Assembly: GCA_963814275.1 (NCBI GenBank)
Contig: CAWFCE010000001.1
Span: 195,307-259,306, forward strand
Origin: Candidatus Parcubacteria bacterium
GTDB taxonomy: Bacteria; Patescibacteriota; Patescibacteriia; Patescibacteriales; UBA12075
DNA length: 64,000 nucleotides
Reading direction: 5' to 3'
In this document: positions 1 through 64,000 of the stretch, one piece after another
Layout of the letters: every line of letters begins with the position of its first letter
Position numbering within the stretch: the stretch's first letter is position 1
Made by a program: the position numbers and the translations under genes
Notes under the pieces: generated by a model
Told to the model about the DNA's origin: nothing
What the model saw: only the letters and a program-made list of their open reading frames with translations
Databases searched by the model: none

Positions 1-531
1 AAATTACCGATCATATTGCCGGAAGGCACCCAGGCCGTAATCAAAAACGGTTGTGTTACTGTTAAAGGGGCGAAAGGCGAGCTTAAGCTTACGGTAAACA
101 AATCGGTTCTGGTCGATATCAAGGACCAAACGATCACAGTCAGCGTTAAAAATCCTGAAGTCAAGCGGGAAAGGGCCCTTTGGGGACTTTACCGGAGCTT
201 GGTCAATAATCTGGTTGTCGGGGTGACCGAAGGTTTCGAAAAGAAACTGGAGATCAACGGCGTCGGATATCGGGCGGCCGTCAGCGGCAAGAAGCTGACT
301 CTTAATGTCGGCTATTCCCATCCGGTCGATTTTCCTTTGCCTGACGGCATCAGCGCCCAGGTGGAAGCCAATGTCATAACACTGAACGGGATCGATAAGC
401 ACTTATTGGGAGAAACCGCCGCCCAGATCAGAAAAGTACGGAAGCCGGAACCTTATAAGGGTAAAGGCATCAAATACGTCGATGAGGTAATCCGACGCAA
501 AGAAGGAAAGACCGCGTCTAAGGGAGAATAA
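1..531 (+). CDS. rplF: 50S ribosomal protein L6, 5' end cut by window edge
   Basis: Frame 1 is open from base 1 (KLPIILPEGT..). L6-like sequence with C-terminal KPEPYKGKGIKY. Followed by L18-S5-L15-SecY in canonical spc order. Confidence 0.95.
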   Translation, partial: KLPIILPEGTQAVIKNGCVTVKGAKGELKLTVNKSVLVDIKDQTITVSVKNPEVKRERALWGLYRSLVNNLVVGVTEGFEKKLEINGVGYRAAVSGKKLTLNVGYSHPVDFPLPDGISAQVEANVITLNGIDKHLLGETAAQIRKVRKPEPYKGKGIKYVDEVIRRKEGKTASKGE

Positions 532-565
532 AATATTTAATGGATTTGAAGATAATCCCATATTT

Positions 566-922
566 ATGAGCAAAACAAAAGACAAGACAGTAAAAAGGGA
601 GCGCCGCCACCTGAAGATCAGGGCGAAGATTTCCGGAACAGCGAAGTGTCCGCGTTTGAGCGTGTTCAAGTCGAATACCGGTATGTTCCTGCAGTTGATC
701 GACGACCGTAGCGGCCGCACTATCGTTAGCGCCAACAGTAAAGAAATCAAAGGGAAGAAGATGGCTAAAGCGGAATTAGCCGCGGCGCTGGGCGCGCTTC
801 TGGCCCAAAAAGCCAAAGACGCGAAGATCAGCCAGGTGGTATTCGATAAGGGAGGATATAAATACCATGGCCGGGTAAAAGCGGCAGCCGATGCGGCCCG
901 GGAAGCCGGTCTGCAATTTTAA
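566..922 (+). CDS. rplR: 50S ribosomal protein L18
   Basis: 118 aa. RRHLKIRAKISGT..PRLSVF.S motif and C-terminal GYKYHGRVKA.AD.AREAGL.F typical of L18. Operon position. Confidence 0.95.
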   Translation: MSKTKDKTVKRERRHLKIRAKISGTAKCPRLSVFKSNTGMFLQLIDDRSGRTIVSANSKEIKGKKMAKAELAAALGALLAQKAKDAKISQVVFDKGGYKYHGRVKAAADAAREAGLQF

Positions 923-964
923 AATTTTCGGTAAATAATTAACATATATATTTTTTGATATAAT

Positions 965-1630
965 ATGGCTGAAGTAAAAAAAGACAATCCAAATTCTCCC
1001 GCGAGCCAAAAGCCGGGAAACAGTCCGGCGGCCGGAAAGGGCGGTACGGTTTATGGCCGGCGGCAGGCAGAAAGGAAAAGGGGACGGGGCGGACGACCGG
1101 AAAGGATGCCCGACGAGTATGACCAGAGGATCGTGGATATTGCCCGGGTTACCCGCGTAATGGCCGGCGGCAAGCGCATGCGTTTTCGCGCCTGCGTGGC
1201 AATCGGCAACAAAAAGGGCAAAGTGGCGGTCGGAATCGACAAAGGAGCAGATGTGACGATCGCGGTGACCAAGGCGGTCAATCAGGCGAAAAAGCTCTTG
1301 GTGGACGTACCGATCGTTAATGATACCATTCCGCACGAGATTTATTATAAAATGGGAGCGGCCAAGATCCTGCTCAAGCCGGCCCGCAAAGGAAAAGGCG
1401 TTATCGCCGGAGGCGCGGTCAGGATAGTTTTGGAATTGGCCGGGGTTAAGAATATCACCAGCAAGATCTTAGGGACGAATAACGCGGTAAACGTCGCCAA
1501 ATGCACTTTGGCGGCTTTGGATAATATTAAAAAAGTAGAAGTACCGAAGGTGGGCAATAATGACGCTAAGAAAAAAGCTTTGCCGGCGACCGAGGATAAA
1601 AAATCCGTGCCTAAAAATCCGGCCAAATAA
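965..1630 (+). CDS. rpsE: 30S ribosomal protein S5 with N- and C-terminal low-complexity extensions
   Basis: Core RVTRVMAGGKRMRFRA..VAIGN..G.VG.G.GKA..V..A..KA and GAVR.VLE.AG..NI..K matches S5. About 50 extra basic/Pro-rich residues at the N-terminus and about 35 Lys-rich residues at the C-terminus. Confidence 0.93.
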   Translation: MAEVKKDNPNSPASQKPGNSPAAGKGGTVYGRRQAERKRGRGGRPERMPDEYDQRIVDIARVTRVMAGGKRMRFRACVAIGNKKGKVAVGIDKGADVTIAVTKAVNQAKKLLVDVPIVNDTIPHEIYYKMGAAKILLKPARKGKGVIAGGAVRIVLELAGVKNITSKILGTNNAVNVAKCTLAALDNIKKVEVPKVGNNDAKKKALPATEDKKSVPKNPAK

Positions 1631-1639
1631 TTTATACAT

Positions 1640-2095
1640 ATGACTTTGACTCCACATACAATCAAACCGGCAACCGGAGCCACCCGGGGACGGAAACGCG
1701 TCGGGCGGGGAAACGCCACCGGCCACGGCACCTATAGCGGCAAGGGACAGAAGGGGCAGAAATCCCGTGCCGGCGTATCCAATCTGAAGCGCCTCGGTAT
1801 GCGCCAGATCTTATTGAAGACTCCGAAAGAGCGCGGATTCAAATCGGACAAACCGAAAAACCAAGTTGTTAATTTGGAATTGCTTAATGAGCACTACGGT
1901 TCCGGAGACACCGTTTCGCCGCAGTCTTTATATAAGAAAGGAATGATCAGCGATACCAATATGCCGGTAAAAATACTCGGCTCGGGGTTGCTTAAGGTAG
2001 GAAAACTGAAATTCAGCAAAGTAAGGGTGAGCGAGTCGGCCAGGACGCAGATCGAGAAGCTGGAGGGTGTAATTAATGCGGATAAAAAGCGATAA
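1640..2095 (+). CDS. rplO: 50S ribosomal protein L15
   Basis: 151 aa. RKRVGRG.ATGHGTYSGKGQKGQK.R motif. Follows S5 after a 9-bp spacer, so no L30 gene is present. Confidence 0.93.
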   Translation: MTLTPHTIKPATGATRGRKRVGRGNATGHGTYSGKGQKGQKSRAGVSNLKRLGMRQILLKTPKERGFKSDKPKNQVVNLELLNEHYGSGDTVSPQSLYKKGMISDTNMPVKILGSGLLKVGKLKFSKVRVSESARTQIEKLEGVINADKKR

Positions 2096-2097
2096 AT

Positions 2098-3372
2098 ATG
2101 GTTTTGGATAAGCTCGAACAAATATGGCGCGCCAAGGACCTGAGGAACAGCATATTGTATGTCCTCGGAATGCTGGTTATTTTCCGGCTGGCCGCCCACA
2201 TCCCCGTACCGGGAGTGAATACCGCGGCTTTGAAGGATTTTTTCTCCGGTAACCAGATCTTGGGGCTTTTGAATATCTTTTCCGGCGGGAGCATGCAGAA
2301 CTTTTCCATCGTCATGATGGGCGTGGGCCCGTATATCACCGCTTCGATCATTTTCCAGCTCTTGGGCATGGTCATGCCGAAACTGGAAGAGATGCAGAAG
2401 GAAGAATCCGGACGGCAAAAGATCAATATGTGGACCCGCTGGCTGACCGTACCGATGGCGGTATTGCAGGCGTTCGGCATGATCACGCTTTTGCGCCGCT
2501 CATCGACCGCTATCCTGACGGATGTATCCGGACTGCAGATCGCCGGCATGATCCTGGTCATATCGGCCGGTACCGTATTCCTGATGTGGATTGGGGAGCT
2601 CATTACCGAGAAAAATGTCGGCAACGGCATCTCGCTTTTGATATTCGCCGGCATCGTGTCCGGCTTGCCGCAGGCCATCCAGCAGGTGATCGTCACCTTC
2701 GACCAGTCACAACTTTTCCTGATACTCGGCTTCGTATTGGTGGCGATCGTCACCGTTATCGGTGTGGTATACATTACCGAAGCCCAGCGTAATATTCCCG
2801 TCCAATATGCCAAACAAGTGCGCGGAAACCGCATGTACGGGGGAACCAGCACCCACCTGCCGCTTCGCGTCAATATGGCCGGCGTGATCCCGATCATTTT
2901 CGCCATTTCGGTCGTTTTGTTCCCGTCGATGATCGCGCAGTTTTTCGTGCAGGCCCGTTCGGCCTGGATCGCGTCCGCGGCGGAATGGGTGATCCGGCTG
3001 TTCAATAACCAGATCTTCTACGGGGTTTCCTACTTCGTCCTGGTATTCGCTTTCACATATTTCTATACTGAGGTCATCTTCCATCCGGACCAGATCGCGG
3101 AGAACCTGCAGAAGCAGGGCGGCTTCATCCCGGGCATCCGTCCGGGCAAGCATACGAGCCAGTACCTGGCGAACACGACCCACAAGATCATCTTCGTCGG
3201 CGCGTTGTTCCTGGGCTTGATCGCCATCCTGCCGCTGATCCTGCGCGCAGTGACCAACACCCGCGCCCTGGCCCTGGGAGGCACTTCGCTCCTTATCGTA
3301 GTGGCGGTGGTTATCGAGACGGTAAAGCAGATCGAATCCCAGCTCACCATGCGGGAGTATGAGGGCATGTAA
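2098..3372 (+). CDS. secY: preprotein translocase subunit SecY
   Basis: 424 aa polytopic membrane protein. IPVPG.N, MGVGPYITASII.QLL and GISLLIFAGIV motifs. Operon position after rplO. Confidence 0.95.
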   Translation: MVLDKLEQIWRAKDLRNSILYVLGMLVIFRLAAHIPVPGVNTAALKDFFSGNQILGLLNIFSGGSMQNFSIVMMGVGPYITASIIFQLLGMVMPKLEEMQKEESGRQKINMWTRWLTVPMAVLQAFGMITLLRRSSTAILTDVSGLQIAGMILVISAGTVFLMWIGELITEKNVGNGISLLIFAGIVSGLPQAIQQVIVTFDQSQLFLILGFVLVAIVTVIGVVYITEAQRNIPVQYAKQVRGNRMYGGTSTHLPLRVNMAGVIPIIFAISVVLFPSMIAQFFVQARSAWIASAAEWVIRLFNNQIFYGVSYFVLVFAFTYFYTEVIFHPDQIAENLQKQGGFIPGIRPGKHTSQYLANTTHKIIFVGALFLGLIAILPLILRAVTNTRALALGGTSLLIVVAVVIETVKQIESQLTMREYEGM

Positions 3373-3500
3373 TCATAGAGCTTGAGAGGCGGAGTTTTGG
3401 GCTTTTGGCGGTTGATGATGATTATTACTATATTGAACCTTTTCCACGGATCGGCACGGATCAGAGACGGATTGACACGAATATTTTAAACCATATTAAA

Positions 3501-3521
3501 CCGGCATCGGCCGGTTTTTTT
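3501..3521 (+). terminator. intrinsic terminator after secY
   Basis: ccggc-atcg-gccgg stem-loop followed by a run of 7 T. Confidence 0.6.
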
Positions 3522-3721
3522 GATGCGTAATAGTTGTAAATAAATTTGCCAATGTAAGCAAATATTGTTAAAATTAATTAAGTACAGATAAGAAAACTTT
3601 TTGTAACAGCAAATACCGTTATGTCAGTGATAAAATATAATAATAATAGCTAGTATTAAATAAAAATTATACAAATTCGGATATCACTTGTTAGGCGAAA
3701 TAAATTTATTTATATAATTGT

Positions 3722-3841
3722 ATGGACAACAAAAACGTTATTAAACACCAAGAAAAACCAAAAAAAATGACAAAACTAGAAATACTTATTAGTGCTGCTA
3801 AGGGCATAGCCTTTGCGTTATTATTACTAGGTATTGGTTAA
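3722..3841 (+). CDS. possible small membrane peptide (39 aa), speculative
   Basis: ATG 3 nt after the left TIR. MDNKNVIKHQEKPKKMTKLEILISAAKGIAFALLLLGIG has a hydrophobic C-terminus. No SD. Too short for the ORF track. Confidence 0.2.
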   Translation: MDNKNVIKHQEKPKKMTKLEILISAAKGIAFALLLLGIG

Positions 3842-4072
3842 TATTGGGATGAAAGTGTAGCGGGTAAATCCTTAAAAATTACAAATTACAAGCACCAAAT
3901 TCCAAATAAATCCCAAATTCAAAATTTCAAATTCAAAACCCTGATTACGCGAATATCGGCTTTAAAGAGTGTTTTTAATTTTGGATTTGTGATTTTGAAT
4001 TTATTTGGAATTTAGAATTTGGTGCTTGGAATTTATTAACAATAGTGCTCTCATTTCATTCCGATATTAACC
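3836..4072. repeat. long imperfect palindromic element, copy 1 (ccaaat/atttgg word family)
   Basis: Inner inverted repeats caagcaccaaattccaaataaat (3889-3911) and atttatttggaa[tttagaa]tttggtgcttgg (3999-4029) flank an 87-bp core. The outer arms also pair imperfectly. Confidence 0.85.
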
Positions 4073-4370
4073 GGTATTTTATATATATTTCTATTTATAC
4101 TTAACGCCTTTTCAGGCAAGTATGATTGGATAATGTAAAATTATATAAATAAATTTACTTCGCCTAACACCACGATAAGCGGCTTGGTATTTTGTCAGAG
4201 ACCTCGTGCGAATTTTGAAAATGATTATTGATTATAACAAGGAATTTCAAAAACGTCGCTTTATCGGTGTAAGTTGTACAATATCTAGCTCTTTAAAATA
4301 AAAAATTTTTGAAGGATTTGACATTGAAGCCGTTATTTATTGAACATTTTGAAAGAAAAAGGAGGATGCA

Positions 4371-4979
4371 ATGAAACAAATTATGGTGGTTGAACGAAAT
4401 GCGCTTTTTGCGGATAAATTCTTTGAAGGTTATCTAGCAGCCGACGCTTTCGATTTTGAATCAGTGATATTGTCAAATTACATCTGGATGAGCAAAGACA
4501 AAGCTGAAATCAATCCCGACTACAAACAACCCGTCGGTTATTCGATTATCTACAATCCCGCGCTCAAACAGGTCTTTCTTTACCAGCGAGCCAAGGTCGA
4601 CCAGAACTATGCGGAAAAAAGATTGCAGGGCAAATGGTCCTGCGGGGTCGGTGGACACATTGAAAAAATTGACACTAAGCAGGGCAATCCGATCCACGAA
4701 AGCTCTCTCCGGGAAATCGAAGAAGAAATAAAGATATTCGGTAAAAAACGCATGCAGACGCTAGGGTATATCAATGACGACTCAGACGAGGTCGGTAAAG
4801 TCCATTTTGGCATTCTCTATCTTGTCATGATCAATGGCGAAAAAGTCGAACCGATCGACCCCGAAATCAGCGCAGGCGGGCTCGTTCCTCTCCGCGCTTT
4901 GGAAGAGAAGTGTAATGCCACGGACGTAATAGTCGAGAACTGGTCAAAAATCGCCCTTGGCCCCTTGAAAAGCATTTAA
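4371..4979 (+). CDS. Nudix hydrolase-like protein
   Basis: GGHIE..(insertion)..ESSLREIEEEIKI resembles the Nudix box GGxxE..REl.EE.g with a short insertion. Strong SD GGAGG at 4361-4365. Confidence 0.55.
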   Translation: MKQIMVVERNALFADKFFEGYLAADAFDFESVILSNYIWMSKDKAEINPDYKQPVGYSIIYNPALKQVFLYQRAKVDQNYAEKRLQGKWSCGVGGHIEKIDTKQGNPIHESSLREIEEEIKIFGKKRMQTLGYINDDSDEVGKVHFGILYLVMINGEKVEPIDPEISAGGLVPLRALEEKCNATDVIVENWSKIALGPLKSI

Positions 4980-4998
4980 TTTTGATCCTTCAATAGAT

Positions 4999-5036
4999 GA
5001 GGCAAGCTCCGGCTTGCCTCCTTCAAAAATTTTTTA
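4999..5036 (+). terminator. stem-loop with distal T-run after the Nudix-like gene
   Basis: 9-bp stem gaggcaagc/gcttgcctc with loop tccg. The T-run starts 9 nt downstream and overlaps the right 26-bp IR. Confidence 0.45.
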
Positions 5037-5341
5037 TTTCAAAGGGCTAAGCCCTGCTGATTCGCTTGCATAATTTATCCGGTTTAAACGGTTTGTTCAT
5101 ATCCACGAAAATATTGGCTAAAAACAATTAACAAAATATCATTTTTTTTTCTTATTTCCTATTTTTAATCCGGATTATAATCTGGATTATTTTTTTTGCG
5201 TTCATTCGAGATACCTCCCCGTTTATATTTGAAAAATTTTAATTTGATGCCATTTTGTGTTATAATAACCTTATATATTCCTATAATATAAGGGGAAAAT
5301 CTTGGTGGTTTTTTTCCTTAATTTTTGTTTAATTTTAGCGA

Positions 5342-7324
5342 ATGGAAGCCATCATCAAGGCGCAAAATTTGAATTTTACCTACAATCAGGGCAAAGACAA
5401 CGAATATCAGGCCCTGATCAATATTAATTTCGAGATCTATCCCGAGGAATTCATTATAATCTTCGGGCCGTCCGGCTGCGGCAAATCAACCCTCTTGAAC
5501 GTCATCGCCGGATTGGAGCGCCCCGCCCAGAATACCACCTTCGTATTCGGCCAGGATATGTTCCTGATGAGCAAGTATGATTTCGCCATGTACCACCGGA
5601 CCCAGATCGGGATGGTCTACCAGCAGTATAACCTCATCACCAGTCTGAGCGTGTTGGACAATGTCGCTTTGCCGCAAATGTTCATTGATGTGCACAAAGG
5701 CAGGCGCAACCAATGGGCGAGGCAATTATTGGAGCGCTTCGGCATATTGAAACAAGCCAAAAAGATCCCCTCCGAACTGTCCGGCGGACAGCAGCAGCGG
5801 ATCGGCATTGCCCGGTCCATCGTGAACGACCCCAAATTGATCCTGGCGGACGAACCGGTCGGCAACCTCGACTCAGTTTCGGCCAAGAACGTGTTGGATA
5901 TCCTGCAGGCCCTCAATGAGAAAGAGAAGAAAACCGTCATCCTCGTCACCCACAATCCGGAAAACCTGGTTTACGGCGACCGGATATTCTACATGAAGGA
6001 CGGCATCATCACCCGCGAGGTGGTCAACCGGGACAAGCACAAGGCGGACAAGCGCGAGCTGGCGCCCAAATCGCCTACCGCTGAGATCAACGACCTTTTG
6101 CGCGCCTATCACGGCCTTACTCCCGAACAGATCAACATATTGATCATGCCCTATAAGGCCAAAGCGTTCGCGCACCATTTCATCGCCAGCCGCAGTCTGG
6201 AAGAAACCAGGATCCTGGAGGATATTATCCAGCGGCGGCTTCTGGGGACGATCTCCCAGGAGGAGTTCTACGAAATATTGCACAAGAATTCCCTGGAAGG
6301 CGGCGTCGGATTCGACATCCGTACGGCGGAGAAAATTTTAAGGCGGGTCAACCGGATAATCCGGACCGCCTATTATATATACCAGGAAGAGCGGCAGCGG
6401 ACAGACGAGCTGGGCGGACACGAAAAGATAAATGACGACGAGAAGGCCAAGAAGGTTACCTGGTATCTCCTGGGGGCCTGTTATTATAAGCATTATAAGA
6501 ATCTGGATGAGGTGCAGATCAACCGTCTCCAGCTTGCGGTCAAAGAACGGTTGACCGGCGTGCTGCAAAAAAACGGTTATTATGAGCAGCTGGACAAACC
6601 TTTTAAGACAGGGGGAGTCGGCCTGAACAGCAAAACCGCCAAGGCCATGACCGAAGAGCTGGAATTGATCCTGATCCTGGGCTTCGGCATTGTCCAGCGC
6701 TTAAGCATGGAAGAACATTCGGCCGAAACCGCTCCTGCCGATACCGGTGAAAAACCCAAGCCAGCGCCGGAATTGTCGGCGGTTGAGAAGAATATTGCCG
6801 CGCAAATAGCCGCTGAACCGCTGCAGGCGGATACTGCGGATAAGGATAGCGATTCAAAAAGCGAAACAAAACCGGCGTCAGTTAATGATTCCGATGCCCC
6901 GAAAGACGAAGCTTCTCCGCCTCCGGCCGCGGACGAACAAACCCAGGAAAAAAACCCAGAAGCAGAAGCGCCTACAGCGGACAATAATGGAAGTGAGAAA
7001 AAAGATAACGGCCGTACCCTGTATTTGACCGGCGAGGAGGCAGCCCAATTGGCGCAAACCGGGATGGCATACGAAGCGCCGCCGTCGCAGGAAGACCTTT
7101 TGAAAAACGCCCTGAACGCGGACAAGCTGGCGGCTCAAGCCAAAGAGGCGGAAGAGCTGACTGCCGCGTCCGAAGAAGCGCTTAAGAATATATCTCCGAA
7201 AGTAAGCGAGTACCTGAAGGATTATCTGCCGCAAAATGACGGCCAGGAAAATGAGGCCAAACCCGCGGAACCGGCCATACCGGGACCGGAAGCTAGCGCA
7301 AAACCCGAGGATGATAAGAAATGA
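5342..7324 (+). CDS. ABC transporter ATP-binding protein (MacB/LolD/FtsE-like) with ~430-aa C-terminal extension
   Basis: Walker A GPSGCGKST, signature LSGGQQQR and Walker B LILADEP lie within the first ~225 aa. The remainder is a helical region with two GGVG(F/L)..(R/K)TA.K repeats, then an acidic Pro/Ala/Glu-rich tail. Confidence 0.85.
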   Translation: MEAIIKAQNLNFTYNQGKDNEYQALININFEIYPEEFIIIFGPSGCGKSTLLNVIAGLERPAQNTTFVFGQDMFLMSKYDFAMYHRTQIGMVYQQYNLITSLSVLDNVALPQMFIDVHKGRRNQWARQLLERFGILKQAKKIPSELSGGQQQRIGIARSIVNDPKLILADEPVGNLDSVSAKNVLDILQALNEKEKKTVILVTHNPENLVYGDRIFYMKDGIITREVVNRDKHKADKRELAPKSPTAEINDLLRAYHGLTPEQINILIMPYKAKAFAHHFIASRSLEETRILEDIIQRRLLGTISQEEFYEILHKNSLEGGVGFDIRTAEKILRRVNRIIRTAYYIYQEERQRTDELGGHEKINDDEKAKKVTWYLLGACYYKHYKNLDEVQINRLQLAVKERLTGVLQKNGYYEQLDKPFKTGGVGLNSKTAKAMTEELELILILGFGIVQRLSMEEHSAETAPADTGEKPKPAPELSAVEKNIAAQIAAEPLQADTADKDSDSKSETKPASVNDSDAPKDEASPPPAADEQTQEKNPEAEAPTADNNGSEKKDNGRTLYLTGEEAAQLAQTGMAYEAPPSQEDLLKNALNADKLAAQAKEAEELTAASEEALKNISPKVSEYLKDYLPQNDGQENEAKPAEPAIPGPEASAKPEDDKK

Positions 7325-7433
7325 TGAGGGCTGATCGCAATCTGATGAGGCCGCAATTTTTCCGAAATATCAAAAGTATTTAATCCATTTACCGGTTTTT
7401 AATCCCAATTTTTCAATTACCAGTAACAAATCT

Positions 7434-8642
7434 ATGTTAGCAACCGACGTATTACGCTTAGCCACCCGTATGTTCCGCACCAACCGGTCGCGTACCTTGC
7501 TGACGATCCTGGGCATCAGCGTCGGTATCGGCGCCATTCTTTTCCTGGTTTCCCTCGGTTACGGCTTGCAGCAGCTCATTCTCGAGCGGATCACGACTTC
7601 CGAGGCCCTATTGTCGCTTGACGTGAGCACCGGGGATCTGGAGAATATCCAGCTGACCAACGATTCGATCAACGATATCAAAGCCATCCCGGGAGTGGAT
7701 CGGATCAGTCCCTTGGTCACCACCCAGGCGCAAATGACCGTTGACGAGATCGCCTCGGAACTGACCGCCAATTTCGCTGACCAGGAATATTTCCGCCTGG
7801 ACGGGACCGTGTTGAAAAAGGGCGAATTCTATACCGATGACGCCAAAGACAACCGCAAAGTTATATTATCGTCATCGGCCCTGCAGCTGTTCAATATCGC
7901 CGAAGAGGATGCCATCGGCAAAAGGATAAAATTCGTTTTTTTTACAGAAGAAGGAGAGGTAAATAAAGAAAGTTTTATCCGGGAGTTCGTTGAGGTTGAC
8001 GGCGATTTCACGATTGTCGGCATCATCGAAGAGGAAAGCTCCAACTACGTATTCCTGCCCCGGCAGGTCGGGGTGGATCTGGGGTTCACCAGGTACAGCA
8101 AGCTGAAAGTCAAGGTAGACAGTGAAGATGTCCTCAATGTGACCAGGGACGCGATCATCGAAAAAGGCTATCTGGTCAGCGCGTTATCGGATATAATCGA
8201 ACAGGCTAACCAGGTCTTCAATATCGTCCAGATCGTCCTGGCGTCGTTCGGCATTATCGCCTTGATCGTGTCGGCGATCGGCATGTTCAATACCATGACC
8301 ATCGCCCTGCTGGAGCGTACCCAGGAGATCGGCGTGATGAAGGCCCTGGGCGCGACCAGCGTCGATATCTGGAAGCTCTTCCTGGCGGAGTCGGTCATTA
8401 TCGGCTTCTTGGGCGGGGTAGGCGGCATCCTGATCGGCTATTTAGGCGGACAGGTGTTCAATTACGGCGTCAATGTCCTGGCGGGCGCTTTGGGCGGGGA
8501 GAGCATCGACCTGTTCGCCACGCCGTATTGGTTCGTAATCACCATTATCCTTTTCTCCTCGATCGTCGGCCTCATCACCGGCTTCTACCCGGCCCGCCGC
8601 GCCGCCCGTATCAGCGCCATGGAGGCGGTGAGGTATAAATAA
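7434..8642 (+). CDS. ABC transporter permease, FtsX/MacB family
   Basis: 402 aa. N-terminal TM, large extracytoplasmic domain, C-terminal FtsX-type 3-TM bundle (E.GVMKALGA.. motif). Adjacent to the ABC ATPase. Confidence 0.85.
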   Translation: MLATDVLRLATRMFRTNRSRTLLTILGISVGIGAILFLVSLGYGLQQLILERITTSEALLSLDVSTGDLENIQLTNDSINDIKAIPGVDRISPLVTTQAQMTVDEIASELTANFADQEYFRLDGTVLKKGEFYTDDAKDNRKVILSSSALQLFNIAEEDAIGKRIKFVFFTEEGEVNKESFIREFVEVDGDFTIVGIIEEESSNYVFLPRQVGVDLGFTRYSKLKVKVDSEDVLNVTRDAIIEKGYLVSALSDIIEQANQVFNIVQIVLASFGIIALIVSAIGMFNTMTIALLERTQEIGVMKALGATSVDIWKLFLAESVIIGFLGGVGGILIGYLGGQVFNYGVNVLAGALGGESIDLFATPYWFVITIILFSSIVGLITGFYPARRAARISAMEAVRYK

Positions 8643-8673
8643 CAGATAACAGATAGCAGAAAACAGATAACAG
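8641..8673. repeat. gataacag word repeat (half hairpin)
   Basis: aacagataacagatagcagaaaacagataacag starts at the permease stop. A short inverse partner atatctgttgtctg lies at 9161-9174, on the other side of ORF 8719-9144. Confidence 0.6.
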
Positions 8674-8718
8674 CCGGGAAGAATATTTATAAAATTATTA
8701 TAATTAAAGTAAATTAAC

Positions 8719-9144
8719 ATGGATGACAAGAAGATTGTAAATAGCGGGGTGGAGTTCGAAAAGGGGCATTTCGATAAGGAATTGGAAAAAATCCATCCGG
8801 AAGGGGAGTTCCCGCTTATCAAGGAACAAAAAGATGAAGACGGGAATATCGAAAGAAGCATTGACGAAGAGGCATTAATGGAATGTATCCATCAGCTGGC
8901 GCTAAAAGGGAGGACAAAAGAAGGGCAATTGCTGAATTATTTCCGGGACGAATTGAAAGTTAACGCAAAAGACAGGAAAGAGATAGTCATGAGGCTTAAG
9001 AAGAAATTTTTACCGGCACTGGACGCAGAGCTGGCCGCTAAAGAGGATAAGGCGCTGCGGGACCGGCAGGAAGCGATCATGGCGATCATCGCGGCGGCGG
9101 AGGCGGAGGAAGCGGAGGAACAGGCAGTGCGGAGGGCAGCATAG
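8719..9144 (+). CDS. hypothetical protein, charged, predicted helical
   Basis: 141-aa ORF with no recognisable domain. Glu/Lys-rich with a C-terminal AAAEAEEAEE run. Confidence 0.5.
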   Translation: MDDKKIVNSGVEFEKGHFDKELEKIHPEGEFPLIKEQKDEDGNIERSIDEEALMECIHQLALKGRTKEGQLLNYFRDELKVNAKDRKEIVMRLKKKFLPALDAELAAKEDKALRDRQEAIMAIIAAAEAEEAEEQAVRRAA

Positions 9145-9212
9145 TATGGATATAATTCACATATCTGTTGTCTGCCATTTTAAGGATTAATGTTTTTCTT
9201 TCCCAAATTATA

Positions 9213-9378
9213 AATTCCAAGCACCAAATAACAAATTCCAAATAAATTAGAAATTACAAATTCAAAATTTCAAAAAAATATCACAATATTATCGGATATT
9301 TTGAAACAATCTCAGTCTTGAATTTGGTATTTTTAATTTGATATTTATTTGGAATTTGGTGCTTGGAATTTGGAATTT
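9213..9378. repeat. palindromic element, copy 3 (ccaaat/atttgg family, divergent core)
   Basis: ccaagcaccaaata[acaa]attccaaataaat ... atttatttggaatttggtgcttgg. Same inverted repeats as copies 1 and 2 but a different interior. Confidence 0.75.
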
Positions 9379-9436
9379 AATTGATACAAATCTCGAATTA
9401 AAATTCGATTAAATAATAAGTAAATTTTTATAAAAT

Positions 9437-10582
9437 ATGGCTAACATAGGCAGTTTATTCGGTTTCGGCGGACCGCCCAAATCGACCGGGCCAGGCACGA
9501 ACAAGCCGCCCAAGGATATATTGTCCGCCAAACCTAAAAATAAAGATAGGGTATTTCGTCAAGTAGATTTCGCCCAGGGCCCTCTGCGCCGGCGTCTGAA
9601 TCAGGAAGAAATAATACTCAGAACCAAGATCAAGGGTAGCGATGAAAGTTTTAAGGAAAACAAGATTAGAAAATTTAAATTGGCCGATATCGTTAAACGG
9701 TCAAAAGATATTGTGGGTAAAAAAGTGAGTAAAGTAATGCGCGATATTGAAAAGGAAAAACATGGATTTACCTATACCGACGAAAAGGGACAGGAGGTCG
9801 AGGTCAAATTCGAGGGTTCGGCCAAAGAAATCAGAAAGCGCAGGGAATTCGCCCACAAATTGATCCCGGAATACGAAGTGGAAGAAACCGGCCCGTCCGC
9901 AGAGCAGAAAGCGCGGATGATCCGTTCCCAGATGAAGGTGTCCGAACTGGGCAGCCACAAAGCGGCTGTACATTTGGACAAAAAGCGGCACGATAAGAGT
10001 CGGGGCGAGAAAAAGGCTGTTGATATGAGCCAGGCGTCTTATAAGCGGCTGGGTATCGAAGGTCAGGCATACGCTATTTCGTCCGAGCAGGCGGCAAAAG
10101 GCAATAAAGAATTCAGCGAAGACGATTTCCGCGATAGCGGCCAGGCTAGCGCCACTTCCGATAAGCAGCAAGGCGCCGCCTCGGTCGTGCAGAGCGAAAA
10201 GACCGCGGCTTCAGTGGGTGAGGGGACCGGCGCGAAAGCCAAGGCGAAAGAAGACAGCGGGCCGGAAGCCATGCCGGCGAAAAGATCCGGAAGCCCCTCA
10301 ATCGTGCCTTTATCTGCGGGCGGGGGCGGTCTGACCGGCCTGATACCCGGAACCAGGCAGCATGACCCCAAGTATATGGATACCGATATCGACTATGTGG
10401 CCAATGATCTCATCGATCCGCATTCCGGCCAGCCGCTTAAGACCAGCATGGATTTCAAGAAATTGGTCGAAGAAAGAAAGCGCCATGACGAAGCGGCCGC
10501 GAATGACAATGACAGCGGGAATATTTTGCCGGCAGACGGCGAGGCGGATGATTATGAGGACGAAGCGAGAAAGGCGGCTTAA
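9437..10582 (+). CDS. hypothetical protein, Lys/Glu-rich, likely disordered
   Basis: 381-aa ORF with no recognisable domain or TM segment. Confidence 0.5.
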   Translation: MANIGSLFGFGGPPKSTGPGTNKPPKDILSAKPKNKDRVFRQVDFAQGPLRRRLNQEEIILRTKIKGSDESFKENKIRKFKLADIVKRSKDIVGKKVSKVMRDIEKEKHGFTYTDEKGQEVEVKFEGSAKEIRKRREFAHKLIPEYEVEETGPSAEQKARMIRSQMKVSELGSHKAAVHLDKKRHDKSRGEKKAVDMSQASYKRLGIEGQAYAISSEQAAKGNKEFSEDDFRDSGQASATSDKQQGAASVVQSEKTAASVGEGTGAKAKAKEDSGPEAMPAKRSGSPSIVPLSAGGGGLTGLIPGTRQHDPKYMDTDIDYVANDLIDPHSGQPLKTSMDFKKLVEERKRHDEAAANDNDSGNILPADGEADDYEDEARKAA

Positions 10583-10700
10583 CATTGTTGTATCGATAAA
10601 ATTATTTTTTGTGAATATTTAAGCAGTTTCAAAAATTCTGTTATTGACAATTTATATTATAAAAAATTTACACAATTGTTGGCTAAAATTATTCAACAGA

Positions 10701-10792
10701 AATAATAAGACATAAGTAAATAAGTAATAAGCGCGTAGCTAAGGCTATTAAAAATTGAAAAGGCTTATTGCTTATGTCTTATTACTTATTAC
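10701..10792. repeat. ataagt/acttat word hairpin
   Basis: aataataagacataagtaaataagtaataagc ... gcttattgcttatgtcttattacttattac form an inverted repeat. Confidence 0.7.
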
Positions 10793-10876
10793 TATTTTGA
10801 AATTATCACGCGGATGAGGATAGTGTCAGAGTAATTATCACTAAACGAATAAATCCCATATTATACCCAAAATATT

Positions 10877-11857
10877 ATGTTATTAACCATTATTCTTTTC
10901 ATCCTCGGTTTCGTTTTTCTGGTCAAAGGAGCCGATATTCTGGTTGAGGGGTCCTCTTCGATCGCCAAGCGCTTCGGGGTGTCGGCCTTTTTCATCGGTT
11001 TGACCGTAGTCGCGTTCGGCACATCCTTGCCGGAACTTATCGTCAGTCTTCTGGCCAGCATCCAGGGCAGCACCGGCATCGCCCTCGGCAACGTGATCGG
11101 TTCCAATATTTCCAACTCGCTCCTGATCCTGGGCGTGTCGGCGATAATAGCGCCCCTGGTCGTGAAAAAAGCGACCATCAGGAAAGAGATCCCTTATACA
11201 TTATTGGCGGTATTGGCGGTCGGATTTTTGGCCAACGACGTTTTGATCGATCATGGCCGGGCCAATACCCTGACGAGAAGCGACGGTCTGATATTAATAT
11301 TGTTTTTTGCCATATTCATGGTCTACACTTTCGGCATTTCCCGCGAAGAAGAAAGCGTCATCGAAAAGGCGGTTGAAGGCATAGCCGGCGACACCAAAGA
11401 ATATGCCACCACCGCCGCGTCGGGCATGATCATCGCCGGGTTGGCGGGATTGTATCTGGGCGGCCGCTGGATCGTCAGCGGCGCGACCGCGATGGCCGCG
11501 GCCGCGGGCATAAGTGAAACCCTGATCGGTCTGACGATCGTGGCAGTGGGCACCAGCTTGCCGGAACTGGCCGCCTCGGTCGTGGCGGCCCGGAAAGGCA
11601 AGACCGATATCGCCATCGGCAACGTCGTCGGTTCGAATATTTTCAACCTCCTGTGGGTGCTGGGCATATCATCTTTTGTATCGCCGATCGCTTTCCAGAC
11701 AATGTTGAATGTCGATTTGGGGCTTTTGTTCCTGATCACGATATTACTGATCATATTGATCTATGTCGGCCGCCGCAATGTCCTGGAAAAAAGGGAGGGA
11801 ATCACTTTGCTGGCGATATACGGCCTTTACCTGATATTCTTGATTTGGCGGGGATGA
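10877..11857 (+). CDS. Ca2+/cation antiporter (CaCA, YrbG-like)
   Basis: 326 aa with about 10 TM segments. Two alpha-repeat motifs, GNVIGSNISNSLLILG and GNVVGSNIFNLLWVLG. Confidence 0.85.
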   Translation: MLLTIILFILGFVFLVKGADILVEGSSSIAKRFGVSAFFIGLTVVAFGTSLPELIVSLLASIQGSTGIALGNVIGSNISNSLLILGVSAIIAPLVVKKATIRKEIPYTLLAVLAVGFLANDVLIDHGRANTLTRSDGLILILFFAIFMVYTFGISREEESVIEKAVEGIAGDTKEYATTAASGMIIAGLAGLYLGGRWIVSGATAMAAAAGISETLIGLTIVAVGTSLPELAASVVAARKGKTDIAIGNVVGSNIFNLLWVLGISSFVSPIAFQTMLNVDLGLLFLITILLIILIYVGRRNVLEKREGITLLAIYGLYLIFLIWRG

Positions 11858-11963
11858 TATGCTAAGGTTTAATTCGGATACGGGGATCAGGGAACGTAAA
11901 TCGTATCTATGCCCGTAATAAACGATTTTCGATCCCTGGTTTACGATTTATGAAACAAAACAA

Positions 11964-12782
11964 ATGATACGTATTAAAACGAAAGAAGAATTGAAGATAC
12001 TAAGGGAGGGCGGCAGGAAATTGGCCGCTATTTTAGACGCGGTCGCGAAGCTTGTCCAGCCCGGGGTCGACACCGGGCAATTGGAAGAGGAAGCGATCAG
12101 GCTATACGCGGAATTCGGCGGCCGGCCGGCGTTCAAGGGGCTCAAAATGCCCGATGACGAGGTTTTTCCGACTGCGTTATGCACATCGATCAATGACGAA
12201 GTCGTCCACGCGCCCGCTTTGCCGGCGCGGGTGCTCAAAAACGGCGATATCGTCAAGGTCGATCTGGGACTGGAATATCCCTGTCCGAATACGGGCAAGC
12301 CGCGCAACCGATTCTCGCCCGGAGGGGGCTATTATACCGATATTTGCCGGACCGTGATCGTGGGCGAAGCGGGGGAAGAGGTCGCGAAACTGGTCAAAGC
12401 GACGCTGGAAAGCCTCTATGCCGGCATCAAGCAAGTCAAGCCGGGCAAGACCCTGAACGATATCGGCACGGCCATCCAGGATTACGCGGAATCACGCGGC
12501 TATTCGATCGTCCGGGAGCTGGTTGGCCATGGTGTCGGACACGAGGTGCACGAAGCGCCCCATGTCCCCAACTACAGGATAACCGACCGCAGCCTGAAGA
12601 ATGAGGTTTTGCGGCCCGGCATGGTACTGGCGATCGAACCGATGGTCAATATCGGCTCGTGGCAAGTGGAAACGGCCGATGACGGCTTTACTTTTGTGAC
12701 CGCGGACCGCAGCCTCTCGGCCCAATTCGAGCACACTGTGGCGGTAACGGATAAGGGATGCGAGATTTTGACACTGCCATAA
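11964..12782 (+). CDS. map: type I methionine aminopeptidase
   Basis: 272 aa. DIVKVDLG, GHGVG...HE.P.V.NY and EPM motifs (metal ligands). Confidence 0.95.
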   Translation: MIRIKTKEELKILREGGRKLAAILDAVAKLVQPGVDTGQLEEEAIRLYAEFGGRPAFKGLKMPDDEVFPTALCTSINDEVVHAPALPARVLKNGDIVKVDLGLEYPCPNTGKPRNRFSPGGGYYTDICRTVIVGEAGEEVAKLVKATLESLYAGIKQVKPGKTLNDIGTAIQDYAESRGYSIVRELVGHGVGHEVHEAPHVPNYRITDRSLKNEVLRPGMVLAIEPMVNIGSWQVETADDGFTFVTADRSLSAQFEHTVAVTDKGCEILTLP

Positions 12783-12794
12783 ATTAATTTTTGA

Positions 12795-12990
12795 ATTATA
12801 ATTTCTAATTTCCTGCCGGTAGGCAGGGCAGGCAGGCTAAACAAATCCAAATTTTTCAAATCCCAAATTTGAAATTTAGGATGTAATAGTTGGCACTTAT
12901 TTTATTGTTTGATAATTAGAATTTGGTATATTCGAATTTGTTTAGAATTTAGATATTAGAAATTAGTATTTGTGGAATATTTGGAATATC
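12795..12990. repeat. word-repeat spacer (cctgcc/ggcagg hairpin, then ccaaat/atttgg vocabulary)
   Basis: cctgccggtaggcagggcaggcagg is followed by aaatccaaatttttcaaatcccaaatttgaaattt ... gaatttggtatattcgaatttgtttagaattt. Confidence 0.5.
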
Positions 12991-13017
12991 GGTTTACGAA
13001 TTATTTAAAAACACATT

Positions 13018-13410
13018 ATGCCGCAAACAGAAAAAAGGTACCTTGGAGTGGATTGGGGGGAGAAGCGCATCGGTTTGGCATTGGGCGACAGTACGGTGCG
13101 GCTAGCTTCACCGTTTAAAACCGTAAATTCGTTAAAGGAGCTTCTGGCTGTTTTAAACGAAGAGAATATAGACGAGGTCGTGATCGGCCGGCCGGTAAAA
13201 ATGTCGGGAGAGAAGCTTAACTTGACTAAAGAGTACTTGGAATTTCTCGGTAATTTAAATAAACTGATCGATCTGCCGGTAATCGAAATCGATGAACGCC
13301 TGACCAGCAAACAGGGGGACTCGCTTCCGGGCGGAAAGAAAATCAAGGCTAATCGCGATGAGATTGCCGCTATGTTGATTTTACAAACCCATTTGGATGG
13401 TTTGAGCTAA
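13018..13410 (+). CDS. ruvX: Holliday junction resolvase-like protein RuvX/YqgF
   Basis: 130 aa. N-terminal YLGVDWGEKRIGLALGD and the DER.TS motif. Confidence 0.85.
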   Translation: MPQTEKRYLGVDWGEKRIGLALGDSTVRLASPFKTVNSLKELLAVLNEENIDEVVIGRPVKMSGEKLNLTKEYLEFLGNLNKLIDLPVIEIDERLTSKQGDSLPGGKKIKANRDEIAAMLILQTHLDGLS

Positions 13411-13411
13411 T

Positions 13412-14128
13412 ATGCAGAAAACATTCATCACTGACGTTATCGTCTTGAAACGGGTGCCTTTCCGGGAACGCGACAGCCGCGTTATCGTCTATAGTGAAGA
13501 CCAGGGGCTGATGGTCCTGATAGCGCGCGGTACCCGAGATCTCGGTTCGAAGATGGCCGGCCACCTGGAACCGCTGACACGGACCAGAATAATGGTGGTC
13601 AAGGGCAAGCGTTTCGACTATATCGGCAGCGCCGTCAACCTGTCTGCTTGGCCGGGTATTAAAAGCAATTTCGAAAAAACAGCGGCGGTCGGCAAGGCGA
13701 TAGCATTTTTTCTCCGTTTTATCAAAGAAGGAGTTAGCGACGAGATTTTGTTTGCCTGGCTGATCAAATATTTCGATTCCCTCGAGAATATGGCCGCAGA
13801 GGCGCTGGATCCATCCCTGCCGGCCAGTTTGGTTATTTTGAAAATATTATCCCGCTTGGGCTATAAGCCGGATCTCGGACATTGCGCGGTCTGCCGCCGG
13901 CCGGTGGAATCAGCCGCATATTATTTCGATCCCGGCCAGGGCGGACTGGTTTGCCCGGCACATAAAAAGGGCGGACAAAATACGGCATATCTTTCAATAG
14001 ATACGATAAATTTGCTAAAATCAGCAATAAATAACGATATTTGCACTTTTACAAAAATTTCGTCAACCAAAAAAACCGCCCAAGAAGCGATCAAGGTGAT
14101 CGCGATATATATGGATTACATCCAGTAA
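13412..14128 (+). CDS. recO: DNA repair protein RecO
   Basis: 238 aa. OB-fold N-terminus (..VLKR.PFRE.D..V.) and the zinc motif C.VC....(n)..LVCP.H. Confidence 0.85.
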   Translation: MQKTFITDVIVLKRVPFRERDSRVIVYSEDQGLMVLIARGTRDLGSKMAGHLEPLTRTRIMVVKGKRFDYIGSAVNLSAWPGIKSNFEKTAAVGKAIAFFLRFIKEGVSDEILFAWLIKYFDSLENMAAEALDPSLPASLVILKILSRLGYKPDLGHCAVCRRPVESAAYYFDPGQGGLVCPAHKKGGQNTAYLSIDTINLLKSAINNDICTFTKISSTKKTAQEAIKVIAIYMDYIQ

Positions 14129-14153
14129 CTTTTTAAAGTGAGAGGAGAATGAG

Positions 14154-15032
14154 ATGAGAAGAGAATTGAATTTCGAGGATTTGGAGGAATTGGAAGGTTT
14201 ATGCCTGGATGAGGATGAAAACAGTACCGTGGAAGAATTTTTCAAGAACAAAAATGGGCGGGCAGGCTCTGTTTTGCGGCAAGAATCGGAGATCTATAAT
14301 ATGCTGGAGAAAAGGCAAAAAAGAAAGGGGACAAAAAAGAAAGAGCCGGTAAAAACGGAAATAGAAGAGTTTTTCGTTAAAGGGGTGAAGCTCATTACGG
14401 TAGAACTGCCGCACGGCAAAATAATGCGGATGATCGACATCGAAATGGCGGAAATCCCGATTGAGACGATCCGGAAGGAACTGGCCGGCGATGAAGCGTC
14501 CGAAAAAGATTGCCCGTTCTATATGGCATGTCAGAAAATACGGAAGGTGGCACGCTTCCGGGAGCCAGCCTGCGCCAATAATTGTGAAGCGCTTGACCTG
14601 CCGGACAAACTTTTCGATCCGGTAAAAAAGGAATTTGCGGATGAATCCGGGATACGGAGCGCGATCGCTTTCGGCACTATCAAGGTGTACTGCGACTGTG
14701 TTGCCGTAGTGATAAAAAACGCCGCCCCTATTTATCGGGTCAACAGGATTAATCTGGGCACGAAATGCCATCCCTGGCGTTTCGTATCTGCGCCCAAAGC
14801 CATTCCGGCAAAGAAAACCCCTACTCTGCGCAAAATCAAGAAACCGCCGGAGAAGAAAGCCGATTATCTGATGAAACTCGATGGTTCCCGCCGTCTTCTG
14901 AAAAATAAAACTCTTAAGGAAGCTGTAGGTTGGGTAAAAAAATTTCAGAAAAAAGCGACAGGCACCATCCGGCTTTACGAACTGATCGAAGAGGGAGGGG
15001 CTATTACAGAGAAGAAAATAAACAAGGCCTGA
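14154..15032 (+). CDS. hypothetical Cys-rich protein (orphan)
   Basis: 292-aa ORF. SD gaggag at 14142-14147. Cysteine clusters CPFYMAC..(13)..CANNC and YCDC. Lys-rich C-terminal third. No recognisable domain. Confidence 0.6.
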   Translation: MRRELNFEDLEELEGLCLDEDENSTVEEFFKNKNGRAGSVLRQESEIYNMLEKRQKRKGTKKKEPVKTEIEEFFVKGVKLITVELPHGKIMRMIDIEMAEIPIETIRKELAGDEASEKDCPFYMACQKIRKVARFREPACANNCEALDLPDKLFDPVKKEFADESGIRSAIAFGTIKVYCDCVAVVIKNAAPIYRVNRINLGTKCHPWRFVSAPKAIPAKKTPTLRKIKKPPEKKADYLMKLDGSRRLLKNKTLKEAVGWVKKFQKKATGTIRLYELIEEGGAITEKKINKA

Positions 15033-15231
15033 CTGGTCTGGGCAAATTTGAAAAATGACAAATAATAAGGGGCTATGCATATTAATGCGCTGGCCCTTTT
15101 TTATTGACAGGGTTTGATAATTATTCTAATATTAAAATAATTTAGGCTTTTTATCGACAATCGAAGGGAATTAGCCCCGTTCTTTTTATTTAAATATCAA
15201 ACGCGAACCCACCCGTAAAGGAGGTGATGAT

Positions 15232-17406
15232 ATGGATAAAACTGAAGTGTATTTGAAACAGGAGCTTTGGGTAAAAAATGAAGCCGGTGAAATCTTGATC
15301 AACCCTTGCCATATCAAGGTGGTCGGATCGAATACCATACCGGAGTACCGTGAATTTCGGAAAAAATGTTCATTTTCCCCCTGTGTTGTATCCTTTTTCT
15401 GCAGTTATATTTCCGAAAAGAAGTTGAAGATAAACTCTCTGCGTCTTAGGGAGAGGTGCCTGCGCTGCGCGATGTGGAAGATGATCAACGACGAAGAAGG
15501 GCAAGGAAGAGTGGCCCGGGATATCGCCGAGCTCTATGGAGAAAGGGAACGGCAGTGGAAGAATACCCTGGGTATGATAGAAGTAAGCAACGGCAATGGC
15601 GAGCCGATCTTCAGCTGCAAATCCAATAGGAAAAAGCCGGTTGATGACGGCCATCCGAACGGCTTGACTGACGGCCAAGCCTTGGATTTGTTGCAACTAT
15701 CGGACAAAGCTTCAAAAAGGAAAAAAGATGAATTTTGGCAGAAATTCAAAGCCGGGAAGGAGAAAAAAATGGAATTCGTACAGATCATCAGGTACGCGGC
15801 AGTTTATCTGAAAATAAACGGGATAAACCTGTTGACGATCTCTTTCCACAAGCTGGGATCGGCGATGAACGGGTATCCTACGGCATGTTTCGCCAGATTC
15901 AGGGATCTCGCGATTTGGATCAAATGTCCATGTCGTGAGGTATTTTGCCAGCCGGTTGCCGAATTTTACGGCAACAAAGCAAAGCATAATTGCTTGCATT
16001 GCTGGGTTTTCCACAATCGTGCGTCGCCGCTTGTTGCTGAATGCGCGGAAATATTGAAAGCCTTATTCGCTAACGGGCGCCTCGAATTTGAATTGAAAAA
16101 GGGTGAATTTATAAACCTGCAGACAGACAAAGCGGCTATCCCCGTCTATCAATTCGATTTGGAGCGGGAAGAGCCGGAGATTTTGGCTGAAGGCGATTTT
16201 TCCGCCCCTGATCTGGCACCCGTCAAAGAATTCATAAAATGTTATTTCGCGCCCAAACCGGCAGCGGCACTCCGGAACGAAAACAGCGACCAATCGCGTC
16301 CCGCCGGCAGCAAGGGCATCCGGGCGGGACAGATTGCCAAAATGGAACCGGATTCAGGCGGTGATAATGAAAAACCGGGCGATGAAAACATTACCGCCAA
16401 GACAGGAGAGGAAGAAGATATGACCGTTAATAAAAAAATTGGAAAGACCGGTGAAGTGAAAAAGGGAAGGAGGCACGCGTATTATCTGGTGTTTCCGGAC
16501 AAGAGCACAGAATTGTTGCCGGAGGCGAAAAATCTGGGACAAGCGGCGACAACGCTGCTCGAAAGAGAAAAACAGGATAGCATCAGCTTCCTGCTCTATA
16601 GCGAATGCGATAACGGGAAAAAGAAGACTTTCACCCGCAAGGAAATCGTCGCTGCGTACGCGCTTGATCCGGATATCAAACGCAAGTTTGGCAAAAACAA
16701 GAAAGAATCCTGGATCGATTTCCGTCCCGAAGGGCGTGTCGGCCGCGTAAAAAAGACCAGGCTGTCCCAAGTGGAAGCGATTGGCCGATCCCTGGCCGAT
16801 GAACTGGCAGTAATTGTCGAGGCCTGGTGGATCACCTATAATCCGACAACTGAGAAGCGGATCGGCAGTTTTGTTCCGAGGAGTCAGCCGGCGGCGCGGG
16901 AAGCGGAAGCTATGGCCGTATCTCCGGTTGAAAACGGGAATGAAACGGGAAACGATACCAGCATCGTGGATGCGGACAAACCGCCCGTCGAAGCGGAGAC
17001 AGTGGCCGCCGCCCCGCCCGCCGGTGAAAACAAAAACGCCGTTGTATACCAACCGCCGGCAGATGACAGGCCTCTGGGGTTATCACCTATCCGGGCGACG
17101 TGCAAATCCATCGGCGAGCTGATCGCCGAAATCCTCAACAACGGACATAACGGCGGCCATGACGCGAGGGAATTCTGCAATATCCGGTCTCATTCGGGCC
17201 GGGCGATCAATCTCTGTTATGTTGATCAGGAAAAAGCCCGGGAGTCCGTAGAGGCGCTGGCCGCGCTTTCACCGAACTCGCTACGCCTGGAAGTGGTAAA
17301 TCTCACGCCCAGTATGCAAAAAGATCTTATCAACAGCTTGGTGGCCATGGTGGGTGTATTGACGGACCAGCTGAATGCGGCCAAACAGCCATTGCTTCCG
17401 GAGTAG
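15232..17406 (+). CDS. hypothetical large Cys-rich protein (orphan)
   Basis: 724-aa ORF. Strong SD aaggaggtga at 15218-15227. CxxC and CPCREVFC..(14)..CLHC clusters in the N-terminal half. Acidic linker. No recognisable catalytic motif. Confidence 0.65.
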   Translation: MDKTEVYLKQELWVKNEAGEILINPCHIKVVGSNTIPEYREFRKKCSFSPCVVSFFCSYISEKKLKINSLRLRERCLRCAMWKMINDEEGQGRVARDIAELYGERERQWKNTLGMIEVSNGNGEPIFSCKSNRKKPVDDGHPNGLTDGQALDLLQLSDKASKRKKDEFWQKFKAGKEKKMEFVQIIRYAAVYLKINGINLLTISFHKLGSAMNGYPTACFARFRDLAIWIKCPCREVFCQPVAEFYGNKAKHNCLHCWVFHNRASPLVAECAEILKALFANGRLEFELKKGEFINLQTDKAAIPVYQFDLEREEPEILAEGDFSAPDLAPVKEFIKCYFAPKPAAALRNENSDQSRPAGSKGIRAGQIAKMEPDSGGDNEKPGDENITAKTGEEEDMTVNKKIGKTGEVKKGRRHAYYLVFPDKSTELLPEAKNLGQAATTLLEREKQDSISFLLYSECDNGKKKTFTRKEIVAAYALDPDIKRKFGKNKKESWIDFRPEGRVGRVKKTRLSQVEAIGRSLADELAVIVEAWWITYNPTTEKRIGSFVPRSQPAAREAEAMAVSPVENGNETGNDTSIVDADKPPVEAETVAAAPPAGENKNAVVYQPPADDRPLGLSPIRATCKSIGELIAEILNNGHNGGHDAREFCNIRSHSGRAINLCYVDQEKARESVEALAALSPNSLRLEVVNLTPSMQKDLINSLVAMVGVLTDQLNAAKQPLLPE

Positions 17407-17437
17407 TTTGATATTTTCATTTTGTTTTTCAAACCCT

Positions 17438-17474
17438 AAAGGGGCAGCCGCATTAGCCGCGGCCGCCCCTTTAT
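17438..17474 (+). terminator. intrinsic terminator after ORF 15232-17406
   Basis: aaaggggcagccgc-atta-gccgcggccgccccttt GC-rich stem followed by tttatt. Confidence 0.6.
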
Positions 17475-17476
17475 TC

Positions 17477-17505
17477 TTGACTATTTTTCGTAATTTCTTT
17501 ATAAT
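17477..17505 (+). promoter_or_regulatory. sigma70-type promoter for the T-box leader
   Basis: TTGACT (17477-17482), 17-nt spacer, TATAAT (17500-17505). Confidence 0.55.
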
Positions 17506-17511
17506 AGATTT

Positions 17512-17785
17512 ACAACTTATAAAGCTGTTTGATCCCGGCTGACACCGGGGAATCCTGATTATCGATGATTATCAGGGCGGCGCAGGAAGAAATCCCGGTA
17601 ATTCGGGAGAGTAGAACCTGCCGGGTGCGCCCGTAATAGCGTTAAAAGCGGCCCTGTCGAAGCGTAGTGCGTTACGCTCGAAGTATTGGGAATAAGGGTG
17701 GTACCGCGGATGTTAAACCGAGTAAAGGTAAAACGTTCGTCCCTGTATATCATGATTTGTGGTATATGGAGACGGACGGTTTTTG
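17512..17785 (+). promoter_or_regulatory. T-box riboswitch leader (tRNA-sensing transcription attenuator) upstream of aspS
   Basis: Conserved T-box sequence aataaGGGTGGTACCGCGg at 17691-17709. AGAGTA element at 17606-17611. Terminator stem 17734-17778 plus TTTTT at 17780-17784. Located 5' of an aminoacyl-tRNA synthetase gene. Confidence 0.75.
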
Positions 17786-17787
17786 TT

Positions 17788-17870
17788 AGATAACAGATAG
17801 CAGATAACAGACGACAGTAAGATGCCTTAGATTCGTCTGTTATCTGTTATCTTCTATCTGTTGTCTTTTT
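17788..17870. repeat. gataacag word hairpin between the T-box terminator and aspS
   Basis: agataacagatagcagataacagacga ... tcgtctgttatctgttatcttctatctgttgtct, followed by ttttt. Confidence 0.75.
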
Positions 17871-17936
17871 AATTTATAATAATTATTTTAATAATAATTT
17901 TCCCGTTTTGGAATAACCGGAAAATTAAATGCAAAC

Positions 17937-19739
17937 ATGCTAAGAACACATACATGCGGCGAATTACGGAAAGGGGACGTGGATAAAAAGGCCACCCTCT
18001 GCGGCTGGGTCCATCGGCGGCGCGACCATGGGGGTATCATTTTCATCGACCTTAGGGACCGCTACGGCCTGACCCAGATCAAATTCGATCCCAAGTTCGA
18101 TGCCGCGGCGCATAAGGAAGCCGACCAGCTGAGAAGTGAATGGGTAATCCGGGTGGAAGGCAAGGTAATTCCCCGGCCGGACGATATGGTCAACCCCAAG
18201 CTTGCCACCGGCGAGATCGAAGTGCAGATAAATAAGCTGGAAATCTTGAGCCAGTCGAAGACTCCGCCCTTCGAGCTGGAAGAGGAGAAGAATATCGAGG
18301 TTAAAGAGAATTTGCGGCTTAAATACCGCTTTGTCGATCTGCGCCGACCGGAGCTGCAGAAATTGCTCGACACTAAGGACAAATTCATACAGTATTGCCG
18401 CGATTACATGCGGAAATTGGGTTTTACCGAAGTGCAGACCCCGATCCTGGCCAGTTCCAGCCCGGAAGGGGCGCGCGATTTCCTGATCCCGTCCAGGCTC
18501 CACCCGGGCAAGTTCTACGCTTTGCCGCAGGCGCCGCAAATGTTCAAACAGCTTCTGATGGTCGGCGGTCTGGACAAATATTTCCAGATTGCGCCCTGTT
18601 TTCGCGATGAAGATACGCGTATGGACCGGCATTACGGCGAATTTTACCAGCTTGATATGGAAATGAGCTTTATCGAACAGGACGACATTTTATCGGCTAT
18701 GGAACCGCTCATGAAAGAGCTGACGGAAAAATTCAGCGGAAAAAAACTTGTCGGCGTGGAAAAAGACGGCCGTTTTCCGCAAATCCCATATCGCGAAGCC
18801 CTGGAAAAATACGGCACGGATAAGCCCGATCTGCGTTTTGGTCTGCCGATCAAACCGGTCACTGAGCTGGTAAAGGGATGCGGCTTCAAAGTGTTTGCCG
18901 ATATGGCGGCCCAGGAGGGGCATGCCGTCCACGCGCTTAAAGTCGACGGCGGAGCCAAGTTTACCCGCAAGGAGATAGACGAATTCACCGTTCTGGCGCA
19001 AAGCAAAGGCGCCAAAGGGCTGGCCTATATCGTATTGCGGGAAGACGGGAAAAACTATAAGCTTCAATCGCCGATCGTAAAATTTTTGGGAGACGATTTG
19101 GCCGGCAAGATCGTTGAGGCGTTGGACGCCAAAACCGGCGATATCATATTCTTCGGAGCCGACAAATGGCGGATAGTCTGTGACACGCTGGGCGCGGTAC
19201 GCAATGCCTGTGCGGAAAAATTGGGCCTGAAAGACAATAAAAAGGCAGCTTGGTGCTGGATAGTGGATTTCCCGATGTATGAATTCTCGGAGATCGAGGA
19301 TGGCCGGATCGATTTCGGCCACAACCCGTTCTCTATGCCTCAGGGCGGCTTGAGCGCCCTGGACGAGAAAGATCCGCTCGATATCAAAGCTTATCAATTC
19401 GATCTGGTAATCAACGGTTTTGAGGCCAGTTCCGGGGCGATTAGGAACCATGAGCCCGCGATAATGTACAAGGCTTTCGCCATCGCCGGTTACAGCCGTG
19501 ATGAGGTGGACGCCAAATTCGGCGCGATGATCAGGGCTTTCGAATACGGCGCGCCGCCGCACGGCGGCAACGCGCCCGGACTGGACCGCATCCTGATGGC
19601 CCTTTTAGACCTTGATTCGATCCGTGATATATACGCCTTCCCCAAAGACGGCGCCGGCCGCGACGTAATGATGGAGAGTCCGCATGAGGCGAGCGGGAAG
19701 CAATTGAAGGATCTGGGTATCAAGCTTCTTGGATCGTGA
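17937..19739 (+). CDS. aspS: aspartate--tRNA ligase (bacterial type with GAD insertion)
   Basis: 600 aa. N-terminal OB domain (LCGWVHRRRDHGG.IFIDLRD..G). Class II motifs FRDED.R.DR and GLDR at the C-terminus. Confidence 0.95.
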   Translation: MLRTHTCGELRKGDVDKKATLCGWVHRRRDHGGIIFIDLRDRYGLTQIKFDPKFDAAAHKEADQLRSEWVIRVEGKVIPRPDDMVNPKLATGEIEVQINKLEILSQSKTPPFELEEEKNIEVKENLRLKYRFVDLRRPELQKLLDTKDKFIQYCRDYMRKLGFTEVQTPILASSSPEGARDFLIPSRLHPGKFYALPQAPQMFKQLLMVGGLDKYFQIAPCFRDEDTRMDRHYGEFYQLDMEMSFIEQDDILSAMEPLMKELTEKFSGKKLVGVEKDGRFPQIPYREALEKYGTDKPDLRFGLPIKPVTELVKGCGFKVFADMAAQEGHAVHALKVDGGAKFTRKEIDEFTVLAQSKGAKGLAYIVLREDGKNYKLQSPIVKFLGDDLAGKIVEALDAKTGDIIFFGADKWRIVCDTLGAVRNACAEKLGLKDNKKAAWCWIVDFPMYEFSEIEDGRIDFGHNPFSMPQGGLSALDEKDPLDIKAYQFDLVINGFEASSGAIRNHEPAIMYKAFAIAGYSRDEVDAKFGAMIRAFEYGAPPHGGNAPGLDRILMALLDLDSIRDIYAFPKDGAGRDVMMESPHEASGKQLKDLGIKLLGS

Positions 19740-19830
19740 ATCCCCTCGGCTCGCTTTGCCCGCTCGGGGCAGGCGTGGATCGGAGATCGTGAATCGTGGA
19801 TCGGAGGTCATGGATTGGAGATGGGAAAGA
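19735..19830. repeat. gatcgtgaatc word repeat plus GC-rich hairpin
   Basis: ggatcgtgaatcccctcggctcgctttgcccgctcggggcaggcgtggatcggagatcgtgaatcgtggatcggagg starts inside the last aspS codons. Confidence 0.5.
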
Positions 19831-19884
19831 GTTTTTTAAGCCAGGCTTTATAACTTTTAACTTTATTACTTTATAACTTAATAA

Positions 19885-21300
19885 ATGGATATTTTGCCGA
19901 TAAAAAAATTATACCGCGAGAGTGATAAGTATTTAGGCAAAGAGATTCGAGTCGAGGGATGGGTCAGAACCGTCCGTTCATCCAATGTTTTTGGGTTCAT
20001 GGAAGTGAATGACGGCAGTTTTTTCCGCGGGATCCAGGTGGTGATGGATAAATCACTGGCCGGTTATGAGGAGTTGGCCAAAACCCCGATCGGTTCAGCC
20101 GTCCGGGTGGAGGGAAAACTCGTCCAGTCCGAAGGGGCCGGCCAGGATTTCGAGATAAAAGCCGCGATAATAGAAGTGGTAAGCGAAGCCGCGGCTGATT
20201 ACCCCCTACAGAAGAAACGCCACAGTTTCGAGTTCCTGCGCACCATCGCCCATTTGCGCGGCCGCTCCAATACCTTTTCCGCGGTTTTCCGGGTCCGCTC
20301 GACCCTGTCTTACGCTATCCATAAGTTTTTTCAGGAAGAGAAAGGATTTGTCTATGTGCACGCGCCAATCATCACGACCAGCGATTGCGAAGGGGCAGGG
20401 GAGATGTTCACGGTAACTTCTTTTCCGGTCGACGAACCGGTCGATCGCTTGCCGGTGAAATCAACTTCCGCGGGAAAAGTACTGGATTTCGACAGGGATT
20501 TCTTCGGCAAGAAAGCCGGGCTTACGGTAAGCGGCCAGCTCAATGCCGAAGCGATGTGCCACGCCTTTAAGGGCGTCTATACGTTCGGGCCGACTTTTCG
20601 GGCGGAGAATTCCAATACCAGCCGGCACGCGGCCGAATTCTGGATGATGGAGCCGGAGGTCGCCTTTGCCGACCTGGATGACAATATGGATCTGGCCGAG
20701 TCTATGATCAAATATCTGATCGCCTATGTCCGCCGGGAGTTGCCGGAAGAGATGGAATTTTTTAACAAATTCATCGGCCAGGGCCTGCTGGAACGCCTGG
20801 ATAACTTGGAGAAAAGCGATTTCGAACGGATTACCTATAGTCAGGCGATCGGAATTCTCGAAAAAGCGGAAAAGAAGTTCCAATTTCCGGTCAAATGGGG
20901 AATAGACCTGCAAAGCGAACACGAACGCTATATTTGCGAGGAGGTATATAAAAAGCCGGTATTCGTGACCGATTACCCCAGGGAGATCAAAGCCTTTTAT
21001 ATGCGCCTGAATGACGACGGCAAGACCGTGGCGGCGATGGACCTGCTGGCGCCGGGCATCGGCGAGATCATCGGCGGATCCCAGCGCGAGGAGCGGCTGG
21101 ATGTCCTGGAGAAGCGGATGGCGGAGGCGGGTTTGCCCCTGGATAATTATTGGTGGTACCGCCAGATCAGGAAATACGGCGGGGTGAAGCATGCCGGCTT
21201 CGGACTCGGGTTCGAACGCTTCCTCATGTATCTGACCGGAATGGAGAACATCCGCGACGTGATCCCGTTCCCGCGAGTGCCCAAGAGCGCGGAGTTTTGA
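19885..21300 (+). CDS. asnS: asparagine--tRNA ligase
   Basis: 471 aa. GWVRTVR....F.EVNDGS N-terminus. FRAE.S.T.RH..EFWM.E class II motif 2. C-terminal GFGLGFER and FPR.P. Confidence 0.93.
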
Positions 21301-21332
21301 TCACGCAACATATATCACGCAGCACATAGCAA
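21301..21332. repeat. cacgca/cacatagc word repeat
   Basis: tcacgcaacatatatcacgcagcacatagc uses the same vocabulary as the array at 63826-63900. Confidence 0.45.
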
Positions 21333-21380
21333 AGCCTTAAAGGATTTAATGATTAATTACGTTAAATATCAATCAAGGCT

Positions 21381-21857
21381 ATGAAAACATTAATCGTTTA
21401 TTATTCCCGAACCGGGACGACCAGGAAGGTGGCGGAGCTGCTCAGGGAAAAATTGCAGGGGGATGTCGAGGAATTGATCGATCATAAGGACCGGAGCGGC
21501 GCGGTCGGCTGGATGATGGCCGGCAAGGACGCGATGAAGAAAGTTAAGGCATCGATCGGTGATCTGAAATCCGATGCCGCCGGCTATGATCTGGTCGTGG
21601 TCGGCACGCCGGTCTGGGCCGGTACGATGGCGGCCGCGGTCAGGACATTTATGGAGAGTTACCGCGGCAAGCTGCCGAAAGTGGCGTTTTTCACCACCCA
21701 GGGCGGCGCCCAGCGCCAGCGCGTGTTTGAAGACCTGAAAGAAATTGCCGGCTCAGAGCCGGTGGCGGAGCTGATGCTTCGGACGGCCGCGGTTAAGAAA
21801 GGCGAACACACGGGAATGATCGAAGAGTTCATCGACACGCTGCAAAGCAAAATTTAG
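21381..21857 (+). CDS. flavodoxin-like fold protein
   Basis: 158 aa. N-terminal MKTLIVYYSRTGTTRKVAE FMN-phosphate loop pattern, then DLVVVGTPVW. Confidence 0.7.
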   Translation: MKTLIVYYSRTGTTRKVAELLREKLQGDVEELIDHKDRSGAVGWMMAGKDAMKKVKASIGDLKSDAAGYDLVVVGTPVWAGTMAAAVRTFMESYRGKLPKVAFFTTQGGAQRQRVFEDLKEIAGSEPVAELMLRTAAVKKGEHTGMIEEFIDTLQSKI

Positions 21858-21952
21858 CCAGCTTTACCGGGCTAATCCGGCTGAAATAGCCGGAACATTC
21901 TTATTAATTTTATGTTTAGTCGGTTTTTGGTATAATTAAATTTAGTTAAACT

Positions 21953-22543
21953 ATGTTAATCGCAATCGACATTGATGAGGTATTGGCGGATTTCGCCAAT
22001 CCTTTGGACAAATATATCAAAGGAAAATTCGGCCTTAAGATGGACCGGCATAAATGGAACACGGATAGGTGGTGGCAGACCTGGGGCGGTTCCCGGACTA
22101 CCGCTATCGGCAAGATCTACTCGTTCCTGACGAGCGCGGAATTCAAGCGTATCAAACCGGTCCCGGGCGCGGTCGCCGGAGTCAGAGCGCTCGAAAAAAT
22201 GGGCCACGAACTGATGGTCATTACCGGCCGACCGGCGGAGGTTATGCCGGAAACAAGGAAATGGCTTGAACGGTATTTCCCCGGCCAGTTCGTCCGCGTG
22301 GAATGCACCGACTTTCATATTGCCAAAGGCGGACACAAGACCAAGGGCGTGATCTGCAATGAATTCGGCTGTCAGGTGATGATCGACGATTTTCCCCACT
22401 ACGCCGAGGAATGCGCCGATGACGACACGAAAGTATTTCTATTCGATACGGGCTACAACCATACATTCCATAAATTAAAGGGTATTGTCAGGGTCAAGGA
22501 TTGGAAAGACGTGGTGGAAAAGATCAAGAAACTGAAAATTTGA
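21953..22543 (+). CDS. HAD-superfamily 5'(3')-deoxyribonucleotidase-like phosphatase
   Basis: 196 aa. Motif I IAIDIDEVLADF (DxDxV), motif II VITGR, C-terminal K...IDD. Confidence 0.6.
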   Translation: MLIAIDIDEVLADFANPLDKYIKGKFGLKMDRHKWNTDRWWQTWGGSRTTAIGKIYSFLTSAEFKRIKPVPGAVAGVRALEKMGHELMVITGRPAEVMPETRKWLERYFPGQFVRVECTDFHIAKGGHKTKGVICNEFGCQVMIDDFPHYAEECADDDTKVFLFDTGYNHTFHKLKGIVRVKDWKDVVEKIKKLKI

Positions 22544-22764
22544 AATTGGATATTGAGAAATGAGAAAAATTGTTTTTTCGGCCGGCTGCGGGAAATTACG
22601 ATAAGGCAATATTAAACATTTTTACACTAATTATCACGGATTTTTGACGGATTTACACGGATTTTATAAGGTTTTTCTCGAGTTTCAAATTGAGAAATAT
22701 TGTAAAATTATATACATATCATATTTTTTATAATTCCGAAATATATTAATCATTTTATCGATAT

Positions 22765-23940
22765 ATGGACGAGAAAATTACAATTCAGCCGGAAGAGCCG
22801 AAGCAGATCGAAACTCTGGAAAAGCAGCTTGGCCGCGAATACGAGGAAAAGAACCCTGACTTGCGCCAAGTGTTGGCCGCCGAGCATACGGGTATGTTCG
22901 AAAGACTGAAAGGGGAATACGGGGAAAGAGAAGCAAAGACTTGGCGGATGGAGCGGGATAAAGCAGAATTAGAGAGGGAAAATAACGAACTTAATGAGGA
23001 TGTCAGTGATCTGGTATGTTTACTTAACAAAAAGATCGATGAATACCGCGATGCGATTATTGACAGTGTGACCGGCCTGGAACAGCGGAAGCAGCTTTTC
23101 AAGAGAGTCAACACCAGATTGGCGGAATTATTGGGCGTTGAAGCAAGCGATACGCCGCAGGAAGTACATGAGAAGATCCGCCAGGCCGATTTCAGCAAAA
23201 CTGACCTGGCGATTATGATGGGAGATATATCATTCTTGTCTTTGGCCAACGAATCTGCGGCCGGCCACAGTTCGGGCGATAAGCTTCTGAGTCGTATAAG
23301 CAGGACGGTTTCCGAGCAAAAAATCAGGGATAGCCTCTTTATTAAGGCGTATCGCCATGGCGGAGACGAGATCACGGCCATACTGGATCTGGACCAGGAA
23401 TCCGTCGGAAAAAAACTGGGGGAGATCCAGGACAGCGTGAACAAATTGGAGAATATCGATAATCTGGCGGCATATGGCCTGAAACCGAATATCGATATGG
23501 GGTCGGCGCAGCTCAGCGAAGCAAAAGAGGTCTTGGATATGATCGAGCAGGAATGCGCGAAAAAAAATATCAGATTCGAACAGCGGGAAATCAAAGATCT
23601 GGCGAATGTCTGGCTGCAGATAGCGGACAGAAAGTGTTTTATCAATAAGGCGGACACAAGGATCAGATTGCTGGCAGATAAGTATAAAAACGATCCGGTT
23701 AATTTTAAAAAAACGATCAACAGTTTGCGCAAAGGCGGTTATAATATTGAAGATAAAGAATTGGACGGTATGGCCAAAAGCGATAAGTTGGAAGAGGATA
23801 TACCCGGTTTCATCAGGCGCAAAGACGCGGAAAAATTAAACGGTATGCAGGGCTACGATTTGGTCAGGGCGAAAGTGATAAACGATTATGTCTGGGGAAA
23901 GATCGAGGATGAGAAGAGCGGCAATAACGGAGAAAAATAA
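22765..23940 (+). CDS. coiled-coil protein with degenerate GGDEF (GGDEI) domain
   Basis: DSVTGLEQRKQLF (D.LTGL.NR..F), MMGDISFLSLAN..AGHSSGD.LL (DID.FK..ND..GH..GD..L) and YRHGGDEI at nt 23359-23373. N-terminal ~100 aa predicted coiled coil. Confidence 0.55.
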   Translation: MDEKITIQPEEPKQIETLEKQLGREYEEKNPDLRQVLAAEHTGMFERLKGEYGEREAKTWRMERDKAELERENNELNEDVSDLVCLLNKKIDEYRDAIIDSVTGLEQRKQLFKRVNTRLAELLGVEASDTPQEVHEKIRQADFSKTDLAIMMGDISFLSLANESAAGHSSGDKLLSRISRTVSEQKIRDSLFIKAYRHGGDEITAILDLDQESVGKKLGEIQDSVNKLENIDNLAAYGLKPNIDMGSAQLSEAKEVLDMIEQECAKKNIRFEQREIKDLANVWLQIADRKCFINKADTRIRLLADKYKNDPVNFKKTINSLRKGGYNIEDKELDGMAKSDKLEEDIPGFIRRKDAEKLNGMQGYDLVRAKVINDYVWGKIEDEKSGNNGEK

Positions 23941-23969
23941 TTTTTAAATTTAATTATTAAGATAAATTT

Positions 23970-24905
23970 ATGTCAACTAACAACGCACCCAAGTACGCGT
24001 TCTTCTATATGCTGTCGCTGGTGGCCCTGGTCTTCATGTCGATCGCGACCGGGATGATCATTTTCCAGATCATCAACAAATTGATCCCGGACGTGCCCGG
24101 ACTGTTCCAGGGCAGCTTCTCGGACGAACAGCTCAAGTTCGCGATCTCGGCCCTCGTCATCAGTGTGCCGATCTTTTTCCTGACGATCAGGCAGATCTTC
24201 AAAAGTATCGACAAAGGCGACCTGCAGCCGGATTCCGCGATCCGGCGCTGGCTGACCTATTTCATCCTCTTCGTATCATCAGTGGTGATGATCGGCTGGC
24301 TGATCGGCACCCTGAACAATTTCCTGGACGGCGAGCTGACTGCCAAATTTCTCCTGAAAGCGGTGGCTGCTATCGGGATTGCCGCTTCGATATTCACTTT
24401 TTATCTCTATGATATCCGCCGGAAATCGGTACCGGGCCAAAAAGACAGAACCATCAATATGTATTTTTACGGTTCGCTCATTGTCATTATCGCGGCCTTT
24501 GCCGCATCGTTGTTCATCGTGGAATCGCCGACGCAAGCGCGCAATCGCCGCCTGGACGATATCCTGATAAATAATTTCAACCAGATCGACAGCGCAGTCA
24601 GCACGTATTACCAGGAATACGGTTCATTACCGGAAAATCTGGACGTACTTAAAACAGAGTTCAGCTATTTGGGTGACGAAAATTTGCGCGACCCGGCAAC
24701 CAACGCGCCGATCCAATACCGGACAGTGGATGAACGGACTTATGAACTCTGCGCCTCATTCCTGACCGATACGACCGAAAATGAGGGAGTGAATGCCTTT
24801 ATCGATGAACGCTGGCGGCACGCGTCCGGCGAACAATGCCTTAAGCAGGCAGTGCATGACCTGGGCGATAATCCCGATGTCAAAAGGCCGATTCCGGTCA
24901 ATTGA
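23970..24905 (+). CDS. integral membrane protein (DUF5671-like N-terminus), unknown function
   Basis: 311 aa. Four to five predicted TM helices followed by a soluble C-terminal domain. Confidence 0.6.
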   Translation: MSTNNAPKYAFFYMLSLVALVFMSIATGMIIFQIINKLIPDVPGLFQGSFSDEQLKFAISALVISVPIFFLTIRQIFKSIDKGDLQPDSAIRRWLTYFILFVSSVVMIGWLIGTLNNFLDGELTAKFLLKAVAAIGIAASIFTFYLYDIRRKSVPGQKDRTINMYFYGSLIVIIAAFAASLFIVESPTQARNRRLDDILINNFNQIDSAVSTYYQEYGSLPENLDVLKTEFSYLGDENLRDPATNAPIQYRTVDERTYELCASFLTDTTENEGVNAFIDERWRHASGEQCLKQAVHDLGDNPDVKRPIPVN

Positions 24906-25036
24906 AGCGGCATAACGCTGAGTTTGACATAATGGAAAAATTCATTTAAAATAAGTGGTTAATCCAATGATCCAGCGATTATTCCCTGGATCATTGGAAT
25001 ATTGGGATCTTTAAAACTTAAGCAAGGGGGCGACGC

Positions 25037-25273
25037 ATGTATAGCCGGAAGATAAGAAAAAAAATCAAATTTGGTTTTTTGAATTCGATTGATTTATTGA
25101 CTGGGGTGCTGGCCCGAATTCTTTTCGCGGTTTTCCATTGTTACGGATTCGCAAGAATTGAATTGGCCAGAATCAATTTTCCGGGTAAAAAATACTTTTT
25201 TTATCCGTTAATAGTTAAGAATTTTATTGCCCTATTCATTTTCGAGGTGCCAAGGCATATAACAAAAGACTGA
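25037..25273 (+). CDS. possible small membrane protein
   Basis: 78-aa ORF. SD-like aaggggg at 25024-25030. Two hydrophobic stretches. No homology recognised. Confidence 0.3.
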   Translation: MYSRKIRKKIKFGFLNSIDLLTGVLARILFAVFHCYGFARIELARINFPGKKYFFYPLIVKNFIALFIFEVPRHITKD

Positions 25274-25296
25274 TTAACGCAAAGGAGAGCGATGCG

Positions 25297-25701
25297 ATGA
25301 CAGGAAAATACGGCGCGAAGGAAGGAGTTTTGGTGATTACGGACAATGGTAATATCGGAAGACTGTTTTCCGCTCTGGCGTCAATGGGTTACGGCAGGGA
25401 TGATATAGTCCATATCGATCATGTATTTATGATTGCTGAATGCCTGTTTCATCAGTTCGAACTGGTCATTTATGACCTGGATATGCGAGTGGACCATGGC
25501 CAGGCCAGAAGAATATTGGAAAATTGTAAAAGTGATTTTCTGTTCGGCGGGGCAAAAATTATTTTTATGGATGTATGCGAGCCTGCCAAAGAAAATCCGT
25601 TTCTCGGTATTTTAAAGGAAGATGGATTTGTTTACCTTTGCTGTGAACAGGAAATAATCGGGGCGGAAATCCGGCGGGCTTTAAATCCCGGATTTTTTTA
25701 A
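25297..25701 (+). CDS. receiver (REC)-like single-domain protein
   Basis: 134 aa. VLVITDNG, ELVIYDLDM and KIIFMD follow the beta-strand/acidic-pocket spacing of CheY-like receivers. SD aaggag at 25282-25287. Confidence 0.4.
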   Translation: MTGKYGAKEGVLVITDNGNIGRLFSALASMGYGRDDIVHIDHVFMIAECLFHQFELVIYDLDMRVDHGQARRILENCKSDFLFGGAKIIFMDVCEPAKENPFLGILKEDGFVYLCCEQEIIGAEIRRALNPGFF

Positions 25702-25733
25702 ACATCCTTATTTTTACGGAACAGGAGGTTATT

Positions 25734-25790
25734 ATGGACAGTAAGAAAAAGATTTTGATCGTTTCCAGAGATATTAAATTTTGCATCTGA
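25734..25790 (+). pseudogene. 18-codon ORF resembling the first strand of a receiver domain (possible gene remnant)
   Basis: SD aggagg at 25723-25728, then MDSKKKILIVSRDIKFCI-stop. The downstream frame continues ELNRFSDVIVSALSRI.. before a terminator. Confidence 0.25.
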
Positions 25791-25917
25791 ATTGAATCGA
25801 TTTTCGGATGTAATCGTTTCCGCCTTATCGCGGATACATCAAGATAACATCGTCTGTCGTGACGCAATGGGGGCGTAATTCACCCCAGACGACAGCTTCC
25901 AGCCTGTTAATCCCCAA

Positions 25918-25954
25918 AACCAACCATTCTAAAAGAATTTGGTTGGTTTTTTTT
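25918..25954 (+). terminator. intrinsic terminator
   Basis: aaccaaccattc-taaaa-gaatttggttgg followed by 8 T. Confidence 0.65.
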
Positions 25955-26107
25955 GAAAAAAGTGTTATAATATAAGAGTCGAAAGCAGCTAATTTTAATT
26001 TGTCTAATTAAAAATAATGATTTTCTATTTAGCGGTATTTTAACCGCGGATTTGTCGCCAATTAATACGCAGTTATAACGCGGAGACAATTAATATTAGA
26101 TAATATT

Positions 26108-26716
26108 ATGCCAAATAAAAAAATCACGAAAAAACCAGCCGCCAAAAAAACCAAAAAGCCGACAGTCAGGAAAAAGAAGATGACAACGAAATTACCGGTG
26201 AAGCTGGTGAAATATCTGGAAGAGCATGGGATCGACCACGAGATATTGGAGCATCGGACGGTCTATACGGCGATGGACGCGGCCGCGACCATGAAAAAAA
26301 AGATGAATGAAATCGCCAAAGCGCTCTACGTGAAAGCTGACCGTGACTACTACGTGGTTATCCTGCCGGCGGACCAGAATCTCGATTTCCCCAAATTGAC
26401 GAAATGCCTGTCCGCCAGTTCGGACAAACCGTATAAGGCGATCAAGATCCCCGGCGAGAAAATCATGCAGAACGCCCTCAAGATCAAGACCGGCGCCCTG
26501 AGTGCGTTCGGCGGTTTGCAGAAATTGCCGGTCGTGGTGGAAAAAGGCCTGACCAAGACCAAAAAGGCGGTGTTTTCCTCCGGTTCGTTCAACCACTCGG
26601 TAGAGATGGCGGTCAAAGATTTTATCGAATTGGAAAAAGCGATAGTCGGGGTATTCGGCAAGAAGAAAACGATAAAGAAGCAAAAGGTGACTAAACCGAA
26701 GAAGAAGAAAAAATAA
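26108..26716 (+). CDS. YbaK/EbsC-type aminoacyl-tRNA editing domain protein with poly-Lys tails
   Basis: The core (L.EHGI.HE..EH..V.T...A.......I.KAL..K.D..YY.V.LP.D..LD..KL) matches the YbaK deacylase fold. About 27 aa at the N-terminus and about 20 aa at the C-terminus are Lys-rich. Confidence 0.65.
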   Translation: MPNKKITKKPAAKKTKKPTVRKKKMTTKLPVKLVKYLEEHGIDHEILEHRTVYTAMDAAATMKKKMNEIAKALYVKADRDYYVVILPADQNLDFPKLTKCLSASSDKPYKAIKIPGEKIMQNALKIKTGALSAFGGLQKLPVVVEKGLTKTKKAVFSSGSFNHSVEMAVKDFIELEKAIVGVFGKKKTIKKQKVTKPKKKKK

Positions 26717-26718
26717 AT

Positions 26719-26824
26719 ATAATACGAATGCTACGAATTACGTTCCGAATGCCCCGAATGCTATATTACGAATTCGGATATATTCGCGGCATTCGGAACG
26801 TAATTCGTAGCATTCGGATTATAA
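26719..26824. repeat. cgaatg/cattcg word hairpin (empty copy)
   Basis: Arms 26721-26752 and 26789-26820 pair over 32 bp with 1 mismatch. The element ends 5 nt before the scpA ATG. Confidence 0.85.
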
Positions 26825-26827
26825 CAT

Positions 26828-27538
26828 ATGATCAATTTCAAATTGGAAAAATTCGAAGGACCGCTTTCCCTTCTGATCAAGCTGATCGAACAGGAGGAGC
26901 TTGACATTACCCAAGTCAGCCTGGCCAAGGTAGCGGACCAATATGTCCAATATATCCGCGAAGCCGGACGGATAAACCCGGAAGAGATGGCGGATTTTTT
27001 GGTTGTTGCCGCACGGCTGCTGCTCATAAAATCCAAGGCTCTCCTGCCCTATTTGTATCCCGAAGAAGAGCAGGAGATCGAGGAACTGGAAGAGCAGCTT
27101 AAGATGTACAAAGAATTCATCGAAGCGGCCAAAGGAATCCAGAAAATGCTCGGCCGGAAAAAATTCATGTTTGCCCGCGAGTTCAACCGCAAAGTGATCC
27201 TGAACAACATTCACCTTTTCGCGCCGCCGAAGAAATTGATCAAGAGCGATCTAAAAGAGATATTCACGGATATTATTACCCGTTTGGAGCCGCCGGAAAA
27301 ACTGGCCGAAAAAACGCTCGACCGCAAGATTACGATCGAGGAAAAGATCGCCCATATCCAGAATCTGCTGCTGGATCGCATTACCACCAGTTTTAACGAA
27401 GTCTTGATTCAGGCGGAGAACAAAACCGAAATTATCGTAAGCTTCCTGGCCATCCTCGAACTGATGCGCCAGCGGGAAGTGGTGTTGGAACAGAATGAAT
27501 TGTTCGGCGAAATTATAATTAATCGGAATAATTCATAA
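26828..27538 (+). CDS. scpA: segregation and condensation protein A
   Basis: 236 aa. F.GPLSLLIKLIE.EELDIT.VSLA.V.DQY motif. Confidence 0.9.
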   Translation: MINFKLEKFEGPLSLLIKLIEQEELDITQVSLAKVADQYVQYIREAGRINPEEMADFLVVAARLLLIKSKALLPYLYPEEEQEIEELEEQLKMYKEFIEAAKGIQKMLGRKKFMFAREFNRKVILNNIHLFAPPKKLIKSDLKEIFTDIITRLEPPEKLAEKTLDRKITIEEKIAHIQNLLLDRITTSFNEVLIQAENKTEIIVSFLAILELMRQREVVLEQNELFGEIIINRNNS

Positions 27539-27542
27539 AGCA

Positions 27543-27644
27543 TAATACGAATGCCCCGAATGGCGCTCCGAATGCCGCAAATATATCCGAATTCGTAATA
27601 TAGCATTCGGAGCATTCGGAACGTCATTCATAGATTCGGATTAT
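27543..27644. repeat. cgaatg/cattcg word hairpin (empty copy)
   Basis: It starts ataatacgaatg and ends attcggattat, like the 26719 copy. Imperfect arms. It ends 12 nt before the scpB ATG. Confidence 0.75.
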
Positions 27645-27655
27645 ATACATACCAT

Positions 27656-28240
27656 ATGTTGAAGTCAAAAATAGAAGCCTTATTGTTCATTTCCGCCAAA
27701 CCGATGGCAGTCAGCCAATTGGCCGATTTGTTAAAAGTAAAAAAAGATGAATTGGTAAAGGCCGGCGATGAGCTGGTGGAGGAATACCGGCAAAGCCAAA
27801 AGGGCGTTCAGATAATAAAAAACGGCAATAAATTCCAGATGGTCAGCTCGCCCGAACACGCCAAGCTGGTGCAGGAATTCATCAAAGACGAAACGACCGG
27901 CGAATTGTCGCGGCCCAGCCTGGAGGCGCTCACTATCATCGCATACCGCGGACCGATCTCAAAGCTGGATCTTGACCGGATCAGGGGCGTGAATTGCTCA
28001 CTGATCATCCGCAATTTGCTCTTGCGCGGCTTAGTCGAGGCTAAACACGACAAAACCAAGCAGGAGACGTATTATACCGTAACTTTCGACTTTATCCGCT
28101 TCCTGGGTATAAATGATATAAAAGAACTGCCCGACTTCGAGCGCCTGCATAAGGATGATACCATTGACAGGATTTTATCCGATAATGAATCTTCTGCCGA
28201 TAAAGCGGAAAATATAAATAATAACCAATCGGAGGATTAA
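27656..28240 (+). CDS. scpB: segregation and condensation protein B
   Basis: 194 aa. IEALLF.S..P. and SLEALTIIAY.GPI....L..IRGV motifs. Adjacent to scpA. Confidence 0.88.
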   Translation: MLKSKIEALLFISAKPMAVSQLADLLKVKKDELVKAGDELVEEYRQSQKGVQIIKNGNKFQMVSSPEHAKLVQEFIKDETTGELSRPSLEALTIIAYRGPISKLDLDRIRGVNCSLIIRNLLLRGLVEAKHDKTKQETYYTVTFDFIRFLGINDIKELPDFERLHKDDTIDRILSDNESSADKAENINNNQSED

Positions 28241-28326
28241 TTTATAATTTATAAGTTGTAATTTGTAAACAGTTACGGATTAAGGTATTTTAAAGTTTAT
28301 AAATTATAAATTACAAATTATAAATT
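28241..28326. repeat. tataaat/tacaaat word hairpin
   Basis: tttataatttataagttgtaatttgtaaac ... gtttataaattataaattacaaattataaatt form imperfect inverted arms. Confidence 0.6.
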
Positions 28327-28339
28327 TTTATAATTCCCC

Positions 28340-29335
28340 ATGCGATACGCAGTTGCTATTTTTTTAAGCGCGCTGGTTTTGTGTTTAATGTTCATCGGTT
28401 CTCCCGCCGCGCTCCACAATCAAGCCTCCGTTACCGCCTCCGATATTTCCGGACGGGTATTGGGCGTCAGCGAAGAGGCATCAGCCCGTGCGCTTGACAT
28501 GTTGAAGAGCGATATGCGCAACACTTTGCCGGCAAACCGCGTCGAACCGCCTGCCCTTCCCGTACCCATGGATTCCTGGTGCCGGTTCGATGGAGTTTTT
28601 CAAGGATTGGCGTTCGATCCGGTGAGCGGAGTGGAATTATATGCCCGCGATCCCGACGTTCCCGCGCCGATCGCCAGTATCACCAAGCTTATGACCGCCC
28701 TGGTGTTCCTCGACCATAATCCGGGCTGGGACGAAAATTACCAGGTCAGGGCGGATGACCGGGTTGAGGGCGGACAAATACATATATTCAAAGGGGATAT
28801 ATTGACCGTGCGGGACCTGTTCAATATCAGTTTGACCGCATCCGGAAATTCGGCCACCCAGGCCCTGGTTAGCGTGAGCGGTTTTAATGACGATGATTTT
28901 GTGGCGGAAATGAACATCAAGGCCGCTGAGCTCGGTATGAGCCAAGCCAGTTTCGCGGATCCGATCGGACTCTTAAGCGGCAGTGCCGCCACGCCAAGGG
29001 AGGTCGCCGTTTTGCTTAAGGAAGCGATGGGGCACCCGGAAATAAAAAAAGCGCTGCTTGAGCCGCGCTATACCTTTGTTACTGCTGCCGGAGACAAAAG
29101 AACCGCCGACAATACCGATATTTTGCTGGGACAATATCCGCAAGACGGGATCAGTCTAAGCGGAGGAAAAACCGGCCATACTAATGCCGCCGGTTATTGC
29201 TTTGCCGGACAGTTTACCGACCAATCCGGACATGAAATAATTACCGTGGTATTGGGCACACCCAATCCTTCCGACCGCTTTCGCTACGCTGAAGAGCTGG
29301 CATCGTGGGTTTTTGATAATTACCAATGGCAATAG
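28340..29335 (+). CDS. D-alanyl-D-alanine carboxypeptidase (peptidase S11, PBP5/6-like)
   Basis: Signal/TM N-terminus. SxxK (ASITK), SxN (SGN) and KTG (KTGHT) motifs in canonical order. Confidence 0.85.
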   Translation: MRYAVAIFLSALVLCLMFIGSPAALHNQASVTASDISGRVLGVSEEASARALDMLKSDMRNTLPANRVEPPALPVPMDSWCRFDGVFQGLAFDPVSGVELYARDPDVPAPIASITKLMTALVFLDHNPGWDENYQVRADDRVEGGQIHIFKGDILTVRDLFNISLTASGNSATQALVSVSGFNDDDFVAEMNIKAAELGMSQASFADPIGLLSGSAATPREVAVLLKEAMGHPEIKKALLEPRYTFVTAAGDKRTADNTDILLGQYPQDGISLSGGKTGHTNAAGYCFAGQFTDQSGHEIITVVLGTPNPSDRFRYAEELASWVFDNYQWQ

Positions 29336-29443
29336 GGAAGGGCGGACGTTGTTTTCCGTTGATATAAATGTTATACTGTGAAAGTAGACTGGAAGTGAGT
29401 TTTTTGCCAATATAAAAATATAAAGCACAATAACATCAATCAT

Positions 29444-30217
29444 ATGTCAAACAGCGGAAAAAAAGTAATTATCGCCAATTGGAAAATGAAACTGAATTTG
29501 AAAGAGTCGTTTGACTTGGCCAAATCCGTAAAAGATCGTTTTAAGGATTTTACCGATGGCGATATCGTGGTGTGCCCGGATTTTGTCGCCTTGCTTGAAG
29601 TAAAAAAGATATTGAACGGCAGTAAAATCAAACTTGGGGCGCAGGACGTATTCTGGGAAGCTCGCGGTTCGTATACCGGCGAGATATCCCCTCTGACCCT
29701 CCTGGAAGCAGGTTGCGAATATACGATCATCGGACATTCCGAGCGGCGTAAATTCCAGATGGAGAATTATGAAATGATCCACCGCGAGATTAAGGCGGCA
29801 CTGGCGGCGGAAGACCTGACTCCGGTCGTCTGTATCGGCGAGAACTGGGATGAACGCAAGACCGACCGCCGGGATTTCGTGCTCTATGACCAGCTGCAGC
29901 AGGCGCTTTCCGGAATCGACATCGCCTCCCGGCAGCAGGTCATCGTCGCTTATGAGCCGATTTGGGCTATCGGCAGCGGTACGGCGATCGAACCGAGCGA
30001 AGCCGAATATGCCCACAAGATCATCAGATTGACCCTCAATGATATGTTCGGAATGAACGTGGTTAACGATAATTTCAAAATTATTTACGGCGGCAGTATC
30101 ACCGCCAAGAATGTCAAAGGATTCACCGATCTGGAAAACCTGGACGGTTTATTGGTGGGCGGTGCCAGCCTGGAAGCGGAAGAATTTTTAAAGGTAGCGA
30201 CCGCGATCGCCGGGTGA
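29444..30217 (+). CDS. tpiA: triosephosphate isomerase
   Basis: 257 aa. IANWKMK, IGHSERR, AYEPIWAIGSG and YGGS motifs. Confidence 0.93.
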   Translation: MSNSGKKVIIANWKMKLNLKESFDLAKSVKDRFKDFTDGDIVVCPDFVALLEVKKILNGSKIKLGAQDVFWEARGSYTGEISPLTLLEAGCEYTIIGHSERRKFQMENYEMIHREIKAALAAEDLTPVVCIGENWDERKTDRRDFVLYDQLQQALSGIDIASRQQVIVAYEPIWAIGSGTAIEPSEAEYAHKIIRLTLNDMFGMNVVNDNFKIIYGGSITAKNVKGFTDLENLDGLLVGGASLEAEEFLKVATAIAG

Positions 30218-30218
30218 T

Positions 30219-30305
30219 AGAATCCGAATGCCCCGAATGGCGAATCCGAATGCCCCGAATGGCGAATCCGAATGCCCCGAATGGCGAATCCGAATGCTCC
30301 GAATG
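30219..30305. repeat. tandem 24-bp repeat gaatccgaatgccccgaatggc (about 3.5 copies), left arm of a split cgaatg element
   Basis: Direct reading. The ORF-track start at 30214 merely translates this array. Confidence 0.9.
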
Positions 30306-30309
30306 TATT

Positions 30310-30723
30310 ATGATGGTAAAAATTCTATATAAAGACCTTTCCTATATAATCAATGGTTTGCTGTTTAAGACTCATAGAGAAATGGGTAGGTTTAAAAACG
30401 AGAAACAATACGCAGACTATTTCGAGAAATTATTGATTGAAGAAAAAATTAATTATATAAGAGAATATAGATTTAAAGAAATTTTGTTAAGCAAAACCAG
30501 AATAAGGTGTATTGTTGATTTCATAATTGAGAATATTATTATAATTGAATTTAAGGCTAAAAATTTTATAGTTAAGGAAGATTACCTGCAGACGCAAAGA
30601 TATTTACGCACTTTAAACCTGGAATTGGGTATCCTTATGAATTTTAGACAATACCGTTTAGCTCCAAAAAGAGTTTTAAATAGTGATTACGAACATTCGG
30701 GGCATTCGGAAAATAATTCGTAA
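30310..30723 (+). CDS. GxxExxY-family (PD-(D/E)XK-like) protein
   Basis: D.I.E..II.E.KA and Q...YLR...L.LGIL.NF core pattern typical of the GxxExxY family. Start moved to the ATG at 30310, after the tandem repeat. The last ~12 codons are encoded by the right-arm repeat. Confidence 0.7.
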   Translation: MMVKILYKDLSYIINGLLFKTHREMGRFKNEKQYADYFEKLLIEEKINYIREYRFKEILLSKTRIRCIVDFIIENIIIIEFKAKNFIVKEDYLQTQRYLRTLNLELGILMNFRQYRLAPKRVLNSDYEHSGHSENNS

Positions 30724-30735
30724 CATTCGTATTAT
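30689..30735. repeat. right arm of split cgaatg element
   Basis: Its reverse complement ataatacgaatgttacgaattattttccgaatgccccgaatg is nearly identical to the 5' arm of the 26719 hairpin. It ends at the base before the fba ATG. Confidence 0.85.
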
Positions 30736-31611
30736 ATGCTGGTTCATATCAAAGAAATCGTAAAAATGTCGCAGGAGGGCGGTTATGCCGTCGGCGCTTT
30801 TAATATCCACAACCTGGAGTCGGTCTTGGGTGTCGCCAAAGCGGCGATGCAGGCCAAGTCGCCGGCCATTATTCAGGTATCGGAAAGCGCCATCAAATAT
30901 ATGGGCCTGAAGCCCATCACCCATATCGTATCGACCGTTGCCAAGAATGTGGCCACGCAAGTGCCCATTGCCCTCCATCTGGACCACGGCAAAGACCTTA
31001 CCAACGTATTTGAATGCATTAAAGCCGGCTTTTCTTCGGTGCATATCGATGCGTCGAATCTGCCGCTGGACGAAAATATCGCCGTTACCAAACAGGTCGT
31101 GGAATTGGCCCGCAGCAAGAATGTCTGGGTGCAGGGTGAAATCGGGGCGATTATGGGCGGACATGGCGTGATTTCGGGCAAGATACACAACATTCCGATC
31201 GCCAAAGTAGAAGATGTGGTGATTTTCGTCAGAGAAACCGATGTCGATACGATTGCCGCCGCGATCGGTACCGCACACGGGGTTTTCGATAACGAGGATA
31301 TAAAGATCGATATCCTGAAAGAAATCAAGGAAAAAACACACAAGCCGTTCGTCCTGCACGGCGGATCGGGCGTGGATGACGAAAAGATCAAAAACGCCAT
31401 TAAAAACGGCGTTAATATCATCAATATCGGGACCGATATCAAAGTGGCATTCTCTACCGCCTTGAGGCAGTCGGTCAAGGATCAGCCGGACGAAACCGAT
31501 CCGCGCAAATTGCTGATGCCGACGATTCAGGCGGTTCAGGATGTGGCAGCGGGTAAAATGGAGCTTTTCGGCAGCGCCGGGCAATGTTACGTCGATGAAT
31601 TGGAGACTTAA
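30736..31611 (+). CDS. fba: class II fructose-bisphosphate aldolase
   Basis: 291 aa. GYAVGAFN..N.E, LHLDHG and LHGGSG motifs. Confidence 0.9.
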   Translation: MLVHIKEIVKMSQEGGYAVGAFNIHNLESVLGVAKAAMQAKSPAIIQVSESAIKYMGLKPITHIVSTVAKNVATQVPIALHLDHGKDLTNVFECIKAGFSSVHIDASNLPLDENIAVTKQVVELARSKNVWVQGEIGAIMGGHGVISGKIHNIPIAKVEDVVIFVRETDVDTIAAAIGTAHGVFDNEDIKIDILKEIKEKTHKPFVLHGGSGVDDEKIKNAIKNGVNIINIGTDIKVAFSTALRQSVKDQPDETDPRKLLMPTIQAVQDVAAGKMELFGSAGQCYVDELET

Positions 31612-31675
31612 GCGCCCGCTAACCGGCCGATCAATCGAAAGAATCCGATTAATATAAACAAAAAATAAAAATAAT

Positions 31676-32515
31676 ATGTACAATATTATCCCACTGGTTA
31701 TAATCCTTTTTTCTCTTGGTGTCATCATTACGATTATTGTCAAAAAATTTTCGGTGCTGGCCTCACTGGACGTTGATACGATCCAGGCCGAACGGGAAAC
31801 CAGGATGAAAGAACAGATTATCGGTTCGCGATTAAAGCGGAATTTTTTCCGTTATTACCACAAGGCCGCGCGCCTGGTCGTACCGGCATCGAAAGGCATC
31901 ACTTCATTCTTTTCCTGGACATACCGGAAGCTGAAAGAGGCGAAGGAGTCGGGCGAACCAGGCAATCCGCCCGTAAGCGGGGGAGAGGACATTATCGGCA
32001 AATTGATGATTGATGCCGATGATTTGGTTAAAAAGGGTACATATGACGAGGCGGAACGCAAATACATCGAAATTATCGGTGTCGACAGCCATCAATGGAG
32101 CGCGTTCAAAAAACTGGGACAGCTGTATTATGAGCGCAAAGATTATAATGAGGCTAAACAAACATTGGAGCATGCCATGCGGCTGATTGAAAAGGACCAG
32201 GAGAAAGCTTCATTAACCGACAATAGCGAAGGGGACGGAACGCAGAAAGACGCAATATCCTCCCAAATAGCGGAAATTTATTTCGATCTTTCGGAAGTTA
32301 ACTTGGCGATGGAAAGTCCGGCAAATGCTTTGCAGGTAATAAATCAGGCGCTCCGGATCGAACCGAATAATCCACGCTACCTTGACATTAAGTTCGAAAT
32401 CAGTATAATAAGTAAAGACAAATCAAGCGCCCTTGACGCTTACGGGACGCTTAAGGAAGTGAATCCGGAAAATCAGAAATTGAACGATTTTAAGCGCCAA
32501 TTGGACGAATTATAG
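31676..32515 (+). CDS. TPR-repeat protein with N-terminal membrane anchor
   Basis: N-terminal TM (IIPLVIILFSLGVIITIIV). TPR-like repeats (..Y.EAE..Y...I...... A...LG.LY....DY.EA...). Confidence 0.6.
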   Translation: MYNIIPLVIILFSLGVIITIIVKKFSVLASLDVDTIQAERETRMKEQIIGSRLKRNFFRYYHKAARLVVPASKGITSFFSWTYRKLKEAKESGEPGNPPVSGGEDIIGKLMIDADDLVKKGTYDEAERKYIEIIGVDSHQWSAFKKLGQLYYERKDYNEAKQTLEHAMRLIEKDQEKASLTDNSEGDGTQKDAISSQIAEIYFDLSEVNLAMESPANALQVINQALRIEPNNPRYLDIKFEISIISKDKSSALDAYGTLKEVNPENQKLNDFKRQLDEL

Positions 32516-32726
32516 TCGGATATTTTACATAAAGTACAGCTAGGTACTGTTCATAGTAGGTTCGCGCCGGACAGTATTTTTTATTTATTATGCCTGCCTG
32601 CCGCAGCTTCAGCGAAGGTAGGCCGATGTAGCTTCCCCCGACAAGCTCTGGACAGGCAGCTGGTACCCCGCAGCGTGCGGGGCATGGTAAGGAGAATATG
32701 TTTTTTTCATATATATAAGTTATTAT

Positions 32727-32799
32727 GCCGACGTAGCTCAGCTGGTAGAGCAACTCCATGGTAAGGAGTAGGTCTGGGGTTCGAATCCCCACGTCGGCT
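32727..32799 (+). tRNA. tRNA-Thr (anticodon GGU)
   Basis: Cloverleaf by hand: acceptor GCCGACG/CGTCGGC, D stem GCTC/GAGC, anticodon stem ACTCC/GGAGT with loop ATGGTAA, T arm TGGGG-TTCGAAT-CCCCA. CCA is not encoded. Confidence 0.9.
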
Positions 32800-32804
32800 C
32801 TTTC

Positions 32805-32897
32805 AAATTTCGAATGACGAATGTCGAATGACAAATATATTTTTCTATATAATATTTTACGATAATTTGTCATTCGACATTCGTAATTCGTCATTTT
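32805..32897. repeat. cgaatg-family hairpin filling the spacer between the two tRNAs
   Basis: aaatttcgaatgacgaatgtcgaatgacaaat ... atttgtcattcgacattcgtaattcgtcatttt. The inner 20 bp pair perfectly. Confidence 0.85.
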
Positions 32898-32900
32898 CGG

Positions 32901-32984
32901 GGGTCGATACTCAAGCGGTCAACGAGGGCAGACTGTAAATCTGCTGGCCTTGCGCCTACGTAGGTTCGAGTCCTACTCGGCCCA
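32901..32984 (+). tRNA. tRNA-Tyr (anticodon GUA), long variable arm
   Basis: Acceptor GGGTCGA/TCGGCCC (one G-U pair), anticodon stem GCAGA/TCTGC with loop CTGTAAA, long variable arm, T arm GTAGG-TTCGAGT-CCTAC, discriminator A. Confidence 0.88.
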
Positions 32985-33027
32985 CAATACAAAAACAGCG
33001 CCACAAGCGCTGTTTTTGTATTGTGGG
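32981..33027. repeat. perfect 21-bp hairpin overlapping the 3' acceptor end of tRNA-Tyr
   Basis: cccacaatacaaaaacagcgc-cacaa-gcgctgtttttgtattgtggg. No T-run follows. Confidence 0.85.
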
Positions 33028-33142
33028 ACGGGTGTGCGGAGAAGCTATAAAAACCTTGAATTATAATATTTCTGCTATTAAATCATCAAAATATTTACTA
33101 TCAAAACATTCATTAGCAAGTGCGGTACGGGGCTTCCGCCCC

Positions 33143-33165
33143 TTCGAGTCCTACTCGGCCCACAA
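33143..33165 (+). repeat. 23-bp direct duplicate of the tRNA-Tyr 3' end (T-loop to discriminator)
   Basis: ttcgagtcctactcggcccacaa is identical to 32965-32987. Confidence 0.9.
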
Positions 33166-33203
33166 CAAAACTACAGAGTTAATTCTGTAGTTTTGTTTTT
33201 TTT
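33164..33203 (+). terminator. intrinsic terminator after the tRNA 3'-end duplicate
   Basis: aacaaaactacaga-gttaat-tctgtagttttgtt followed by a T-run. Confidence 0.7.
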
Positions 33204-33261
33204 GCGGACAGGGGGAGGCGGTCGGCCGGGTAATATGGCATTTGGCCGCCGGTGGATAAAA

Positions 33262-33270
33262 TGGTATAAT
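33262..33270 (+). promoter_or_regulatory. extended -10 element TGGTATAAT, 6 nt upstream of the korA ATG
   Basis: tggtataat at 33262-33270, ATG at 33277, no SD in between. Confidence 0.4.
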
Positions 33271-33276
33271 AAGTGC

Positions 33277-34983
33277 ATGGAACCAGCATTTACGTTCAAA
33301 ATCGGGGGAGAAGCCGGATTCGGCATCATGTCGGCCGGGGTTTTGTTTTCCCGGATAGCGGTCCGGTCCGGATACCACGCATTCAATTACGTGGAATATC
33401 CTTCCTTGGTCCGGGGCGGGCATAACGTCGCCCAGACCACGGTGGGGGAGAAGCCAGTCCGCTCCCCGCGGCAATCGACCGATCTGCTTGTCGCGTTGAA
33501 CCAAGAGACAATCGACCTGCATAAGCATGAGCTGTCGGCGGGTTCGTATGTCATTTACGATAATGAAAGAGGCTCATCCCTCGTCGGGTCCGGGCGCGGT
33601 GTCATCGCCTTGGCTCTGCCCATCCATCGCCTGGCCAAAGAGATCGGCGGAACGCTGCTCACGCGCAATACCCTGGTCTTGGGCGCGGTGGTTGCCCTGC
33701 TGGGCGGAGACCTTAAACATTTATTGGATATAATATCCGAAAGTTTTTCGCACAAGCAGCCGGAAATAGTGGAAAAGAACCACGCGGTATGCCGGGCGGG
33801 CCATGATTATATGATCAAAAATTACCCGGATAAAATACGACCGGCCCTGAAACAACGCCGGGCAGCCGGCGATCTGATGATAGTCAGCGCCAACCAATCC
33901 GTGGCGTTGGGGGCGGTCGCGGCCGGAATGAAGTTTGCCGCTATCTATCCCATGACGCCGACCTCGAATATCCTCCATACGTTGGCGCCGCTTCAGGAGA
34001 AGTTCGGCTTCGCTTACGTGCAGCCTGAATACGAGATCTCGGCGATCAATATGGCGATCGGGGCGTCTTTCGCCGGCGCGCGGTCTATGGTCGCCACTTC
34101 CGGCGGGGGGTTCTGCCTGATGGCCGAGGGGTATGGCCTGGCCGGTATGACCGAAACGCCGCTGGTAATAGTCGAGGGTATGCGCGGCGCCCCGGCCACC
34201 GGACTGCCCACCTGGAATGAGCAGGGGGACCTGCGCTTCATCCTACACGCGCATCAGGGCGATTTTCCGCGCATCATACTGGCGCCTGGGGACGCGGAGG
34301 AGGCCTTTTATCTGACATTGGAAGCTTTTAACCTGGCCGACAAATACCAAACCCCGGTCGTGCTGCTCCTGGACAAACATCTTTGCGAAAGCCAATCAAG
34401 CGTCACGCCATTCGCTTATGGCGATTACCAGGTAAAGCGCGGCCAGCTAACGGACCATCCGGCCGAAGATTATCAGCGCTACGCTTGCACGCCGGACGGG
34501 ATATCGCCCCGGGCCATACCGGGCGCGGGCAGCCACATCCTGGCCAATTCCGACGAGCACGATGAGACCGGCTATTCCTGCGAAGACGCGGCTAACCGGC
34601 GAAAACAGATGGAGAAGCGCATGGCCAAGCTTGAAACTTGCGCGCAAGAGGATATGCCAGAGCCTGTATTATACGGCCCGGCCAAGGCGGGAACCACCCT
34701 GGTTTCCTGGGGCAGCAACAAAGGCGCCATTCTGGACGCCATTCAGGATAATCCGGACGTGAATTTCCTGCAGCTGGCCTGGATAAATCCGTTCCCCGCC
34801 AAAGCCGTCAGGCGCATTCTGGGCCGGGCCCGCCGGATCATCAATATCGAATGCAATTATACGGCCCAATTGGCGGGCATCATAAAAGAAAAAACCGGGA
34901 TAGAAATTAAGGAAAATTTCCTTAAATTTGACGGCCGGCCGGTTTATCCCGGTGAAATAAGCAAAATATTCGGAAAGAAATAA
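33277..34983 (+). CDS. korA: 2-oxoacid:ferredoxin oxidoreductase, fused gamma-alpha subunit
   Basis: N-terminal gamma-type domain (IGGEAGFGI.SAG.......SGY......EYPS..RGG), then an alpha domain (YPMTP.S.I). Start moved to M29 of the track ORF (MEPAFTF). Confidence 0.85.
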   Translation: MEPAFTFKIGGEAGFGIMSAGVLFSRIAVRSGYHAFNYVEYPSLVRGGHNVAQTTVGEKPVRSPRQSTDLLVALNQETIDLHKHELSAGSYVIYDNERGSSLVGSGRGVIALALPIHRLAKEIGGTLLTRNTLVLGAVVALLGGDLKHLLDIISESFSHKQPEIVEKNHAVCRAGHDYMIKNYPDKIRPALKQRRAAGDLMIVSANQSVALGAVAAGMKFAAIYPMTPTSNILHTLAPLQEKFGFAYVQPEYEISAINMAIGASFAGARSMVATSGGGFCLMAEGYGLAGMTETPLVIVEGMRGAPATGLPTWNEQGDLRFILHAHQGDFPRIILAPGDAEEAFYLTLEAFNLADKYQTPVVLLLDKHLCESQSSVTPFAYGDYQVKRGQLTDHPAEDYQRYACTPDGISPRAIPGAGSHILANSDEHDETGYSCEDAANRRKQMEKRMAKLETCAQEDMPEPVLYGPAKAGTTLVSWGSNKGAILDAIQDNPDVNFLQLAWINPFPAKAVRRILGRARRIINIECNYTAQLAGIIKEKTGIEIKENFLKFDGRPVYPGEISKIFGKK

Positions 34984-34996
34984 TATAAAAACCGCT

Positions 34997-35854
34997 ATGA
35001 CGTCTTTTTCGCATAAAAGATTAACCACTCCCGTTAAGCCCAGCTGGTGTCCCGGCTGCGGCAACTTCGGCATCTGGACCGCTTTCAAGGATGCGGCTGA
35101 GGCTGAGGACTGGAATAACAGTAATACCGTGATGGTCGCCGGGGTCGGCTGCCACGGGCATATCGTTAATTTCGTTAAACTGACCGCGTTCGAAGGTTTG
35201 CATGGCCGGCCCATACCGGTAGCCTCGGGGATCAAATTGGCCAACCAGCGCCTGAACGTATTCGTTTTCACCGGTGACGGTGACTGCTTGTCGGAGGGCG
35301 GCAACCACTTCCTGCACGCGGCCAGGCGCAACCAGGATATTACGGTCATTCTCCACGACAACGCGATCTACGGATTGACTACCGGCCAGACTTCGCCACG
35401 TTCGCCCCGGGAATTCCGCTCCAAATCCACTCCGGCCGGCAGCCGGGGGGAACCGCTCCATCCTCTGCGTCTGGCTATAACCGCCGGCGCCACTTTTGCC
35501 GCCCGCTGGTATGCCGGGGATATCGCCGGTTTGACGGAGCTGATGGTCAGGGCGAACCGGCATAAAGGTTTTGCCGTCATTGATGTATTACAGCCCTGTG
35601 TGACTTTCAACAAAGTTTATACCCATATGTATTATCAGCGCCATATTTACGAGCTGGACAAGTCGCACGACAAATCCGATTATCGGGCGGCGCTCGACAA
35701 GACCTGCGAATGGGAGGAGAGGATACCGGTGGGCGTGTTCTATGAGGCCAGCCGCCCGACTTATGAAGAGCAGATGCCGGCCGGCCGGGACAAGCCGCTT
35801 GCCGGAGCGGCGGCCAAAAGGGATATCGGCAGTCTCCTGGCCGCTTTCCAGTGA
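34997..35854 (+). CDS. korB: 2-oxoacid:ferredoxin oxidoreductase beta subunit (TPP-binding)
   Basis: WCPGCGNFGI and GDGD....GGNH motifs. Adjacent to the alpha subunit. Confidence 0.9.
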   Translation: MTSFSHKRLTTPVKPSWCPGCGNFGIWTAFKDAAEAEDWNNSNTVMVAGVGCHGHIVNFVKLTAFEGLHGRPIPVASGIKLANQRLNVFVFTGDGDCLSEGGNHFLHAARRNQDITVILHDNAIYGLTTGQTSPRSPREFRSKSTPAGSRGEPLHPLRLAITAGATFAARWYAGDIAGLTELMVRANRHKGFAVIDVLQPCVTFNKVYTHMYYQRHIYELDKSHDKSDYRAALDKTCEWEERIPVGVFYEASRPTYEEQMPAGRDKPLAGAAAKRDIGSLLAAFQ

Positions 35855-35890
35855 AAGGCCGCCGGATCGCCTGGCTCTTCGCAATCCGAC

Positions 35891-35920
35891 AAAAATCCGG
35901 ACTGGGCAGTCCGGTTTTTT
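35891..35920. terminator. bidirectional terminator between convergent korB and flavodoxin genes
   Basis: aaaaat-ccggact-gggc-agtccgg-tttttt. Confidence 0.7.
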
Positions 35921-35948
35921 ATATTTAATGGCAGAGGCAATGATAAGT

Positions 35949-36419
35949 TTATTTTAATTTGCCCATAAGCTTCCGGGCCCATTGTTCCGCCAGCCAGCTG
36001 TTATTTTCCAGATTAAAGTAGAAGCCGTCGATCTTAAGGGAGTCTGCCACCAATCGGCCATGCGACCGTGCCACGAATTCCTCCAAATGGCCGACAGCGC
36101 CGCAAAAATAAGTATAAGACGAATCGCCGCAGCTGAATACGGCGAATTTTTTATCGGGAAAGGCCGACTCACGCGATTTATTCATGAGTTGCAGCATCGT
36201 TTCATGCGGCATACCCTCCTTTTCGCCGAAATTCCAGTTTGGCGTGCCCAGGATGACCAGGTCATACCGCCCCAGGTCCGCCGGCTCCGCATCAGCCGCT
36301 TTTTTGAGGGCTACGGAATATTCCGACGACAACACTTCCATAATTATCCTGGCGGCAACATAGGTACTGCCCGAATTGGTCGCATAGATTATCAGAACTT
36401 TGTTTTTCGATTTGGCCAT
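35949..36419 (-). CDS. flavodoxin
   Basis: 156 aa. VLIIYATNSGSTYVAA FMN loop, LVILGTPNW, FSCGDSSY. Confidence 0.8.
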   Translation of the reverse strand: MAKSKNKVLIIYATNSGSTYVAARIIMEVLSSEYSVALKKAADAEPADLGRYDLVILGTPNWNFGEKEGMPHETMLQLMNKSRESAFPDKKFAVFSCGDSSYTYFCGAVGHLEEFVARSHGRLVADSLKIDGFYFNLENNSWLAEQWARKLMGKLK

Positions 36420-36627
36420 GACTACATTATAACATTTTTTTCTATGTGGGAAAACATTATAATTGCCCGCCGGTGCTACGATATGGAATAAGCGAGTAGC
36501 TCGAAATCTAATTTTAAATCAGGTTGTTCCTGAGGCGCTATTAAAGATGGCTTGCCGGCTTTATCCAGACACCCTGGAATTGCCATAAAATAAAAATGTT
36601 CTATAAGTCGCCAAAATCGGCGGTTTT

Positions 36628-36636
36628 TGTTATAAT
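36628..36636 (+). promoter_or_regulatory. extended -10 (TGTTATAAT) preceded by hairpin plus T-run
   Basis: tcgccaaaatcggcggtttttgttataat, 37 nt upstream of the tspO ATG. Confidence 0.4.
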
Positions 36637-36672
36637 TAAAGCATCGCTTTATTCTAATTAAATAATAATATT

Positions 36673-37149
36673 ATGATGCAAAAGTATCTATGGCCGGCAA
36701 TTTTTATATTGTTAAGCCAAGCGGCCGGATTGATCGGTTCGATCTTTACCGGGCCGGCCATACCCGGCTGGTACGCGGGGCTCAATAAACCCGGCTTCAA
36801 CCCGCCGGGCTGGCTGTTCGGGCCGGTTTGGCTGATTTTGTATACGATGATGGGCCTGGCCTCCTATTTTGTCTGGCAAAAATGGAATTCAGGCAGTCTA
36901 TCCCGCGTGGCGCTGATAATATTCTTTGTTCATCTGGCATTGAACGCCCTGTGGTCCTTCCTGTTCTTCGGTCTCAAGAATCCGCAATTGGCCTTTTTTG
37001 AGATCATCTTACTCTGGGTTTCGATCCTGGCGCTTATAATTTTGTTCTGGGCAATTGACAGGCGGGCGGCTTATCTCATGATTCCCTATATCCTCTGGGT
37101 AAGCTTTGCCGCAGTTTTGAATTTTTCCATTTGGCGTTTGAATTTATAA
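36673..37149 (+). CDS. tspO: TspO/MBR tryptophan-rich sensory protein
   Basis: 158 aa, 5 TM. WY..L.KP.F.PP.W.F.PVW..LY..MG.A motif. Confidence 0.88.
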   Translation: MMQKYLWPAIFILLSQAAGLIGSIFTGPAIPGWYAGLNKPGFNPPGWLFGPVWLILYTMMGLASYFVWQKWNSGSLSRVALIIFFVHLALNALWSFLFFGLKNPQLAFFEIILLWVSILALIILFWAIDRRAAYLMIPYILWVSFAAVLNFSIWRLNL

Positions 37150-37163
37150 TAATATAAGTACGT

Positions 37164-37556
37164 ATGAAAATCATCGATGAATTCAAAGAATTCGCCGTAA
37201 AGGGCAACGTGATCGATCTGGCCGTGGCGGTCGTGATCGGCGGCGCTTTCGGCAAGATCGTCACCTCTTTCGTCAATGATATTATTATGCCTCTGGTCGG
37301 CATCATCCTGGGCGGGGTAGATTTTTCCGGGCTAAGTTTCAAGCTGAGCGGGGAGGCGGTCCTCGGCTACGGCAGTTTCATCCAGGCGATCGTCGATTTC
37401 CTGATCGTTGCCTGGTCTATTTTCCTGGCCGTTAAAATGGTCAACCGGATGAAAAAAGAAAAGCCTGCTGAGCCGGCCAAACCGGCCGAGCCGAGCGATG
37501 AAGTCAAGCTACTAACCGAAATACGCGATCAACTGCGCAGACAAAATGTAAAATGA
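37164..37556 (+). CDS. mscL: large-conductance mechanosensitive channel
   Basis: FKEFA.KGNV.DLAV.VVIG.AF..IV.S.V.D.I.P motif. Confidence 0.93.
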
Positions 37557-37630
37557 CACTTCGCAATATTTATTATTAATCTTCATAAAGATTAAAATAA
37601 GTTTTTAAAATCGCCAAATATGGCGATATT

Positions 37631-37639
37631 TGTTATAAT
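37631..37639 (+). promoter_or_regulatory. extended -10 (TGTTATAAT) preceded by a hairpin
   Basis: atcgccaaatatggcgatatttgttataat, 25 nt upstream of the corA-family ATG. Same architecture as 36628. Confidence 0.4.
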
Positions 37640-37663
37640 AAAAATATAAATAAATTTAAACTT

Positions 37664-38584
37664 ATGATAAAGATCTATTTCCGTTCGATCAAGGAAAGGC
37701 GGCTCAAGGCCAGCGATAAATTCAGGAAAGGGTCGTGGGTCGTAGCCGAGGCACCGGACGAAGAAGAGAGGGAAAAGCTGGCAAAACTGCTGTCGATAGA
37801 CGCGGATTTGCTGCGCGACGCGATGGACGAGTTCGAGGTACCGCGCCTGGAAGTCGAGAAAAAAGTCGCTTATGTTTTTACGCGCGTACCGCATCGGCGC
37901 GGGAACGAGACTGTCACAGTTCCGGTGATGATCGCCATCGGGGAAGATTTCGTCTTCACCGTAGCCCGCGAGAAGATAGACCTTTTCGATGCAGTTTTCG
38001 ACGGAAAAAAAGACGTCTATACCACGCAAAAAACAAAATTTTTTCTGGAGTTTCTTTTTGCCATAAATAAGCGATATGGATATTTTTTGCTCGAGCTGGA
38101 TAAAAACGTGCGCGCCTTGCGGGTGAAGCTGGAGCGGATAAACGTGCGCGATATCGTGAAATTCGTCGATCTGGAGAAGATCCTGAACGATTTTTTGTCC
38201 GCCCTGGTGCCGACCAATGCCGCGCTCGAAAATATCCTTAAAGGCAGGCAGGTCCATTTTTATGAAGAGGACCGGGAGCTGATCGAGGACCTTTCCGTCG
38301 CTTATGAACAGCAGGTCGAACTGGCCAAATCGATATTGCGGCACGCGGTCAATATCCGCAACGCCTACTCCAATATAATGGACCATGACCTTAACCGCGT
38401 CATGAAGATTCTAACCGCCTTGACGATACTTTTGACCGTACCGACCATGATATTCAGTTTTTACGGCATGAACATCAGGTTGCCCTTGATGGATTCGTCG
38501 GCGGCAATTGCCTATATAATTTCCGGCACAGTGGTTATATCGGGAATATTGCTTTCCATATTCATGAGAAATCGCTGGTTATAA
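37664..38584 (+). CDS. CorA-family divalent cation transporter
   Basis: 306 aa. C-terminal two TM segments with the FYGMN motif. Confidence 0.85.
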   Translation: MIKIYFRSIKERRLKASDKFRKGSWVVAEAPDEEEREKLAKLLSIDADLLRDAMDEFEVPRLEVEKKVAYVFTRVPHRRGNETVTVPVMIAIGEDFVFTVAREKIDLFDAVFDGKKDVYTTQKTKFFLEFLFAINKRYGYFLLELDKNVRALRVKLERINVRDIVKFVDLEKILNDFLSALVPTNAALENILKGRQVHFYEEDRELIEDLSVAYEQQVELAKSILRHAVNIRNAYSNIMDHDLNRVMKILTALTILLTVPTMIFSFYGMNIRLPLMDSSAAIAYIISGTVVISGILLSIFMRNRWL

Positions 38585-38663
38585 AAATGGCCCGGGCAAG
38601 GGTTATCTGTTCCGGACAGACCTTCTACAAACTGGCACCCACAATATTGGAAATTCCAACCAT

Positions 38664-38692
38664 CGGCTTTTGACGAATAAGCCGGTTTTTTT
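38664..38692 (+). terminator. intrinsic terminator
   Basis: cggctt-ttgacgaat-aagccg followed by 7 T. Confidence 0.6.
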
Positions 38693-38952
38693 ATTCAAAA
38701 GGCAATACTCTGATAGAAACGGGCCGGACTTGACTTAAAATTAGTTTAATATTATATTAATTTATTAATGCTAAATTTTAGCTTAATGCGGAGGCAGGAT
38801 AACAGTCCGTAGTGATCTTTATTAATTTGTTCTTGTGCGCTTATAGATAGGCGCTTAATCAGTCTTTCCGATAACGAAAGGAGGTGAACAGTCCAATTCA
38901 ATCGGCAGGCAAAATACGTTTGGAACCAAAATCTCATGAAAGGAGGCAAGCA

Positions 38953-39354
38953 TTGAAAAAAAGCTTTTATCTTCTATTGTTTTTATCGGTTTTCCTGATG
39001 ATACCGAATCCGGCAGGAGCCCTGCAAATCAAGCATTATCAATTTTCGGATGAAATTCTTGGCGGCAATCATTCATTTGCCACATTGAATATCGCCGATA
39101 TGTTGAAAGACATTTTCCATAATTACGATAATTTTGGAAAAATTGACGATTGGCGGGAGAATAAATCAGAATTTTCACATAGCGGCGATTTTAAACCCGT
39201 ATTTGAAGGTTTTAAGCGCCATAAAGATTATCGCGATAAACCGCACGACGGCGCTGCTCCGGTGCCGGAACCGGCAACATTCGCCTTGTTGGCGCTCGGG
39301 CTTACGGGTCTACTAGGCTTGACGCGCAGCAGGAAAGGCAAAAAATTAATTTAA
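38953..39354 (+). CDS. secreted protein with C-terminal PEP-CTERM sorting signal
   Basis: TTG start 6 nt after aaaggagg (38939-38946). Signal peptide KKSFYLLLFLSVFLMIPNPAGA. C-terminus VPEPATFALLALGLTGLLGLTRSRKGKK (nt 39262-39354). Confidence 0.6.
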   Translation: MKKSFYLLLFLSVFLMIPNPAGALQIKHYQFSDEILGGNHSFATLNIADMLKDIFHNYDNFGKIDDWRENKSEFSHSGDFKPVFEGFKRHKDYRDKPHDGAAPVPEPATFALLALGLTGLLGLTRSRKGKKLI

Positions 39355-39530
39355 CAACTGGACATTTTTCAGTCGGCAGAACCAGCAATTGCGTTCTGCC
39401 GATTTTTATTTTCCTTAAAAATGGCCGCCTTAATTTATAATTCTTTAACTCACGGCTAACAATTCACTAATATTCCGGTGTTAAGGTGTATAAAAGCAAA
39501 AGAACTCCATATAACTATTAACAAAAAATT

Positions 39531-40658
39531 ATGAAAAACAGCACAAAAAAAGATTATGCGGAAATGCTTTCCCGATCGCCGGAAATAAAAGCTTCATTCA
39601 GGAAGAAGCGGCGGTGGCCGGCGGTATTGAGCGTGTCCGCGATTATAGTTTCTTTGATAAGCGGCTATCTGGCAATTAATGCCGCCTATGTATCCTGGCA
39701 GCTTAAAAACGTAATTGCGAGCGAAGGCAAGGCCGTGCAAGCGCGGCTTGATACGTTAATGCCGGTAGAGAGCTCCAGCCTGGCGCCAGCCGCTCAAAAT
39801 CCGGCTGCCGCGAAATCCAGTGAAACCGTAGTACCGATGACCGAGGCGCAATACAACCAGCAAATGTCCAAGAATTTCCAGCGGGCTTCGGGGACGGCGG
39901 CATCCACATCTCCGAGCAAGATCCAGGCGCCGGACACGGGAACGCAAAAAGCGACAGGCACTTTCCAGGAAATTAATGTCAATTTCGACCTGGGGGCGCT
40001 ATTTTCCGCTTCGCCTCAGATCTCCCTGGCTGACCAAAGCGGCGGCAATGCCGCCGGGGAAGCCTGGATGGCCGTATACCAGGGCAATACTTTCCTGCGG
40101 CTTGGGGCGATCAATCTCCCGGCGCCTGCCGGAGATACGCATTATGAAGCGTGGATAGCGAAAGCGCCGGCCGGTACCGCTTTTATCGATGCCGGACCGC
40201 TGACCTTTGACACCGCGTCAGGCGGCGCGATCCTGACCATGGCCACGGAAGGCGACCAATCGGAGTATCGGACGGTTTATATCAGCCGGGAGACAGGACA
40301 AAACGCCGTTAAACCAGCCAATATAATCATGTCCGGCACGTTTGCGGCAACACAGGATCCGCATGTCAGTTCGGGGAAAATAGCGCCGGCCCAGCCGTCA
40401 AGCGTTTCGATGCCGACCGTTACCGACAAGGCACCAATTGGCGATTCTACCCAGGCGCAAAGCTCCTTAAGCGAACAGGATCAATTACTCATGTCCCTCC
40501 TGGGAGGGCAGACAGCCGGAAAGAATGGCGGCAATACAAGCCAATCGCTTGGTGATTCCGCCCTGCTTCAGGCGCTTCTTGGCGGGAAAAGCACTACCGG
40601 TACCGGAGGAGCGGATCTGCAAGCCCTCCTGAAATCGCTCGGTCCGACCGCCAAATAA
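39531..40658 (+). CDS. membrane-anchored protein with RskA-like (anti-sigma-K C-terminal type) extracytoplasmic domain
   Basis: Single TM near residue 35. The segment AWMAVYQGNTFLRLGAINLP.P.GDTHYEAWI...G...IDAG resembles RskA C-terminal domains. No N-terminal zinc anti-sigma domain was seen. Confidence 0.35.
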   Translation: MKNSTKKDYAEMLSRSPEIKASFRKKRRWPAVLSVSAIIVSLISGYLAINAAYVSWQLKNVIASEGKAVQARLDTLMPVESSSLAPAAQNPAAAKSSETVVPMTEAQYNQQMSKNFQRASGTAASTSPSKIQAPDTGTQKATGTFQEINVNFDLGALFSASPQISLADQSGGNAAGEAWMAVYQGNTFLRLGAINLPAPAGDTHYEAWIAKAPAGTAFIDAGPLTFDTASGGAILTMATEGDQSEYRTVYISRETGQNAVKPANIIMSGTFAATQDPHVSSGKIAPAQPSSVSMPTVTDKAPIGDSTQAQSSLSEQDQLLMSLLGGQTAGKNGGNTSQSLGDSALLQALLGGKSTTGTGGADLQALLKSLGPTAK

Positions 40659-40726
40659 TTTAATTTTTCCATGAATTGCGTGTCGTGCAACGTAAAGTTG
40701 TTATCAGTGGCGTGTTGCCTTAAAAA

Positions 40727-41236
40727 GTGGTAAGCTTAATATGTATGGCCAAGCTTATCGCAAAAAAGATCACCCATAGATTATTCATCATCAATATCGC
40801 TCTCAAGGGATTGGATGGAGTCGTGGAATTTTTCGGCGGGATACTCCTGTTTTTGACGAATCCGGGAGCCATTAACCATTGGATATTCATCCTGACCCGG
40901 GAAGAGTTGGCCGAAGACAAAAGCGATTTTATCGCCAATTACCTTTTGAAATCAGCGGATTCGCTATCGGTAAGCGGACAGCACTTCGGCGGTTTTTATT
41001 TGATTTCCCACGGGATCGTGAAAGTTTTTCTGGTAGCGTCATTATTGCGCCAGCGGCTTTGGGCATATCCTCTGGCAATCGTATTTTTAATTTTGTTCAT
41101 CGTCTATCAAGTCTACCGCTATACTTTTACGCACTCGCCGTATCTGATCCTGCTAACGGTTTTTGACGCACTGATCGTCGTTTTGACGCAACTTGAGTAT
41201 AGACGGCTGAGGGCAGAACACATCAACGGCGTATAA
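40727..41236 (+). CDS. DUF2127-like membrane protein
   Basis: Four predicted TM helices. Start uncertain (ATG at 40745 also possible). Confidence 0.45.
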   Translation: MVSLICMAKLIAKKITHRLFIINIALKGLDGVVEFFGGILLFLTNPGAINHWIFILTREELAEDKSDFIANYLLKSADSLSVSGQHFGGFYLISHGIVKVFLVASLLRQRLWAYPLAIVFLILFIVYQVYRYTFTHSPYLILLTVFDALIVVLTQLEYRRLRAEHINGV

Positions 41237-41293
41237 TTAAATCCGGGAAACGCGGTAAATGCTCAAAAGCGAAAATTATTCGATAAAACAAAT

Positions 41294-41315
41294 AAACAGC
41301 CGAAAGGCTGTTTTT
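41294..41315. terminator. bidirectional terminator between convergent genes
   Basis: aaacagcc-gaaa-ggctgttt flanked by A-rich and T-rich runs. Confidence 0.65.
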
Positions 41316-41348
41316 GCGTGCTCGTTACAATGTCATTATATTTAAGTC

Positions 41349-42044
41349 CTATATCCGTAAATCGGTCGGCGGACCGTTTTCAGCGTTATTATCGTCTTTT
41401 TTGTATACGCGGTTTTTGATCATTATTGCGGCAAATAAGGATAGGGAGATGATAATAACCGTAAAAACCAGGTGTTGAATGGATCTGACCCGTAATATGA
41501 TCGACGCTAGCCCGTTATGGAAATGATAACCGAGAAAAATAAATATGGGCGCGTATATTATCGATGCAAGTGTGTTATAAAAGAAAAATGTTTTCCAGCG
41601 GATTTTAAGGCCGCCCGATAAAAACGGACCGAAAAAGCGCAAGCCGGGTATGAACCGGGTGCTGAAAATCGCCTTGCCCGCATGGCGTTCGAACATATTA
41701 TCGTATTTTTCCAGGATCTTCGGTTTGAGCCTCTGTTGTTTCGTTTCGAAAAAATGCCGGTTAGTGCGGGCGAACCAATAGAGGAAATTATTGCCGATAA
41801 TGACCGCGAACAGACTGATTGCGATTGCCTTGGGCAAAGTGCTGAAACCGGCGCTTACCGCGTAGCCGACCGATATCAGGATAGCCTCTTCGGGCAATGG
41901 TATCAGATAACCGGCCAAAGACAGCGCGATGAATATTCCGGTGTAAGTCAAATGTTCCAGGATGGCAAAGGGGACTATCGTATCCATATTAGCATTTGAG
42001 ATTTGCGCCTGTGGCGCGTGATTAATCGCGATTTTGTTTGGCAA
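41349..42044 (-). CDS. DedA/VTT-domain membrane protein
   Basis: LPEEAILISVGY and F..RFIPGLRFFGPF..G motifs. Confidence 0.75.
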   Translation of the reverse strand: MPNKIAINHAPQAQISNANMDTIVPFAILEHLTYTGIFIALSLAGYLIPLPEEAILISVGYAVSAGFSTLPKAIAISLFAVIIGNNFLYWFARTNRHFFETKQQRLKPKILEKYDNMFERHAGKAIFSTRFIPGLRFFGPFLSGGLKIRWKTFFFYNTLASIIYAPIFIFLGYHFHNGLASIILRVRSIQHLVFTVIIISLSLFAAIMIKNRVYKKDDNNAENGPPTDLRI

Positions 42045-42080
42045 TTATAACAATAGGCGCAAACGGATTTGGAGAAATAT

Positions 42081-42632
42081 TTATTTTACTTTATAAAGAT
42101 AGTAATTCGTGCTTTTGGGATTGTCCGGTTTGGTTTTAATTATCTTATAAGGGGACTCACTTTGGATTTTATCGGACAATACGGCCACTATAGCGCCCGG
42201 CTTTGCCTCCTTTTTGATCTTGGGCCAGAGCCTTTCGATCATCGGCGGTACCAGAAAAAGATAGATTATATCCGCCCGTGATATATCGGCGGCGAAGAAG
42301 TCGCGGCGGCGTATTTCTACGCGGGATTTTTTCACCCAAGCTTTTAATCGGGCATACCATGCGGGAAGGGGGGACAGTTCATAGCCGATCAGCGTATCCG
42401 GATTGTATTTTTCCGCGGCGAAAAGGAAATCGCCTTTGCCGCAGCCCAGATCGAGGATTACGGTATTTTCGCCAACCGGCAGTTCGGCTAATAACCGTTG
42501 GCAGTACGCGCGCGGTGTCGTCACATAGGGCACGCGGGTACGGCGGTAAACCAGGATGTCGTATAATAGAAAAGCCAAACCCGCTATTACGGTTAATATT
42601 ATTGTAGTCTGCAGAAAGTTTTCCATGTCCAA
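42081..42632 (-). CDS. class I SAM-dependent methyltransferase with N-terminal TM helix
   Basis: Motif I VILDLGCGKGDF. Rossmann-like pattern downstream. Confidence 0.75.
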   Translation of the reverse strand: MDMENFLQTTIILTVIAGLAFLLYDILVYRRTRVPYVTTPRAYCQRLLAELPVGENTVILDLGCGKGDFLFAAEKYNPDTLIGYELSPLPAWYARLKAWVKKSRVEIRRRDFFAADISRADIIYLFLVPPMIERLWPKIKKEAKPGAIVAVLSDKIQSESPYKIIKTKPDNPKSTNYYLYKVK

Positions 42633-42934
42633 TAGTTTGGTTATCTGCTGTCATCCTGGAGGCCGCAGGCCGATAGGATCCCGGGCCACTTTATGCCGTT
42701 CAAGAATGACTATAGTATAATTTAACGCGCCACCCTGCACTTTTCGGGGTTTAACAAAGTTTTTCATATACGCCTCGGGGCCCTACCGCCCCTTTGGGGC
42801 TCCGGGGTGACAGATATCACGTATTTATTACGTTGGTAATAATATTGTACCTCAAAATCACTCTTGCCGCCAATAGCCAATGATTTGCCGTTTGTGGTAC
42901 AATTATAGTGTAATAAATCATTCTGTGTATAAAT

Positions 42935-45900
42935 ATGAAAGTTTTTAGACGAATTCTAATCGTTTTTTTGTTGTCTCTTGTGGCTTCCCTGCCCTTAGCC
43001 GATGTTTCTGTCCGGGCCGAGGAGGAAGCGGCGCCTGAAGCGCCGGTTGCAATAAGCGCAGCGCCACCGAACATCATCCTGATAATTACCGCCGACCAGC
43101 GCGCCGATACGATCGGGCCCAACGGGGTGAACTCCGAGATCAGGACGAAATACGGCCAACCGCTCATGCCCAATGTCGAGAACCGGTTGATGAGCCGCGG
43201 GGCCTATTTTCCGAATGCGTATGTAACCACGCCGGCAGCCAGTCCGGCCCGGGCCAGCATATTGTCCGGTGGATTTTTGGCGCAAAATACCGGTGTCTTG
43301 ACCAATGATTTCCCCAACGGCGGCGCCCGGCGCTTCCAGGACCGCGATACCGTGGCGACCCGGCTGCAGGCGGCCGGTTATCGGACCGGCTTTATCGGTT
43401 CGTATCTGGACCAGTATGAAGATCAAAACGGGCTGGTTCCTCCGGGATGGACGGAATTCCATGCCGTCAGCGGATCGGACGGGAACGGGAATTATACCAT
43501 GGTTAACGGAACGAGCGGTTCCGGATCCGCTAAAGGCGAACTCCAGGCGGAAACCGGCAGTTTGAACGACCGCGAAAGCGAATTAGCCGAAGAATTCATC
43601 GACAAGTCGGCCGGCTCCCCGTATTTTCTTGTATTGTCGAGTGACGCATTGCGCTGGCCGGCGGAGCCGGATGAGGAGGAGGCGGAATTATACCCGGACT
43701 ATTCCTACCGCGGCCGCGCTTACGGCGAAAACAACATAAGCGACAAGCCGATCTGGGAACAGGTTCAGGCCGAAAAACGGTTCAACGAGCTCAAGGAATC
43801 ACGCGACCAATACCACCGGCAACAGCTCCGGTCGCTTTCGGGAGTTGACCGGATGGTCGGCGGCATGATCGACCGGGTGGAGGATGCAGGGGAAATGGAT
43901 AATACCGTATTTATCTATACTTCAACCAATGGGTATCTTTGGGGCGAGCATAAGCTGTGGGGCAAAAACGGGGCATATCCCGAAACGCTAAATGTTCCGC
44001 TGGTTGTAAGCGCGCCCAACTCCCTCCCGGCGGTGATGAATGACCTGGTGGCCTCCGATCTGGACGTCGGAGCGACCATATTGGGCGCTGCCGGAATAGA
44101 ACGGACGACTGACGGCCGCAATTTATTGCCCTTATTGGACGGCTTGACCAGCAGCTGGCGGGATGAAATATATTTCGAATCGTTCTCGCCGGAAACCGGT
44201 TATGCCGGTTTGGCCGGCAGCACCTATTGGTATACGGAGTATATCAATGGCGAAAAGGAATATTACGACCTGGCCGCCGACCCATACAGCCAAAACAACC
44301 TTACGGGCAGCGCGGTTGGCGAAATAACCAGTATGCTGGCCGCTTCGCTGGCGACACGCACGGGCATGATCATTACCACTACTGCCGTCAGCCCCGCGGC
44401 TCCCGGACAGCCTTACAGCCAGTCCCTAAAAGCCTGGGGGCAGCGGCCTTTCAAATGGAGCGTTTATGAGGGGAGCTTGCCGGCGGGGCTGTCGCTTAAC
44501 CAGGACACGGGCATAATCAGCGGTACTCCCGCGGTCAGCGCGAGGCAAAGGGTCAAGATCAAAGCCGATGGCAGCGCCTTAGCCAGCCAGGCCGGCTGGC
44601 CGCAATTCCATATTCGGGAATTCGTTTTTCGGGTAGGGGAAAGCTCCGCGGCGCAGCTGACCCATGGACCGCTGGTCGGCGCCGTATCCGAAACCGGCGC
44701 TACCGTCTGGGTCCGCACCGGCGCCGCGGCCGAGGTTCAAGCCGCATATACGAGCGATCCGGAACTCGAGAGCGGCTGGAATTGGTCCGATACGGTTACG
44801 ACCGCCGCGGCCGGAGACTTTACGGCCTTCTTACCGCTCACCGGCTTAAAGTCCGATACGGTTTATTATTATAGGATATACGTTAACGATAACGACGAAA
44901 CACCCATCCCGGAGCCACGTTTTAAGACTTTCAGCTATCATCCTTCATCCGTGACGATCGGCTTAGTGGCGGATTTCGCCAATGATCCGGCAAAGACCGC
45001 ACCGGCGGCGAGCGCGCTGAAACGGGAAAATCCCGATGTAGTATTGATTGTAGGCGATGAGGACCATGGTAATCCGGGGAGCCGCGATGAATTCCGCTCC
45101 ATGTACCGTTCCAACCGCGGCGCGGAAAAACAATCGGGACAAGCGCTAGAGAGTGATATATACAGCAGGACTCCGGTGGCTTACGTCTGGAACGGCCATG
45201 ATTACGGCGAAAATGACAGCGATAAGAATAGCCCGGCAAAACAGGATGCCCTGGCGGCATATGACGAATATTGGCCCAGCTATTTCCGGCCGCGTCCGGA
45301 GGACGGCATTTGGCAGCAATTCAAGATCGGCGATCTGGCCGAGGTATTCATGCTGGACGTGCGCAGCCAGCGCGATCCGGATACATACCGCGATCCGTCA
45401 TACGTGGCGGACGGGGAAAGGGGAGGCAACCGCGAGAGCTTGCGCCGCGATACCTGCCGTTCCATGCTGGACGGCGATCTGTGCCCGGATGGCATGCCTA
45501 CCGGGCAGAAAGCCTGGCTCAAGGACGCCCTCTGGTATTCGTCCGCCCGCTGGAAGATCGTTGTCACCCCATCGGCCTGGAATCCGACGACGGAAAACGA
45601 CGATACCTGGTGGGATTTCCGCGCCGAACGCCTGGAACTGATGGCTTATCTCAAATCGCGAAATATCGACGGAGTCATATTCGTATCCGCCGACCTCCAT
45701 ACCGGCGGCGCGATCGATAACGGCGACAATTCCGGTTATCCGGAATTATCACTGCCTGACCTGAACCTGGGCGGGGAAGAGACAGCGTGCCGCCTCCACG
45801 GGCCTGACCGGAGCTCGGATTGCGGCGTGTGGTCGCAGGGGATCGTAGCCGGCGGAAGCGGCTATGGCCTCCTTACTTTATCCGGCGAAGAAGCGGTAAT

Positions 45901-46714
45901 TACGGCGCGGGATGCGACCGGCCAGGATGTCGCGGGTGTAAATCCTCTGGCTATATCATATAACAGCGGTTTGTATACGAATATTAGCGGTGGAGGGACG
46001 AGTAAATCCATAAGCCCCGCGGATGCTACCGCGGCCGGGGATTTGGAGGCGATCTCGGAGAACACCGCCCGAATCTATCTGAACGGAGCGCCGGCGCCGG
46101 TTGCCGCTATCCCCGTATCCGCACCGGCGGCGAAGACCGCCCGGATCGCCCTACCGGCCAAAAACCGCCAGCTGTATTCGCAGCTTAAAGGCAAGATCAT
46201 GTTGACGGTCGAACAGTCGGGCGAAGCCTATTATATCGATCCGCAGACGGCAGTAATGCATTATCTGGGCCGTCCGGATGACGCGTTTGCCGTTATGCGC
46301 GAGCAGGGTGTCGGCATTACATCGCTCGATCTGCAGAAAATACCGATCGGCCTGGGTAATTTGACCGGTCCGGACAGCGACGGCGACGGTTTGCCGGATA
46401 TGCTGGAAGATGCGATCGGTACCAACCCTGCCGTAGCGGATACGGACAATGACGGGCATAGCGACAAGACAGAAATAGAAAAAGGATATAATCCGCTCCT
46501 GCCGAATGTCAATTGGACGATATCCACGCGTTTCGCGCAAAGCCAGGCCGGGAAGATATTCCTCCAGGTGCAGAACCATGGCGAGGCCTGGTACGTAAAT
46601 CCGGTTGACGGCAAGCGCTATTTCCTGGGCCGTCCGGCAGACGCGTTCAACGTGATGCGCTACCTTGGCCTGGGCATATCGAACGCGAATTTCACGAAAT
46701 TGCAGTCAGAATGA
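42935..46714 (+). CDS. secreted multidomain protein: sulfatase-like, Ig-like, PhoD-like metallophosphatase, TSP3-like Asp repeats, two C-terminal GEAxY..LGRP.DAF modules
   Basis: Signal peptide. IILIITADQRAD and ..TPAASPARASILSG (sulfatase signature with Ala at the Cys/Ser position). GPLVGAVSETGATVWVRT, then GDEDHGN, GHDYGEND and SADLHTGG (PhoD-like). DSDGDGLPD..DTDNDGHSD. Duplicated ~55-aa C-terminal module. Confidence 0.8.
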   Translation: MKVFRRILIVFLLSLVASLPLADVSVRAEEEAAPEAPVAISAAPPNIILIITADQRADTIGPNGVNSEIRTKYGQPLMPNVENRLMSRGAYFPNAYVTTPAASPARASILSGGFLAQNTGVLTNDFPNGGARRFQDRDTVATRLQAAGYRTGFIGSYLDQYEDQNGLVPPGWTEFHAVSGSDGNGNYTMVNGTSGSGSAKGELQAETGSLNDRESELAEEFIDKSAGSPYFLVLSSDALRWPAEPDEEEAELYPDYSYRGRAYGENNISDKPIWEQVQAEKRFNELKESRDQYHRQQLRSLSGVDRMVGGMIDRVEDAGEMDNTVFIYTSTNGYLWGEHKLWGKNGAYPETLNVPLVVSAPNSLPAVMNDLVASDLDVGATILGAAGIERTTDGRNLLPLLDGLTSSWRDEIYFESFSPETGYAGLAGSTYWYTEYINGEKEYYDLAADPYSQNNLTGSAVGEITSMLAASLATRTGMIITTTAVSPAAPGQPYSQSLKAWGQRPFKWSVYEGSLPAGLSLNQDTGIISGTPAVSARQRVKIKADGSALASQAGWPQFHIREFVFRVGESSAAQLTHGPLVGAVSETGATVWVRTGAAAEVQAAYTSDPELESGWNWSDTVTTAAAGDFTAFLPLTGLKSDTVYYYRIYVNDNDETPIPEPRFKTFSYHPSSVTIGLVADFANDPAKTAPAASALKRENPDVVLIVGDEDHGNPGSRDEFRSMYRSNRGAEKQSGQALESDIYSRTPVAYVWNGHDYGENDSDKNSPAKQDALAAYDEYWPSYFRPRPEDGIWQQFKIGDLAEVFMLDVRSQRDPDTYRDPSYVADGERGGNRESLRRDTCRSMLDGDLCPDGMPTGQKAWLKDALWYSSARWKIVVTPSAWNPTTENDDTWWDFRAERLELMAYLKSRNIDGVIFVSADLHTGGAIDNGDNSGYPELSLPDLNLGGEETACRLHGPDRSSDCGVWSQGIVAGGSGYGLLTLSGEEAVITARDATGQDVAGVNPLAISYNSGLYTNISGGGTSKSISPADATAAGDLEAISENTARIYLNGAPAPVAAIPVSAPAAKTARIALPAKNRQLYSQLKGKIMLTVEQSGEAYYIDPQTAVMHYLGRPDDAFAVMREQGVGITSLDLQKIPIGLGNLTGPDSDGDGLPDMLEDAIGTNPAVADTDNDGHSDKTEIEKGYNPLLPNVNWTISTRFAQSQAGKIFLQVQNHGEAWYVNPVDGKRYFLGRPADAFNVMRYLGLGISNANFTKLQSE

Positions 46715-46757
46715 GGCGAATGGCGAATGGCGAATGTCGAATGGCGAATGGCGAATT
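46715..46757. repeat. tandem heptamer ggcgaat (about 6 copies)
   Basis: gaggcgaatggcgaatggcgaatgtcgaatggcgaatggcgaat lies directly after the stop codon. No inverted partner nearby. Confidence 0.85.
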
Positions 46758-46952
46758 AAATCAACCCCTATTTTACAATCGCTCGTATTCTGCGATAATC
46801 TATCCGCTCGATTGATGGCCATAAAAATTGTATAAAAAAGTTACCTGGATAATCCCACCCTAATGAGATCAGTATGTTTCAGATTGGGTGGGTTTTTTGT
46901 TAACTCATTTGTAATAATTCAGTATTATAATTTTAAAAGACAGTGAATATTT

Positions 46953-47243
46953 ATGTATTTAATTAATTCAATTGTCCCCGTGTTCCAGCTGTTTATGGAT
47001 GGTAATGATGGCGGGCATATGTCCGGTTTTGGCACCTGGGGAAATAGCCTGTTTATGTTATTTGGCGGATTAATATGGCTTGCCGTGATTGGCGTTTTGA
47101 TATTTCTGGCCGTCCCTTATCTTAGGCACCAGTCTCCCGGCGGCGGAAGTAAAAGCGCCCTGGATATTTTGAAAGAGCGCTATGCCAAAGGGGAGATCGA
47201 TAAGAAAGAATTCGAGGAAAAGAAAAAAGACCTTGAACAATAA
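46953..47243 (+). CDS. SHOCT-domain membrane protein
   Basis: Central TM. C-terminal [25 protein letters not shown] is a SHOCT motif. Start uncertain. Confidence 0.6.
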
Positions 47244-47329
47244 GGCCGGTTTAAATTAAAAATTTTAGATTTACAAATCTAATAATTATTATAATACAGG
47301 AACGCAAAATTATGCGTTCCTGCGGCGTA

Positions 47330-47806
47330 TTAACGGAATATTTTGTTTACCAGGTCGCCGACGAAATGGGTGACTGCTATCACGACTACCGCGATCAGCA
47401 GATGCTCGGCAATCACACGGTGAGGTTTGGCCGATTGGGCGCGGGCGATGAAGTAGCTAAGAAGCGCCAACAGGATGAGACCGTAGGCAACACTAATTAT
47501 GATCGCGGTCTGAAGGGTAAAAACCAGAACCGGCACGATAAAAGTCGATGAAAACGCCAATTTCGACAAAAAGGTCGCTATGGTTGCGGACCAGATTTCT
47601 TTTTCGTTCTTACCGTTATCAGCCTCTTCGGAGATATGGATGCCCAGGGCATCGGAAAAGGAATCGGCGATGGCAATGCTCAAAATACCGCCCAAGACGA
47701 TCATTTTGGATCCGGTGGTGGATTCGAGGCCGACCATCATGCCGAGCGTGGTTATAATGCCGGAGGTCAACCCGAAAGAAAACCCCCGGAACAAGGAATG
47801 ACGCAT
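47330..47806 (-). CDS. VIT1/CCC1-family membrane protein (putative iron/manganese transporter)
   Basis: 158 aa. G...G..T.LG...GL......... I.L.G....IAD.FS.A.G.. pattern and C-terminal TM helices. Confidence 0.65.
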   Translation of the reverse strand: MRHSLFRGFSFGLTSGIITTLGMMVGLESTTGSKMIVLGGILSIAIADSFSDALGIHISEEADNGKNEKEIWSATIATFLSKLAFSSTFIVPVLVFTLQTAIIISVAYGLILLALLSYFIARAQSAKPHRVIAEHLLIAVVVIAVTHFVGDLVNKIFR

Positions 47807-48008
47807 AATAAGACTTATAAACTCTAGTATATTAATTATACTAAAAATACCTAAAAATGTAAAAATTAAAATGACAACTTAAATTCCTAAAATTATTATT
47901 TATTTATAAACCAAGCACAACATTAATAATTATAAATTTGCGTTTTGTATTTTGATTTTTAGACATATAAGTTTATAATAGTAGAACTAAATATTCAATA
48001 TCGACAAT

Positions 48009-48869
48009 ATGCCGGAATTGCCGGAAGTGGAAACCGTGGTGCGCGATCTGCGCCCCAAGGTTTTACGAATCGCCATAAAAAACATAGAAATACTGCTGCC
48101 CAGGATCGTCAAAAACAGACCGGCTGAATTCAAAAAAAATCTGATAAATAACGAGTTCAGCGGGATCGAGCGGATCGGCAAGCTCATGATATTCCGGCTG
48201 CAGAACGGCGGCAAAGCCATGCTGGTTCATCTCAAGATGACCGGCCAGCTGGTATATTGCCAGGGGGAGAAAATTGTCGCCGGTGGCCATGATGACGGAA
48301 CCGACCCCACTTGCCTGCCGGACAAATGGACCAGGGTGGTTTTTCATTTCGCTGACGGCGGTCGATTGTGTTTTAACGATATGCGGACATTCGGTTATTT
48401 ATCGCTGGCGGATACGGACAAATTAAGTTTGATCAGAAGGAGGTACGGCCCGGATCCGTTGACCAGTAAATTCACATTGGCCGATTTTAAACGGACAATT
48501 AAGGACAGGCATACCAGTATAAAAGCTTTGCTTTTGAATCAGGAAATTATTGCCGGGCTTGGCAATATCTATGTCGATGAGATCCTATACCGGGCCGGAG
48601 TCAGGCCGGCGAGAAAGGCCAGTGGCCTAAAAAACTTCGAAATAGAGGCAATTTATGGAGCGGTAAAACCCGTGTTGCAGAGAGCGATCAAGAACCGCGG
48701 GACGACATTCAATAATTACGTGGACGGCAACGGCCAGAGGGGCAATTTTGTCCGGCTGCTCAAAGTTTACGGACGGCAGGGGAAATCATGCAAGCGCTGC
48801 GGAACAGCCATTAAAAAGGCCAAGGTGGCCGGGCGGGGGACGCATTATTGCCCGGTATGTCAATCTTAG
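48009..48869 (+). CDS. mutM: formamidopyrimidine-DNA glycosylase
   Basis: N-terminal MPELPEVE. C-terminal zinf finger C.RCG......(n)..YCP.CQ. Confidence 0.93.
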   Translation: MPELPEVETVVRDLRPKVLRIAIKNIEILLPRIVKNRPAEFKKNLINNEFSGIERIGKLMIFRLQNGGKAMLVHLKMTGQLVYCQGEKIVAGGHDDGTDPTCLPDKWTRVVFHFADGGRLCFNDMRTFGYLSLADTDKLSLIRRRYGPDPLTSKFTLADFKRTIKDRHTSIKALLLNQEIIAGLGNIYVDEILYRAGVRPARKASGLKNFEIEAIYGAVKPVLQRAIKNRGTTFNNYVDGNGQRGNFVRLLKVYGRQGKSCKRCGTAIKKAKVAGRGTHYCPVCQS

Positions 48870-48950
48870 GCAATAGGGTTGTAGGCGGTAGGCAATAGGG
48901 TTGTGGGCGGTAGGCAATAGGGTTGTGGGCGGTAGGGTTGTAGGGGTTGC
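48868..48950. repeat. tandem ggcaatagggttgt(a/g)ggcggta repeat (about 3 copies)
   Basis: Direct reading. It starts at the mutM stop codon. Confidence 0.85.
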
Positions 48951-49042
48951 TTGGATGGGATTAATTGTTATAATTAAATAGTGGATGGATATTGGTTTGT
49001 TAATAAAATTAATTTAGCCCCATTAGCGGGGGTAGGAAATTT

Positions 49043-49630
49043 ATGGAAAAAACTTTGCAAAATCTGGCGGCCGCTTTTATTGGCGAAAGTATGGCCAGGA
49101 ACCGTTATACCATTTATGCCAAATCGGCGGAAAAAGAAGGTTTTATACAATTGGCGGCGATATTTCTGGATACCGCCGACCAGGAGCGTGAGCACGCCAA
49201 ATGGCTGATGCGGATGATCAACAATATTCAGGATAAACAGGGAAAAGGCCGGGAAGAAATCAAAGTTGCGGAAGCCGGCGTACCGACCGCAATCGGCACT
49301 ACTGTCGAGAACCTGAAAGCGGCGATCGGCGGCGAGAACTATGAGCATTCCACGATGTACCCCGAATTCGCCGAACAGGCCGCTGCCGACGGTCTGCCGG
49401 AAGTGGCGGCGCGGCTCAAGATGATCGCCAAGGCAGAAGCGCACCACGAGGAGCGGTATAAAAAGCTCTTGGCCACGGTTGAAAGCGGCTCGGTATTCAA
49501 AAAAGACGAAGAGCTTACCTGGGTATGCCGCAAATGCGGTTATGTACATACCGGCAAGGAAGCACCCGGGGTCTGCCCGTCCTGCGGCCATCCCCAGGGC
49601 TATTTTCAGGTCAAGTGTGAAGAATTTTAG
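49043..49630 (+). CDS. rbr: rubrerythrin
   Basis: Ferritin-like E..EH / E..H pairs, plus the C-terminal rubredoxin motif CRKCG...(n)..CPSCG. Confidence 0.92.
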   Translation: MEKTLQNLAAAFIGESMARNRYTIYAKSAEKEGFIQLAAIFLDTADQEREHAKWLMRMINNIQDKQGKGREEIKVAEAGVPTAIGTTVENLKAAIGGENYEHSTMYPEFAEQAAADGLPEVAARLKMIAKAEAHHEERYKKLLATVESGSVFKKDEELTWVCRKCGYVHTGKEAPGVCPSCGHPQGYFQVKCEEF

Positions 49631-49670
49631 ATTAGGCGGTAGGCAATAGGCAATAGGCGGTAGGCGTAGG
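49631..49670. repeat. ggcggtaggcaatagg word repeat (same orientation as 48868)
   Basis: attaggcggtaggcaataggcaataggcggtaggcgtagg. Confidence 0.8.
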
Positions 49671-49703
49671 TTTATATTTAGTATTATTATTTAACAAGGA
49701 GGT

Positions 49704-50075
49704 ATGTATCACAAAACGACCTATAAAGACCTGGTAGTATGGCAGAAGTCTATGGATTTGGTCGTTGAGGTATATAAATTAACGGCAAAATATCCCCAGG
49801 AAGAAAAATACGGATTAGTTTCACAATCAAGAAGATGCGTAGTGTCAATGCCTTCAAACATTGCAGAAGGTAAGCGAAGGGGTACACTTCCTCAATTCGT
49901 TCATTTCTTGCTTATAAGCTATTCATCAGGGTCGGAACTGGAAACCCAATTAGAGATTGCCAAGCGATTAAATTTCGTGAAACCGAATGATTATGTAAAA
50001 GCGGAAGAACTGTTGGATGAAGTAATGAAAATGCTAAATAAAATGATTAACAATAATCATGCTATAAAGGTGTAG
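49704..50075 (+). CDS. four-helix-bundle protein (23S rRNA intervening-sequence protein family)
   Basis: [11 protein letters not shown]...VY.LT..+P.EE.YGL.SQ.RR..VS.PSNIAEG pattern. Confidence 0.8.
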
Positions 50076-50112
50076 GCAAGGCTATTGCCTGTTGCCTACA
50101 ACCCTATAGCCT
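50072..50112. repeat. inverted copy of the ggcaatagg words
   Basis: The reverse complement of gtaggcaaggctattgcctgttgcctacaaccctatagcc reads ggctatagggttgtaggcaacaggcaatagcc. It overlaps the stop codon of the four-helix-bundle gene. Confidence 0.8.
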
Positions 50113-50119
50113 AAAACGA

Positions 50120-50497
50120 ATGACACAACAAAACGACGTTTATAAATGCGAGGTCTGCGGCAATATTGTCGAAGTCCTGCATGCCGGCGGCGGCGAATTG
50201 GTCTGCTGCGGCGCGCCAATGGTCTTGAAAAAGCCGAATTATGAAGACGCCGCCCAGGAAAAGCATGTTCCTGTTATTGAAAAAAGCGGAGAAAACATCA
50301 CTGTTACCATTGGTGAAATCGCCCATCCGATGGAGGCCGAACATTTTATCGAGTGGATCGAACTCGTAGCCGATGGCAGGGTATACCGGAAGAACCTGAA
50401 ACCGGGCGACGAGCCAAAAGCGTTATTCGCCATAACGGCGGAATCGATCAGCGCTCGTGCATATTGCAATCAGCATGGGCTTTGGGAAAAAAAATAA
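50120..50497 (+). CDS. dfx: desulfoferrodoxin (2Fe superoxide reductase)
   Basis: N-terminal desulforedoxin motif YKCEVCGN..(n)..CCG, plus a neelaredoxin domain (KHVPVI, H.M...H.I.WIEL). Confidence 0.9.
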
Positions 50498-50542
50498 TTA
50501 AATTGCGGCACTATAATCCGGATTCTGATAATCAATATTTTA

Positions 50543-50568
50543 AAAGCGGGAATTAATATCCCGCTTTT
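50543..50568 (+). terminator. intrinsic terminator after dfx
   Basis: aaagcggga-attaata-tcccgctttt. Confidence 0.7.
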
Positions 50569-50697
50569 ATGTATTTACCATATTATTTTAATTTATTATT
50601 AATAAAAATTATGTATTATTATTATGTATGAAACCTGATCTTTGGAATAGTTTCGCACCCGAAATTTTAAAGTGAATAACGAAGTGGGAGGTGGCGT

Positions 50698-50916
50698 ATG
50701 GAAGATATAGACGAAAGCAAGGATTGCTGGCGTATAACAGGAAAAAAAGCCAAATACAGAGTTGTTTGGTGTAGGATCGGCGCCATTATACATGTCAAAG
50801 GACCGGGAGACAGTAAATACACCGAATTTAAAGGTACTAATATACCTGCAAGAGATGCGGACTGGAAAGGAACGCAATTATATAATGAATTTAAAGCTGG
50901 CGGAGGTAAAACGTAA
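50698..50916 (+). CDS. small hypothetical protein (72 aa)
   Basis: SD gggaggtg at 50687-50694. It has its own terminator at 50987-51027. No homology recognised. Confidence 0.4.
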   Translation: MEDIDESKDCWRITGKKAKYRVVWCRIGAIIHVKGPGDSKYTEFKGTNIPARDADWKGTQLYNEFKAGGGKT

Positions 50917-50986
50917 CATACGTTTATCAGGACAATAAAATATGGCGAAGCTAATAAAATCGGCCGAATTCGGCCGGAAATTTTAA

Positions 50987-51027
50987 ATAGCCGTGTCCAG
51001 GGGACTTGACACGGCTATTATTTTTTT
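50987..51027 (+). terminator. intrinsic terminator
   Basis: atagccgtgtc-(10 nt loop)-gacacggctat followed by tta and a T-run. Confidence 0.7.
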
Positions 51028-51142
51028 GTTTAATATAGTGTATAATAGCGTTTAGCCGCTGTTATAGTTATGTTATAAATAATATTAATTTTATCTTAAT
51101 TTTAATTTATTATAATTATAATAATTACGTAACATTACTGAA

Positions 51143-51724
51143 ATGATTTTTACGTTTCCGCAAGTCAGCCAGATGCTCCTTGATTTCCGATATTTTATCC
51201 TTTTCCCCCTGGTGGTTATCGAGGGGCCGATAATTACGATTCTTGCCGGTTTTTTCATGTCACTGGGCAATTTGAATTTTTTTATAACTTACCCCTTGGT
51301 TATCGCCGGAGATTTGGGCGGGGATATTATCTATTATTTTTTGGGTCGGTTGCGCAATGGCAAATTTGCCGTTCGCTGGGGGCGGCATTTCGGAATTACC
51401 GAAAAAAGGGTGGAACAGCTGGAAACCCATTTCCGTAATAACGGCGGCCGCACCCTTTTGATCGGCAAGCTTTCGCACGGGATCGGAGCCGCCTTTTTGG
51501 TTGCCGCCGGGATCGCAAAAATGCCTTTCTGGCGCTTTATCTGGTATAATTTTCTCGGTACCGCGCCTAAGTCGATTCTTCTTTTAGCCGTCGGTTATTA
51601 TTACGGCAATGCGATTACGAAGATCAAAACAGTATTGGATCTTCTGGCCCTGGTGTTTGTTACTGCCGGCCTGGCCCTGTCGGGTTGGTATTATTTCTAC
51701 TATCGCCGCCGTAATAAAAAATGA
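51143..51724 (+). CDS. DedA/VTT-domain membrane protein
   Basis: FPLVVIEGPIITILAGF and GK...G.G motifs. Second DedA paralog in the window. Confidence 0.7.
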   Translation: MIFTFPQVSQMLLDFRYFILFPLVVIEGPIITILAGFFMSLGNLNFFITYPLVIAGDLGGDIIYYFLGRLRNGKFAVRWGRHFGITEKRVEQLETHFRNNGGRTLLIGKLSHGIGAAFLVAAGIAKMPFWRFIWYNFLGTAPKSILLLAVGYYYGNAITKIKTVLDLLALVFVTAGLALSGWYYFYYRRRNKK

Positions 51725-52572
51725 TTATGGGTGAAGAAAAATTTTTGGAACGTAAGCATATCGATACCGAGGCTGGCCAGATATATTATTTTATCAATAA
51801 CCGGCACTCTGGCAGGCCAACAGTCGTTTTCCTGCATGGACTGACCGCCAATCATACGACCTGGTCAATGGCCGCCCGACGTTTGGATGAAATCGGCTAT
51901 AATAGCATTTTGTTGGAAATGCGCGGCCATGGATTATCTGCGCAAAGACGATTGAAGAGACTTTATAAGCTGGCACTTTTTGCCGATGATCTAAACGGGA
52001 TAATCAAACAAGAAAAAATCGAAGATTTCATACTAGTCGGCTATTCATTCAGCGGCGCCGTTGTCCTGGAGTATCTTGACCGCTACAAACCCCGAGTCCG
52101 GTCTCTGATCCTGATCAGCACCAATCATGTCAATCCGCTCATTTACCGCAATATCAGCTTCATCACGCCGCTCGGCCGGCTGGCGGTAAATATTCTGGCG
52201 TATTTGTTCTGGTGGGAGAAAAGGAAAAATTACGAGTATTACCATCCGACAAAATACGACAGCTATTGGAAATCGACCATGCACGGGTTCAATACGATGC
52301 CCTGGTCGGTCAATCTATGGATGCTGGAGCAGACTGTGACGTACGATTATCGGGAAACAGTCAAACGGATCAAGGCGCCAACCCTGATTATTTATACGCC
52401 GACCGACGCATTCGTGACGAAAAGAGAAGTGGAAGATATGGCCGCCGCCATGAAAAACGCGGAAATAGCCGTTTCCAAAAACAGGAGCCACTATATCGCG
52501 TCCGAAGCCCAGGAGGAAGTTGCGGAATTTATAATCAATTTCATAAAAAAGTATGAGAATCGCAATTTATAG
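51721..52572 (+). CDS. alpha/beta-fold hydrolase
   Basis: VVFLHGL oxyanion region and GYSFSG nucleophile elbow. ATGA overlap with the upstream stop. Confidence 0.8.
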   Translation: MIMGEEKFLERKHIDTEAGQIYYFINNRHSGRPTVVFLHGLTANHTTWSMAARRLDEIGYNSILLEMRGHGLSAQRRLKRLYKLALFADDLNGIIKQEKIEDFILVGYSFSGAVVLEYLDRYKPRVRSLILISTNHVNPLIYRNISFITPLGRLAVNILAYLFWWEKRKNYEYYHPTKYDSYWKSTMHGFNTMPWSVNLWMLEQTVTYDYRETVKRIKAPTLIIYTPTDAFVTKREVEDMAAAMKNAEIAVSKNRSHYIASEAQEEVAEFIINFIKKYENRNL

Positions 52573-53746
52573 CGACACATTCTATCCCCAAGTAAACGGC
52601 GTGGCGGACGTCGTCTATCATTCCGCTATTACTTTGGCGGAACGCGGCCATGACGTGCGGCTTTATATTCCCTATGTCCGCCAGGCCTTGCCGTATCCGG
52701 AGGAATTGACGAATAAAGTGGGGGTATACCATTTGCCGTCTTTCAAATTCCCGGGGTATATGGGCGAGAGGATGATCGTGCCCTTTGGCTTCAGTCTGCG
52801 CGATATCAGGCGTTTCAAGCCGGACGTGGTCCATATCCATACGCCTTTCATTGCCGGTTGGGAAGCCGTGATAGCCGCCAGGCTGGCCAAAGCCAAGCTT
52901 ATCGGCACTCACCATACGTTTTATGACCACTATTTGCGGCATATTAAAATGGATTATCGGCCGATGAAAAAATTTTCCTGGCGTTATACGGCTTTTTTTT
53001 ATAACCGCTGTAATATCGTACTGTCACCCACCCGTTCGCTGGCCGAAGAAATGAGGTCATACGGCCTTAGGCGCGATATCGAAATAATCGCCAATCCGAT
53101 CGATACCGGGTTTTTCCTGCCGGCCGATAAAGACAAAAAGGTTAAGATAAAGCAAGAGTATGGCATAGCAGGAAAGTATTTGGTCTATATGGGCCGGATC
53201 AGCTACGAAAAGAACATCAGCCATCTGATCGAGGCATTTTCCCTAATGGCAAAAAGGGAACCGGATCTGAAATTAATGCTGGTCGGTGACGGTCCCGAAC
53301 GGAGCCAGCTGGAAGATCTAAGCGTTAAGCTCGGTTTGGCGGGAAAGATAATATTTACCGGTTATCTGTTTGGCCGGAAATTGTCGGAAGCCCTGGAAGC
53401 AAGCGATGCTTTTATTACCTTAAGCTTAAGTGAAAATCAGCCGATATCGGTACTGCAGGCAATGGCCAGCGGTTTGCCGGTCGTAGCGGTCGCAGCCAAC
53501 GGAATGAAGGAATTGATCGTTGACGGTGTTAACGGCCTTCTTCTGTCCAATGACGACCCGAAGACTGTGGCGGAAAAAACTTTAGGTCTTATAAATAATA
53601 AAAAGCAGTTAAGCGAATTTTCCAGGCTTTCGCGGGAGCTTTCCCGCGGCTATTCCCTGGAGAGCACCGCCGAACAGGTGGAACGAGCCTACCGCCATGC
53701 CTTAAGGCAAAAATATGAACGTGTGCCTTTATTTAGAATTTCTTAA
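52553..53746 (+). CDS. glycosyltransferase family 4
   Basis: N-terminal MRIAIYSD.F.PQ.NGV. C-terminal E..P.S.LQAMASGLPVVA (E-x7-E region). Confidence 0.85.
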   Translation: MRIAIYSDTFYPQVNGVADVVYHSAITLAERGHDVRLYIPYVRQALPYPEELTNKVGVYHLPSFKFPGYMGERMIVPFGFSLRDIRRFKPDVVHIHTPFIAGWEAVIAARLAKAKLIGTHHTFYDHYLRHIKMDYRPMKKFSWRYTAFFYNRCNIVLSPTRSLAEEMRSYGLRRDIEIIANPIDTGFFLPADKDKKVKIKQEYGIAGKYLVYMGRISYEKNISHLIEAFSLMAKREPDLKLMLVGDGPERSQLEDLSVKLGLAGKIIFTGYLFGRKLSEALEASDAFITLSLSENQPISVLQAMASGLPVVAVAANGMKELIVDGVNGLLLSNDDPKTVAEKTLGLINNKKQLSEFSRLSRELSRGYSLESTAEQVERAYRHALRQKYERVPLFRIS

Positions 53747-54719
53747 ATTCCAAAAAGGTTTTTTGTTTCGGCGGATCGGCACCGGTCTGCTGTCTTCCTA
53801 TAAGAACCAGAAAAAAATTTTAGAAACGCTTAATATTCCCTATTGCGAAAGCTGGAATGACAGCTGCGACATCCTGATGATAAATACACCCTGGCTGAAA
53901 TCGCTTTATCTGATCAATAAGGCCAAGCGGCAAGGTAAGAAAGTAATCATCTGGTCGCACGTAACCGCCGAGGACACGCGGGCGGTTTTTCGCTTCGGCG
54001 CTCTTCTGGCGCCGCTAATGAAAAAATACCTGGCTTATGCTTATTCTAAGGCCGATATCGTATTGTGTCCGAGCGAGTATACCAGGAATTTGCTTGCTGC
54101 CTACGGGCTTCCCCGGAAAAAATTGGCGGTACAATCCAATGGGGTCGACCTCGGAAAATTCTATCCCGACCAGGAACTAAAAGCGGCCTATCGGAAACGC
54201 TATGGCCTTGGCGGGATAGCGATCGGTACTGTCGGATTGGCCGTACCGAGAAAGGGGATAGATACTTTTTTGAAACTGGCAGGACAGTTTAAGGAAAGCC
54301 GGTTTATCTGGTATGGCAAGATATACAGTTCGTTGATGGTGAAATCCCTGCCCATGAATTTGCCGGACAATTGCCGCTTTACCGGCTATGTCGACGACAT
54401 CAACGCCGCGTTCAATTCACTCGATATTTTCGTTTTCCCTTCATATGAAGAGAATCAGGGTATGGCAATCCTGGAGGCGGCTGCTGCCGGTTTGCCGATC
54501 CTGGTCCGCGATATCCCGGTATATCAGGGCTGGCTGAAACACGATGTGAATTGCCTTAAAGCGAAAAATGACGATGAGTTCGCGGAATATCTGGGGCGTT
54601 TGATTAATGACGGCGGACTGAGGCTCCGCTTGTCCGAAGGGGCCCGCAGTTTGTCCCTGGCAGAGAGCAGCGATCGATTGGCGGATAACCTGAAAACTAT
54701 TCTTGAAGGGTTAGCATAG
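53715..54719 (+). CDS. glycosyltransferase family 4
   Basis: C-terminal FPSYEENQGMAILEAAAAGLPILVRD motif. Overlaps the upstream GT gene by 32 nt. Confidence 0.8.
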   Translation: MNVCLYLEFLKFQKGFLFRRIGTGLLSSYKNQKKILETLNIPYCESWNDSCDILMINTPWLKSLYLINKAKRQGKKVIIWSHVTAEDTRAVFRFGALLAPLMKKYLAYAYSKADIVLCPSEYTRNLLAAYGLPRKKLAVQSNGVDLGKFYPDQELKAAYRKRYGLGGIAIGTVGLAVPRKGIDTFLKLAGQFKESRFIWYGKIYSSLMVKSLPMNLPDNCRFTGYVDDINAAFNSLDIFVFPSYEENQGMAILEAAAAGLPILVRDIPVYQGWLKHDVNCLKAKNDDEFAEYLGRLINDGGLRLRLSEGARSLSLAESSDRLADNLKTILEGLA

Positions 54720-54810
54720 AGTTATTGATTTATTGCTTATTTGGAAAATCTTGTGGGTTAAATTCGATAGGTATATTCAATGTTATTCCCATATATTCTA
54801 AGCCCTAAAA

Positions 54811-55039
54811 GTTAATATTGCCATGAATTGAGAGCGGCTGAATATATAAAATTTCAAATTCCAAGCACCAAATTCCAAATAAATTCAAAATCACAAATCT
54901 AAAATACAAAACACTTTGTTAAAGCCGATATTCGTGTAATCAGGGTTTTGAATTTGAAATTTTGAATTTGGGATTTATTTGGAATTTGGTGCTTGGAATT
55001 TATTAACAATAGTGCTCTCATTTCATTCCAGTATTAACC
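54811..55039. repeat. long imperfect palindromic element, copy 2 (core inverted relative to copy 1)
   Basis: IRs ccaagcaccaaattccaaataaat (54861-54884) and atttatttggaatttggtgcttgg (54973-54996). The core 54885-54972 equals the reverse complement of 3912-3998 apart from a few mismatches and one indel. The right flank is the same as in copy 1. Confidence 0.9.
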
Positions 55040-55336
55040 CCTAAGGTTTAATATTGTAATAAAAGTGAAACGCTATAATATAATACATTTGGAAATTGCT
55101 TATTTGGTGTCTGGAAATTAGTTTTTACGCACTTCGAAACCAGCCAATTTCTAACTTCCACATAACCAGTTTCCCATTAAGATTTAGGGTATATTCCGGT
55201 GTTTCACTTTTATATCAATATCAACCCTTGAGTATTTAAGTCTTTATGAGATGGGGTAGTGAATAAGATTTGAAATTTTCCCCATAAGACTATCCGAGAA
55301 TCAATTTTTTATATATAGCATAAAAACCTTATACAC

Positions 55337-55996
55337 TTGAGTATGAAAGAAAAATCCATTTGGTCAAACAAAAGGTATATCATGTCTTTTCTGGAGGGAT
55401 TTTTTTTATTGGCCTTGAGTTTGGTGGCGAATAATTTTGCCGGCAAATTCGCGAACAAAGCCGCCAGCAATCCCGTCACTGATATCCTGCTCAACAATAT
55501 TCCGGTATTCAATGTCAGCCATATCTTCATCGAGGGTACGATAATTTTCCTTGTCCTGGTCGCGGTGTTGACCTTTGCCCATCCGCGGCGCATTCCGTTT
55601 ACCTTCAAAATGATGGCGCTTTTTATTTTGATCCGTTCGCTTTCCGTCAGCCTGACCCATATCGCGCCGCCCGTCGACCGAACCGTCATCAACACCAATG
55701 ATGTTTTTCAAAAGGTTTTTTTTGATAGTGAATTGTTTTTTTCCGGTCATACCGGGCTGCCGTTTCTGTTCGCCCTGGCGTACCAGCAAAATCGCTGGCT
55801 TATGTCATCTTTTTTGGCCGCTACCGTGATTGGCGCCATAAGCGTTATTTTGGGCCATTTGCATTATTCAATCGATATATTCGGCGCCTTTTTTATCACC
55901 TATGCGATATATCATATGGCAACTTCGTTTTTTAAAGACGATTATAACTTATTTTTGAAGACATTAAGCGGAAATAAGCCAAAAAATAGCGCTTGA
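55337..55996 (+). CDS. PAP2-related (sphingomyelin-synthase-like PAP2_C) membrane protein
   Basis: SGHTG and HYSIDI motifs in the C-terminal TM helices. Confidence 0.55.
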   Translation: MSMKEKSIWSNKRYIMSFLEGFFLLALSLVANNFAGKFANKAASNPVTDILLNNIPVFNVSHIFIEGTIIFLVLVAVLTFAHPRRIPFTFKMMALFILIRSLSVSLTHIAPPVDRTVINTNDVFQKVFFDSELFFSGHTGLPFLFALAYQQNRWLMSSFLAATVIGAISVILGHLHYSIDIFGAFFITYAIYHMATSFFKDDYNLFLKTLSGNKPKNSA

Positions 55997-56129
55997 CAAA
56001 TTAGCATTAATAAGTTAAAGTATAACCAGTTCACGAAAACGTGTCTGCTTTAGACGGTAGGGACGTTTTTGTTTTGGACGTATAAAAGTCGAACGTTTAA
56101 TTAAGGCACGCTAATAAAGAAGCAAAACT

Positions 56130-56399
56130 ATGATGCTATTCTTTATTGGTATTCTGGAGATGTTGATCGTCACCCTTTGGACAAAACTGGTCACCAAGAC
56201 CAAAGTTTTGGCTTCCGGTGCGGTCACAATGGTCAATGTGCTTATCTGGTATTATGTCCTGCAGCAAATGGTCGATGACATCAGCAACTGGCATCTGGCA
56301 GTGCTTTATGCCGTCGGCTGTTCGCTTGGCACCGTTATCAGCACCTATTTTTTCCGTTTGAGGGAAAACCAGGAGCTGGCCGGGGCTGTGGGTGAATAA
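56130..56399 (+). CDS. small membrane protein (UPF0316/DUF5698-like N-terminal module)
   Basis: 89 aa, three predicted TM helices. Confidence 0.4.
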   Translation: MMLFFIGILEMLIVTLWTKLVTKTKVLASGAVTMVNVLIWYYVLQQMVDDISNWHLAVLYAVGCSLGTVISTYFFRLRENQELAGAVGE

Positions 56400-56466
56400 T
56401 ATCGAAAGCGAAACATCCATGAACCAAGAAGACCCGTTTCCTTATAAACTATTATATCGGGAAACC

Positions 56467-56502
56467 TAAAAACCACCGGGGGTATACTCACGGTGGTTTT
56501 TT
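56467..56502 (+). terminator. intrinsic terminator
   Basis: aaaaaccaccg-(13 nt)-cggtggtttttt. Confidence 0.7.
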
Positions 56503-56839
56503 AGTATGTAAGTAGATTGAATTCTAATCGAAAATTATCTCGTCAATTATCTTTTACTTGTTATCATTGTTTTAACCGCGGATGTTACGCTGATTTCGAC
56601 GCGGATTTTTCGCCGATATTATTAATTATATGAATATTATAAATAAATCGTCTAAACGTTATATGATTGATATAATAATTCGCCAGAATGGTTGGTTTTT
56701 GGTATAATATATTAGCAGATATGCATTAAAATTATTTGATAGTTATATATCCGAGTAAAATCAGCGGATGAATTTATTTGCATGTCTTAATTATAGGGGA
56801 TTTTTATAGATATCAACGGGCAAATATTTATTTATAATT

Positions 56840-57937
56840 ATGAAAAACCATCATTTTTTGCGTTTATCAAGCATTTCCAAAATGACGCCGAAAGCTCCGC
56901 GCCGGGCCGGTGAATCGCCCGGGACCATCGCCTATCTGGGCAAAGTCAGGGAGCACAAAGTCAAGATCGAGCTGATTGATTACAATAAAGACGAACTAAC
57001 CGAAAAAAATCTTAAGGATATCGGCGAAGCTTTGGTTTACCGTGATAAGCCAAGCGTTACCTGGCTGAACATTACCGGCGTCCATGATACGAGAGTAATC
57101 GAAGCGGTCGGGGAGAAGTTCGAACTCCATCCCTTGATCCTCGAAGACATCACCAATACCACCCAGCGTCCTAAGATCGACGATTATGGCGATTACCTTT
57201 TTATCGTGGCCAAAATGTCCTATTACAGCCCGGACCAGAATAACATCATCGGCGAGCAGGTCAGCCTGATAGTCAGTCCCAATTTCGTGATCTCGTTCCA
57301 GGAGCAAAAGGAAGACATACTTGATCCGCTGCGCGAGCGGATACGCAGCGACAAGGGAAAGATCCGCAAAATGGGCACTGATTATCTGGCTTACGCCATC
57401 ATTGACGCGATCGTCGACCATTATTTCGTGATCCTGGAACAGGTAGGCGAGGAGATCGAGGAGATCGAGGAGAAGCTTATCGGCGATATCGAACAATCGA
57501 CCCTGAACCATATATACCGTCTGAAGCGCGAACTCATATATCTGCGCAAATCAATCTGGCCGATGCGCGAGGTGGTCGGCAATATGCTGCGCGGGGATTA
57601 TAAGCTGATCGCGAAGACTACCGGCGTATTTCTGCGCGATGTGTACGACCATACCATCCAGGTGGTGGAGACGATCGAGACATTCCGCGATATGGTTTCG
57701 GGCATGCTCGACCTTTACCTCTCGAATGTCAGCAACCGGATGAACGAAGTGATGAAGGTGTTGACCATTTTTGCCGCGATCTTCATTCCCCTGACATTCA
57801 TCGCCGGCGTTTATGGCATGAATTTCGAATATATGCCCGAACTCAAATGGCGCTTCGGCTATCCGGCTTTGTGGGTGGTCTTCATATCATTGTCGGTAGG
57901 CATGGTACTCTATTTCAAAAAAAAGAAATGGCTGTAG
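56840..57937 (+). CDS. corA: magnesium/cobalt transporter CorA
   Basis: YGMNFEYMPEL GMN motif and two C-terminal TM segments. Start uncertain (ATG at 56882 possible). Confidence 0.9.
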   Translation: MKNHHFLRLSSISKMTPKAPRRAGESPGTIAYLGKVREHKVKIELIDYNKDELTEKNLKDIGEALVYRDKPSVTWLNITGVHDTRVIEAVGEKFELHPLILEDITNTTQRPKIDDYGDYLFIVAKMSYYSPDQNNIIGEQVSLIVSPNFVISFQEQKEDILDPLRERIRSDKGKIRKMGTDYLAYAIIDAIVDHYFVILEQVGEEIEEIEEKLIGDIEQSTLNHIYRLKRELIYLRKSIWPMREVVGNMLRGDYKLIAKTTGVFLRDVYDHTIQVVETIETFRDMVSGMLDLYLSNVSNRMNEVMKVLTIFAAIFIPLTFIAGVYGMNFEYMPELKWRFGYPALWVVFISLSVGMVLYFKKKKWL

Positions 57938-58119
57938 TCACGAATCCATAAATCTAATCGCGCCTCTCTTCCTTGCCTGCCGGGCGGCAGGCAAAAGGCA
58001 TGAATAACACGAATTTTTAAATCATAATAGTGAAATCGCAATCCATAAAAAATAAACAATATTTGTCATAATTCCAAAAGTTGAAAACAAAATATTGTAT
58101 AAGGACTATAGATGATATG

Positions 58120-58143
58120 CCCCGTAATCCGGGGATTTTTTTT
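58120..58143 (+). terminator. small stem-loop plus T-run, about 180 nt downstream of corA
   Basis: ccccg-taatc-cgggg followed by a, then 8 T. Confidence 0.45.
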
Positions 58144-58346
58144 ATCATAAAAACTCATAAATAAATTTGCCAAAAATCAAATTTTATATTAATATCAAGA
58201 ATTCGGGGAATAAATATTGCCCCAGATATTGGATATTTGCCGTTATATTTAAATATATAATAAAAAAACGCTGTTTTTGTCTTATTTTAGCCGGAATTAT
58301 CGAATAATTCGGGATAGACGGGATGGAGGCAGCATTTTTGCTTTAT

Positions 58347-60260
58347 ATGAGAATAAAAATTGTATTATTAATATTACCCTTGATATTGCTGGCAGCCGGC
58401 TGCAGCAGCGGCGGCCAGCCGACAGAACAAGCGGTTCAGCCATCGATCAAAGTCGGCGCCCAGTCGGCCGGAGACAGCCGGGAAATCACTATCAAAAGCC
58501 AATATCCGGCGCTCGTAAACGCTGATTCCGAAGCCGACATACTGGCCAAATCAGCCGGTACGGTAAAAGAGGTCCGGATCTCTGCCGGAGACAGGGTTGA
58601 TCGCGGCCAGACATTGTTCACTATCGATGACACCGGTACTGTATCGTCAGCGGTTCCCGGAATAATAACCGCTACCCAGGTAAGGCAGGCTTCAATCGCC
58701 GTAGATCAAGCGGCCGCTTCGCTTAATCTGGCTGAACGCAATTATCAGGATTTGCTGTTGTCTTCACAGAAGGATTTGAACCAAGCCGTCATCGGCCGCG
58801 ACCAGGCCAATACCGGGCAGACGAATCTGGGAAATACCACCGTTGAGGCGCTGAAGAGCGCCGAGTTGGCGCTGGCCACGGCCCAGACCGCCGTGGAGCA
58901 GGCCAAAGCCAACCTGGATAACCGGAAAGCGATCTCCGACCAAGGACTGGCCGACACTGAGACCAATGCCGGTACAGTCGCCGATTCAGCCGTCAATACC
59001 GCCGAGTCGGCAATTGTTGCCATTAACAATATTGCCGATCTGGATGCGGATGCGCCGGTCAACCTGGCCTACAAGAATGATCTGGGAGCGCGCGATATCA
59101 ATGCCCTGCCGAACGCGATCGGCGCCTACGGAACCGCCAAGCAGGCAGTAGCGGATTACCGCGCGGGAAATTTTACCGTTGGCGCGAAGAAGATCCAGGC
59201 GGCAATAGTTGCCGTAAATGCAGCCAAAGCGCTCGCGGATGCGGCCAAATACGTGTTCGACAATTCCGTAACGTCCCTGAACCTGCCCTTGAACCCCGGA
59301 ATTACGGGGACAGTTTCCCTTTCCGGCCTGCAGGCGGCAGCCGCCGGATACCAAAGCCAGTTGGCCGGGGTGCTGAGCCAGGCCCAAGGGGCCCAGCAGG
59401 CGCTTACGAATACCGAGCTCGGCAATGATGCGAACCTGGAGGCTTTGACCAAGGCCTATGAGCTGGCGCTTGACCAGGAAAAACAGGCAGAACAGAATTT
59501 GAATAATATCAATGCCGGGAATAAATCCCAGCTGGACCAAGCCGCGTCAGGTTCGGCCTCGGCCGAAAACCAATACGAACAAACGAAAATTTTGGTTGAC
59601 GCACAGCTGGCTTCGGCCAAAAGCCAGGTTGATCTGGCGCGTTTAAGCTATCAGAACGCGCAAGTCGCCTTGCAGAACGCCTATGACAGCCATATCATAG
59701 TATCGCCGATAAACGGCACGGTGACCAGGAAATTCGTAAGTCCGGGCGATACCGTGTCATTCGGCCAATTGATCGCTATCGTAAGCGAACCGGCAACCGT
59801 TAAACTGACGATCTATGTCGACAAGGACACTTTGCCATATTTGGAGCTTGGCCAGAAAACCACGATCAGGGATAACGGACAGGCCAGCACTTCCGGCGCG
59901 ATCAGCGCCATTTCGCTTTCCGCCGACAATATGACAAAACGGTTCCCGGTAGAGATAAAGCCGGACGAAACCGGCGGGTTTGACTATTCGCTGGGAACGG
60001 TGATGTCGGTCGATCTGACGGTCGTGAAACACGCGCTCGGCCAGGATAACCTGCTGTTGCCCGTTTCCGCGGTCGAGATCGGCCAGAACGAGAACAGTAT
60101 TTTTACGGTCCGCGACGGCAAGGCCGTTAAACTGCCGGTGCAAGTCGTAAGGGTGGAAGGGGAAACCGCGGAAATCAAGGTCGACTTGCCGTCCGATGCT
60201 TTGATCATAATCAGAAACAACAAGATAATAGGGGACGGCGATCCGGTTTCCGTAGATTAA
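58347..60260 (+). CDS. RND efflux periplasmic adaptor (MFP/HlyD family) lipoprotein with very long coiled-coil hairpin
   Basis: Start set at MRIKIVLLILPLILLAAGC (lipobox). Lipoyl-like halves (AKSAGTVKEVRISAGDRVDRGQTLFTIDD and SPINGTVTRKFVSPGDTV) are separated by ~330 aa of Ala/Gln/Asn-rich coiled coil. Confidence 0.8.
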   Translation: MRIKIVLLILPLILLAAGCSSGGQPTEQAVQPSIKVGAQSAGDSREITIKSQYPALVNADSEADILAKSAGTVKEVRISAGDRVDRGQTLFTIDDTGTVSSAVPGIITATQVRQASIAVDQAAASLNLAERNYQDLLLSSQKDLNQAVIGRDQANTGQTNLGNTTVEALKSAELALATAQTAVEQAKANLDNRKAISDQGLADTETNAGTVADSAVNTAESAIVAINNIADLDADAPVNLAYKNDLGARDINALPNAIGAYGTAKQAVADYRAGNFTVGAKKIQAAIVAVNAAKALADAAKYVFDNSVTSLNLPLNPGITGTVSLSGLQAAAAGYQSQLAGVLSQAQGAQQALTNTELGNDANLEALTKAYELALDQEKQAEQNLNNINAGNKSQLDQAASGSASAENQYEQTKILVDAQLASAKSQVDLARLSYQNAQVALQNAYDSHIIVSPINGTVTRKFVSPGDTVSFGQLIAIVSEPATVKLTIYVDKDTLPYLELGQKTTIRDNGQASTSGAISAISLSADNMTKRFPVEIKPDETGGFDYSLGTVMSVDLTVVKHALGQDNLLLPVSAVEIGQNENSIFTVRDGKAVKLPVQVVRVEGETAEIKVDLPSDALIIIRNNKIIGDGDPVSVD

Positions 60261-60290
60261 AACAGGTTATATAAATTTTTGGGTTACTTC

Positions 60291-60390
60291 ACGCGAACGT
60301 GCAAATTAAGTTACAAATTTACGGATTGCAAATACGGATAAATTATTTGTAATTTGTAAATTTGTAGTAAGATTTGCGCATTCGCGCAAA
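60291..60390. repeat. tacaaat/acggat word hairpin between the MFP and RND genes
   Basis: acgcgaacgtgcaaattaagttacaaatttac ... gtaaatttgtagtaagatttgcgcattcgcg form imperfect inverted arms ending ~10 nt before the RND ATG. Confidence 0.65.
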
Positions 60391-60400
60391 TATATTTATC

Positions 60401-63400
60401 ATGGCAGAAACAAGCCAAAAGCAACAATCGCATAGATCTGCCGATACGCTGTATCTGGCTAAATTAACTTTCAATGAACGGCTAAGAAAGACTTGGCTGA
60501 ATTTTTTCGTGTCCCGCTTCCGGGTAGTCTTGCTTCTGATCATGGTAATTACGGGCTGGGGCCTGTATTCTTTTTTTCAGTTGCCGCGGGAATCCAATCC
60601 GGAAGTGAAGATTCCGATCGCTGTCGTTATCACGGCTTATCCGGGCGTGGGCCCGAGCGATATCGAAGAATTGGTGACCAAGAAGCTCGAAACCGGGATT
60701 GCCAGCCTGAAGAATATCAAGCAAGTTACTTCCTATTCATATAATTCGGTTTCCAGTATTACGGTGGAATTCGAAGCCAGCGCCAATCTGGACGATTCGA
60801 TCAGGAAGCTGAGGGATGAAGTAAACAGCCTGAAGAACGATCTGCCCGATGATGCCAGCGAACCGGTGGTGAACGAAATTTCTTTTGACGATACGCCGAT
60901 ATTGACGGTTGCCCTGACCGGGCCATTTGACGGATTCCAGTTGAGGCAGGCCGCCGACGACATCAAAGATGAGCTGGAAAAATTGCCCGATATCCGCGAA
61001 GTTGTGGTATCGGGAGGCGACGAGCGGGAATTCCGGATCTCTTATGATCCCAATAAGCTGACGTTTTATAATATCACGCCGGACCAGGCCAACGCCGCGG
61101 TCAAGGCGACCAACCTGGTCATTCCGGCCGGGAATTTCGACGGCCGGGAGTTCACCTATCCCGTCAGGGCCGATGCCCGGTTCTTCGATGCCGCCAAGCT
61201 GGCCGATATTCCTCTTATCCATACCGATAAGGGAGCGATCGTTTATTTGAAGGATGTGGCTGACGTTGCCGAAACGGCCATCAAACGCACGGTATATTCC
61301 CGTTTTTCGACCGAGGGGTCAATACCGCAAGCCGCCGCCACCCTGAGTGTGATCAAAAAGACCGGCGGCAATATCGTTAATACCGTCCAAAATGCATACG
61401 GCATCCTCGACGAGCAGATCAAGCTTCAGCCCGAAGGCGCCGGTTACGTGACAATCACCGATTTTGCCAAGGACATAAACGATGAGTTTACCCGCCTGAC
61501 CCATGATTTTATCCTAACCCTGCTTTTGGTATTCAGCATACTTTTCTTGGCTGTAGGCCTCAAAGAGGCGCTGGTGGCGGGACTGGCCGTGCCGATGGTG
61601 TTTTTCGTTACCTTCGGCGTGATGGACCTGTCCGGCATTACCCTTAATTTTCTTTCTATATTCTCCCTGATCTTGTCCTTGGGACTTTTGGTTGATGACG
61701 CGATCGTAGTTGTGTCCGCTACCAAACAATATATGGCTACCGGCAAATTCACGCCCGAAGAGGCGGTGCTATTGGTCTTGAACGATTTCAAGGTTGTCCT
61801 GACTACCACCACCCTGACCACGGTATGGGCTTTTCTGCCTCTGCTTTTGGCTACCGGAATCATCGGATCATTCATCAAGTCGATCCCGATAACCGTATCG
61901 GTAACTCTTATCAGCTCGCTGTTGATCGCGCTGATGGTCAATCATCCGCTGGCGGCGGTATTGGAGCGGGTGCGGTTTACGAAAAAAGTATTTTTTCCCC
62001 TGCTTCTCCTGATGTTCGGGGCGAGCTATTTTGCCCTAACCTTCAATAATATTTACGGATATTTGGCGGCTGGCGTATTCTTCTTCCTTATTTTATTCCT
62101 TATCAGGTGGTACTTGCGGAAAGGCCGGCCGTTATTGGCGGCTAACGCCCAGCTGGCGGCAAAGGAGAGGAAAGACGACAATTCGATCAAGGAAAAACTG
62201 CGCAAACAAAGCACGGACTCGACAGACCGGCTAGGCCGCTGGCTCCATGGCGTGGTCAGTCTGAACCGCATCTTGCCCCGTTATGACCGGTTTCTCTGCG
62301 GTATACTGATAAATAAGCGCCGGCGCCGTTTTATCATCGGTTTGACCTTCGGCTTGTTTCTCGCGGCTGTCTCTTTGCCGGCAATCGGCATTATTCCGAT
62401 CGAATTTTTTCCCGCGTCGGACGAAAATCTGATTTTCGTCAATCTGCGCGCTTCGACCGGCCTGAAATTGGACCGGACGGATCTGATCGTGAAACAAGTG
62501 GAGGAGAAGCTGCTCCGTTATCCGGAAATAAAGAATTTTTCCACCGTCGTCGGCCGGTCTTCCAGCGGCTCAGATATCGGTCCGACCAGCAGTTCGGGGA
62601 ACCTGGCTTCCCTCACTGTCAATCTGGTCGAGCCGGGAAAGCGCAACATAACTTCTTACGACTTGGCGGAAAAAATGCGCCTGGATTTCGCGGATATTCA
62701 GGACGCGGAAGTGACCGTAGAATCTTTGCAGGGCGGACCGCCTTCCGGCAGCGCCTTCGAGGCCCGTGTTGTCGGTGACGACCTTCAGGTGCTGGATCGG
62801 ATCGCCAACGAGCTGAAGCCGCTTTTGACCGCCATACCGGGCGTGGTCAATGCCGATATATCGCTCAAGGAGGCGCCGGCCGAATATACTTTCGAGCTGA
62901 TGCCCGATAAAATGGAGCTCTACAGCCTGAATGCCGCGTACGTCGGTTCGGTACTCCGGACCGCGATTGCCGGCACGGATGTGTCGACTGTGATCCTGGG
63001 CGGCAAAGAGATCAAGGTCAGGGCGGAATTCAAACCGGAGAGCATTCCCGATCTGGCCGCGATCCAGAATATACAGATATTGAATCTGGCCAAACAGCCG
63101 GTATTCATAAAAGACGTGGCCAAGGTCGAATTGGCGCCATCGGTCGAATCGATCACCCGGATCGACCAGAAACGGGCGGTCATTCTGTCCGCCGGGGTTA
63201 CCGGTGAAACGCGGGCCAACGTCGTATTGTCCGAATTCCAGAAGAAGTTAGCTTCCGAATATACCCTGCCTGCCGGTTACAGTATCGTTTACGGCGGAGA
63301 AAACGAACAGAACGTCGAGTCGGTCATATCGATCATCAAAGCGATGGTGTTGGCCGCGCTGTTGATCATTTCCACCCTGATAATCCAGTTCAATTCATTC

Positions 63401-63841
63401 AAAAAGGCCATGATCGTGCTGGTCGCCATCCCCTTGGCCCTGATCGGCGTCTTTTTCGGAATGGCAATTGCCCGCATCAATCTGAGCTTTCCCGGTTTGA
63501 TCGGCATTCTCGCCCTTTTCGGGATCGTGGTCAAAAATGCCATCATCCTGATCGACAAGATCAATCTGAACCTGAAATACAATATATCGTTCGAAAATGC
63601 GATCATCGATGCCGGCAAATCCCGTTTCGAAGCGATTATCATCACTTCGATCACTACTATCTTGGGTATTATCCCGATCACATTATCGAACGCTTTATGG
63701 CGCGCTTTGGGCGGGGCGATCATCTTTGGCTTGATGCTGTCGTCCTTTTTGACCTTGTTTATCGTGCCGATCTTGTATTATATGTTTTTCAAGAAGAGTG
63801 AAGGGACTGAGGACACGCAGCGTGTCGCACATAGCACGTAA
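60401..63841 (+). CDS. RND efflux transporter permease (AcrB/HAE1-like)
   Basis: About 1146 aa, 12 TM with two large extracytoplasmic loops and the internal duplication typical of RND pumps. Start moved to the ATG at 60401 (MAETSQ). Confidence 0.92.
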   Translation: MAETSQKQQSHRSADTLYLAKLTFNERLRKTWLNFFVSRFRVVLLLIMVITGWGLYSFFQLPRESNPEVKIPIAVVITAYPGVGPSDIEELVTKKLETGIASLKNIKQVTSYSYNSVSSITVEFEASANLDDSIRKLRDEVNSLKNDLPDDASEPVVNEISFDDTPILTVALTGPFDGFQLRQAADDIKDELEKLPDIREVVVSGGDEREFRISYDPNKLTFYNITPDQANAAVKATNLVIPAGNFDGREFTYPVRADARFFDAAKLADIPLIHTDKGAIVYLKDVADVAETAIKRTVYSRFSTEGSIPQAAATLSVIKKTGGNIVNTVQNAYGILDEQIKLQPEGAGYVTITDFAKDINDEFTRLTHDFILTLLLVFSILFLAVGLKEALVAGLAVPMVFFVTFGVMDLSGITLNFLSIFSLILSLGLLVDDAIVVVSATKQYMATGKFTPEEAVLLVLNDFKVVLTTTTLTTVWAFLPLLLATGIIGSFIKSIPITVSVTLISSLLIALMVNHPLAAVLERVRFTKKVFFPLLLLMFGASYFALTFNNIYGYLAAGVFFFLILFLIRWYLRKGRPLLAANAQLAAKERKDDNSIKEKLRKQSTDSTDRLGRWLHGVVSLNRILPRYDRFLCGILINKRRRRFIIGLTFGLFLAAVSLPAIGIIPIEFFPASDENLIFVNLRASTGLKLDRTDLIVKQVEEKLLRYPEIKNFSTVVGRSSSGSDIGPTSSSGNLASLTVNLVEPGKRNITSYDLAEKMRLDFADIQDAEVTVESLQGGPPSGSAFEARVVGDDLQVLDRIANELKPLLTAIPGVVNADISLKEAPAEYTFELMPDKMELYSLNAAYVGSVLRTAIAGTDVSTVILGGKEIKVRAEFKPESIPDLAAIQNIQILNLAKQPVFIKDVAKVELAPSVESITRIDQKRAVILSAGVTGETRANVVLSEFQKKLASEYTLPAGYSIVYGGENEQNVESVISIIKAMVLAALLIISTLIIQFNSFKKAMIVLVAIPLALIGVFFGMAIARINLSFPGLIGILALFGIVVKNAIILIDKINLNLKYNISFENAIIDAGKSRFEAIIITSITTILGIIPITLSNALWRALGGAIIFGLMLSSFLTLFIVPILYYMFFKKSEGTEDTQRVAHST

Positions 63842-63900
63842 CACATAGCACATAGCACGTAACACATAGCACGTAGCACATAGCACGTAGCACATAGCAT
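63826..63900. repeat. tandem cacatagcacgt(a/aa) repeat (about 5 copies)
   Basis: Direct reading. The last RND codons and the stop lie inside the first repeat unit. Confidence 0.85.
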
Positions 63901-64000
63901 AAGGCTCATCAGTTAGTGGTGGGCTTTTTTTGTATTAAGTATTTTGTATTAAGTATTAAGTATGATGGCTGAAGAGGGGGAGTGGATAGTTTAAACTTTT

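Follow-up and report, generated by a model that had tools for sequence, protein, structure and literature searches.

Among described systems, the intervening sequences (IVSs) of bacterial 23S rRNA provide an instructive precedent. In the Coxiella 23S IVS an S23p ORF lies in the loop of a hairpin with a 28-bp stem that RNase III cleaves; the IVS also contains GACAGAT heptamers in tandem, in numbers that vary among strains (PMC4990558). In Xanthomonas, GGGAATC arrays occur as ~70 convergent pairs (PMC4692102), and heptanucleotides are the most abundant class of long simple sequence repeat (SSR), according to the summary of Mrazek (2007) in PMC4679880. The Correia elements of Neisseria, which are co-transcribed MITEs, modulate their neighbours through RNase III (PMC2649163). 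Cargo genes of the types described below are selfish in character and sporadic in distribution (PMC3424549; PMC3936711).

The window analysed here, a stretch of 64,000 nt from a Candidatus Parcubacteria bacterium, has spacer elements that share with the 23S rRNA IVSs a build of palindromic arms made of ~7-base tandem units; the Xanthomonas pairs have the same build, with GGGAATC as the word. The first-pass annotation, which described these repeats as several word vocabularies, did not remark on the likeness to 23S rRNA IVSs. We propose that the vocabularies represent families of insertion elements of the foldback type, with IVS architecture, a reading to which we assign a probability of roughly 60%.

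Seven-nucleotide periodicity of the spacers

The 10.7 kb of spacers contain 197 self-matches of 5-mers at lag 7, compared with 27.3±7.4 expected from 200 dinucleotide-preserving shuffles (z=23), and the same shuffles give z=20 at lag 14. The density of lag-7 matches is 18.2/kb in spacers, where other lags give ~4/kb, and 1.0/kb in CDS. A 7-nt period is the unifying property of the spacer repeats and is confined to spacers; it had been overlooked in the first-pass annotation. Tandem Repeats Finder lists ~30 period-7 arrays in the window, and two 22-nt arrays are 7+8+7 composites. An exact lag-7 run of at least 17 nt occurs in 13 of the 44 spacers of at least 60 nt (0.39 expected); by inspection ~20 of the 44 have arrays, so that the repeats occupy about half of the long spacers rather than nearly all, as had been claimed.

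The words themselves are present at all 23 positions originally listed, and the observation of intergenic word repeats holds overall. Counted in spacers on both strands against a zero-order expectation, CGAATG occurs 30 times (3.7 expected; in CDS, 21 versus 25.8), GATAACAG 7 times (0.4), GGCAATAGG 5 times (0.0), GGCGGTAGG 6 times (0.0), CACATAGC 6 times (0.2), CCAAAT 29 times (7.5), TACAAAT 12 times (4.9) and ACGGAT 12 times (3.7). As words, ATAAGT (18 versus 14.7) is little enriched and TATAAAT (23 versus 9.7) only moderately so; the arrays at 10700 (ATAAGT) and 28238 (TATAAAT) are real despite this.

Eleven arrays form inverted pairs, with stems of 25-60 bp, and in 9 of 10 cases tested the predicted RNA fold greatly exceeds that of shuffled sequence in stability (z -4.7 to -12.2), the exception being 12830-12950 (z -0.7), bearing out the description of the repeats as hairpins. 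One-sided arrays number about eight (with 8639, 19774, 46715, 48867 and 63827 among them) and may represent half elements or the outcome of slippage alone. As had been noted for several genes, stop codons lie in or at the first unit; they are those of FtsX, MutM, Rbr, the four-helix-bundle gene, RND, AspRS, TIM and the sulfatase. The view that the hairpins are not ordinary intrinsic terminators likewise stands: they lack a T-run and are found between two tRNAs and in the midst of conserved gene strings, and canonical terminators with a GC stem and T-run occur separately, e.g. at 3500-3530, 15065-15105 and 32990-33035. The T-box proposed upstream of aspS is weakly supported, in that the Rfam T-box model is spanned in full at 29.6 bits, compared with a gathering score of 93.

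Table 1. Repeat arrays, hairpins and cassettes of the window (a dot denotes no strand; z, folding relative to shuffles; TRF, Tandem Repeats Finder score; I1-I11, inverted repeats).
Feature	Position	Strand	Context and remarks
ACGGAT-core direct array, period ~10-11	3445-3482	+	3' of SecY
Copy A, ~240-bp nested palindromic element	3836-4075	.	I2; z -7.6
ATAACAG x5 direct array	8639-8673	+	starts at FtsX stop codon; TRF 56
Long hairpin, AAATTCC / CAAGCACCAAAT family	9205-9380	.	I3, I4; 61-nt arms 79-80% complementary; aligned with family
Hairpin, AATAAGT / CTTATTA heptamers	10700-10793	.	z -4.7
Degenerate hairpin, CAAATCC-type units (weak)	12837-12945	.	I9, 74% complementary; z only -0.7
ACAGATA-heptamer hairpin	17788-17866	.	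between T-box-like leader/terminator and aspS start; z -9.2
CGTGAAT direct array	19774-19803	+	after AspRS stop
CTTTATAA direct array	19846-19884	+	after AspRS stop
ACACGGA-core direct array, period 10-11/21	22620-22666	+	
ORF-less CGAATG element	26717-26827	.	fills entire tRNA-edit/ScpA spacer; I5
ORF-less CGAATG element	27539-27655	.	fills ScpA/ScpB spacer; z -5.0
Hairpin, TAATTTA / TTATAAA heptamers	28238-28326	.	ScpB/S11 spacer; I11; z -5.3
CGAATG cassette with cargo	30218-30735	+	inserted at conserved TIM/FBA junction
CGAATG cassette, 5' arm	30218-30312	+	22-nt (= 7+8+7) units x3.9
CGAATG cassette, GxxExxY/PDDEXK_3 nuclease ORF in loop	30313-30723	+	Pfam PDDEXK_3 2e-17; TIGR04256 3.5e-16
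CGAATG cassette, 3' arm CATTCG..	30684-30735	+	overlaps ORF end
Hairpin, CGAATGA/CGAATGT heptamers	32801-32900	.	fills tRNA-Thr/tRNA-Tyr spacer; I8, 91% complementary; z -7.1
GGCGAAT x6 direct array	46715-46756	+	directly 3' of sulfatase-PhoD stop; TRF 77
TAGGCAATAGGGTTGTGGGCGG x3.2 direct array	48867-48945	+	first TAG is MutM stop codon; TRF 133
TAGG cassette with cargo	49631-50119	+	between Rbr and Dfx
TAGG cassette, 5' arm TAGGCGG/TAGGCAA x5.6	49631-49672	+	
TAGG cassette, four-helix-bundle (23S_rRNA_IVP) ORF in TAGGCRR arms	49704-50075	+	Pfam PF05635 6e-37; TIGR02436; PDB 2GSC 9e-23
TAGG cassette, 3' arm TATTGCCTGTTGCCTACAACCCTATAGCCTA	50076-50112	+	
Copy B, ~240-bp nested palindromic element	54811-55040	.	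I1, 85% complementary; z -9.9
Hairpin, CAAATTA/ATTTGTA-type units	60292-60386	.	between MFP and RND genes; I6; z -8.6
GCACRTA x10 array	63827-63899 (feature 63826-63963)	+	contains RND stop codon; TRF 118/104
GTATTAA x4.6 array	63928-63963	+	TRF 60/50; window ends soon after

Cargo genes, ORF-less relatives and empty sites

Two of the hairpins enclose genes, for a PDDEXK_3 nuclease and a four-helix-bundle protein, which the first-pass annotation had not placed inside them. The ORF-less elements at 26717-26827 and 27539-27655, which are homologous to each other, match over their whole length a hairpin (L142) from a Falkowbacteria population, where the context is unrelated, and both halves of each align with PDDEXK_3 arms of the window, L142 and L121. 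The former has 42-nt arms that are 95% complementary and a folding energy of -64 kcal/mol (z -12.2); its arm-to-arm complementarity exceeds the unit-to-unit identity inside an arm. The seven vocabularies are not independent inventions of individual spacers: the CGAATG set, at any rate, makes up a single dispersed family, with conserved ends, found in other genomes too. Of six independent genomic contexts of PDDEXK_3 genes, five have CGAAT-core inverted arms at the flanks and one has CAAAT, so that for this nuclease the link of word to cargo comprises six contexts only. Among strains with an identical PDDEXK_3 protein a 46-nt unit is present in two or three copies; the arrays vary on population time scales.

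The flanks of the TAGG cassette have an inverted-repeat score of 15.5, compared with 7.2 in shuffles. In a metagenome scan, with other genes in the same loci as controls and a flank score of at least 13 as threshold, inverted repeats flank 82% of 62 distinct four-helix-bundle genes and 3.3% of 122 controls (Mann-Whitney p=1e-20). Lag-7 matches in these loci, the GC content of which ranges from 36 to 60%, reach 53/kb in the spacers next to the four-helix-bundle gene, compared with 13.9/kb for the remaining spacers and 3.4/kb within CDS. The site of the four-helix-bundle gene in Xanthomonas and Lysobacter is the spacer between accB and accC, where GGGAATC.. and ..ATTCCC arrays flank it. In 56 of 60 loci the cargo gene points the same way as the host gene upstream of it, and the arrays mostly begin ~-8 to +16 nt from the stop codon of that host gene.

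Comparison with relatives bears on how the spacers were filled. The TIM/FBA junction, which spans 518 nt in the window, measures -7 to 21 nt in 7 relatives, and 88 nt in one (L007), where a different heptamer hairpin is present. ScpA and ScpB are 15-45 nt apart in most relatives versus 117 nt in the window, and tRNA-Thr and tRNA-Tyr are 6-28 nt apart in 6 relatives, in place of the 100-nt hairpin. The spacer elements are insertions: the relatives' junctions are short where those of the window are filled. No target-site duplication or defined transposition signature was seen at the filled sites compared with relatives.

Copies A and B provide a further dispersed pair, B being inverted relative to A: copy A aligns with the reverse complement of 54811-55040 across arms, loop and outer ends. 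The outer inverted ends of copy A read GGTTAATATTGG.ATGAAA.GAGAGC; its inner arms (3876-3947 and 3963-4034) consist of AAATTCC/CAAATTC heptamers, and those of copy B lie at 54856-54915 and 54942-55001. Copies with cargo were not found for the AAATTCC, TAATTTA, AATAAGT and CAAATTA families, nor were copies of any kind found in the other genomes searched.

Alternative explanations

The arrays might be neutral SSRs born in place by slippage favouring 7-nt units, as in the Mrazek model, with the inverted pairs secondary, e.g. to template switching. Heptanucleotides are the commonest long SSRs in many unrelated bacteria, for which slippage has been proposed (as summarised in PMC4679880), copy number differs between strains in both the PDDEXK_3 arrays and Coxiella (PMC4990558), and the one-sided arrays fit such an origin. 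So does the composition of the stems: sense-strand mismatches comprise 26 G.U versus 26 A.C in the window, and 74 versus 94 in the four-helix-bundle loci. With no excess of G.U over A.C, nothing indicates that pairing is kept by RNA-level selection, and the palindromy may reflect nothing more than how the elements arise at the DNA level. Neutral slippage, however, leaves unexplained the ~100-nt elements conserved end to end across contexts and genomes, the 82% versus 3% association of inverted arms with four-helix-bundle genes, the match of core word to cargo family and, at 26718, arm complementarity in excess of unit identity. It is thus possible but unlikely as the full account; slippage probably acts on the elements, and is insufficient as their origin.

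It is improbable that the hairpins are host-selected cis-acting RNA elements (3'-end stabilisers, RNase III/E sites or Rho-independent-like pause sites), which would set how strongly neighbouring cistrons are expressed relative to each other, the ORFs being incidental. Their location at stop codons, inside operons and inside a tRNA pair, and their very stable stems, are consistent with such roles, as is the precedent of Correia-type MITEs, which modulate neighbours through RNase III (PMC2649163). A hairpin is also kept, with a similar word, at the position of 17788-17866 in the aspS leader of one relative (L001), and at tRNA-edit/ScpA with a different word. By contrast, most relatives have no element at the same junctions, the wobble-pair signature of RNA-level selection is lacking, T-runs are absent from the hairpins though normal terminators occur elsewhere in the window, and the same elements carry selfish-type, sporadically distributed genes (PMC3424549; PMC3936711).

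Binding arrays for host proteins (Csp/S1-type, or nucleoid proteins reading single-stranded or duplex heptamers), or G-quadruplex/non-B DNA, are very improbable. A conserved 4-6-nt core recurs every 7 nt, three units make 21 nt, i.e. about two DNA turns, and such proposals exist for TAACTGA and GGGAATC repeats (PMC4679880; PMC4692102); however, a single genome contains families with different cores (CGAAT, TAGG, AAATTCC, ACAGATA, TAATTTA and others), which no one host factor would suit, most words of the window are unable to form a G-quadruplex, and no candidate binding protein is tied to the arrays except the cargo proteins. CRISPR-like or TIGR-like guide arrays (the latter reported from parasitic bacteria; PMC12045711) or an assembly artefact, suggested by repetitive sequences at which short-read assembly breaks, are effectively refuted, the former by 7-nt units without spacers (the window has no cas or tas (Nop-domain) gene and no Rfam match besides tRNA), the latter by an independent short-read assembly (Logan ERR11571143) that is 100% identical over 28303-30231, ending inside arrays, and by the recurrence of the architecture in numerous independent assemblies, complete Xanthomonas chromosomes among them.

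Proposed foldback elements with IVS architecture

In the foldback-element proposal, each element is a palindrome, the two arms of which are tandem units of ~7 nt (some of 8-11 nt, or grouped in 21/22-nt super-units), each unit combining a short family-specific core with variable filler. The elements sit exactly at gene junctions in co-directional, presumably co-transcribed, gene strings. The loop of some copies contains a small gene, in the window for a GxxExxY PD-(D/E)XK nuclease or for the four-helix-bundle protein 23S_rRNA_IVP (S23p); hairpins that share these arms and have no ORF would be cargo-less relatives, as MITEs are to full elements. Since core word and cargo family go together from genome to genome, the arms are probably cis sites recognised by the cargo protein. 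By analogy with IVSs, for which cleavage is demonstrated, the transcribed long stem would probably be cut by RNase III (no rnc gene lies in the window), which would part flanking cistrons or tRNAs and so render insertion tolerable; array length would later drift through replication slippage. Of the functions initially suggested (RNA processing or stability sites, protein-binding arrays, recombination substrates, selfish elements), the evidence favours selfish elements and RNA processing sites, so that the earlier interpretation is supported in part.

Heptamer repeats themselves are already known; a link between them and cargo genes was not found in the searchable literature. The link of heptamer arms with selfish cargo genes may account for a class of bacterial repeats that has long lacked an explanation.

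A seven-nucleotide period in the intergenic spacers

The word repeats in the spacers of the window are real and highly non-random, and they are unified by a period of seven. Five-mers recurring 7 nt further on (lag-7 matches) occur at 18.2/kb in spacers, as compared with ~4/kb at other lags and 1.0/kb in coding sequence; in total, 197 matches were counted at lag 7, whereas dinucleotide-preserving spacer shuffles give 27.3±7.4 (z=23), and there is a lag-14 harmonic (z=20). Tandem Repeats Finder located ~30 period-7 arrays in the window, together with two 22-nt arrays that are 7+8+7 composites; the repeats are contiguous 7-nt units, over-represented and intergenic. The words listed in the first-pass annotation are present at every position that it gave, and most are strongly enriched in spacers relative to base-composition expectation, and not in coding sequence, e.g. 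CGAATG (spacers 30 vs 3.7 expected; CDS 21 vs 25.8 expected), GATAACAG (spacers 7 vs 0.4 expected) and GGCAATAGG (spacers 5 vs 0.0 expected); ATAAGT and TATAAAT, as isolated words, are little above expectation. The accompanying statement that nearly every long spacer is repeat-built was too strong, since an exact lag-7 run of at least 17 nt is present in 13 of the 44 spacers of at least 60 nt (0.39 expected), and ~20 of these 44 are affected when degenerate arrays are counted too.

Inverted array pairs are present at 11 loci in the window. Nine of ten tested pairs fold far more stably than shuffles (z −4.7 to −12.2), the sole exception being that at 12830-12950 (z −0.7). Other arrays are one-sided (8639, 19774, 46715, 48867 and 63827) and could represent either halves of elements or simple products of slippage. 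Stop codons lie in the first repeat unit, as had been noticed on first reading for several of these genes, for FtsX, MutM, Rbr (rubrerythrin), RND, AspRS, TIM, a sulfatase and a gene for a four-helix-bundle (4HB) protein of the 23S_rRNA_IVP (S23p, PF05635) family. The earlier, cautious interpretation was partly right, in that these structures are not plain intrinsic terminators; in place of the short GC-rich stem and trailing T-run of such terminators, the heptamer hairpins have AT-rich or mixed stems (25-60 bp in the ORF-less, or solo, hairpins), have no T-run, and lie inside conserved operon-like strings.

The possibility, raised beforehand, that the repeats are an assembly artefact is contradicted by Logan short-read contigs from run ERR11571143, an independent assembly that is 100% identical to the window at 28303-30231 and 36504-42784; the repeats are thus in the reads. 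The contig for 28303-30231 stops within heptamer arrays/hairpin arms, indicating that the elements fragment short-read assemblies. CRISPR or TIGR arrays do not describe the repeats, the 7-mers being contiguous, without interspaced unique spacers, and cas or Nop-domain (tas) genes being absent from the 59 window genes scanned.

Cargo genes between inverted heptamer arms

The 4HB gene lies in the loop of one element, the arms of which give an inverted-repeat score of 15.5 vs 7.2 in shuffles (see the table); its structural match, 2GSC, is Xanthomonas XCC0516. A metagenome scan with the window 4HB protein yielded 80 loci (44-65% identity, GC 36 to 60%), allowing the generality of this arrangement to be assessed. 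An inverted repeat scoring at least 13 is present in the 160-nt flanks of 82% of 62 distinct 4HB genes, vs 3.3% of 122 control genes from the same loci (Mann-Whitney p=1e-20). In these loci lag-7 matches reach 53/kb in 4HB-adjacent spacers, 13.9/kb in other spacers and 3.4/kb in coding sequence, with other lags at ~1-2.5/kb and only lag 8 exceptional (13/kb). (NNNTAGG)n predominates among the 5' arms, which start at the upstream stop codon and are complemented by the 3' arms, and the 4HB gene is co-oriented with the upstream gene in 56 of 60 loci. In Xanthomonas (L152 1424-1873) and Lysobacter (L155 1483-1939), the 4HB gene lies between accB and accC, flanked by GGGAATC../..ATTCCC arrays; 23S_rRNA_IVP genes have also been found scattered within cas operons (PMC3936711).

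Five Pirellulales loci (L043, L046, L054, L055 and L057), which were chance finds, contain heptamer arrays and inverted pairs, e.g. AATGACC/GGTCATT at L046 16551-16625, so the phenomenon reaches Planctomycetota. Within the window, the gene hyp141 (8719-9144), which lies between an ATAACAG array and a short CTGTTGTCTGCC stretch, was considered as a third cargo and rejected, its inverted-repeat score being just 12.0 (z 1.4) and no family match being obtained.

The second type of cargo is PDDEXK_3, a GxxExxY nuclease gene, which is bracketed by inverted arms in six of six independent contexts, the core word being CGAAT in five and CAAAT in one. Its start in the window is likely ATG 30313, giving 136 aa; the nearest public protein (P0001, 113 aa) is 100% identical and covers 83% of this ORF. 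A mechanical ORF listing instead gives, at 30214-30723, a 169-aa ORF from GTG 30214 that reads through the array of the 5' arm. In a related Falkowbacteria population (L142-L151, ~1770-2000), an identical PDDEXK_3 protein is preceded by a CGAATG spacer in which a 46-nt super-unit is present two or three times, depending on the strain. In a further locus (L121, 326-2332), the PDDEXK_3 domain and both CGAAT arms are in frame within a 668-aa GT2-like membrane glycosyltransferase ORF. CGAATG-type arms lack stop codons in every sense frame, so insertions such as that in L121 can be read through. In a published listing (PMC3424549), the function of PDDEXK_3 is given as 'unknown' and multiple transfers are noted; a comparison of the protein with viral contigs gave no match, and no other 4HB or PDDEXK_3 homologues were found in 59 ScpA-anchored loci.

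Homology to the arms of the PDDEXK_3 cassettes in the window, L142 and L121 extends over both halves of the solo CGAATG hairpins, such that solo hairpin stands to cassette as MITE to full element. The two solo hairpins in the window align end to end with each other and with a hairpin between GT2 and PDDEXK_3 genes in the Falkowbacteria population (L142), with the common ends ATAATNCGAATG ... CATTCGGATTATA. A 240-bp nested palindrome is likewise present in two window copies, mutually inverted, with outer ends, heptamer arms and loop in common. Judged by these alignments, the hairpins form families and are not local inventions; the AAATTCC-family motif CAAGCACCAAAT was not found in any of 156 fetched loci. 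As with MITEs, the solo CGAATG hairpins are multi-copy with inverted ends shared with a gene-bearing element, and the 240-bp element has its two copies; no target-site duplication was found, and neither cargo protein is a known transposase.

Coordinates and context of the elements and gene junctions (A|B, spacer between genes A and B)
Feature	Position	Description
4HB ORF	49704-50075	same strand as Rbr and Dfx (desulfoferrodoxin); PF05635 23S_rRNA_IVP 6e-37; TIGR02436; PDB 2GSC 9e-23
4HB cassette 5' arm	49631-49672	TAGGCGG/TAGGCAA x5.6
4HB cassette 3' arm	50076-50112	TATTGCCTGTTGCCTACAACCCTATAGCCTA, complement of 5' arm words
PDDEXK_3 ORF	30313-30723	PDDEXK_3 2e-17; TIGR04256 GxxExxY 3.5e-16
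PDDEXK_3 cassette 5' arm	30218-30312	CCGAATG-type arrays directly upstream of ORF
PDDEXK_3 cassette 3' arm	30684-30735	complementary CATTCGG arrays, from ORF end to FBA start codon
PDDEXK_3 contexts		TIM|FBA; GT2|radical-SAM; inside GT2 ORF; DAGK|?; PrgI|TraC; DsbA|POR
Solo CGAATG hairpins	26717-26827; 27539-27655
240-bp palindrome	3836-4075; 54811-55040
tRNA-Thr and tRNA-Tyr	32727-32985	ARAGORN, Rfam
TIM|FBA spacer		-7 to 21 nt in 7 relatives; 518 nt in window
TIM|FBA spacer, L007 (a further relative)		88 nt with another heptamer hairpin (GTTATAA)
ScpA|ScpB spacer		15-45 nt in most relatives; 117 nt in window, hairpin throughout
tRNA-Thr|tRNA-Tyr spacer		6-28 nt in 6 relatives; 100 nt in window, a single hairpin

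Filled and empty gene junctions

The window contains a ribosomal-protein/SecY block, followed by housekeeping genes nearly all on the + strand, including those for MacB/FtsX, AspRS, AsnRS, ScpA/ScpB, TIM, FBA, POR, MutM, rubrerythrin, desulfoferrodoxin, CorA and an MFP-RND pair, along with a DUF5671 protein and a PEP-CTERM protein (Pfam, 59 ORFs); GC content is ~48%. Rfam, at gathering thresholds, gave two tRNAs only in the window, and no rRNA. Among species-representative genomes, those nearest by ScpA are Candidatus Parcubacteria, Falkowbacteria and Patescibacteria MAGs (top identity 76%), from which the host can be assigned as a Patescibacteria (CPR) bacterium in the neighbourhood of Falkowbacteria.

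The gene order tRNA-edit, ScpA, ScpB, S11, TIM, FBA, TPR, tRNA-Thr, tRNA-Tyr is kept in many relatives, and comparison of the corresponding spacers (see the table) indicates that the elements are insertions at gene junctions; no target-site duplication is visible between filled and empty TIM|FBA and ScpA|ScpB sites. In the nearest relative (L001), tRNA-edit|ScpA has a hairpin built of a different word (AGAAAAC/GTTTTCT), and the aspS leader one with a similar word (CAGATAA). The tRNA-Thr|tRNA-Tyr spacer, which is filled by a hairpin in the window, is occupied in another relative (L006, 15087-15701) by a 204-aa ORF with weak helix-turn-helix matches; insertions seem to land at this junction recurrently.

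Three further features were observed in the window. A segment made up of the tRNA-Tyr 3' end and 13 further nt (32965-32998) is duplicated 178 nt downstream (33143-33176, 88% identity), each copy being followed by a strong stem and T-run, an arrangement that looks like an att-type footprint of integration or excision. A near-perfect 31-nt inverted repeat that is not heptamer-built, TAGCTCTTTAAAATAAAAAATTTTTGAAGGA (4286-4316/5019-5049; score 26 vs 8 in shuffles), lies on either side of the NUDIX gene (4371-4979). Upstream of aspS a T-box-like leader (17556-17747), containing GGGTGGTACCGCG and a terminator hairpin (~17735-17780), matched the full Rfam model at 29.6 bits vs a gathering score of 93. 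Assignment of the aspS hairpin itself to an Rfam family was rejected, E-value thresholds having given only spurious miRNA-family matches.

Relation to known elements and possible mechanism

The elements are of a known kind, combining heptanucleotide repeats with stem-loop insertions of the type of 23S rRNA intervening sequences (IVS). IVS with an S23p ORF, as in Coxiella, Leptospira, Xanthomonas and Brucella, are among the closest known systems. The Coxiella IVS has a stem of 28-bp terminal inverted repeats, cut within by RNase III, an S23p (PF05635) ORF in the loop, and tandem GACAGAT heptamers in strain-variable number, and RNase III excision from precursor RNA is described for Coxiella, Salmonella and Leptospira IVS (PMC4990558). 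Long stems from terminal inverted repeats (at least 20 bp), with tandem heptamers in the stem region, are likewise present in the 4HB cassette and the solo hairpins, and the loop of the 4HB cassette has a PF05635 ORF that reads in the same sense as the host transcript; both kinds of element are also inserted, harmlessly, into an essential unit that is transcribed (PMC4990558). By contrast, the window elements reside at protein-gene and tRNA-tRNA junctions and, there being no rRNA in the window, not in helix 25 or 45 of 23S rRNA, so they are IVS-like rather than strict IVS. Further, only one has a PF05635 ORF, most copies being ORF-less, and the GxxExxY nuclease is a second cargo family on the same architecture.

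Heptanucleotides are, according to the Mrazek 2007 survey as relayed in PMC4679880, the commonest long simple sequence repeat class. Reported cases include STRR of heterocystous cyanobacteria, the Mrazek 2007 set, TAACTGA in Beggiatoaceae, Cyanobacteria and Bacteroidetes, and GGGAATC in Xanthomonas. They share with the window 7-nt units, an intergenic location and, in many cases, a start at or overlap with stop codons, as with the Beggiatoaceae TAACTGA arrays (PMC4679880); variable copy number is a further feature of theirs. For the Xanthomonas GGGAATC word, which has been presented as a G-quadruplex motif, ~70 convergent (inverted) pairs are reported (PMC4692102). These reports, however, concern one dominant word per genome, whereas the window of this Patescibacteria genome has six or more word families, and they treat the arrays as simple sequence repeats, G-quadruplexes or regulator sites, with no link to cargo or IVS.

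Neisseria Correia elements are, as described in PMC2649163, co-transcribed hairpin MITEs that are bound or cleaved by RNase III. They, like ERIC, REP/BIME, RUP and BOX, resemble the window elements in being short ORF-less multi-copy palindromes at gene junctions. In Correia elements, however, the inverted ends are fixed and non-repetitive, the target duplication is TA, the interior shows no 7-nt periodicity, and the parent transposase is unknown or absent, whereas the window arms are tandem units with cargo-bearing relatives. Eukaryotic Foldback (FB) transposons have long inverted arms of short tandem subrepeats, variable in number, with a coding or non-coding loop. The analogy is of form only, since these are eukaryotic, far larger, encode unrelated proteins and share no sequence with the window elements.

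With respect to mechanism, the arms may be recognition sites of the cargo protein, as suggested by the core word following the cargo family. The transcribed stem would be cut by RNase III, processing that is known for IVS and assumed here by analogy; such cutting would explain how operons and a tRNA pair can tolerate insertions, and why a T-run is needless. Unit number would be altered by slippage. A test of the stems for RNA-level selection was negative, G.U mismatches being no commoner than A.C mismatches (window, 26 vs 26; 4HB loci, 74 vs 94), so complementarity may be a DNA-level product of how the elements form. A purine-rich first arm was discarded as a sign of transcription-coupled orientation, this property being strand-symmetric in any palindrome.

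A broader proposal, to which we give a probability of roughly 0.3, is that heptamer-armed foldback cassettes might constitute a widespread, unrecognised class of bacterial mobile elements, encoding the 4HB/S23p pentamer and the GxxExxY nuclease. Each protein would be specific for the periodic core in the arms of its cassette (TAGG, GGGAATC or GACAGAT for 4HB; CGAAT for GxxExxY), and 23S IVS would be the rRNA-resident members. The intergenic heptanucleotide excess, as in STRR of cyanobacteria, GGGAATC of Xanthomonas and the arrays of Planctomycetota and Patescibacteria, would then be a footprint of the elements rather than of polymerase slippage. In the open-access literature searched, no paper was found tying 4HB or GxxExxY genes generally to heptamer arms, the Coxiella IVS aside; nor were descriptions found there of such elements being abundant in a Patescibacteria genome or lying at protein-gene and tRNA junctions, of ORF-less hairpins standing in a MITE-like relation to cargo cassettes, or of the cross-phylum rule associating 4HB and GxxExxY genes with heptamer arms.

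About half of the longer spacers in a small Patescibacteria genome are occupied by these elements. Since they break short-read assemblies, lengthen ORF calls (as in the 169-aa case) and can sit in frame inside genes (as in L121), annotation pipelines should recognise them. To our knowledge there is no agreed function for 7-nt tandem repeats, which the STRR reports and the 2007 repeat survey brought to notice. Why they dominate long repeats in many bacteria would become testable, as would the origin of rRNA intervening sequences and the role of the abundant, sporadically distributed 4HB (23S_rRNA_IVP/S23p) and GxxExxY proteins, both annotated 'function unknown'. If the arms are cis sites of the cargo proteins, the activity of these proteins should show in simple binding and cleavage assays on arrays of known 7-nt units.

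Follow-up and report, generated by a model that had tools for sequence, protein, structure and literature searches.

Two copies of a composite palindromic element (E1 and E2) in the window, i.e. the whole 64-kb stretch of DNA analysed here, carry the same core in opposite orientations. With a probability of roughly 60%, this core flip is a non-programmed inversion that arose when the arms of a long hairpin exchanged sequence, by template switching or by recombination. E1 and E2 would be copies of a non-coding, MITE-like foldback element, in which an outer module O (with ends beginning GGTTAATATTG and 6-bp duplications) encloses an inner hairpin H made of 7-nt units. Judging from its sequence relatives, H appears to represent a family of hairpins that is spread over many phyla and is related to the intervening sequences (IVSs) of 23S rRNA. 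The coordinates of E1 and E2, and of the elements C3 and E3 that have one of the two modules each, are compiled in the Table.

Table. Palindromic elements of the window and their parts (IR, inverted repeat; O, outer module; H, inner 7-mer hairpin)
Feature	Position	Strand	Remarks
E1, composite palindromic element (O plus H)	3836-4072		'flip' orientation; one hairpin
E1, left putative 6-bp target-site duplication	3830-3835		GGTATT; identical to 4073-4078
E1, left inner IR (aCAAGCACCAAATTCCAAATAAAT)	3888-3911	+	1 mismatch to CCAAGCACCAAATTCCAAATAAAT
E1, core	3912-3998		arm A, loop, arm B; reverse-complement match to 54885-54972
E1, right inner IR	3999-4029	-	one extra 7-nt unit (agaattt)
E1, right outer arm (OR)	4030-4072	+	direct match to 54997-55039, 41/43
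E1, right putative target-site duplication	4073-4078		GGTATT
E2, composite element (O plus H)	54810-55039		'flop' orientation; one hairpin
E2, left flank, putative target-site duplication	54804-54809		CCTAAa; 5/6
E2, left inner IR	54861-54884	+	exact
E2, core	54885-54972		E1 core reverse-complemented
E2, right inner IR	54973-54996	-	exact
E2, right flank, putative target-site duplication	55040-55045		CCTAAg; 5/6; also abuts E3
E3	55046-55226		same outer ends (GTTTAATATTGTAATAAA and, as reverse complement, GGTTGATATTGATATAAA); different inner hairpin; directly adjoins E2
C3	9205-9380		H without O; different loop; extra 7-nt unit in left IR
C3, left IR	9224-9247	+	3 mismatches
C3, right IR	9343-9366	-	exact

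The opposite orientations emerge from segment alignments of the two loci. The cores match at 82/88 positions when one is inverted (five mismatches and one indel) versus 61/91 when aligned directly, and an independent repeat search finds 3883-3965 and 54919-55001 to be 98% complementary across 83 nt. The right outer arm OR follows the reverse pattern (41/43 direct versus 35/51 reverse-complemented); within it, 33 nt (4030-4062 and 54997-55029) show no differences, where shuffled sequences give an expectation of zero. The left outer flank OL also fits better directly (39/53 versus 34/52). The change of orientation falls within the 24-bp IRs that bound the 87–88-bp core. The IR sequence CCAAGCACCAAATTCCAAATAAAT recurs in the window at the left IR of E1 and at both IRs of E2 and C3, with zero expected in shuffles. 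Since the two outer flanks run the same way at both loci and the core does not, insertion of a whole element in the opposite orientation would not yield this pattern. An earlier note on this DNA had described the common 88-bp core with opposite orientations, its reverse complementarity bar a few mismatches and one indel, the right outer flank in the same orientation with about two differences, the misfit with whole-element insertion, the 7-nt insertion in the right IR of E1 and a third copy (C3) with common IRs and a different core; all of this is borne out. Its 24-bp IRs are present at both loci, with two corrections: the left IR of E1 begins with A, not C, and the perfect IR of E2 reaches 29 bp (54856-54884 and 54973-55001). 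The note does not recognize O as a separate module with terminal inverted repeats and flanking duplications, nor the 7-nt units of the arms or the spread of the inner hairpin family over many phyla.

Folded as single strands, both loci form exceptionally stable hairpins, with minimum free energies of -84.7 kcal/mol (z -8.95) for E1 (3830-4080) and -84.3 kcal/mol (z -10.7) for E2 (54805-55045). In both folds the outer flanks pair mutually and the inner arms extend the same stem, giving ~110 bp of continuous pairing within which the invertible segment sits. The switch points coincide with the sole long perfectly paired stretch of the arms, and a long quasipalindrome with such a stretch is a classic substrate for template switching or recombination between arms. 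Homology-driven exchange inside the best-matching 24–29 bp of the arms would give a 'flip/flop' isomer, in which everything between the crossover points is reverse-complemented and the outer arms and the hairpin are kept. The route could be template switching between arms during replication, or recombination or gene conversion via the IRs, either inside one element or between copies; gene conversion between copies, with the palindromic IRs serving as homology on both sides, would lead to the same product. Arm exchange would explain where the switch points lie, why the hairpin is intact, why copies change by whole 7-nt units and diverge unevenly, and why the flip turns up again in unrelated genomes. 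Divergence along E1 and E2 is indeed uneven (OL 74%, OR 95%, core halves 98% and ~81% identical), which points to extra conversion events and not to one clean inversion. Hairpin-templated strand switching in a quasipalindrome, mentioned in the earlier note as an alternative, becomes the best fit, although we infer this exchange mechanism, as we infer the mobility of the element and an orientation devoid of regulatory meaning.

Template switching between IR arms is known to homogenize the arms, to invert spacers reversibly and to prefer long arms (PMC8604942; see also PMC8794818). The E1/E2 flip shares with spacer inversion in Ripley-type quasipalindromes a reverse-complemented segment between matching arms, homogeneous arms, recurrence, reversibility and independence from a dedicated enzyme (PMC8604942, PMC8794818). 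It differs in that only a few bases are inverted in the cited cases, whereas 87–88 bp, including the imperfect inner arms and the loop, are inverted here, and in that the inversion, by a mechanism that we propose from its outcome, lies in a dispersed repeat element. The recurrent small inversions of plastid hairpins are analogous.

The ends of O match the motif GGTTAATATTGNNATGAA, which occurs in the window only as the three inverted pairs of E1, E2 and E3 (six matches versus 1.26 expected). The ends of E1, GGTTAATATTGGGATGAA and the reverse complement of GGTTAATATCGGAATGAA, fit this motif, and each end of E2 fits with one mismatch. E3 folds with -51.7 kcal/mol (z -5.6). Repeats of 6/6 and 5/6 positions sit immediately outside the aligned ends of E1 and E2, respectively; at a fixed position, chance would give 6/6 with a probability of ~2e-4 and ≥5/6 with ~5e-3, according to our own arithmetic for uniform base composition. 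The flanks of E3 match at only 4/6 positions, which is not significant. We read the flank repeats of E1 and E2 as probable target-site duplications and O as MITE-like. Their location exactly outside the paired ends suggests that the O plus H composites inserted as whole units. Likeness to MITE and foldback elements also resides in the terminal inverted repeats, the presence of several non-coding copies (181–237 bp for E1–E3, three per 64 kb), the 6-bp duplication-like flanks of E1 and E2 and the insertion beside or inside other elements, as E2 abuts E3 and E1 lies in an IR-bounded cassette. Differences are the lack of a cognate transposase in the window (none among the 38 larger window proteins scanned with Pfam or NCBIfam), the near-continuous palindrome formed by the whole element, and an interior that in E1 and E2 is a separate repeat family of many phyla.

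Coding potential is minimal. E1 has no internal open reading frame of ≥25 amino acids, and only the end of a 39-aa frame (3722-3841) overlaps its first six bases; E2 has three short frames of 26–40 aa, all on the minus strand. The cassette around E1 is bounded by a 34-nt IR (3689-3722 and 4136-4169). Excision of E1 with one GGTATT copy restores an open frame of 42 aa from the ATG at 3767, or of 57 aa from the ATG at 3722, which stops exactly at the right arm of this IR. The case for a gene interrupted by E1 stays weak, as the restored frame is without homologues and only a truncated frame on the same contig was found. Neither the outer flank AATAGTGCTCTCATTTCATTCC nor the core loop GATTACRCGAATATCGGCTTTAA had a match in scans of metagenome contigs (0 each), and exact-protein look-ups with the neighbouring genes and with short frames spanning the junctions returned only contigs of ERR11571143 ending at the element edges, or nothing. 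A role of E1 and E2 as terminators was discarded, because no T-run follows either of them and a canonical intrinsic terminator of the secY operon precedes E1 at 3498-3517. So was a cyanobacterial origin: the 64 kb contain no more than two copies of the octamer GCGATCGC, which we take to be the HIP1 palindrome characteristic of cyanobacterial genomes.

The inner hairpin H spans ~150 nt. In its arms, 7-nt units (AAATTAC, AAGCACC, AAATTCC, AAATAAA and others) form arrays that pair with their complement and that TRF detects as period-7 repeats. C3 folds with -55.8 kcal/mol (z -6.9). Copies are distinguished by whole 7-nt units, a difference that slippage and templated repair would be expected to leave in repeats: a single additional unit occupies the same position in the E1 right IR and in the C3 left IR. 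No direct repeat marks the boundary of H in E1, E2 or C3, where the 7-mer array continues beyond the IR. Hairpins and 7-mer arrays abound in the window as a whole, where TRF reports period-7 repeats at ~15–17 intergenic places. The plus strand folds better in 7/11 window hairpins; the G and A skew of the window on this strand could explain the bias, which is therefore not relied on as an RNA-level strand signal. A candidate for a second flip in the window, a pair of CGAATGN hairpins (26717-26827 and 27539-27655), was likewise set aside: their loops are exactly reverse complementary, but one of the hairpins is too perfect a palindrome to orient, leaving the comparison ambiguous.

A 20-mer of H, GCACCAAATTCCAAATAAAT, is found at at least 119 loci in a scan with one genome per species. 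The loci listed belong to Aminicenantes, Acidobacteriota, Desulfobacterales and other Deltaproteobacteria, many Patescibacteria, Bacteroidota (Aequorivita), Omnitrophota, Verrucomicrobiota and others; the genome of the window is absent among them, and a few are chance matches inside genes (e.g. L003 and L030). Most of the listed loci show a common arm layout. In 121 aligned copies among the matches listed, conservation begins abruptly 16 nt upstream of the 20-mer, and the consensus reads AAATtCCAAATtcCAA, the 20-mer, then tCCAAATTCCAAAtTcCAAa.acCaAAAc, followed by a variable loop. The complementary arm lies 100–250 nt away in ~90 cases among the matches listed. Loops vary between members of the family, both in the window and in other genomes. 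Orientation relative to the neighbouring genes is unbiased among the matches listed (20 ++, 21 --, 11 divergent and 6 convergent). 'A/C-rich arm first' was abandoned as a marker of polarity, being true on both strands of any such palindrome. No Rfam 15 family reaches the gathering threshold; only plant miRNA-precursor hairpins and FasX appear below it. A scan of viral contigs for the 20-mer gave 0 matches, as did its permuted control, and thus provides no evidence of a phage vehicle.

H resembles other dispersed repeats in part. REP and REPIN sequences are dispersed intergenic palindromic hairpin repeats found in both orientations, their REP units being species-specific and RAYT-associated. 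E1, E2 and C3 are likewise dispersed, intergenic, palindromic and present in both orientations, but the arms of H consist of 7-nt units and its 20-mer is common to many phyla; no RAYT-type (IS200/IS605-like) gene occurs among the window proteins scanned. The STRR sequences of cyanobacteria are tandem heptanucleotide repeats. Heptamer repeats of TAACTGA type occur in Beggiatoaceae, Cyanobacteria and Bacteroidetes, and bacterial heptamer repeats in general are abundant and unexplained (PMC4679880). STRR and TAACTGA repeats share with H the intergenic 7-nt arrays and a patchy distribution between phyla; they are described mainly as direct arrays, whereas H has mixed units paired into 100–250-nt hairpins with conserved unit order. 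The H family is an under-described repeat class. No paper linking 7-mer hairpins, four-helix-bundle/GxxExxY cassettes and flips was found in a literature of which coverage was incomplete.

Some 7-mer hairpins carry genes. The protein family PF05635 is encoded in 23S rRNA intervening sequences. In the window, inverted TAGGCAA-type arrays enclose the gene of a four-helix-bundle protein of this family (TIGR02436, 119 bits; 49704-50072), and inverted CGAATGN arrays that of a GxxExxY protein (TIGR04256, 59.6 bits; 30310-30720). The closest named homologues of the four-helix-bundle protein come, with few exceptions, from Patescibacteria, which makes a CPR bacterium the probable source of the window. 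In other genomes, locus L007 has a PF05635 gene (43.6 bits; 3730-4089) in an H-type hairpin with the same 20-mer GCACCAAATTCCAAATAAAT, and four-helix-bundle or GxxExxY genes are placed likewise in 7-mer hairpin loops of L115 (two genes) and L074. Four homologues fetched separately, from Bipolaricaulota, Collierbacteria, Roizmanbacteria and a metagenome contig (L124), each sit between genes of an operon and have the same arrangement, so that the genes are in 7-mer hairpin loops in 10/10 cases examined. The presence of these genes in sibling hairpin loops links the 7-mer hairpin class to the intervening sequences of 23S rRNA.

A point of comparison is the IVS of Coxiella burnetii, described as a selfish hairpin with a 28-bp terminal stem, cut by RNase III, with an S23p reading frame in its loop and tandem GACAGAT heptamers in variable number (PMC4990558). 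E1, E2 and C3 similarly form a long hairpin from terminal inverted repeats, with heptameric repeats in the stem; if transcribed, the ~110-bp stem of the composites would be a substrate of RNase III type, as in 23S IVSs. They differ by their intergenic location, outside helices 25 and 45 of 23S rRNA, by 7-nt units unlike GACAGAT and by loops without an S23p/four-helix-bundle frame, which sibling hairpins (49704-50072 in the window, and L007) do possess. No rRNA is encoded in the 64-kb window, where the elements sit between protein-coding genes. E1, E2 and C3 look like empty, intergenic relatives of IVS hairpins, and E1 and E2 seem to be nested in a MITE-like shell.

The flip is not confined to the window. 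Two H copies lie 2 kb apart in the Acidobacteriota MAG STD1_43 (L013). Their cores match directly (84/96 versus 58/97 reverse-complemented), and their outer arm units are swapped: ACTAAAATTCCAAATCC, to the left of one copy, matches the other copy's right end at 17/17 positions when reverse-complemented, and the other pair of ends matches at 18/22, both counts being read by eye over the 17 and 22 nt beside the IR. Alignment counts over 30 nt agree (24/31 versus 15/30, and 21/31 versus 18/31). The switch point falls within the same IR, CAAGCACCAAATTCCAAA. A second Acidobacteriota MAG, Prado013, probably has the same flip of core versus outer arms, as the flanks of its pair L010-L108 match better when reverse-complemented and the centre matches better directly. 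Among the 26 same-genome pairs compared, most are too diverged or too symmetric for classification; the clear discordant pairs are that of the window, L013 and L010-L108, and the clear concordant ones L061-L078, L051-L094 and L043-L110. A structural trait of the palindrome accounts more readily than a switch at one particular locus for flips that turn up at this IR in unrelated genomes.

An alternative is nested insertion, in which a mobile H would have entered the centres of two O copies independently and in either orientation. The existence of H without O (C3) and of O with another interior (E3) means that the modules are separable and makes nested insertion possible. It is also consistent with the placement of H directly in unique DNA in other genomes, with the abrupt stop of conservation upstream of the 20-mer and with the additional small palindromes nested in the arms of L017 and L111. 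We nevertheless regard it as unlikely. The right O/H junction is base-identical in E1 and E2, no duplication flanks H, the sequence upstream of H has no target consensus (~0.1 bit over the 121 family copies), and two precise independent events are needed where one inversion suffices. Moreover, the L013 flip occurs inside H itself, in copies without a separate outer element, so that nested insertion does not explain it.

The IR may be conserved between phyla because a protein recognizes it, and not simply because it offers the best homology. The conserved 20–29-bp IR might serve a hairpin-element system of many phyla as its site of recognition or exchange, with the elements mobilized in trans by an enzyme, flips as a by-product of hairpin-based replication or transposition and the 23S IVSs as one special case. 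The core flips would then be comparable to the flip/flop of parvoviral and poxviral terminal hairpins. Such a system would cover the hairpins with 7-mer arrays, either empty or endowed with genes for the four-helix-bundle protein of 23S IVSs or for nuclease-like GxxExxY proteins. This reading is speculative and we consider it rather improbable.

A programmed inverton, in which a site-specific recombinase reversibly flips the IR-bounded core and thereby switches a promoter or another signal in phase variation, had been put forward in the earlier note and is very unlikely. In invertons, such as fimS, the hin system or the promoter invertons of Bacteroides, inverted repeats bound a segment found in both orientations. 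Perfect IRs of 24–29 bp do bound the inverted segment of E1 and E2, their sequence is unusually conserved between phyla, and in other genomes the flip is again located at this IR. However, the segment is much shorter than in invertons and is embedded in a continuous hairpin stem, and its two orientations are seen at two different loci instead of one. The earlier note had rightly seen no invertase nearby: serine and tyrosine recombinases, invertases and integrases are absent among the 38 larger window proteins scanned. These are housekeeping proteins (SecY, ABC/FtsX, GT4 glycosyltransferases, CorA, aminoacyl-tRNA synthetases, Fpg, AcrB and others), with RuvX and RecO as the only recombination-related ones. 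As for the outward promoter on which the note had speculated, a consensus scan for sites of sigma-70 type finds none in 3912-3998 or 54885-54972, and counts of promoter-like sites across the region are at or below shuffle expectation. Finally, loops differ among family members, which argues against a conserved payload being switched, and the orientation of the hairpins relative to flanking genes shows no bias among the matches listed.

An assembly artefact, i.e. a core mis-oriented at one locus of a short-read MAG because the loci share repeats, is the least credible explanation and very improbable: the window does come from a metagenome-derived contig (457,738 bp), and an independent k-mer assembly of ERR11571143 is interrupted exactly at the borders of the elements (L120 stops at 54808 and L121 begins at 4033), but the loci have only short exact stretches in common (33 nt direct), independent assemblies of other organisms show the same architecture, and the mismatches and the indel between the cores, together with changes private to each locus (the 7-nt insertion, A/C at the start of the IR), indicate that each core is locus-specific and not a copied consensus.

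As a mutation the flip is ordinary; what is unusual is the repeat class in which it lies. E1 and E2 should not be counted as phase variation, and inverton callers based on IR-flanked segments will be misled by palindromic repeats of this kind. The analysis exposes a class of repeats in which 7-nt arrays are paired into long hairpins, with a unit order conserved from Patescibacteria to Acidobacteriota and Desulfobacterales, and which are either empty or carry the same small genes as the intervening sequences of 23S rRNA. This class offers a handle on the nature of the abundant bacterial heptamer repeats, on the spread of IVS/four-helix-bundle cassettes and on the upkeep and remodelling of long palindromes in compact genomes.

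Short inverted arrays of 7-nt units flank all the four-helix-bundle genes examined, in several phyla (e.g. TAGCTTG/TAGGTTG on one side and CAAGCTA on the other). The gene of this family in the window is bracketed by TAGGCAA-type arrays and has a rubrerythrin gene and a desulfoferrodoxin gene as neighbours. Likewise, a CGAATGN 7-mer hairpin between a TIM-like and an aldolase-like gene has a GxxExxY protein gene in its loop. With these two window genes included, 10 of the 10 genes examined are array-bracketed. The bracketed four-helix-bundle genes often sit between genes inside housekeeping operons (sufC–sufB, rpiB–rpe).

Array-bracketed genes and associated features
Feature	Position	Match or remark
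Four-helix-bundle / 23S rRNA IVS-family gene	window 49704-50072	TIGR02436, 119 bits
Inverted TAGGCAA-type arrays around it	window 49633-49670 and 50077-50114	whole region 49631-50114
Further TAGGCAA-type arrays	window 48867-48936	after fpg-like gene
GxxExxY protein gene	window 30310-30720	TIGR04256, 59.6 bits
CGAATGN hairpin holding it	window 30218-30737	
Gene-less CGAATGN hairpins	window 26717-26827 and 27539-27655	
CGAATGA-type hairpin	window 32805-32896	between tRNA-Thr (32727-32800) and tRNA-Tyr (32901-32985)
T-box-like leader (region)	window 17556-17868	
AGATAAC-type hairpin	window 17786-17868	
Bracketed genes, L122, L123, L124, L127	positions about 560-600 and 966-1000	
Bracketed genes, L115	2861-3259 and 6733-7131	
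Bracketed gene, L074	1538-1942	
Bracketed gene, L007	3730-4092	
Unit enclosing E1	window 3689-4169	arms 3689-3722 / 4136-4169

Hairpins of the same kind occur in the window as gene-less forms. Two CGAATGN hairpins have loops that are perfectly reverse-complementary to one another, and a CGAATGA-type hairpin fills a tRNA spacer. The aspartyl-tRNA synthetase gene is preceded by a T-box-like leader that falls below the Rfam threshold (RF00230, 29.6 bits versus the 93 needed; E 8e-5), and an AGATAAC-type hairpin follows this leader directly.

The palindromic element E1 is itself enclosed by a second unit bounded by inverted repeats, with 34-nt arms that are 94% complementary. In silico removal of E1 together with one copy of GGTATT, its putative target-site duplication, restores a small hydrophobic ORF ending exactly at the right 34-nt arm; protein search returned no homologues of this ORF. 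In E3 (55046-55226), which has the outer ends of E1 and its counterpart E2 around another interior hairpin, a G/T-rich 7-mer arm precedes an A/C-rich arm, the reverse of the order in E1, E2 and C3, an inner hairpin lacking the outer module. Inversion cannot produce this arm order relative to E1, E2 and C3; the E3 interior might have arisen at the boundary between two neighbouring hairpins.

In the Acidobacteriota/Aminicenantes hairpins (L001, L010, L013 and others), each of the two arms consistently has its own type (AAATAAAT facing GCTTGTTT, for instance), and this asymmetry recurs across genomes. The differences are apparently mostly transitions, leading to T·G and A·C oppositions. Two Aminicenantes copies carry an extra small palindrome, agtccccgc(t)aaggggatt, in the right arm only (L017, ~3990-4010; L111, ~3245-3265), which suggests a second, smaller nested element.

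Nearly all genes of the window (1-64000) lie on the + strand, and its intergenic DNA is far richer in AT than coding DNA. Of the 32 2-kb bins across the 64,000 nt, 31 have a positive GC skew, so that cumulative skew climbs almost unbroken. Many stop codons are directly followed by period-7 arrays (e.g. at 8643, 21301, 30218, 46715, 48870 and 63813), and many 7-nt units contain TAG or TAA (window 8643, 48867, 63827 and others; flanks of L122–L127). The unit length of 7 cannot be divided evenly by 3, so a run of three stop-containing units provides stops in all three frames. This may be why such arrays lie tight against coding genes.

Follow-up and report, generated by a model that had tools for sequence, protein, structure and literature searches.

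An aspS-asnS leader in a Parcubacteria-type genome as a candidate T-box riboswitch with an ultrashort Stem I and an intrinsic terminator

The window analysed here, a stretch of 64 kb of DNA, carries aspS and asnS on its forward strand, preceded by a promoter and by a leader of about 270 nt in which the elements of a T-box riboswitch can be recognised. The features of this locus, from the end of the upstream gene to asnS, are the following:

17441..17475, forward strand: probable intrinsic terminator of the upstream gene (15232-17406), GGGGCAGCCGC...GCGGCCGCCCC followed by UUUAUU (sequence reading)
17477..17505, forward strand: sigma-70-type promoter, TTGACT-17 nt-TATAAT (consensus scan, 11/12 matches)
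17524..17532, forward strand: K-turn-like element of predicted geometry at the foot of Stem I, 5' strand (GCU, GUUU, GA)
17533..17550, forward strand: ultrashort Stem I, UCCCGG-CUGACA-CCGGGG, with a 6-nt terminal loop (sequence and fold)
17553..17577, forward strand: H2, a 25-nt hairpin, UCCUGAUUAUC-GAU-GAUUAUCAGGG, in the linker between Stem I and Stem II (fold)
17582..17621, forward strand: Stem II, with base helix GCAGG/CCUGC and apical hairpin 17593-17608 (RF00230 and R1 alignments)
17622..17642, forward strand: IIA/B region, with Stem IIA (CGGG-UGCG-CCCG) at 17622-17633
17627-17629 with 17640-17642, forward strand: IIB pseudoknot (G27-C28-G29 / C40-G41-U42), F-box-like CCCGUAAUAGCG (F-box aligned by RF00230)
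17652..17690, forward strand: Stem III, with purine flanks AAAAGCGG before it and AAUAA after it (RF00230 alignment; fold of 17650-17748)
17695..17744, forward strand: antiterminator, AGGG-UGGUACC-GCGGA...UUCGU-CCCU (RF00230, R1; fold -16.8 kcal/mol)
17734..17784, forward strand: intrinsic terminator, a 19-bp hairpin at 17734-17778 with one C/A mismatch, then GUUUUU (-23.6 kcal/mol)
17788..17871, forward strand: long hairpin with arms of 7-nt repeats (AGAUAAC / UCUGUUA), then U5; the hairpin proper is 17788-17866, 79 nt
17937..19739, forward strand: aspS, bacterial-type aspartate-tRNA ligase, 600 aa, with GAD domain (NF001750, 786 bits)
19885..21300, forward strand: asnS, asparagine-tRNA ligase, 471 aa (NF003037, 660 bits)

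Both synthetase matches are at the equivalog level of NCBIfam, and the order promoter, leader, aspS and asnS given by the first-pass annotation, which had been made from the sequence alone, was recovered in full. Its description of the genome as CPR-like also agrees with the nearest AspRS sequences, 72-78% identical, which all carry the names Patescibacteria, Parcubacteria, Moranbacteria or Falkowbacteria. Transcription would start at about 17512, some 7 nt past the -10 box, and promoters of the form TTGACx-17-TAxxxT are found at an equal distance from the leader in six of its homologues (L001, L125, L191, L201, L202 and L205). The terminator at 17441-17475, which is missing from the output of the consensus scan because of one stem mismatch, probably sets the aspS transcription unit apart from the upstream gene. 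The 145-nt spacer between aspS and asnS was scanned and neither promoter-like nor terminator-like sites were found in it; judging from this layout, asnS is probably co-transcribed with aspS.

At its gathering threshold, Rfam calls only two tRNAs in the window, and the leader is not among its calls. A local scan of the leader with the T-box model RF00230 gives 29.6 bits (E = 8.8e-5), with a gathering score of 93. The alignment covers Stem II, the F-box, Stem III and the antiterminator, and deletes 86 Stem I positions of the model, in whose place the leader has 18 nt; the score is this low because the long Stem I is absent. The canonical long Stem I that the earlier annotation could not fold is lacking, and just an 18-nt hairpin is present at this place. 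Rfam alone is ambiguous on the identity of the leader. A covariance model of 159 positions (R1) was trained solely on ileS T-boxes from Actinobacteria, 39 leaders in which Stem I is ultrashort. In the 64-kb window R1 has a single match, the aspS leader, with 65.1 bits (E ~8e-17), a score to be read in the light of the fact that the training leaders were picked by a pattern derived from the window, which by itself accounts for the match at about 25 of the 159 positions of the model. R1 also scores 44-88 bits on 13 leaders of Patescibacteria that precede aspS genes, which reach 41-61 bits with RF00230, again under the 93-bit threshold. The class-specific match together with these 13 homologues settles the identity of the element, and the proposal of a T-box leader with an atypical Stem I upstream of aspS-asnS is thereby confirmed at the level of sequence and predicted structure. 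The near-consensus T-box sequence formerly placed within 17691-17709 is there, as GGGUGGUACCGCG at 17696-17708.

All 13 homologous leaders lie upstream of aspS genes and end in a terminator. When the helices were tested for covariation, compensatory changes were found in 22 of 32 pairs, pseudoknot included, and in all seven helices tested, Stem III being outside the test as its alignment is unreliable; paired cells amount to 91.1%, against 72% in shuffles and 38-56% with slid partners. It has to be said that the alignment used for this purpose (A4) was manipulated, the insertions of the window and of L191 having been cut out by hand. The linker insertions made the MAFFT alignments A1 and A2 misplace Stem I, and for the same reason R1 set the Stem I of the window onto an AUCA inside H2.

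With Stem I in its proper place, the columns of the window hairpin correspond one to one to those of the actinobacterial UCCGG-CCAUCA-CCGGG, whose loop contains AUC followed by A, and compensatory changes affect 6/6 of its pairs. In the same loop positions the window has GAC (Asp, 17541-17543) followed by the conserved 3' purine, A17544. Among the matches listed, these columns read AUC+A in about 75 ileS leaders, and they read GAC or AAC plus a purine in all 13 homologues preceding aspS. Counts from the metagenome pattern scan stand for the matches listed and are not estimates of prevalence, and its pattern misses variants such as GGAAAGAA...AGAAUCC (L201, L205). The comparison supports GAC+A as the putative specifier, matching tRNA-Asp, which was the first of two candidates considered earlier. 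A search for tRNA-Asp and tRNA-Asn genes, covering the window and about 45 loci, found none.

At the base of Stem I, the GCU(G) of the K-turn-like element pairs with (C)GGC at 17578-17581, and its closing stem of 3 bp covaries (GCC/GGC, ACC/GGU, GCU/GGC, UCG/CGA). The 5' flank of Stem I, AAAGCCGUUUGA, is kept in 7/11 CPR leaders. The tandem purine pairs would be G31.A52 and A32.A51, and H2, which breaks the strand that would complete the K-turn, could change its geometry.

Downstream, the motif [5 bp]-AAGAA-hairpin-(A)GUAGAA-[5 bp] is common to all the CPR and actinobacterial leaders. In the window the S-turn strands of Stem II are AAGAA (17587-17591) and AGUAGAA (17610-17616), and both the base and apical helices covary. 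In the IIB pseudoknot 3/3 pairs are changed on both sides, as in UUAGC/GCUAA (L191), GUU/AAC (L084 and L138) or the actinobacterial GGG/CCC.

The switch itself consists of two helices that are mutually exclusive, since the 3' strand of the antiterminator doubles as the 5' strand of the terminator (17734-17744). The antiterminator is formed by helix A1 (AGGG/CCCU) and helix A2 (GCGGAUGUU/AACGUUCGU, with an apical insertion), between which lies the 7-nt T-box bulge UGGUACC (17699-17705), whose UGGU would be available for a predicted pairing with the 3' NCCA of a tRNA. This alternative pairing folds at -16.8 kcal/mol, against -23.6 kcal/mol for the terminator, whose U5 occupies 17780-17784; both the strong terminator and the antiterminator alternative on which the earlier reading depended can form in these folds. 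A minimum-free-energy fold of the whole leader, which pairs the T-box with upstream sequence, was left out of the model. Across the terminators of 11 CPR leaders, 12 of 20 pairs show compensatory changes and a U-run ends them all.

The long hairpin between the terminator and the aspS ATG had been noted before, by its gataacag word and its T-run, as a second structure that read-through transcripts must cross. It is present, at 17788-17866, and very stable (-40 kcal/mol, z = -8 against shuffles). It is one of a class of 7-nt-repeat hairpins spread over the genome and is not a part of the riboswitch. One of its arms has a 27/30 match at 8644-8673, and hairpins of the class occur at at least 10 other intergenic sites, including the gap between tRNA-Thr and tRNA-Tyr, mostly without a T-run. 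H2, composed of the 7-mer GAUUAUC twice, is a second insertion of the same kind, overlooked in the first-pass annotation. It is missing in L001, L125, L201, L202, L205 and L207, where the linker has 5-6 nt, and unrelated insertions of 19-39 nt occupy its site in L209, L210 and L191. H2 was rejected as the true Stem I, as it has no codon in its loop and is absent in most homologues. Matches to miRNA and sRNA families in a permissive scan (mir-999, mir-577, RefA9 and others) are artefacts of long hairpins. From their sequence, both H2 and the 17788-17866 hairpin are best described as insertions of the intergenic 7-nt-repeat class of this genome and not as T-box parts, and they would be neutral insertions in structurally permissive places. 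Nothing pertinent to such hairpins of 7-nt repeats in CPR genomes came up in a literature search. With its -40 kcal/mol and the UUUUU that follows, the longer hairpin could stop read-through transcripts, and L205 has an unrelated 7-nt-repeat hairpin in the same place, which would fit a functional second checkpoint (a tandem terminator, or a processing or stabilising site). We nevertheless regard such a role as improbable, given the many members of the class without a T-run and the lack of this hairpin in most homologous leaders, such as L001, L125, L191, L201 and L202.

A further question is which tRNA the leader would answer to. Seven of the CPR leaders (L001, L191, L202, L207, L210, L212 and L138) are of the AAC type, and GAC and AAC specifiers swap among close relatives. 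Only where the leader is of the GAC type (L201, L125 and the window) does asnS come directly after aspS. The link is not absolute, since L205 and L209 also carry GAC but lack an asnS next to aspS. It appears, on this comparison of sequences, that a one-base GAC/AAC toggle follows direct Asn-tRNA synthesis (asnS beside aspS) versus a non-discriminating AspRS. In the 13 Asp/Asn leaders the N of UGGN is always C or U. The discriminator of bacterial tRNA-Asp and tRNA-Asn is G73, with which C or U at this position fits; the UGGU of the window would form a G.U pair with it, not a Watson-Crick one. It could be proposed from these data that one leader serves both synthetases through a dual response, since GAC pairs perfectly with the anticodon GUC and with one G.U pair with GUU, aspS and asnS are apparently co-transcribed, the specifiers interchange in close relatives, and UGGU or UGGC suits the G73 of both tRNAs; near-cognate T-box induction by tRNA-Asn has also been reported, for the B. 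cereus lysK leader (PMC2916919). However, T-boxes generally need Watson-Crick specifier pairing (PMC7778990) and the Stem II S-turn checks the geometry of the codon-anticodon helix (PMC7583486), which makes the dual response slightly less probable still than a role for the long hairpin.

With tRNA-Asp retained as the likely effector, it might also be thought that the element is a decaying remnant that lost Stem I, took up two hairpins and acts at most as a constitutive terminator or leader. The sub-threshold Rfam score, the insertions in the linker and past the terminator, the reduced nature of CPR genomes and the finding of the leader in only 1 of about 14 relatives in a species-representative genome set could all be so interpreted. 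Against this, 7/10 distinct closest relatives retain the leader, the helices tested and the terminator covary, the codon in the loop never departs from Asp or Asn and stands before aspS genes of two types, and actinobacterial ileS leaders of this architecture have been proven to function (PMC7583486); decay is accordingly very unlikely.

Two further readings are weaker than this one. A functional leader might control translation, as its actinobacterial relatives do, to which this type of decoding module has so far been tied, yet the alternative helix is a canonical hairpin with U-run, kept in 13/13 homologous leaders, the switching strand has no Shine-Dalgarno-like sequence, and the terminator, lying about 150 nt upstream of the ATG, cannot sequester the ribosome-binding site, which leaves translational control extremely unlikely. 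The other specifier candidate of the first-pass annotation, an AAC after AGUAG that lies at 17615-17617 (not 17613-17615) and by which the leader would sense tRNA-Asn, is hardly credible, for although AAC is an Asn codon next to a C-rich stretch and asnS is in the operon, it sits inside AGUAGAACC, the strand on the 3' side in both S-turn and base helix of Stem II, whose CC pairs with the GG of GGAAGAA (pairs 31-70 and 32-69) and which does not vary across dozens of actinobacterial leaders specific for Ile, so that it is structural and cannot encode specificity. Likewise, the AGAGUA element, which is present at 17608-17613 and not at 17606-17611 as first placed, is part of this conserved S-turn strand and no specifier.

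Thus, the reading that we favour, with a probability of about 0.8, is that the leader would be a functional T-box riboswitch by which transcription of aspS-asnS is attenuated in response to uncharged tRNA-Asp. The comparisons show its sequence and structure elements, how these are conserved and covary in homologues, and a specifier that agrees with the gene; tRNA binding, charge sensing and termination in vivo are inferred. In the proposed mechanism, the nascent RNA would fold a compact decoding module of the actinobacterial ileS type, in which the loop of the ultrashort Stem I, devoid of the distal platform on which a tRNA elbow would dock, would offer GAC and the purine, with Stem III and the antiterminator acting downstream as the discriminator. 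The NCCA end of an uncharged tRNA would then pair with the UGGU of the bulge and stabilise the antiterminator; otherwise the more stable terminator would form and RNA polymerase would stop at the U-run, 17780-17784.

The closest known system, the actinobacterial ileS T-box with ultrashort Stem I, was reportedly described by Sherwood, Grundy and Henkin in 2015. It likewise holds its specifier, and after it a purine, in a 6-nt terminal loop (the specifier at positions 3-5), has near-identical flanks (GAUCCGG-CCAUCA-CCGGGGAG versus GAUCCCGG-CUGACA-CCGGGGAA in the window), and shares with the window the AAGAA/AGUAGAA S-turn, the IIA/B pseudoknot, the purine-flanked Stem III and the UGGNACC bulge. 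The two differ in the expression platform, an intrinsic terminator in the window and a Shine-Dalgarno sequestrator in the actinobacterial leaders, and in specificity and host, Asp/Asn before aspS-asnS in Patescibacteria as opposed to Ile before ileS in Actinobacteria. Lineage-specific hairpin insertions between Stems I and II are a further difference; the spacing of 5-10 nt typical of the class (5-6 nt in relatives of the window) is here split by the 25-nt H2. With canonical transcriptional T-boxes (RF00230; B. subtilis tyrS, glyQS) the window leader shares the promoter-leader-terminator layout, the competition between terminator and antiterminator, the T-box sequence, the F-box, Stem III and the rule of specifier plus purine, whereas it is devoid of their long Stem I with its K-turn, specifier internal loop, AG bulge and distal loop, the platform for the tRNA elbow. 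In Clostridia, Asn-specific T-boxes control non-discriminating aspS and gatCAB (Saad et al. 2012, J Biol Chem 287:20382, cited in PMC4206432). The logic of that account, AspRS placed under tRNA-Asn charging through an AAC specifier, would also apply to the AAC-type CPR leaders; the clostridial elements it describes have a canonical long Stem I, and the window leader has GAC, not AAC. Metagenomic AAC cases with a canonical long Stem I are L146 (aspS) and L154 (gatCAB).

The actinobacterial ileS elements are class II T-boxes acting on translation, with structures from Mycobacterium and Nocardia (PMC7583486), and short forms of Stem I have been linked to translational control in Actinobacteria (PMC7583486, PMC11297988). 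On the current view, a transcriptional T-box can capture tRNA fast enough only with the platform that binds the tRNA elbow (PMC7583486), the long Stem I being considered necessary because capture must precede the arrival of RNA polymerase at the terminator. It follows that a terminator-type T-box without this platform may work poorly or need help. What would be new is that, in a CPR host, an ultrashort Stem I is combined with a transcription terminator and with specificity for Asp/Asn; the T-box and the ultrashort module themselves are known. On the strength of these sequence comparisons, we consider it rather probable, with less assurance than for the switch in the window, that Parcubacteria-type CPR have a previously uncatalogued class of T-box, transcription-terminating and without tRNA-elbow platform, in which specificity toggles between GAC and AAC by one base.

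No paper linking T-boxes with the candidate phyla radiation was found in the literature searched, and the distribution of T-boxes now reaches this group. Pipelines based on Rfam overlook the class because its members score 30-61 bits against a threshold of 93. A conserved and covarying family joining the ultrashort module to an intrinsic terminator would be a natural counter-example to the requirement for a long Stem I: if the class works, either fast co-transcriptional capture dispenses with the platform, or the host compensates for it, through a slow or pausing RNA polymerase or a clamp formed by Stem II and the pseudoknot. Finally, the change between GAC and AAC in close relatives would offer a compact case of riboswitch specificity and the route of Asn-tRNA synthesis co-evolving in reduced genomes.

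The leader preceding aspS-asnS in the window contains the following elements, all read on the forward strand.

17477-17505: promoter TTGACT-17-TATAAT, 11 of 12 consensus matches
17533-17550: short hairpin UCCCGG-CUGACA-CCGGGG (Stem I), with GAC at 17541-17543 and A at 17544
17553-17577: H2, a 25-nt hairpin in the Stem I/Stem II linker
17608-17613: AGAGTA element
17615-17617: AAC
17696-17708: near-consensus T-box sequence GGGUGGUACCGCG
17734-17784: terminator, a long hairpin followed by U5
17788-17866: 'gataacag' hairpin, 79 nt, with a U5 tail
17937-19739: bacterial-type aspS
19885-21300: asnS

All of them except H2 had been reported in the first-pass annotation and are present, the AGAGTA element and the AAC lying 2 nt away from where it had placed them. 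A hairpin with a T-run, read from the sequence 5' of the promoter, probably ends the upstream gene. The host is a bacterium of the candidate phyla radiation (CPR): its nearest AspRS proteins (72-78% identical) all bear Patescibacteria, Parcubacteria, Moranbacteria or Falkowbacteria names. Some MAGs with AspRS 58-74% identical to the window protein (L002, L010, L011, L013, L014, L017) are titled 'uncultured Bdellovibrionales' or 'Gammaproteobacteria', titles that probably reflect mislabelled bins or artefacts of taxonomy. The gene order ruvX-recO-(variable)-aspS-(asnS)-flavodoxin-NT5C-scpA-scpB is conserved between the window (13412-14128 to 22543) and the Patescibacteria loci L201, L205 and L208-L212, with varying combinations of presence and absence of T-box, asnS and flavodoxin. 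The aspS-asnS spacer is built of short repeats (19774-19803, 19846-19884; four CGTGAAT-like and five CTTTATAA copies, up to the asnS ATG), and revealed no site resembling a promoter or a terminator.

No T-box is recovered in the window at the Rfam gathering threshold. The scan with the Rfam T-box model RF00230, which had been proposed as a check, gives a match only under permissive conditions (scan of 17400-17960; match at 17556-17747, 29.6 bits against a threshold of 93, E = 8.8e-5). This alignment spans Stem II, the F-box, Stem III and the antiterminator, and has 18 nt in place of 86 Stem I positions. A homologous leader (RF00230 49 bits; hairpin UUUUGG-UAAACA-CCAAAA) is found in the closest genome relative, the Parcubacteria MAG L001 (AspRS 75% identity), and the motif CAGG-AAGAA-[hairpin]-UAGAA-CCUG is common to both leaders. 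A metagenome scan with the pattern GGAAGAA..AGAACC..GGGUGGNACCGCG retrieved at least 120 loci, and about 75 among the matches listed are high-GC leaders 5' of ileS, without a terminator, in which the hairpin UCCGG-CCAUCA-CCGGG lies 8 nt 5' of GGAAGAA. These are the actinobacterial, translational T-boxes with an ultrashort Stem I (PMC7583486). Their segment GAUCCGG-CCAUCA-CCGGGGAG is nearly the same as GAUCCCGG-CUGACA-CCGGGGAA in the window, the decoding module of which belongs to the ultrashort-Stem-I type.

A covariance model, R1, was built from 39 non-redundant leaders of this group, all actinobacterial. It has a single match in the 64-kb window (17567-17745, 65.1 bits, E ~8e-17), about 25 model positions of which match by construction, since the training leaders were retrieved by a window-derived pattern. 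R1 also matches L001 (56.5 bits), the low-GC metagenomic leaders L125, L084, L138 and L191 (62-81 bits) and, among loci retrieved through their AspRS proteins, seven of the ten distinct closest relatives (L201, L202, L205, L207, L209, L210 and L212; 44-88 bits), with no match in the more distant AspRS loci L002-L080. RF00230 scores of the homologous leaders are 41-61 bits, all under the Rfam threshold. The AspRS of L138 clusters with Lloydbacteria and Liptonbacteria proteins, and therefore every terminator-type member so far comes from Patescibacteria. In L209, the public record has a 157-aa gene (1918-2391, minus strand) that overlaps the T-box leader in antisense; this call is probably spurious, and shows that the leader is unannotated.

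The structure (Stem I, Stem II base and apex, IIA, IIB pseudoknot, A1 and A2) was evaluated on six CPR-type plus 18 actinobacterial leaders (24 in all), with linker insertions removed by hand from the window and L191. Paired cells amount to 91.1%; shuffling the columns gives 72%, and sliding the partners by 1-3 columns gives 38-56%. Changes on both sides occur in 22 of the 32 pairs. Covariation is clear in the IIB pseudoknot (window, GCG/CGU; L191, UUAGC/GCUAA; L084 and L138, GUU/AAC; actinobacterial leaders, GGG/CCC). The 5' flank AAAGCCGUUUGA and the 3' GA-GGC would form a K-turn-like closing element, whose 3-bp stem covaries in sequences read by eye.

The antiterminator with its T-box bulge, the pairing of which had been in question, folds alone at -16.8 kcal/mol (A1 AGGG/CCCU, bulge UGGUACC, A2 GCGGAUGUU/AACGUUCGU), and the terminator reuses 17734-17744 and folds at -23.6 kcal/mol. 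By these predicted energies the terminator is the stronger; in this classical arrangement the weaker helix depends on a ligand for its stabilisation. A 20-pair terminator with compensatory changes in 12 pairs is common to 11 CPR leaders, and a U-run follows it in each; where the whole fold was captured, terminators range from -18 to -39 and antiterminators from -6 to -16 kcal/mol. The window terminator ends ~150 nt 5' of the ATG, which makes control at the level of translation initiation implausible.

As to the specifier, GAC followed by A, one of the two candidates proposed earlier, occupies exactly the place of AUC+A in actinobacterial ileS leaders. The other, AAC at 17615-17617, is ruled out, since it belongs to AGUAGAACC (S-turn strand and base helix), which is kept in Ile-specific leaders. 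Loop positions 3-5 read GAC or AAC, with a purine next, in all 14 CPR leaders.

Specifiers of CPR leaders
GAC: window, L201, L205, L209, L125
AAC: L001, L191, L202, L207, L210, L212, L138, L084

In the Asp/Asn leaders the N of UGGN is C (eight leaders) or U (five), and in nearly all Ile leaders it is U. The discriminator base is G73 in tRNA-Asp and tRNA-Asn, and A73 in tRNA-Ile; the UGGN bases fit these general values, which may not be those of this genome. The genes 3' of CPR leaders are bacterial-type aspS, or the archaeal or non-discriminating type in L125 and L138. Scored only beside aspS, asnS comes directly after aspS behind three of five GAC leaders (window, L201, L125) and behind none of the five AAC leaders with downstream sequence available (L001, L191, L202, L207, L210). 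This suggests, and is only suggestive, that GAC leaders would monitor tRNA-Asp and that AAC leaders would adjust a non-discriminating AspRS to the charging of tRNA-Asn, as described for Clostridium (Saad et al. 2012, as cited in PMC4206432). Two low-to-mid-GC metagenomic contigs carry canonical long-Stem-I T-boxes with AAC specifiers, 5' of aspS (L146, 311-441) and of gatCAB (L154, 7464-7615), which have in common with the short forms both the Stem II motif and the ...AACA-C..GGAGC context. These similarities are consistent with an origin of the ultrashort Stem I by loss of the distal part.

H2 contains GAUUAUC-GAU-GAUUAUC. The linker that it occupies is only 5-6 nt long in L001, L125, L201, L202, L205 and L207, and holds unrelated insertions of 19, 26 and 39 nt in L209, L210 and L191. 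A 7-nt unit in short tandem arrays makes up the arms of the 'gataacag' hairpin, and one arm has a 27/30 match at 8644-8673. Tandem Repeats Finder and an inverted-repeat search located arm-repeat hairpins, with differing units, at at least 10 other intergenic sites of the window, most without a T-run 3'.

Hairpins with repeats of roughly 7 nt in the window
3872-4034, 9225-9383, 10704-10793, 17788-17866, 26718-26823, 27558-27629, 28238-28326, 32805-32896, 54849-55001, 60292-60386

They are long and stable (-21 to -63 kcal/mol), lie in spacers between co-directional genes, and look like a genome-wide trait of the lineage. The post-terminator hairpin at 17788-17866, with its U5 tail, may be regulatory; the simplest reading is that these genomes accumulate 7-nt-repeat hairpins and that the T-box tolerates insertions at peripheral sites. 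Repeat-built hairpins are also seen inside the T-box of relatives, at the Stem III apex (L205, 2130-2215; L212, 2255-2325) and the Stem II apex (L210, 2150-2215), and L205 shows, between terminator and ATG, a TTTTCAA/TTGAAAA hairpin positioned as in the window. The hairpin at 32805-32896 (CGAATGA/ATTCGTC arms, -34 kcal/mol) takes up the spacer from tRNA-Thr (32727-32800) to tRNA-Tyr (32901-32985); should both genes be co-transcribed, the tRNA precursor would contain it. An element of ~230 nt, a 7-nt-repeat hairpin with a conserved 3' flank (ATTAACAATAGTGCTCTCATTTCATTCC..TATTAACC), occurs twice, ~51 kb apart (~3860-4075, ~54840-55040), and could represent a mobile element or the gene of a small RNA. 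Gene ends and spacers also hold direct tandem repeats of longer units (30220-30305, 48867-48936, 63827-63899, 46715-46756); their units are of 22 nt (3.9 and 3.2 copies, 97-98% identical), of 21 nt (3.5 copies) and GGCGAAT x6.

No paper linking T-boxes with CPR or Patescibacteria was found in an incomplete coverage of the literature, and an earlier description is possible. The window leader has the T-box bulge, the competing helices and the gene-matched specifier of the family, but neither a canonical Stem I nor a score above the Rfam threshold; judged from its sequence, it should work like a T-box. Short Stem I forms have been tied to translational control, and the elbow platform has been argued to be necessary for transcriptional control (PMC7583486). 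The general logic of this leader is ordinary. Its expression platform, amino-acid class and host all differ from those of the described ultrashort-Stem-I group.
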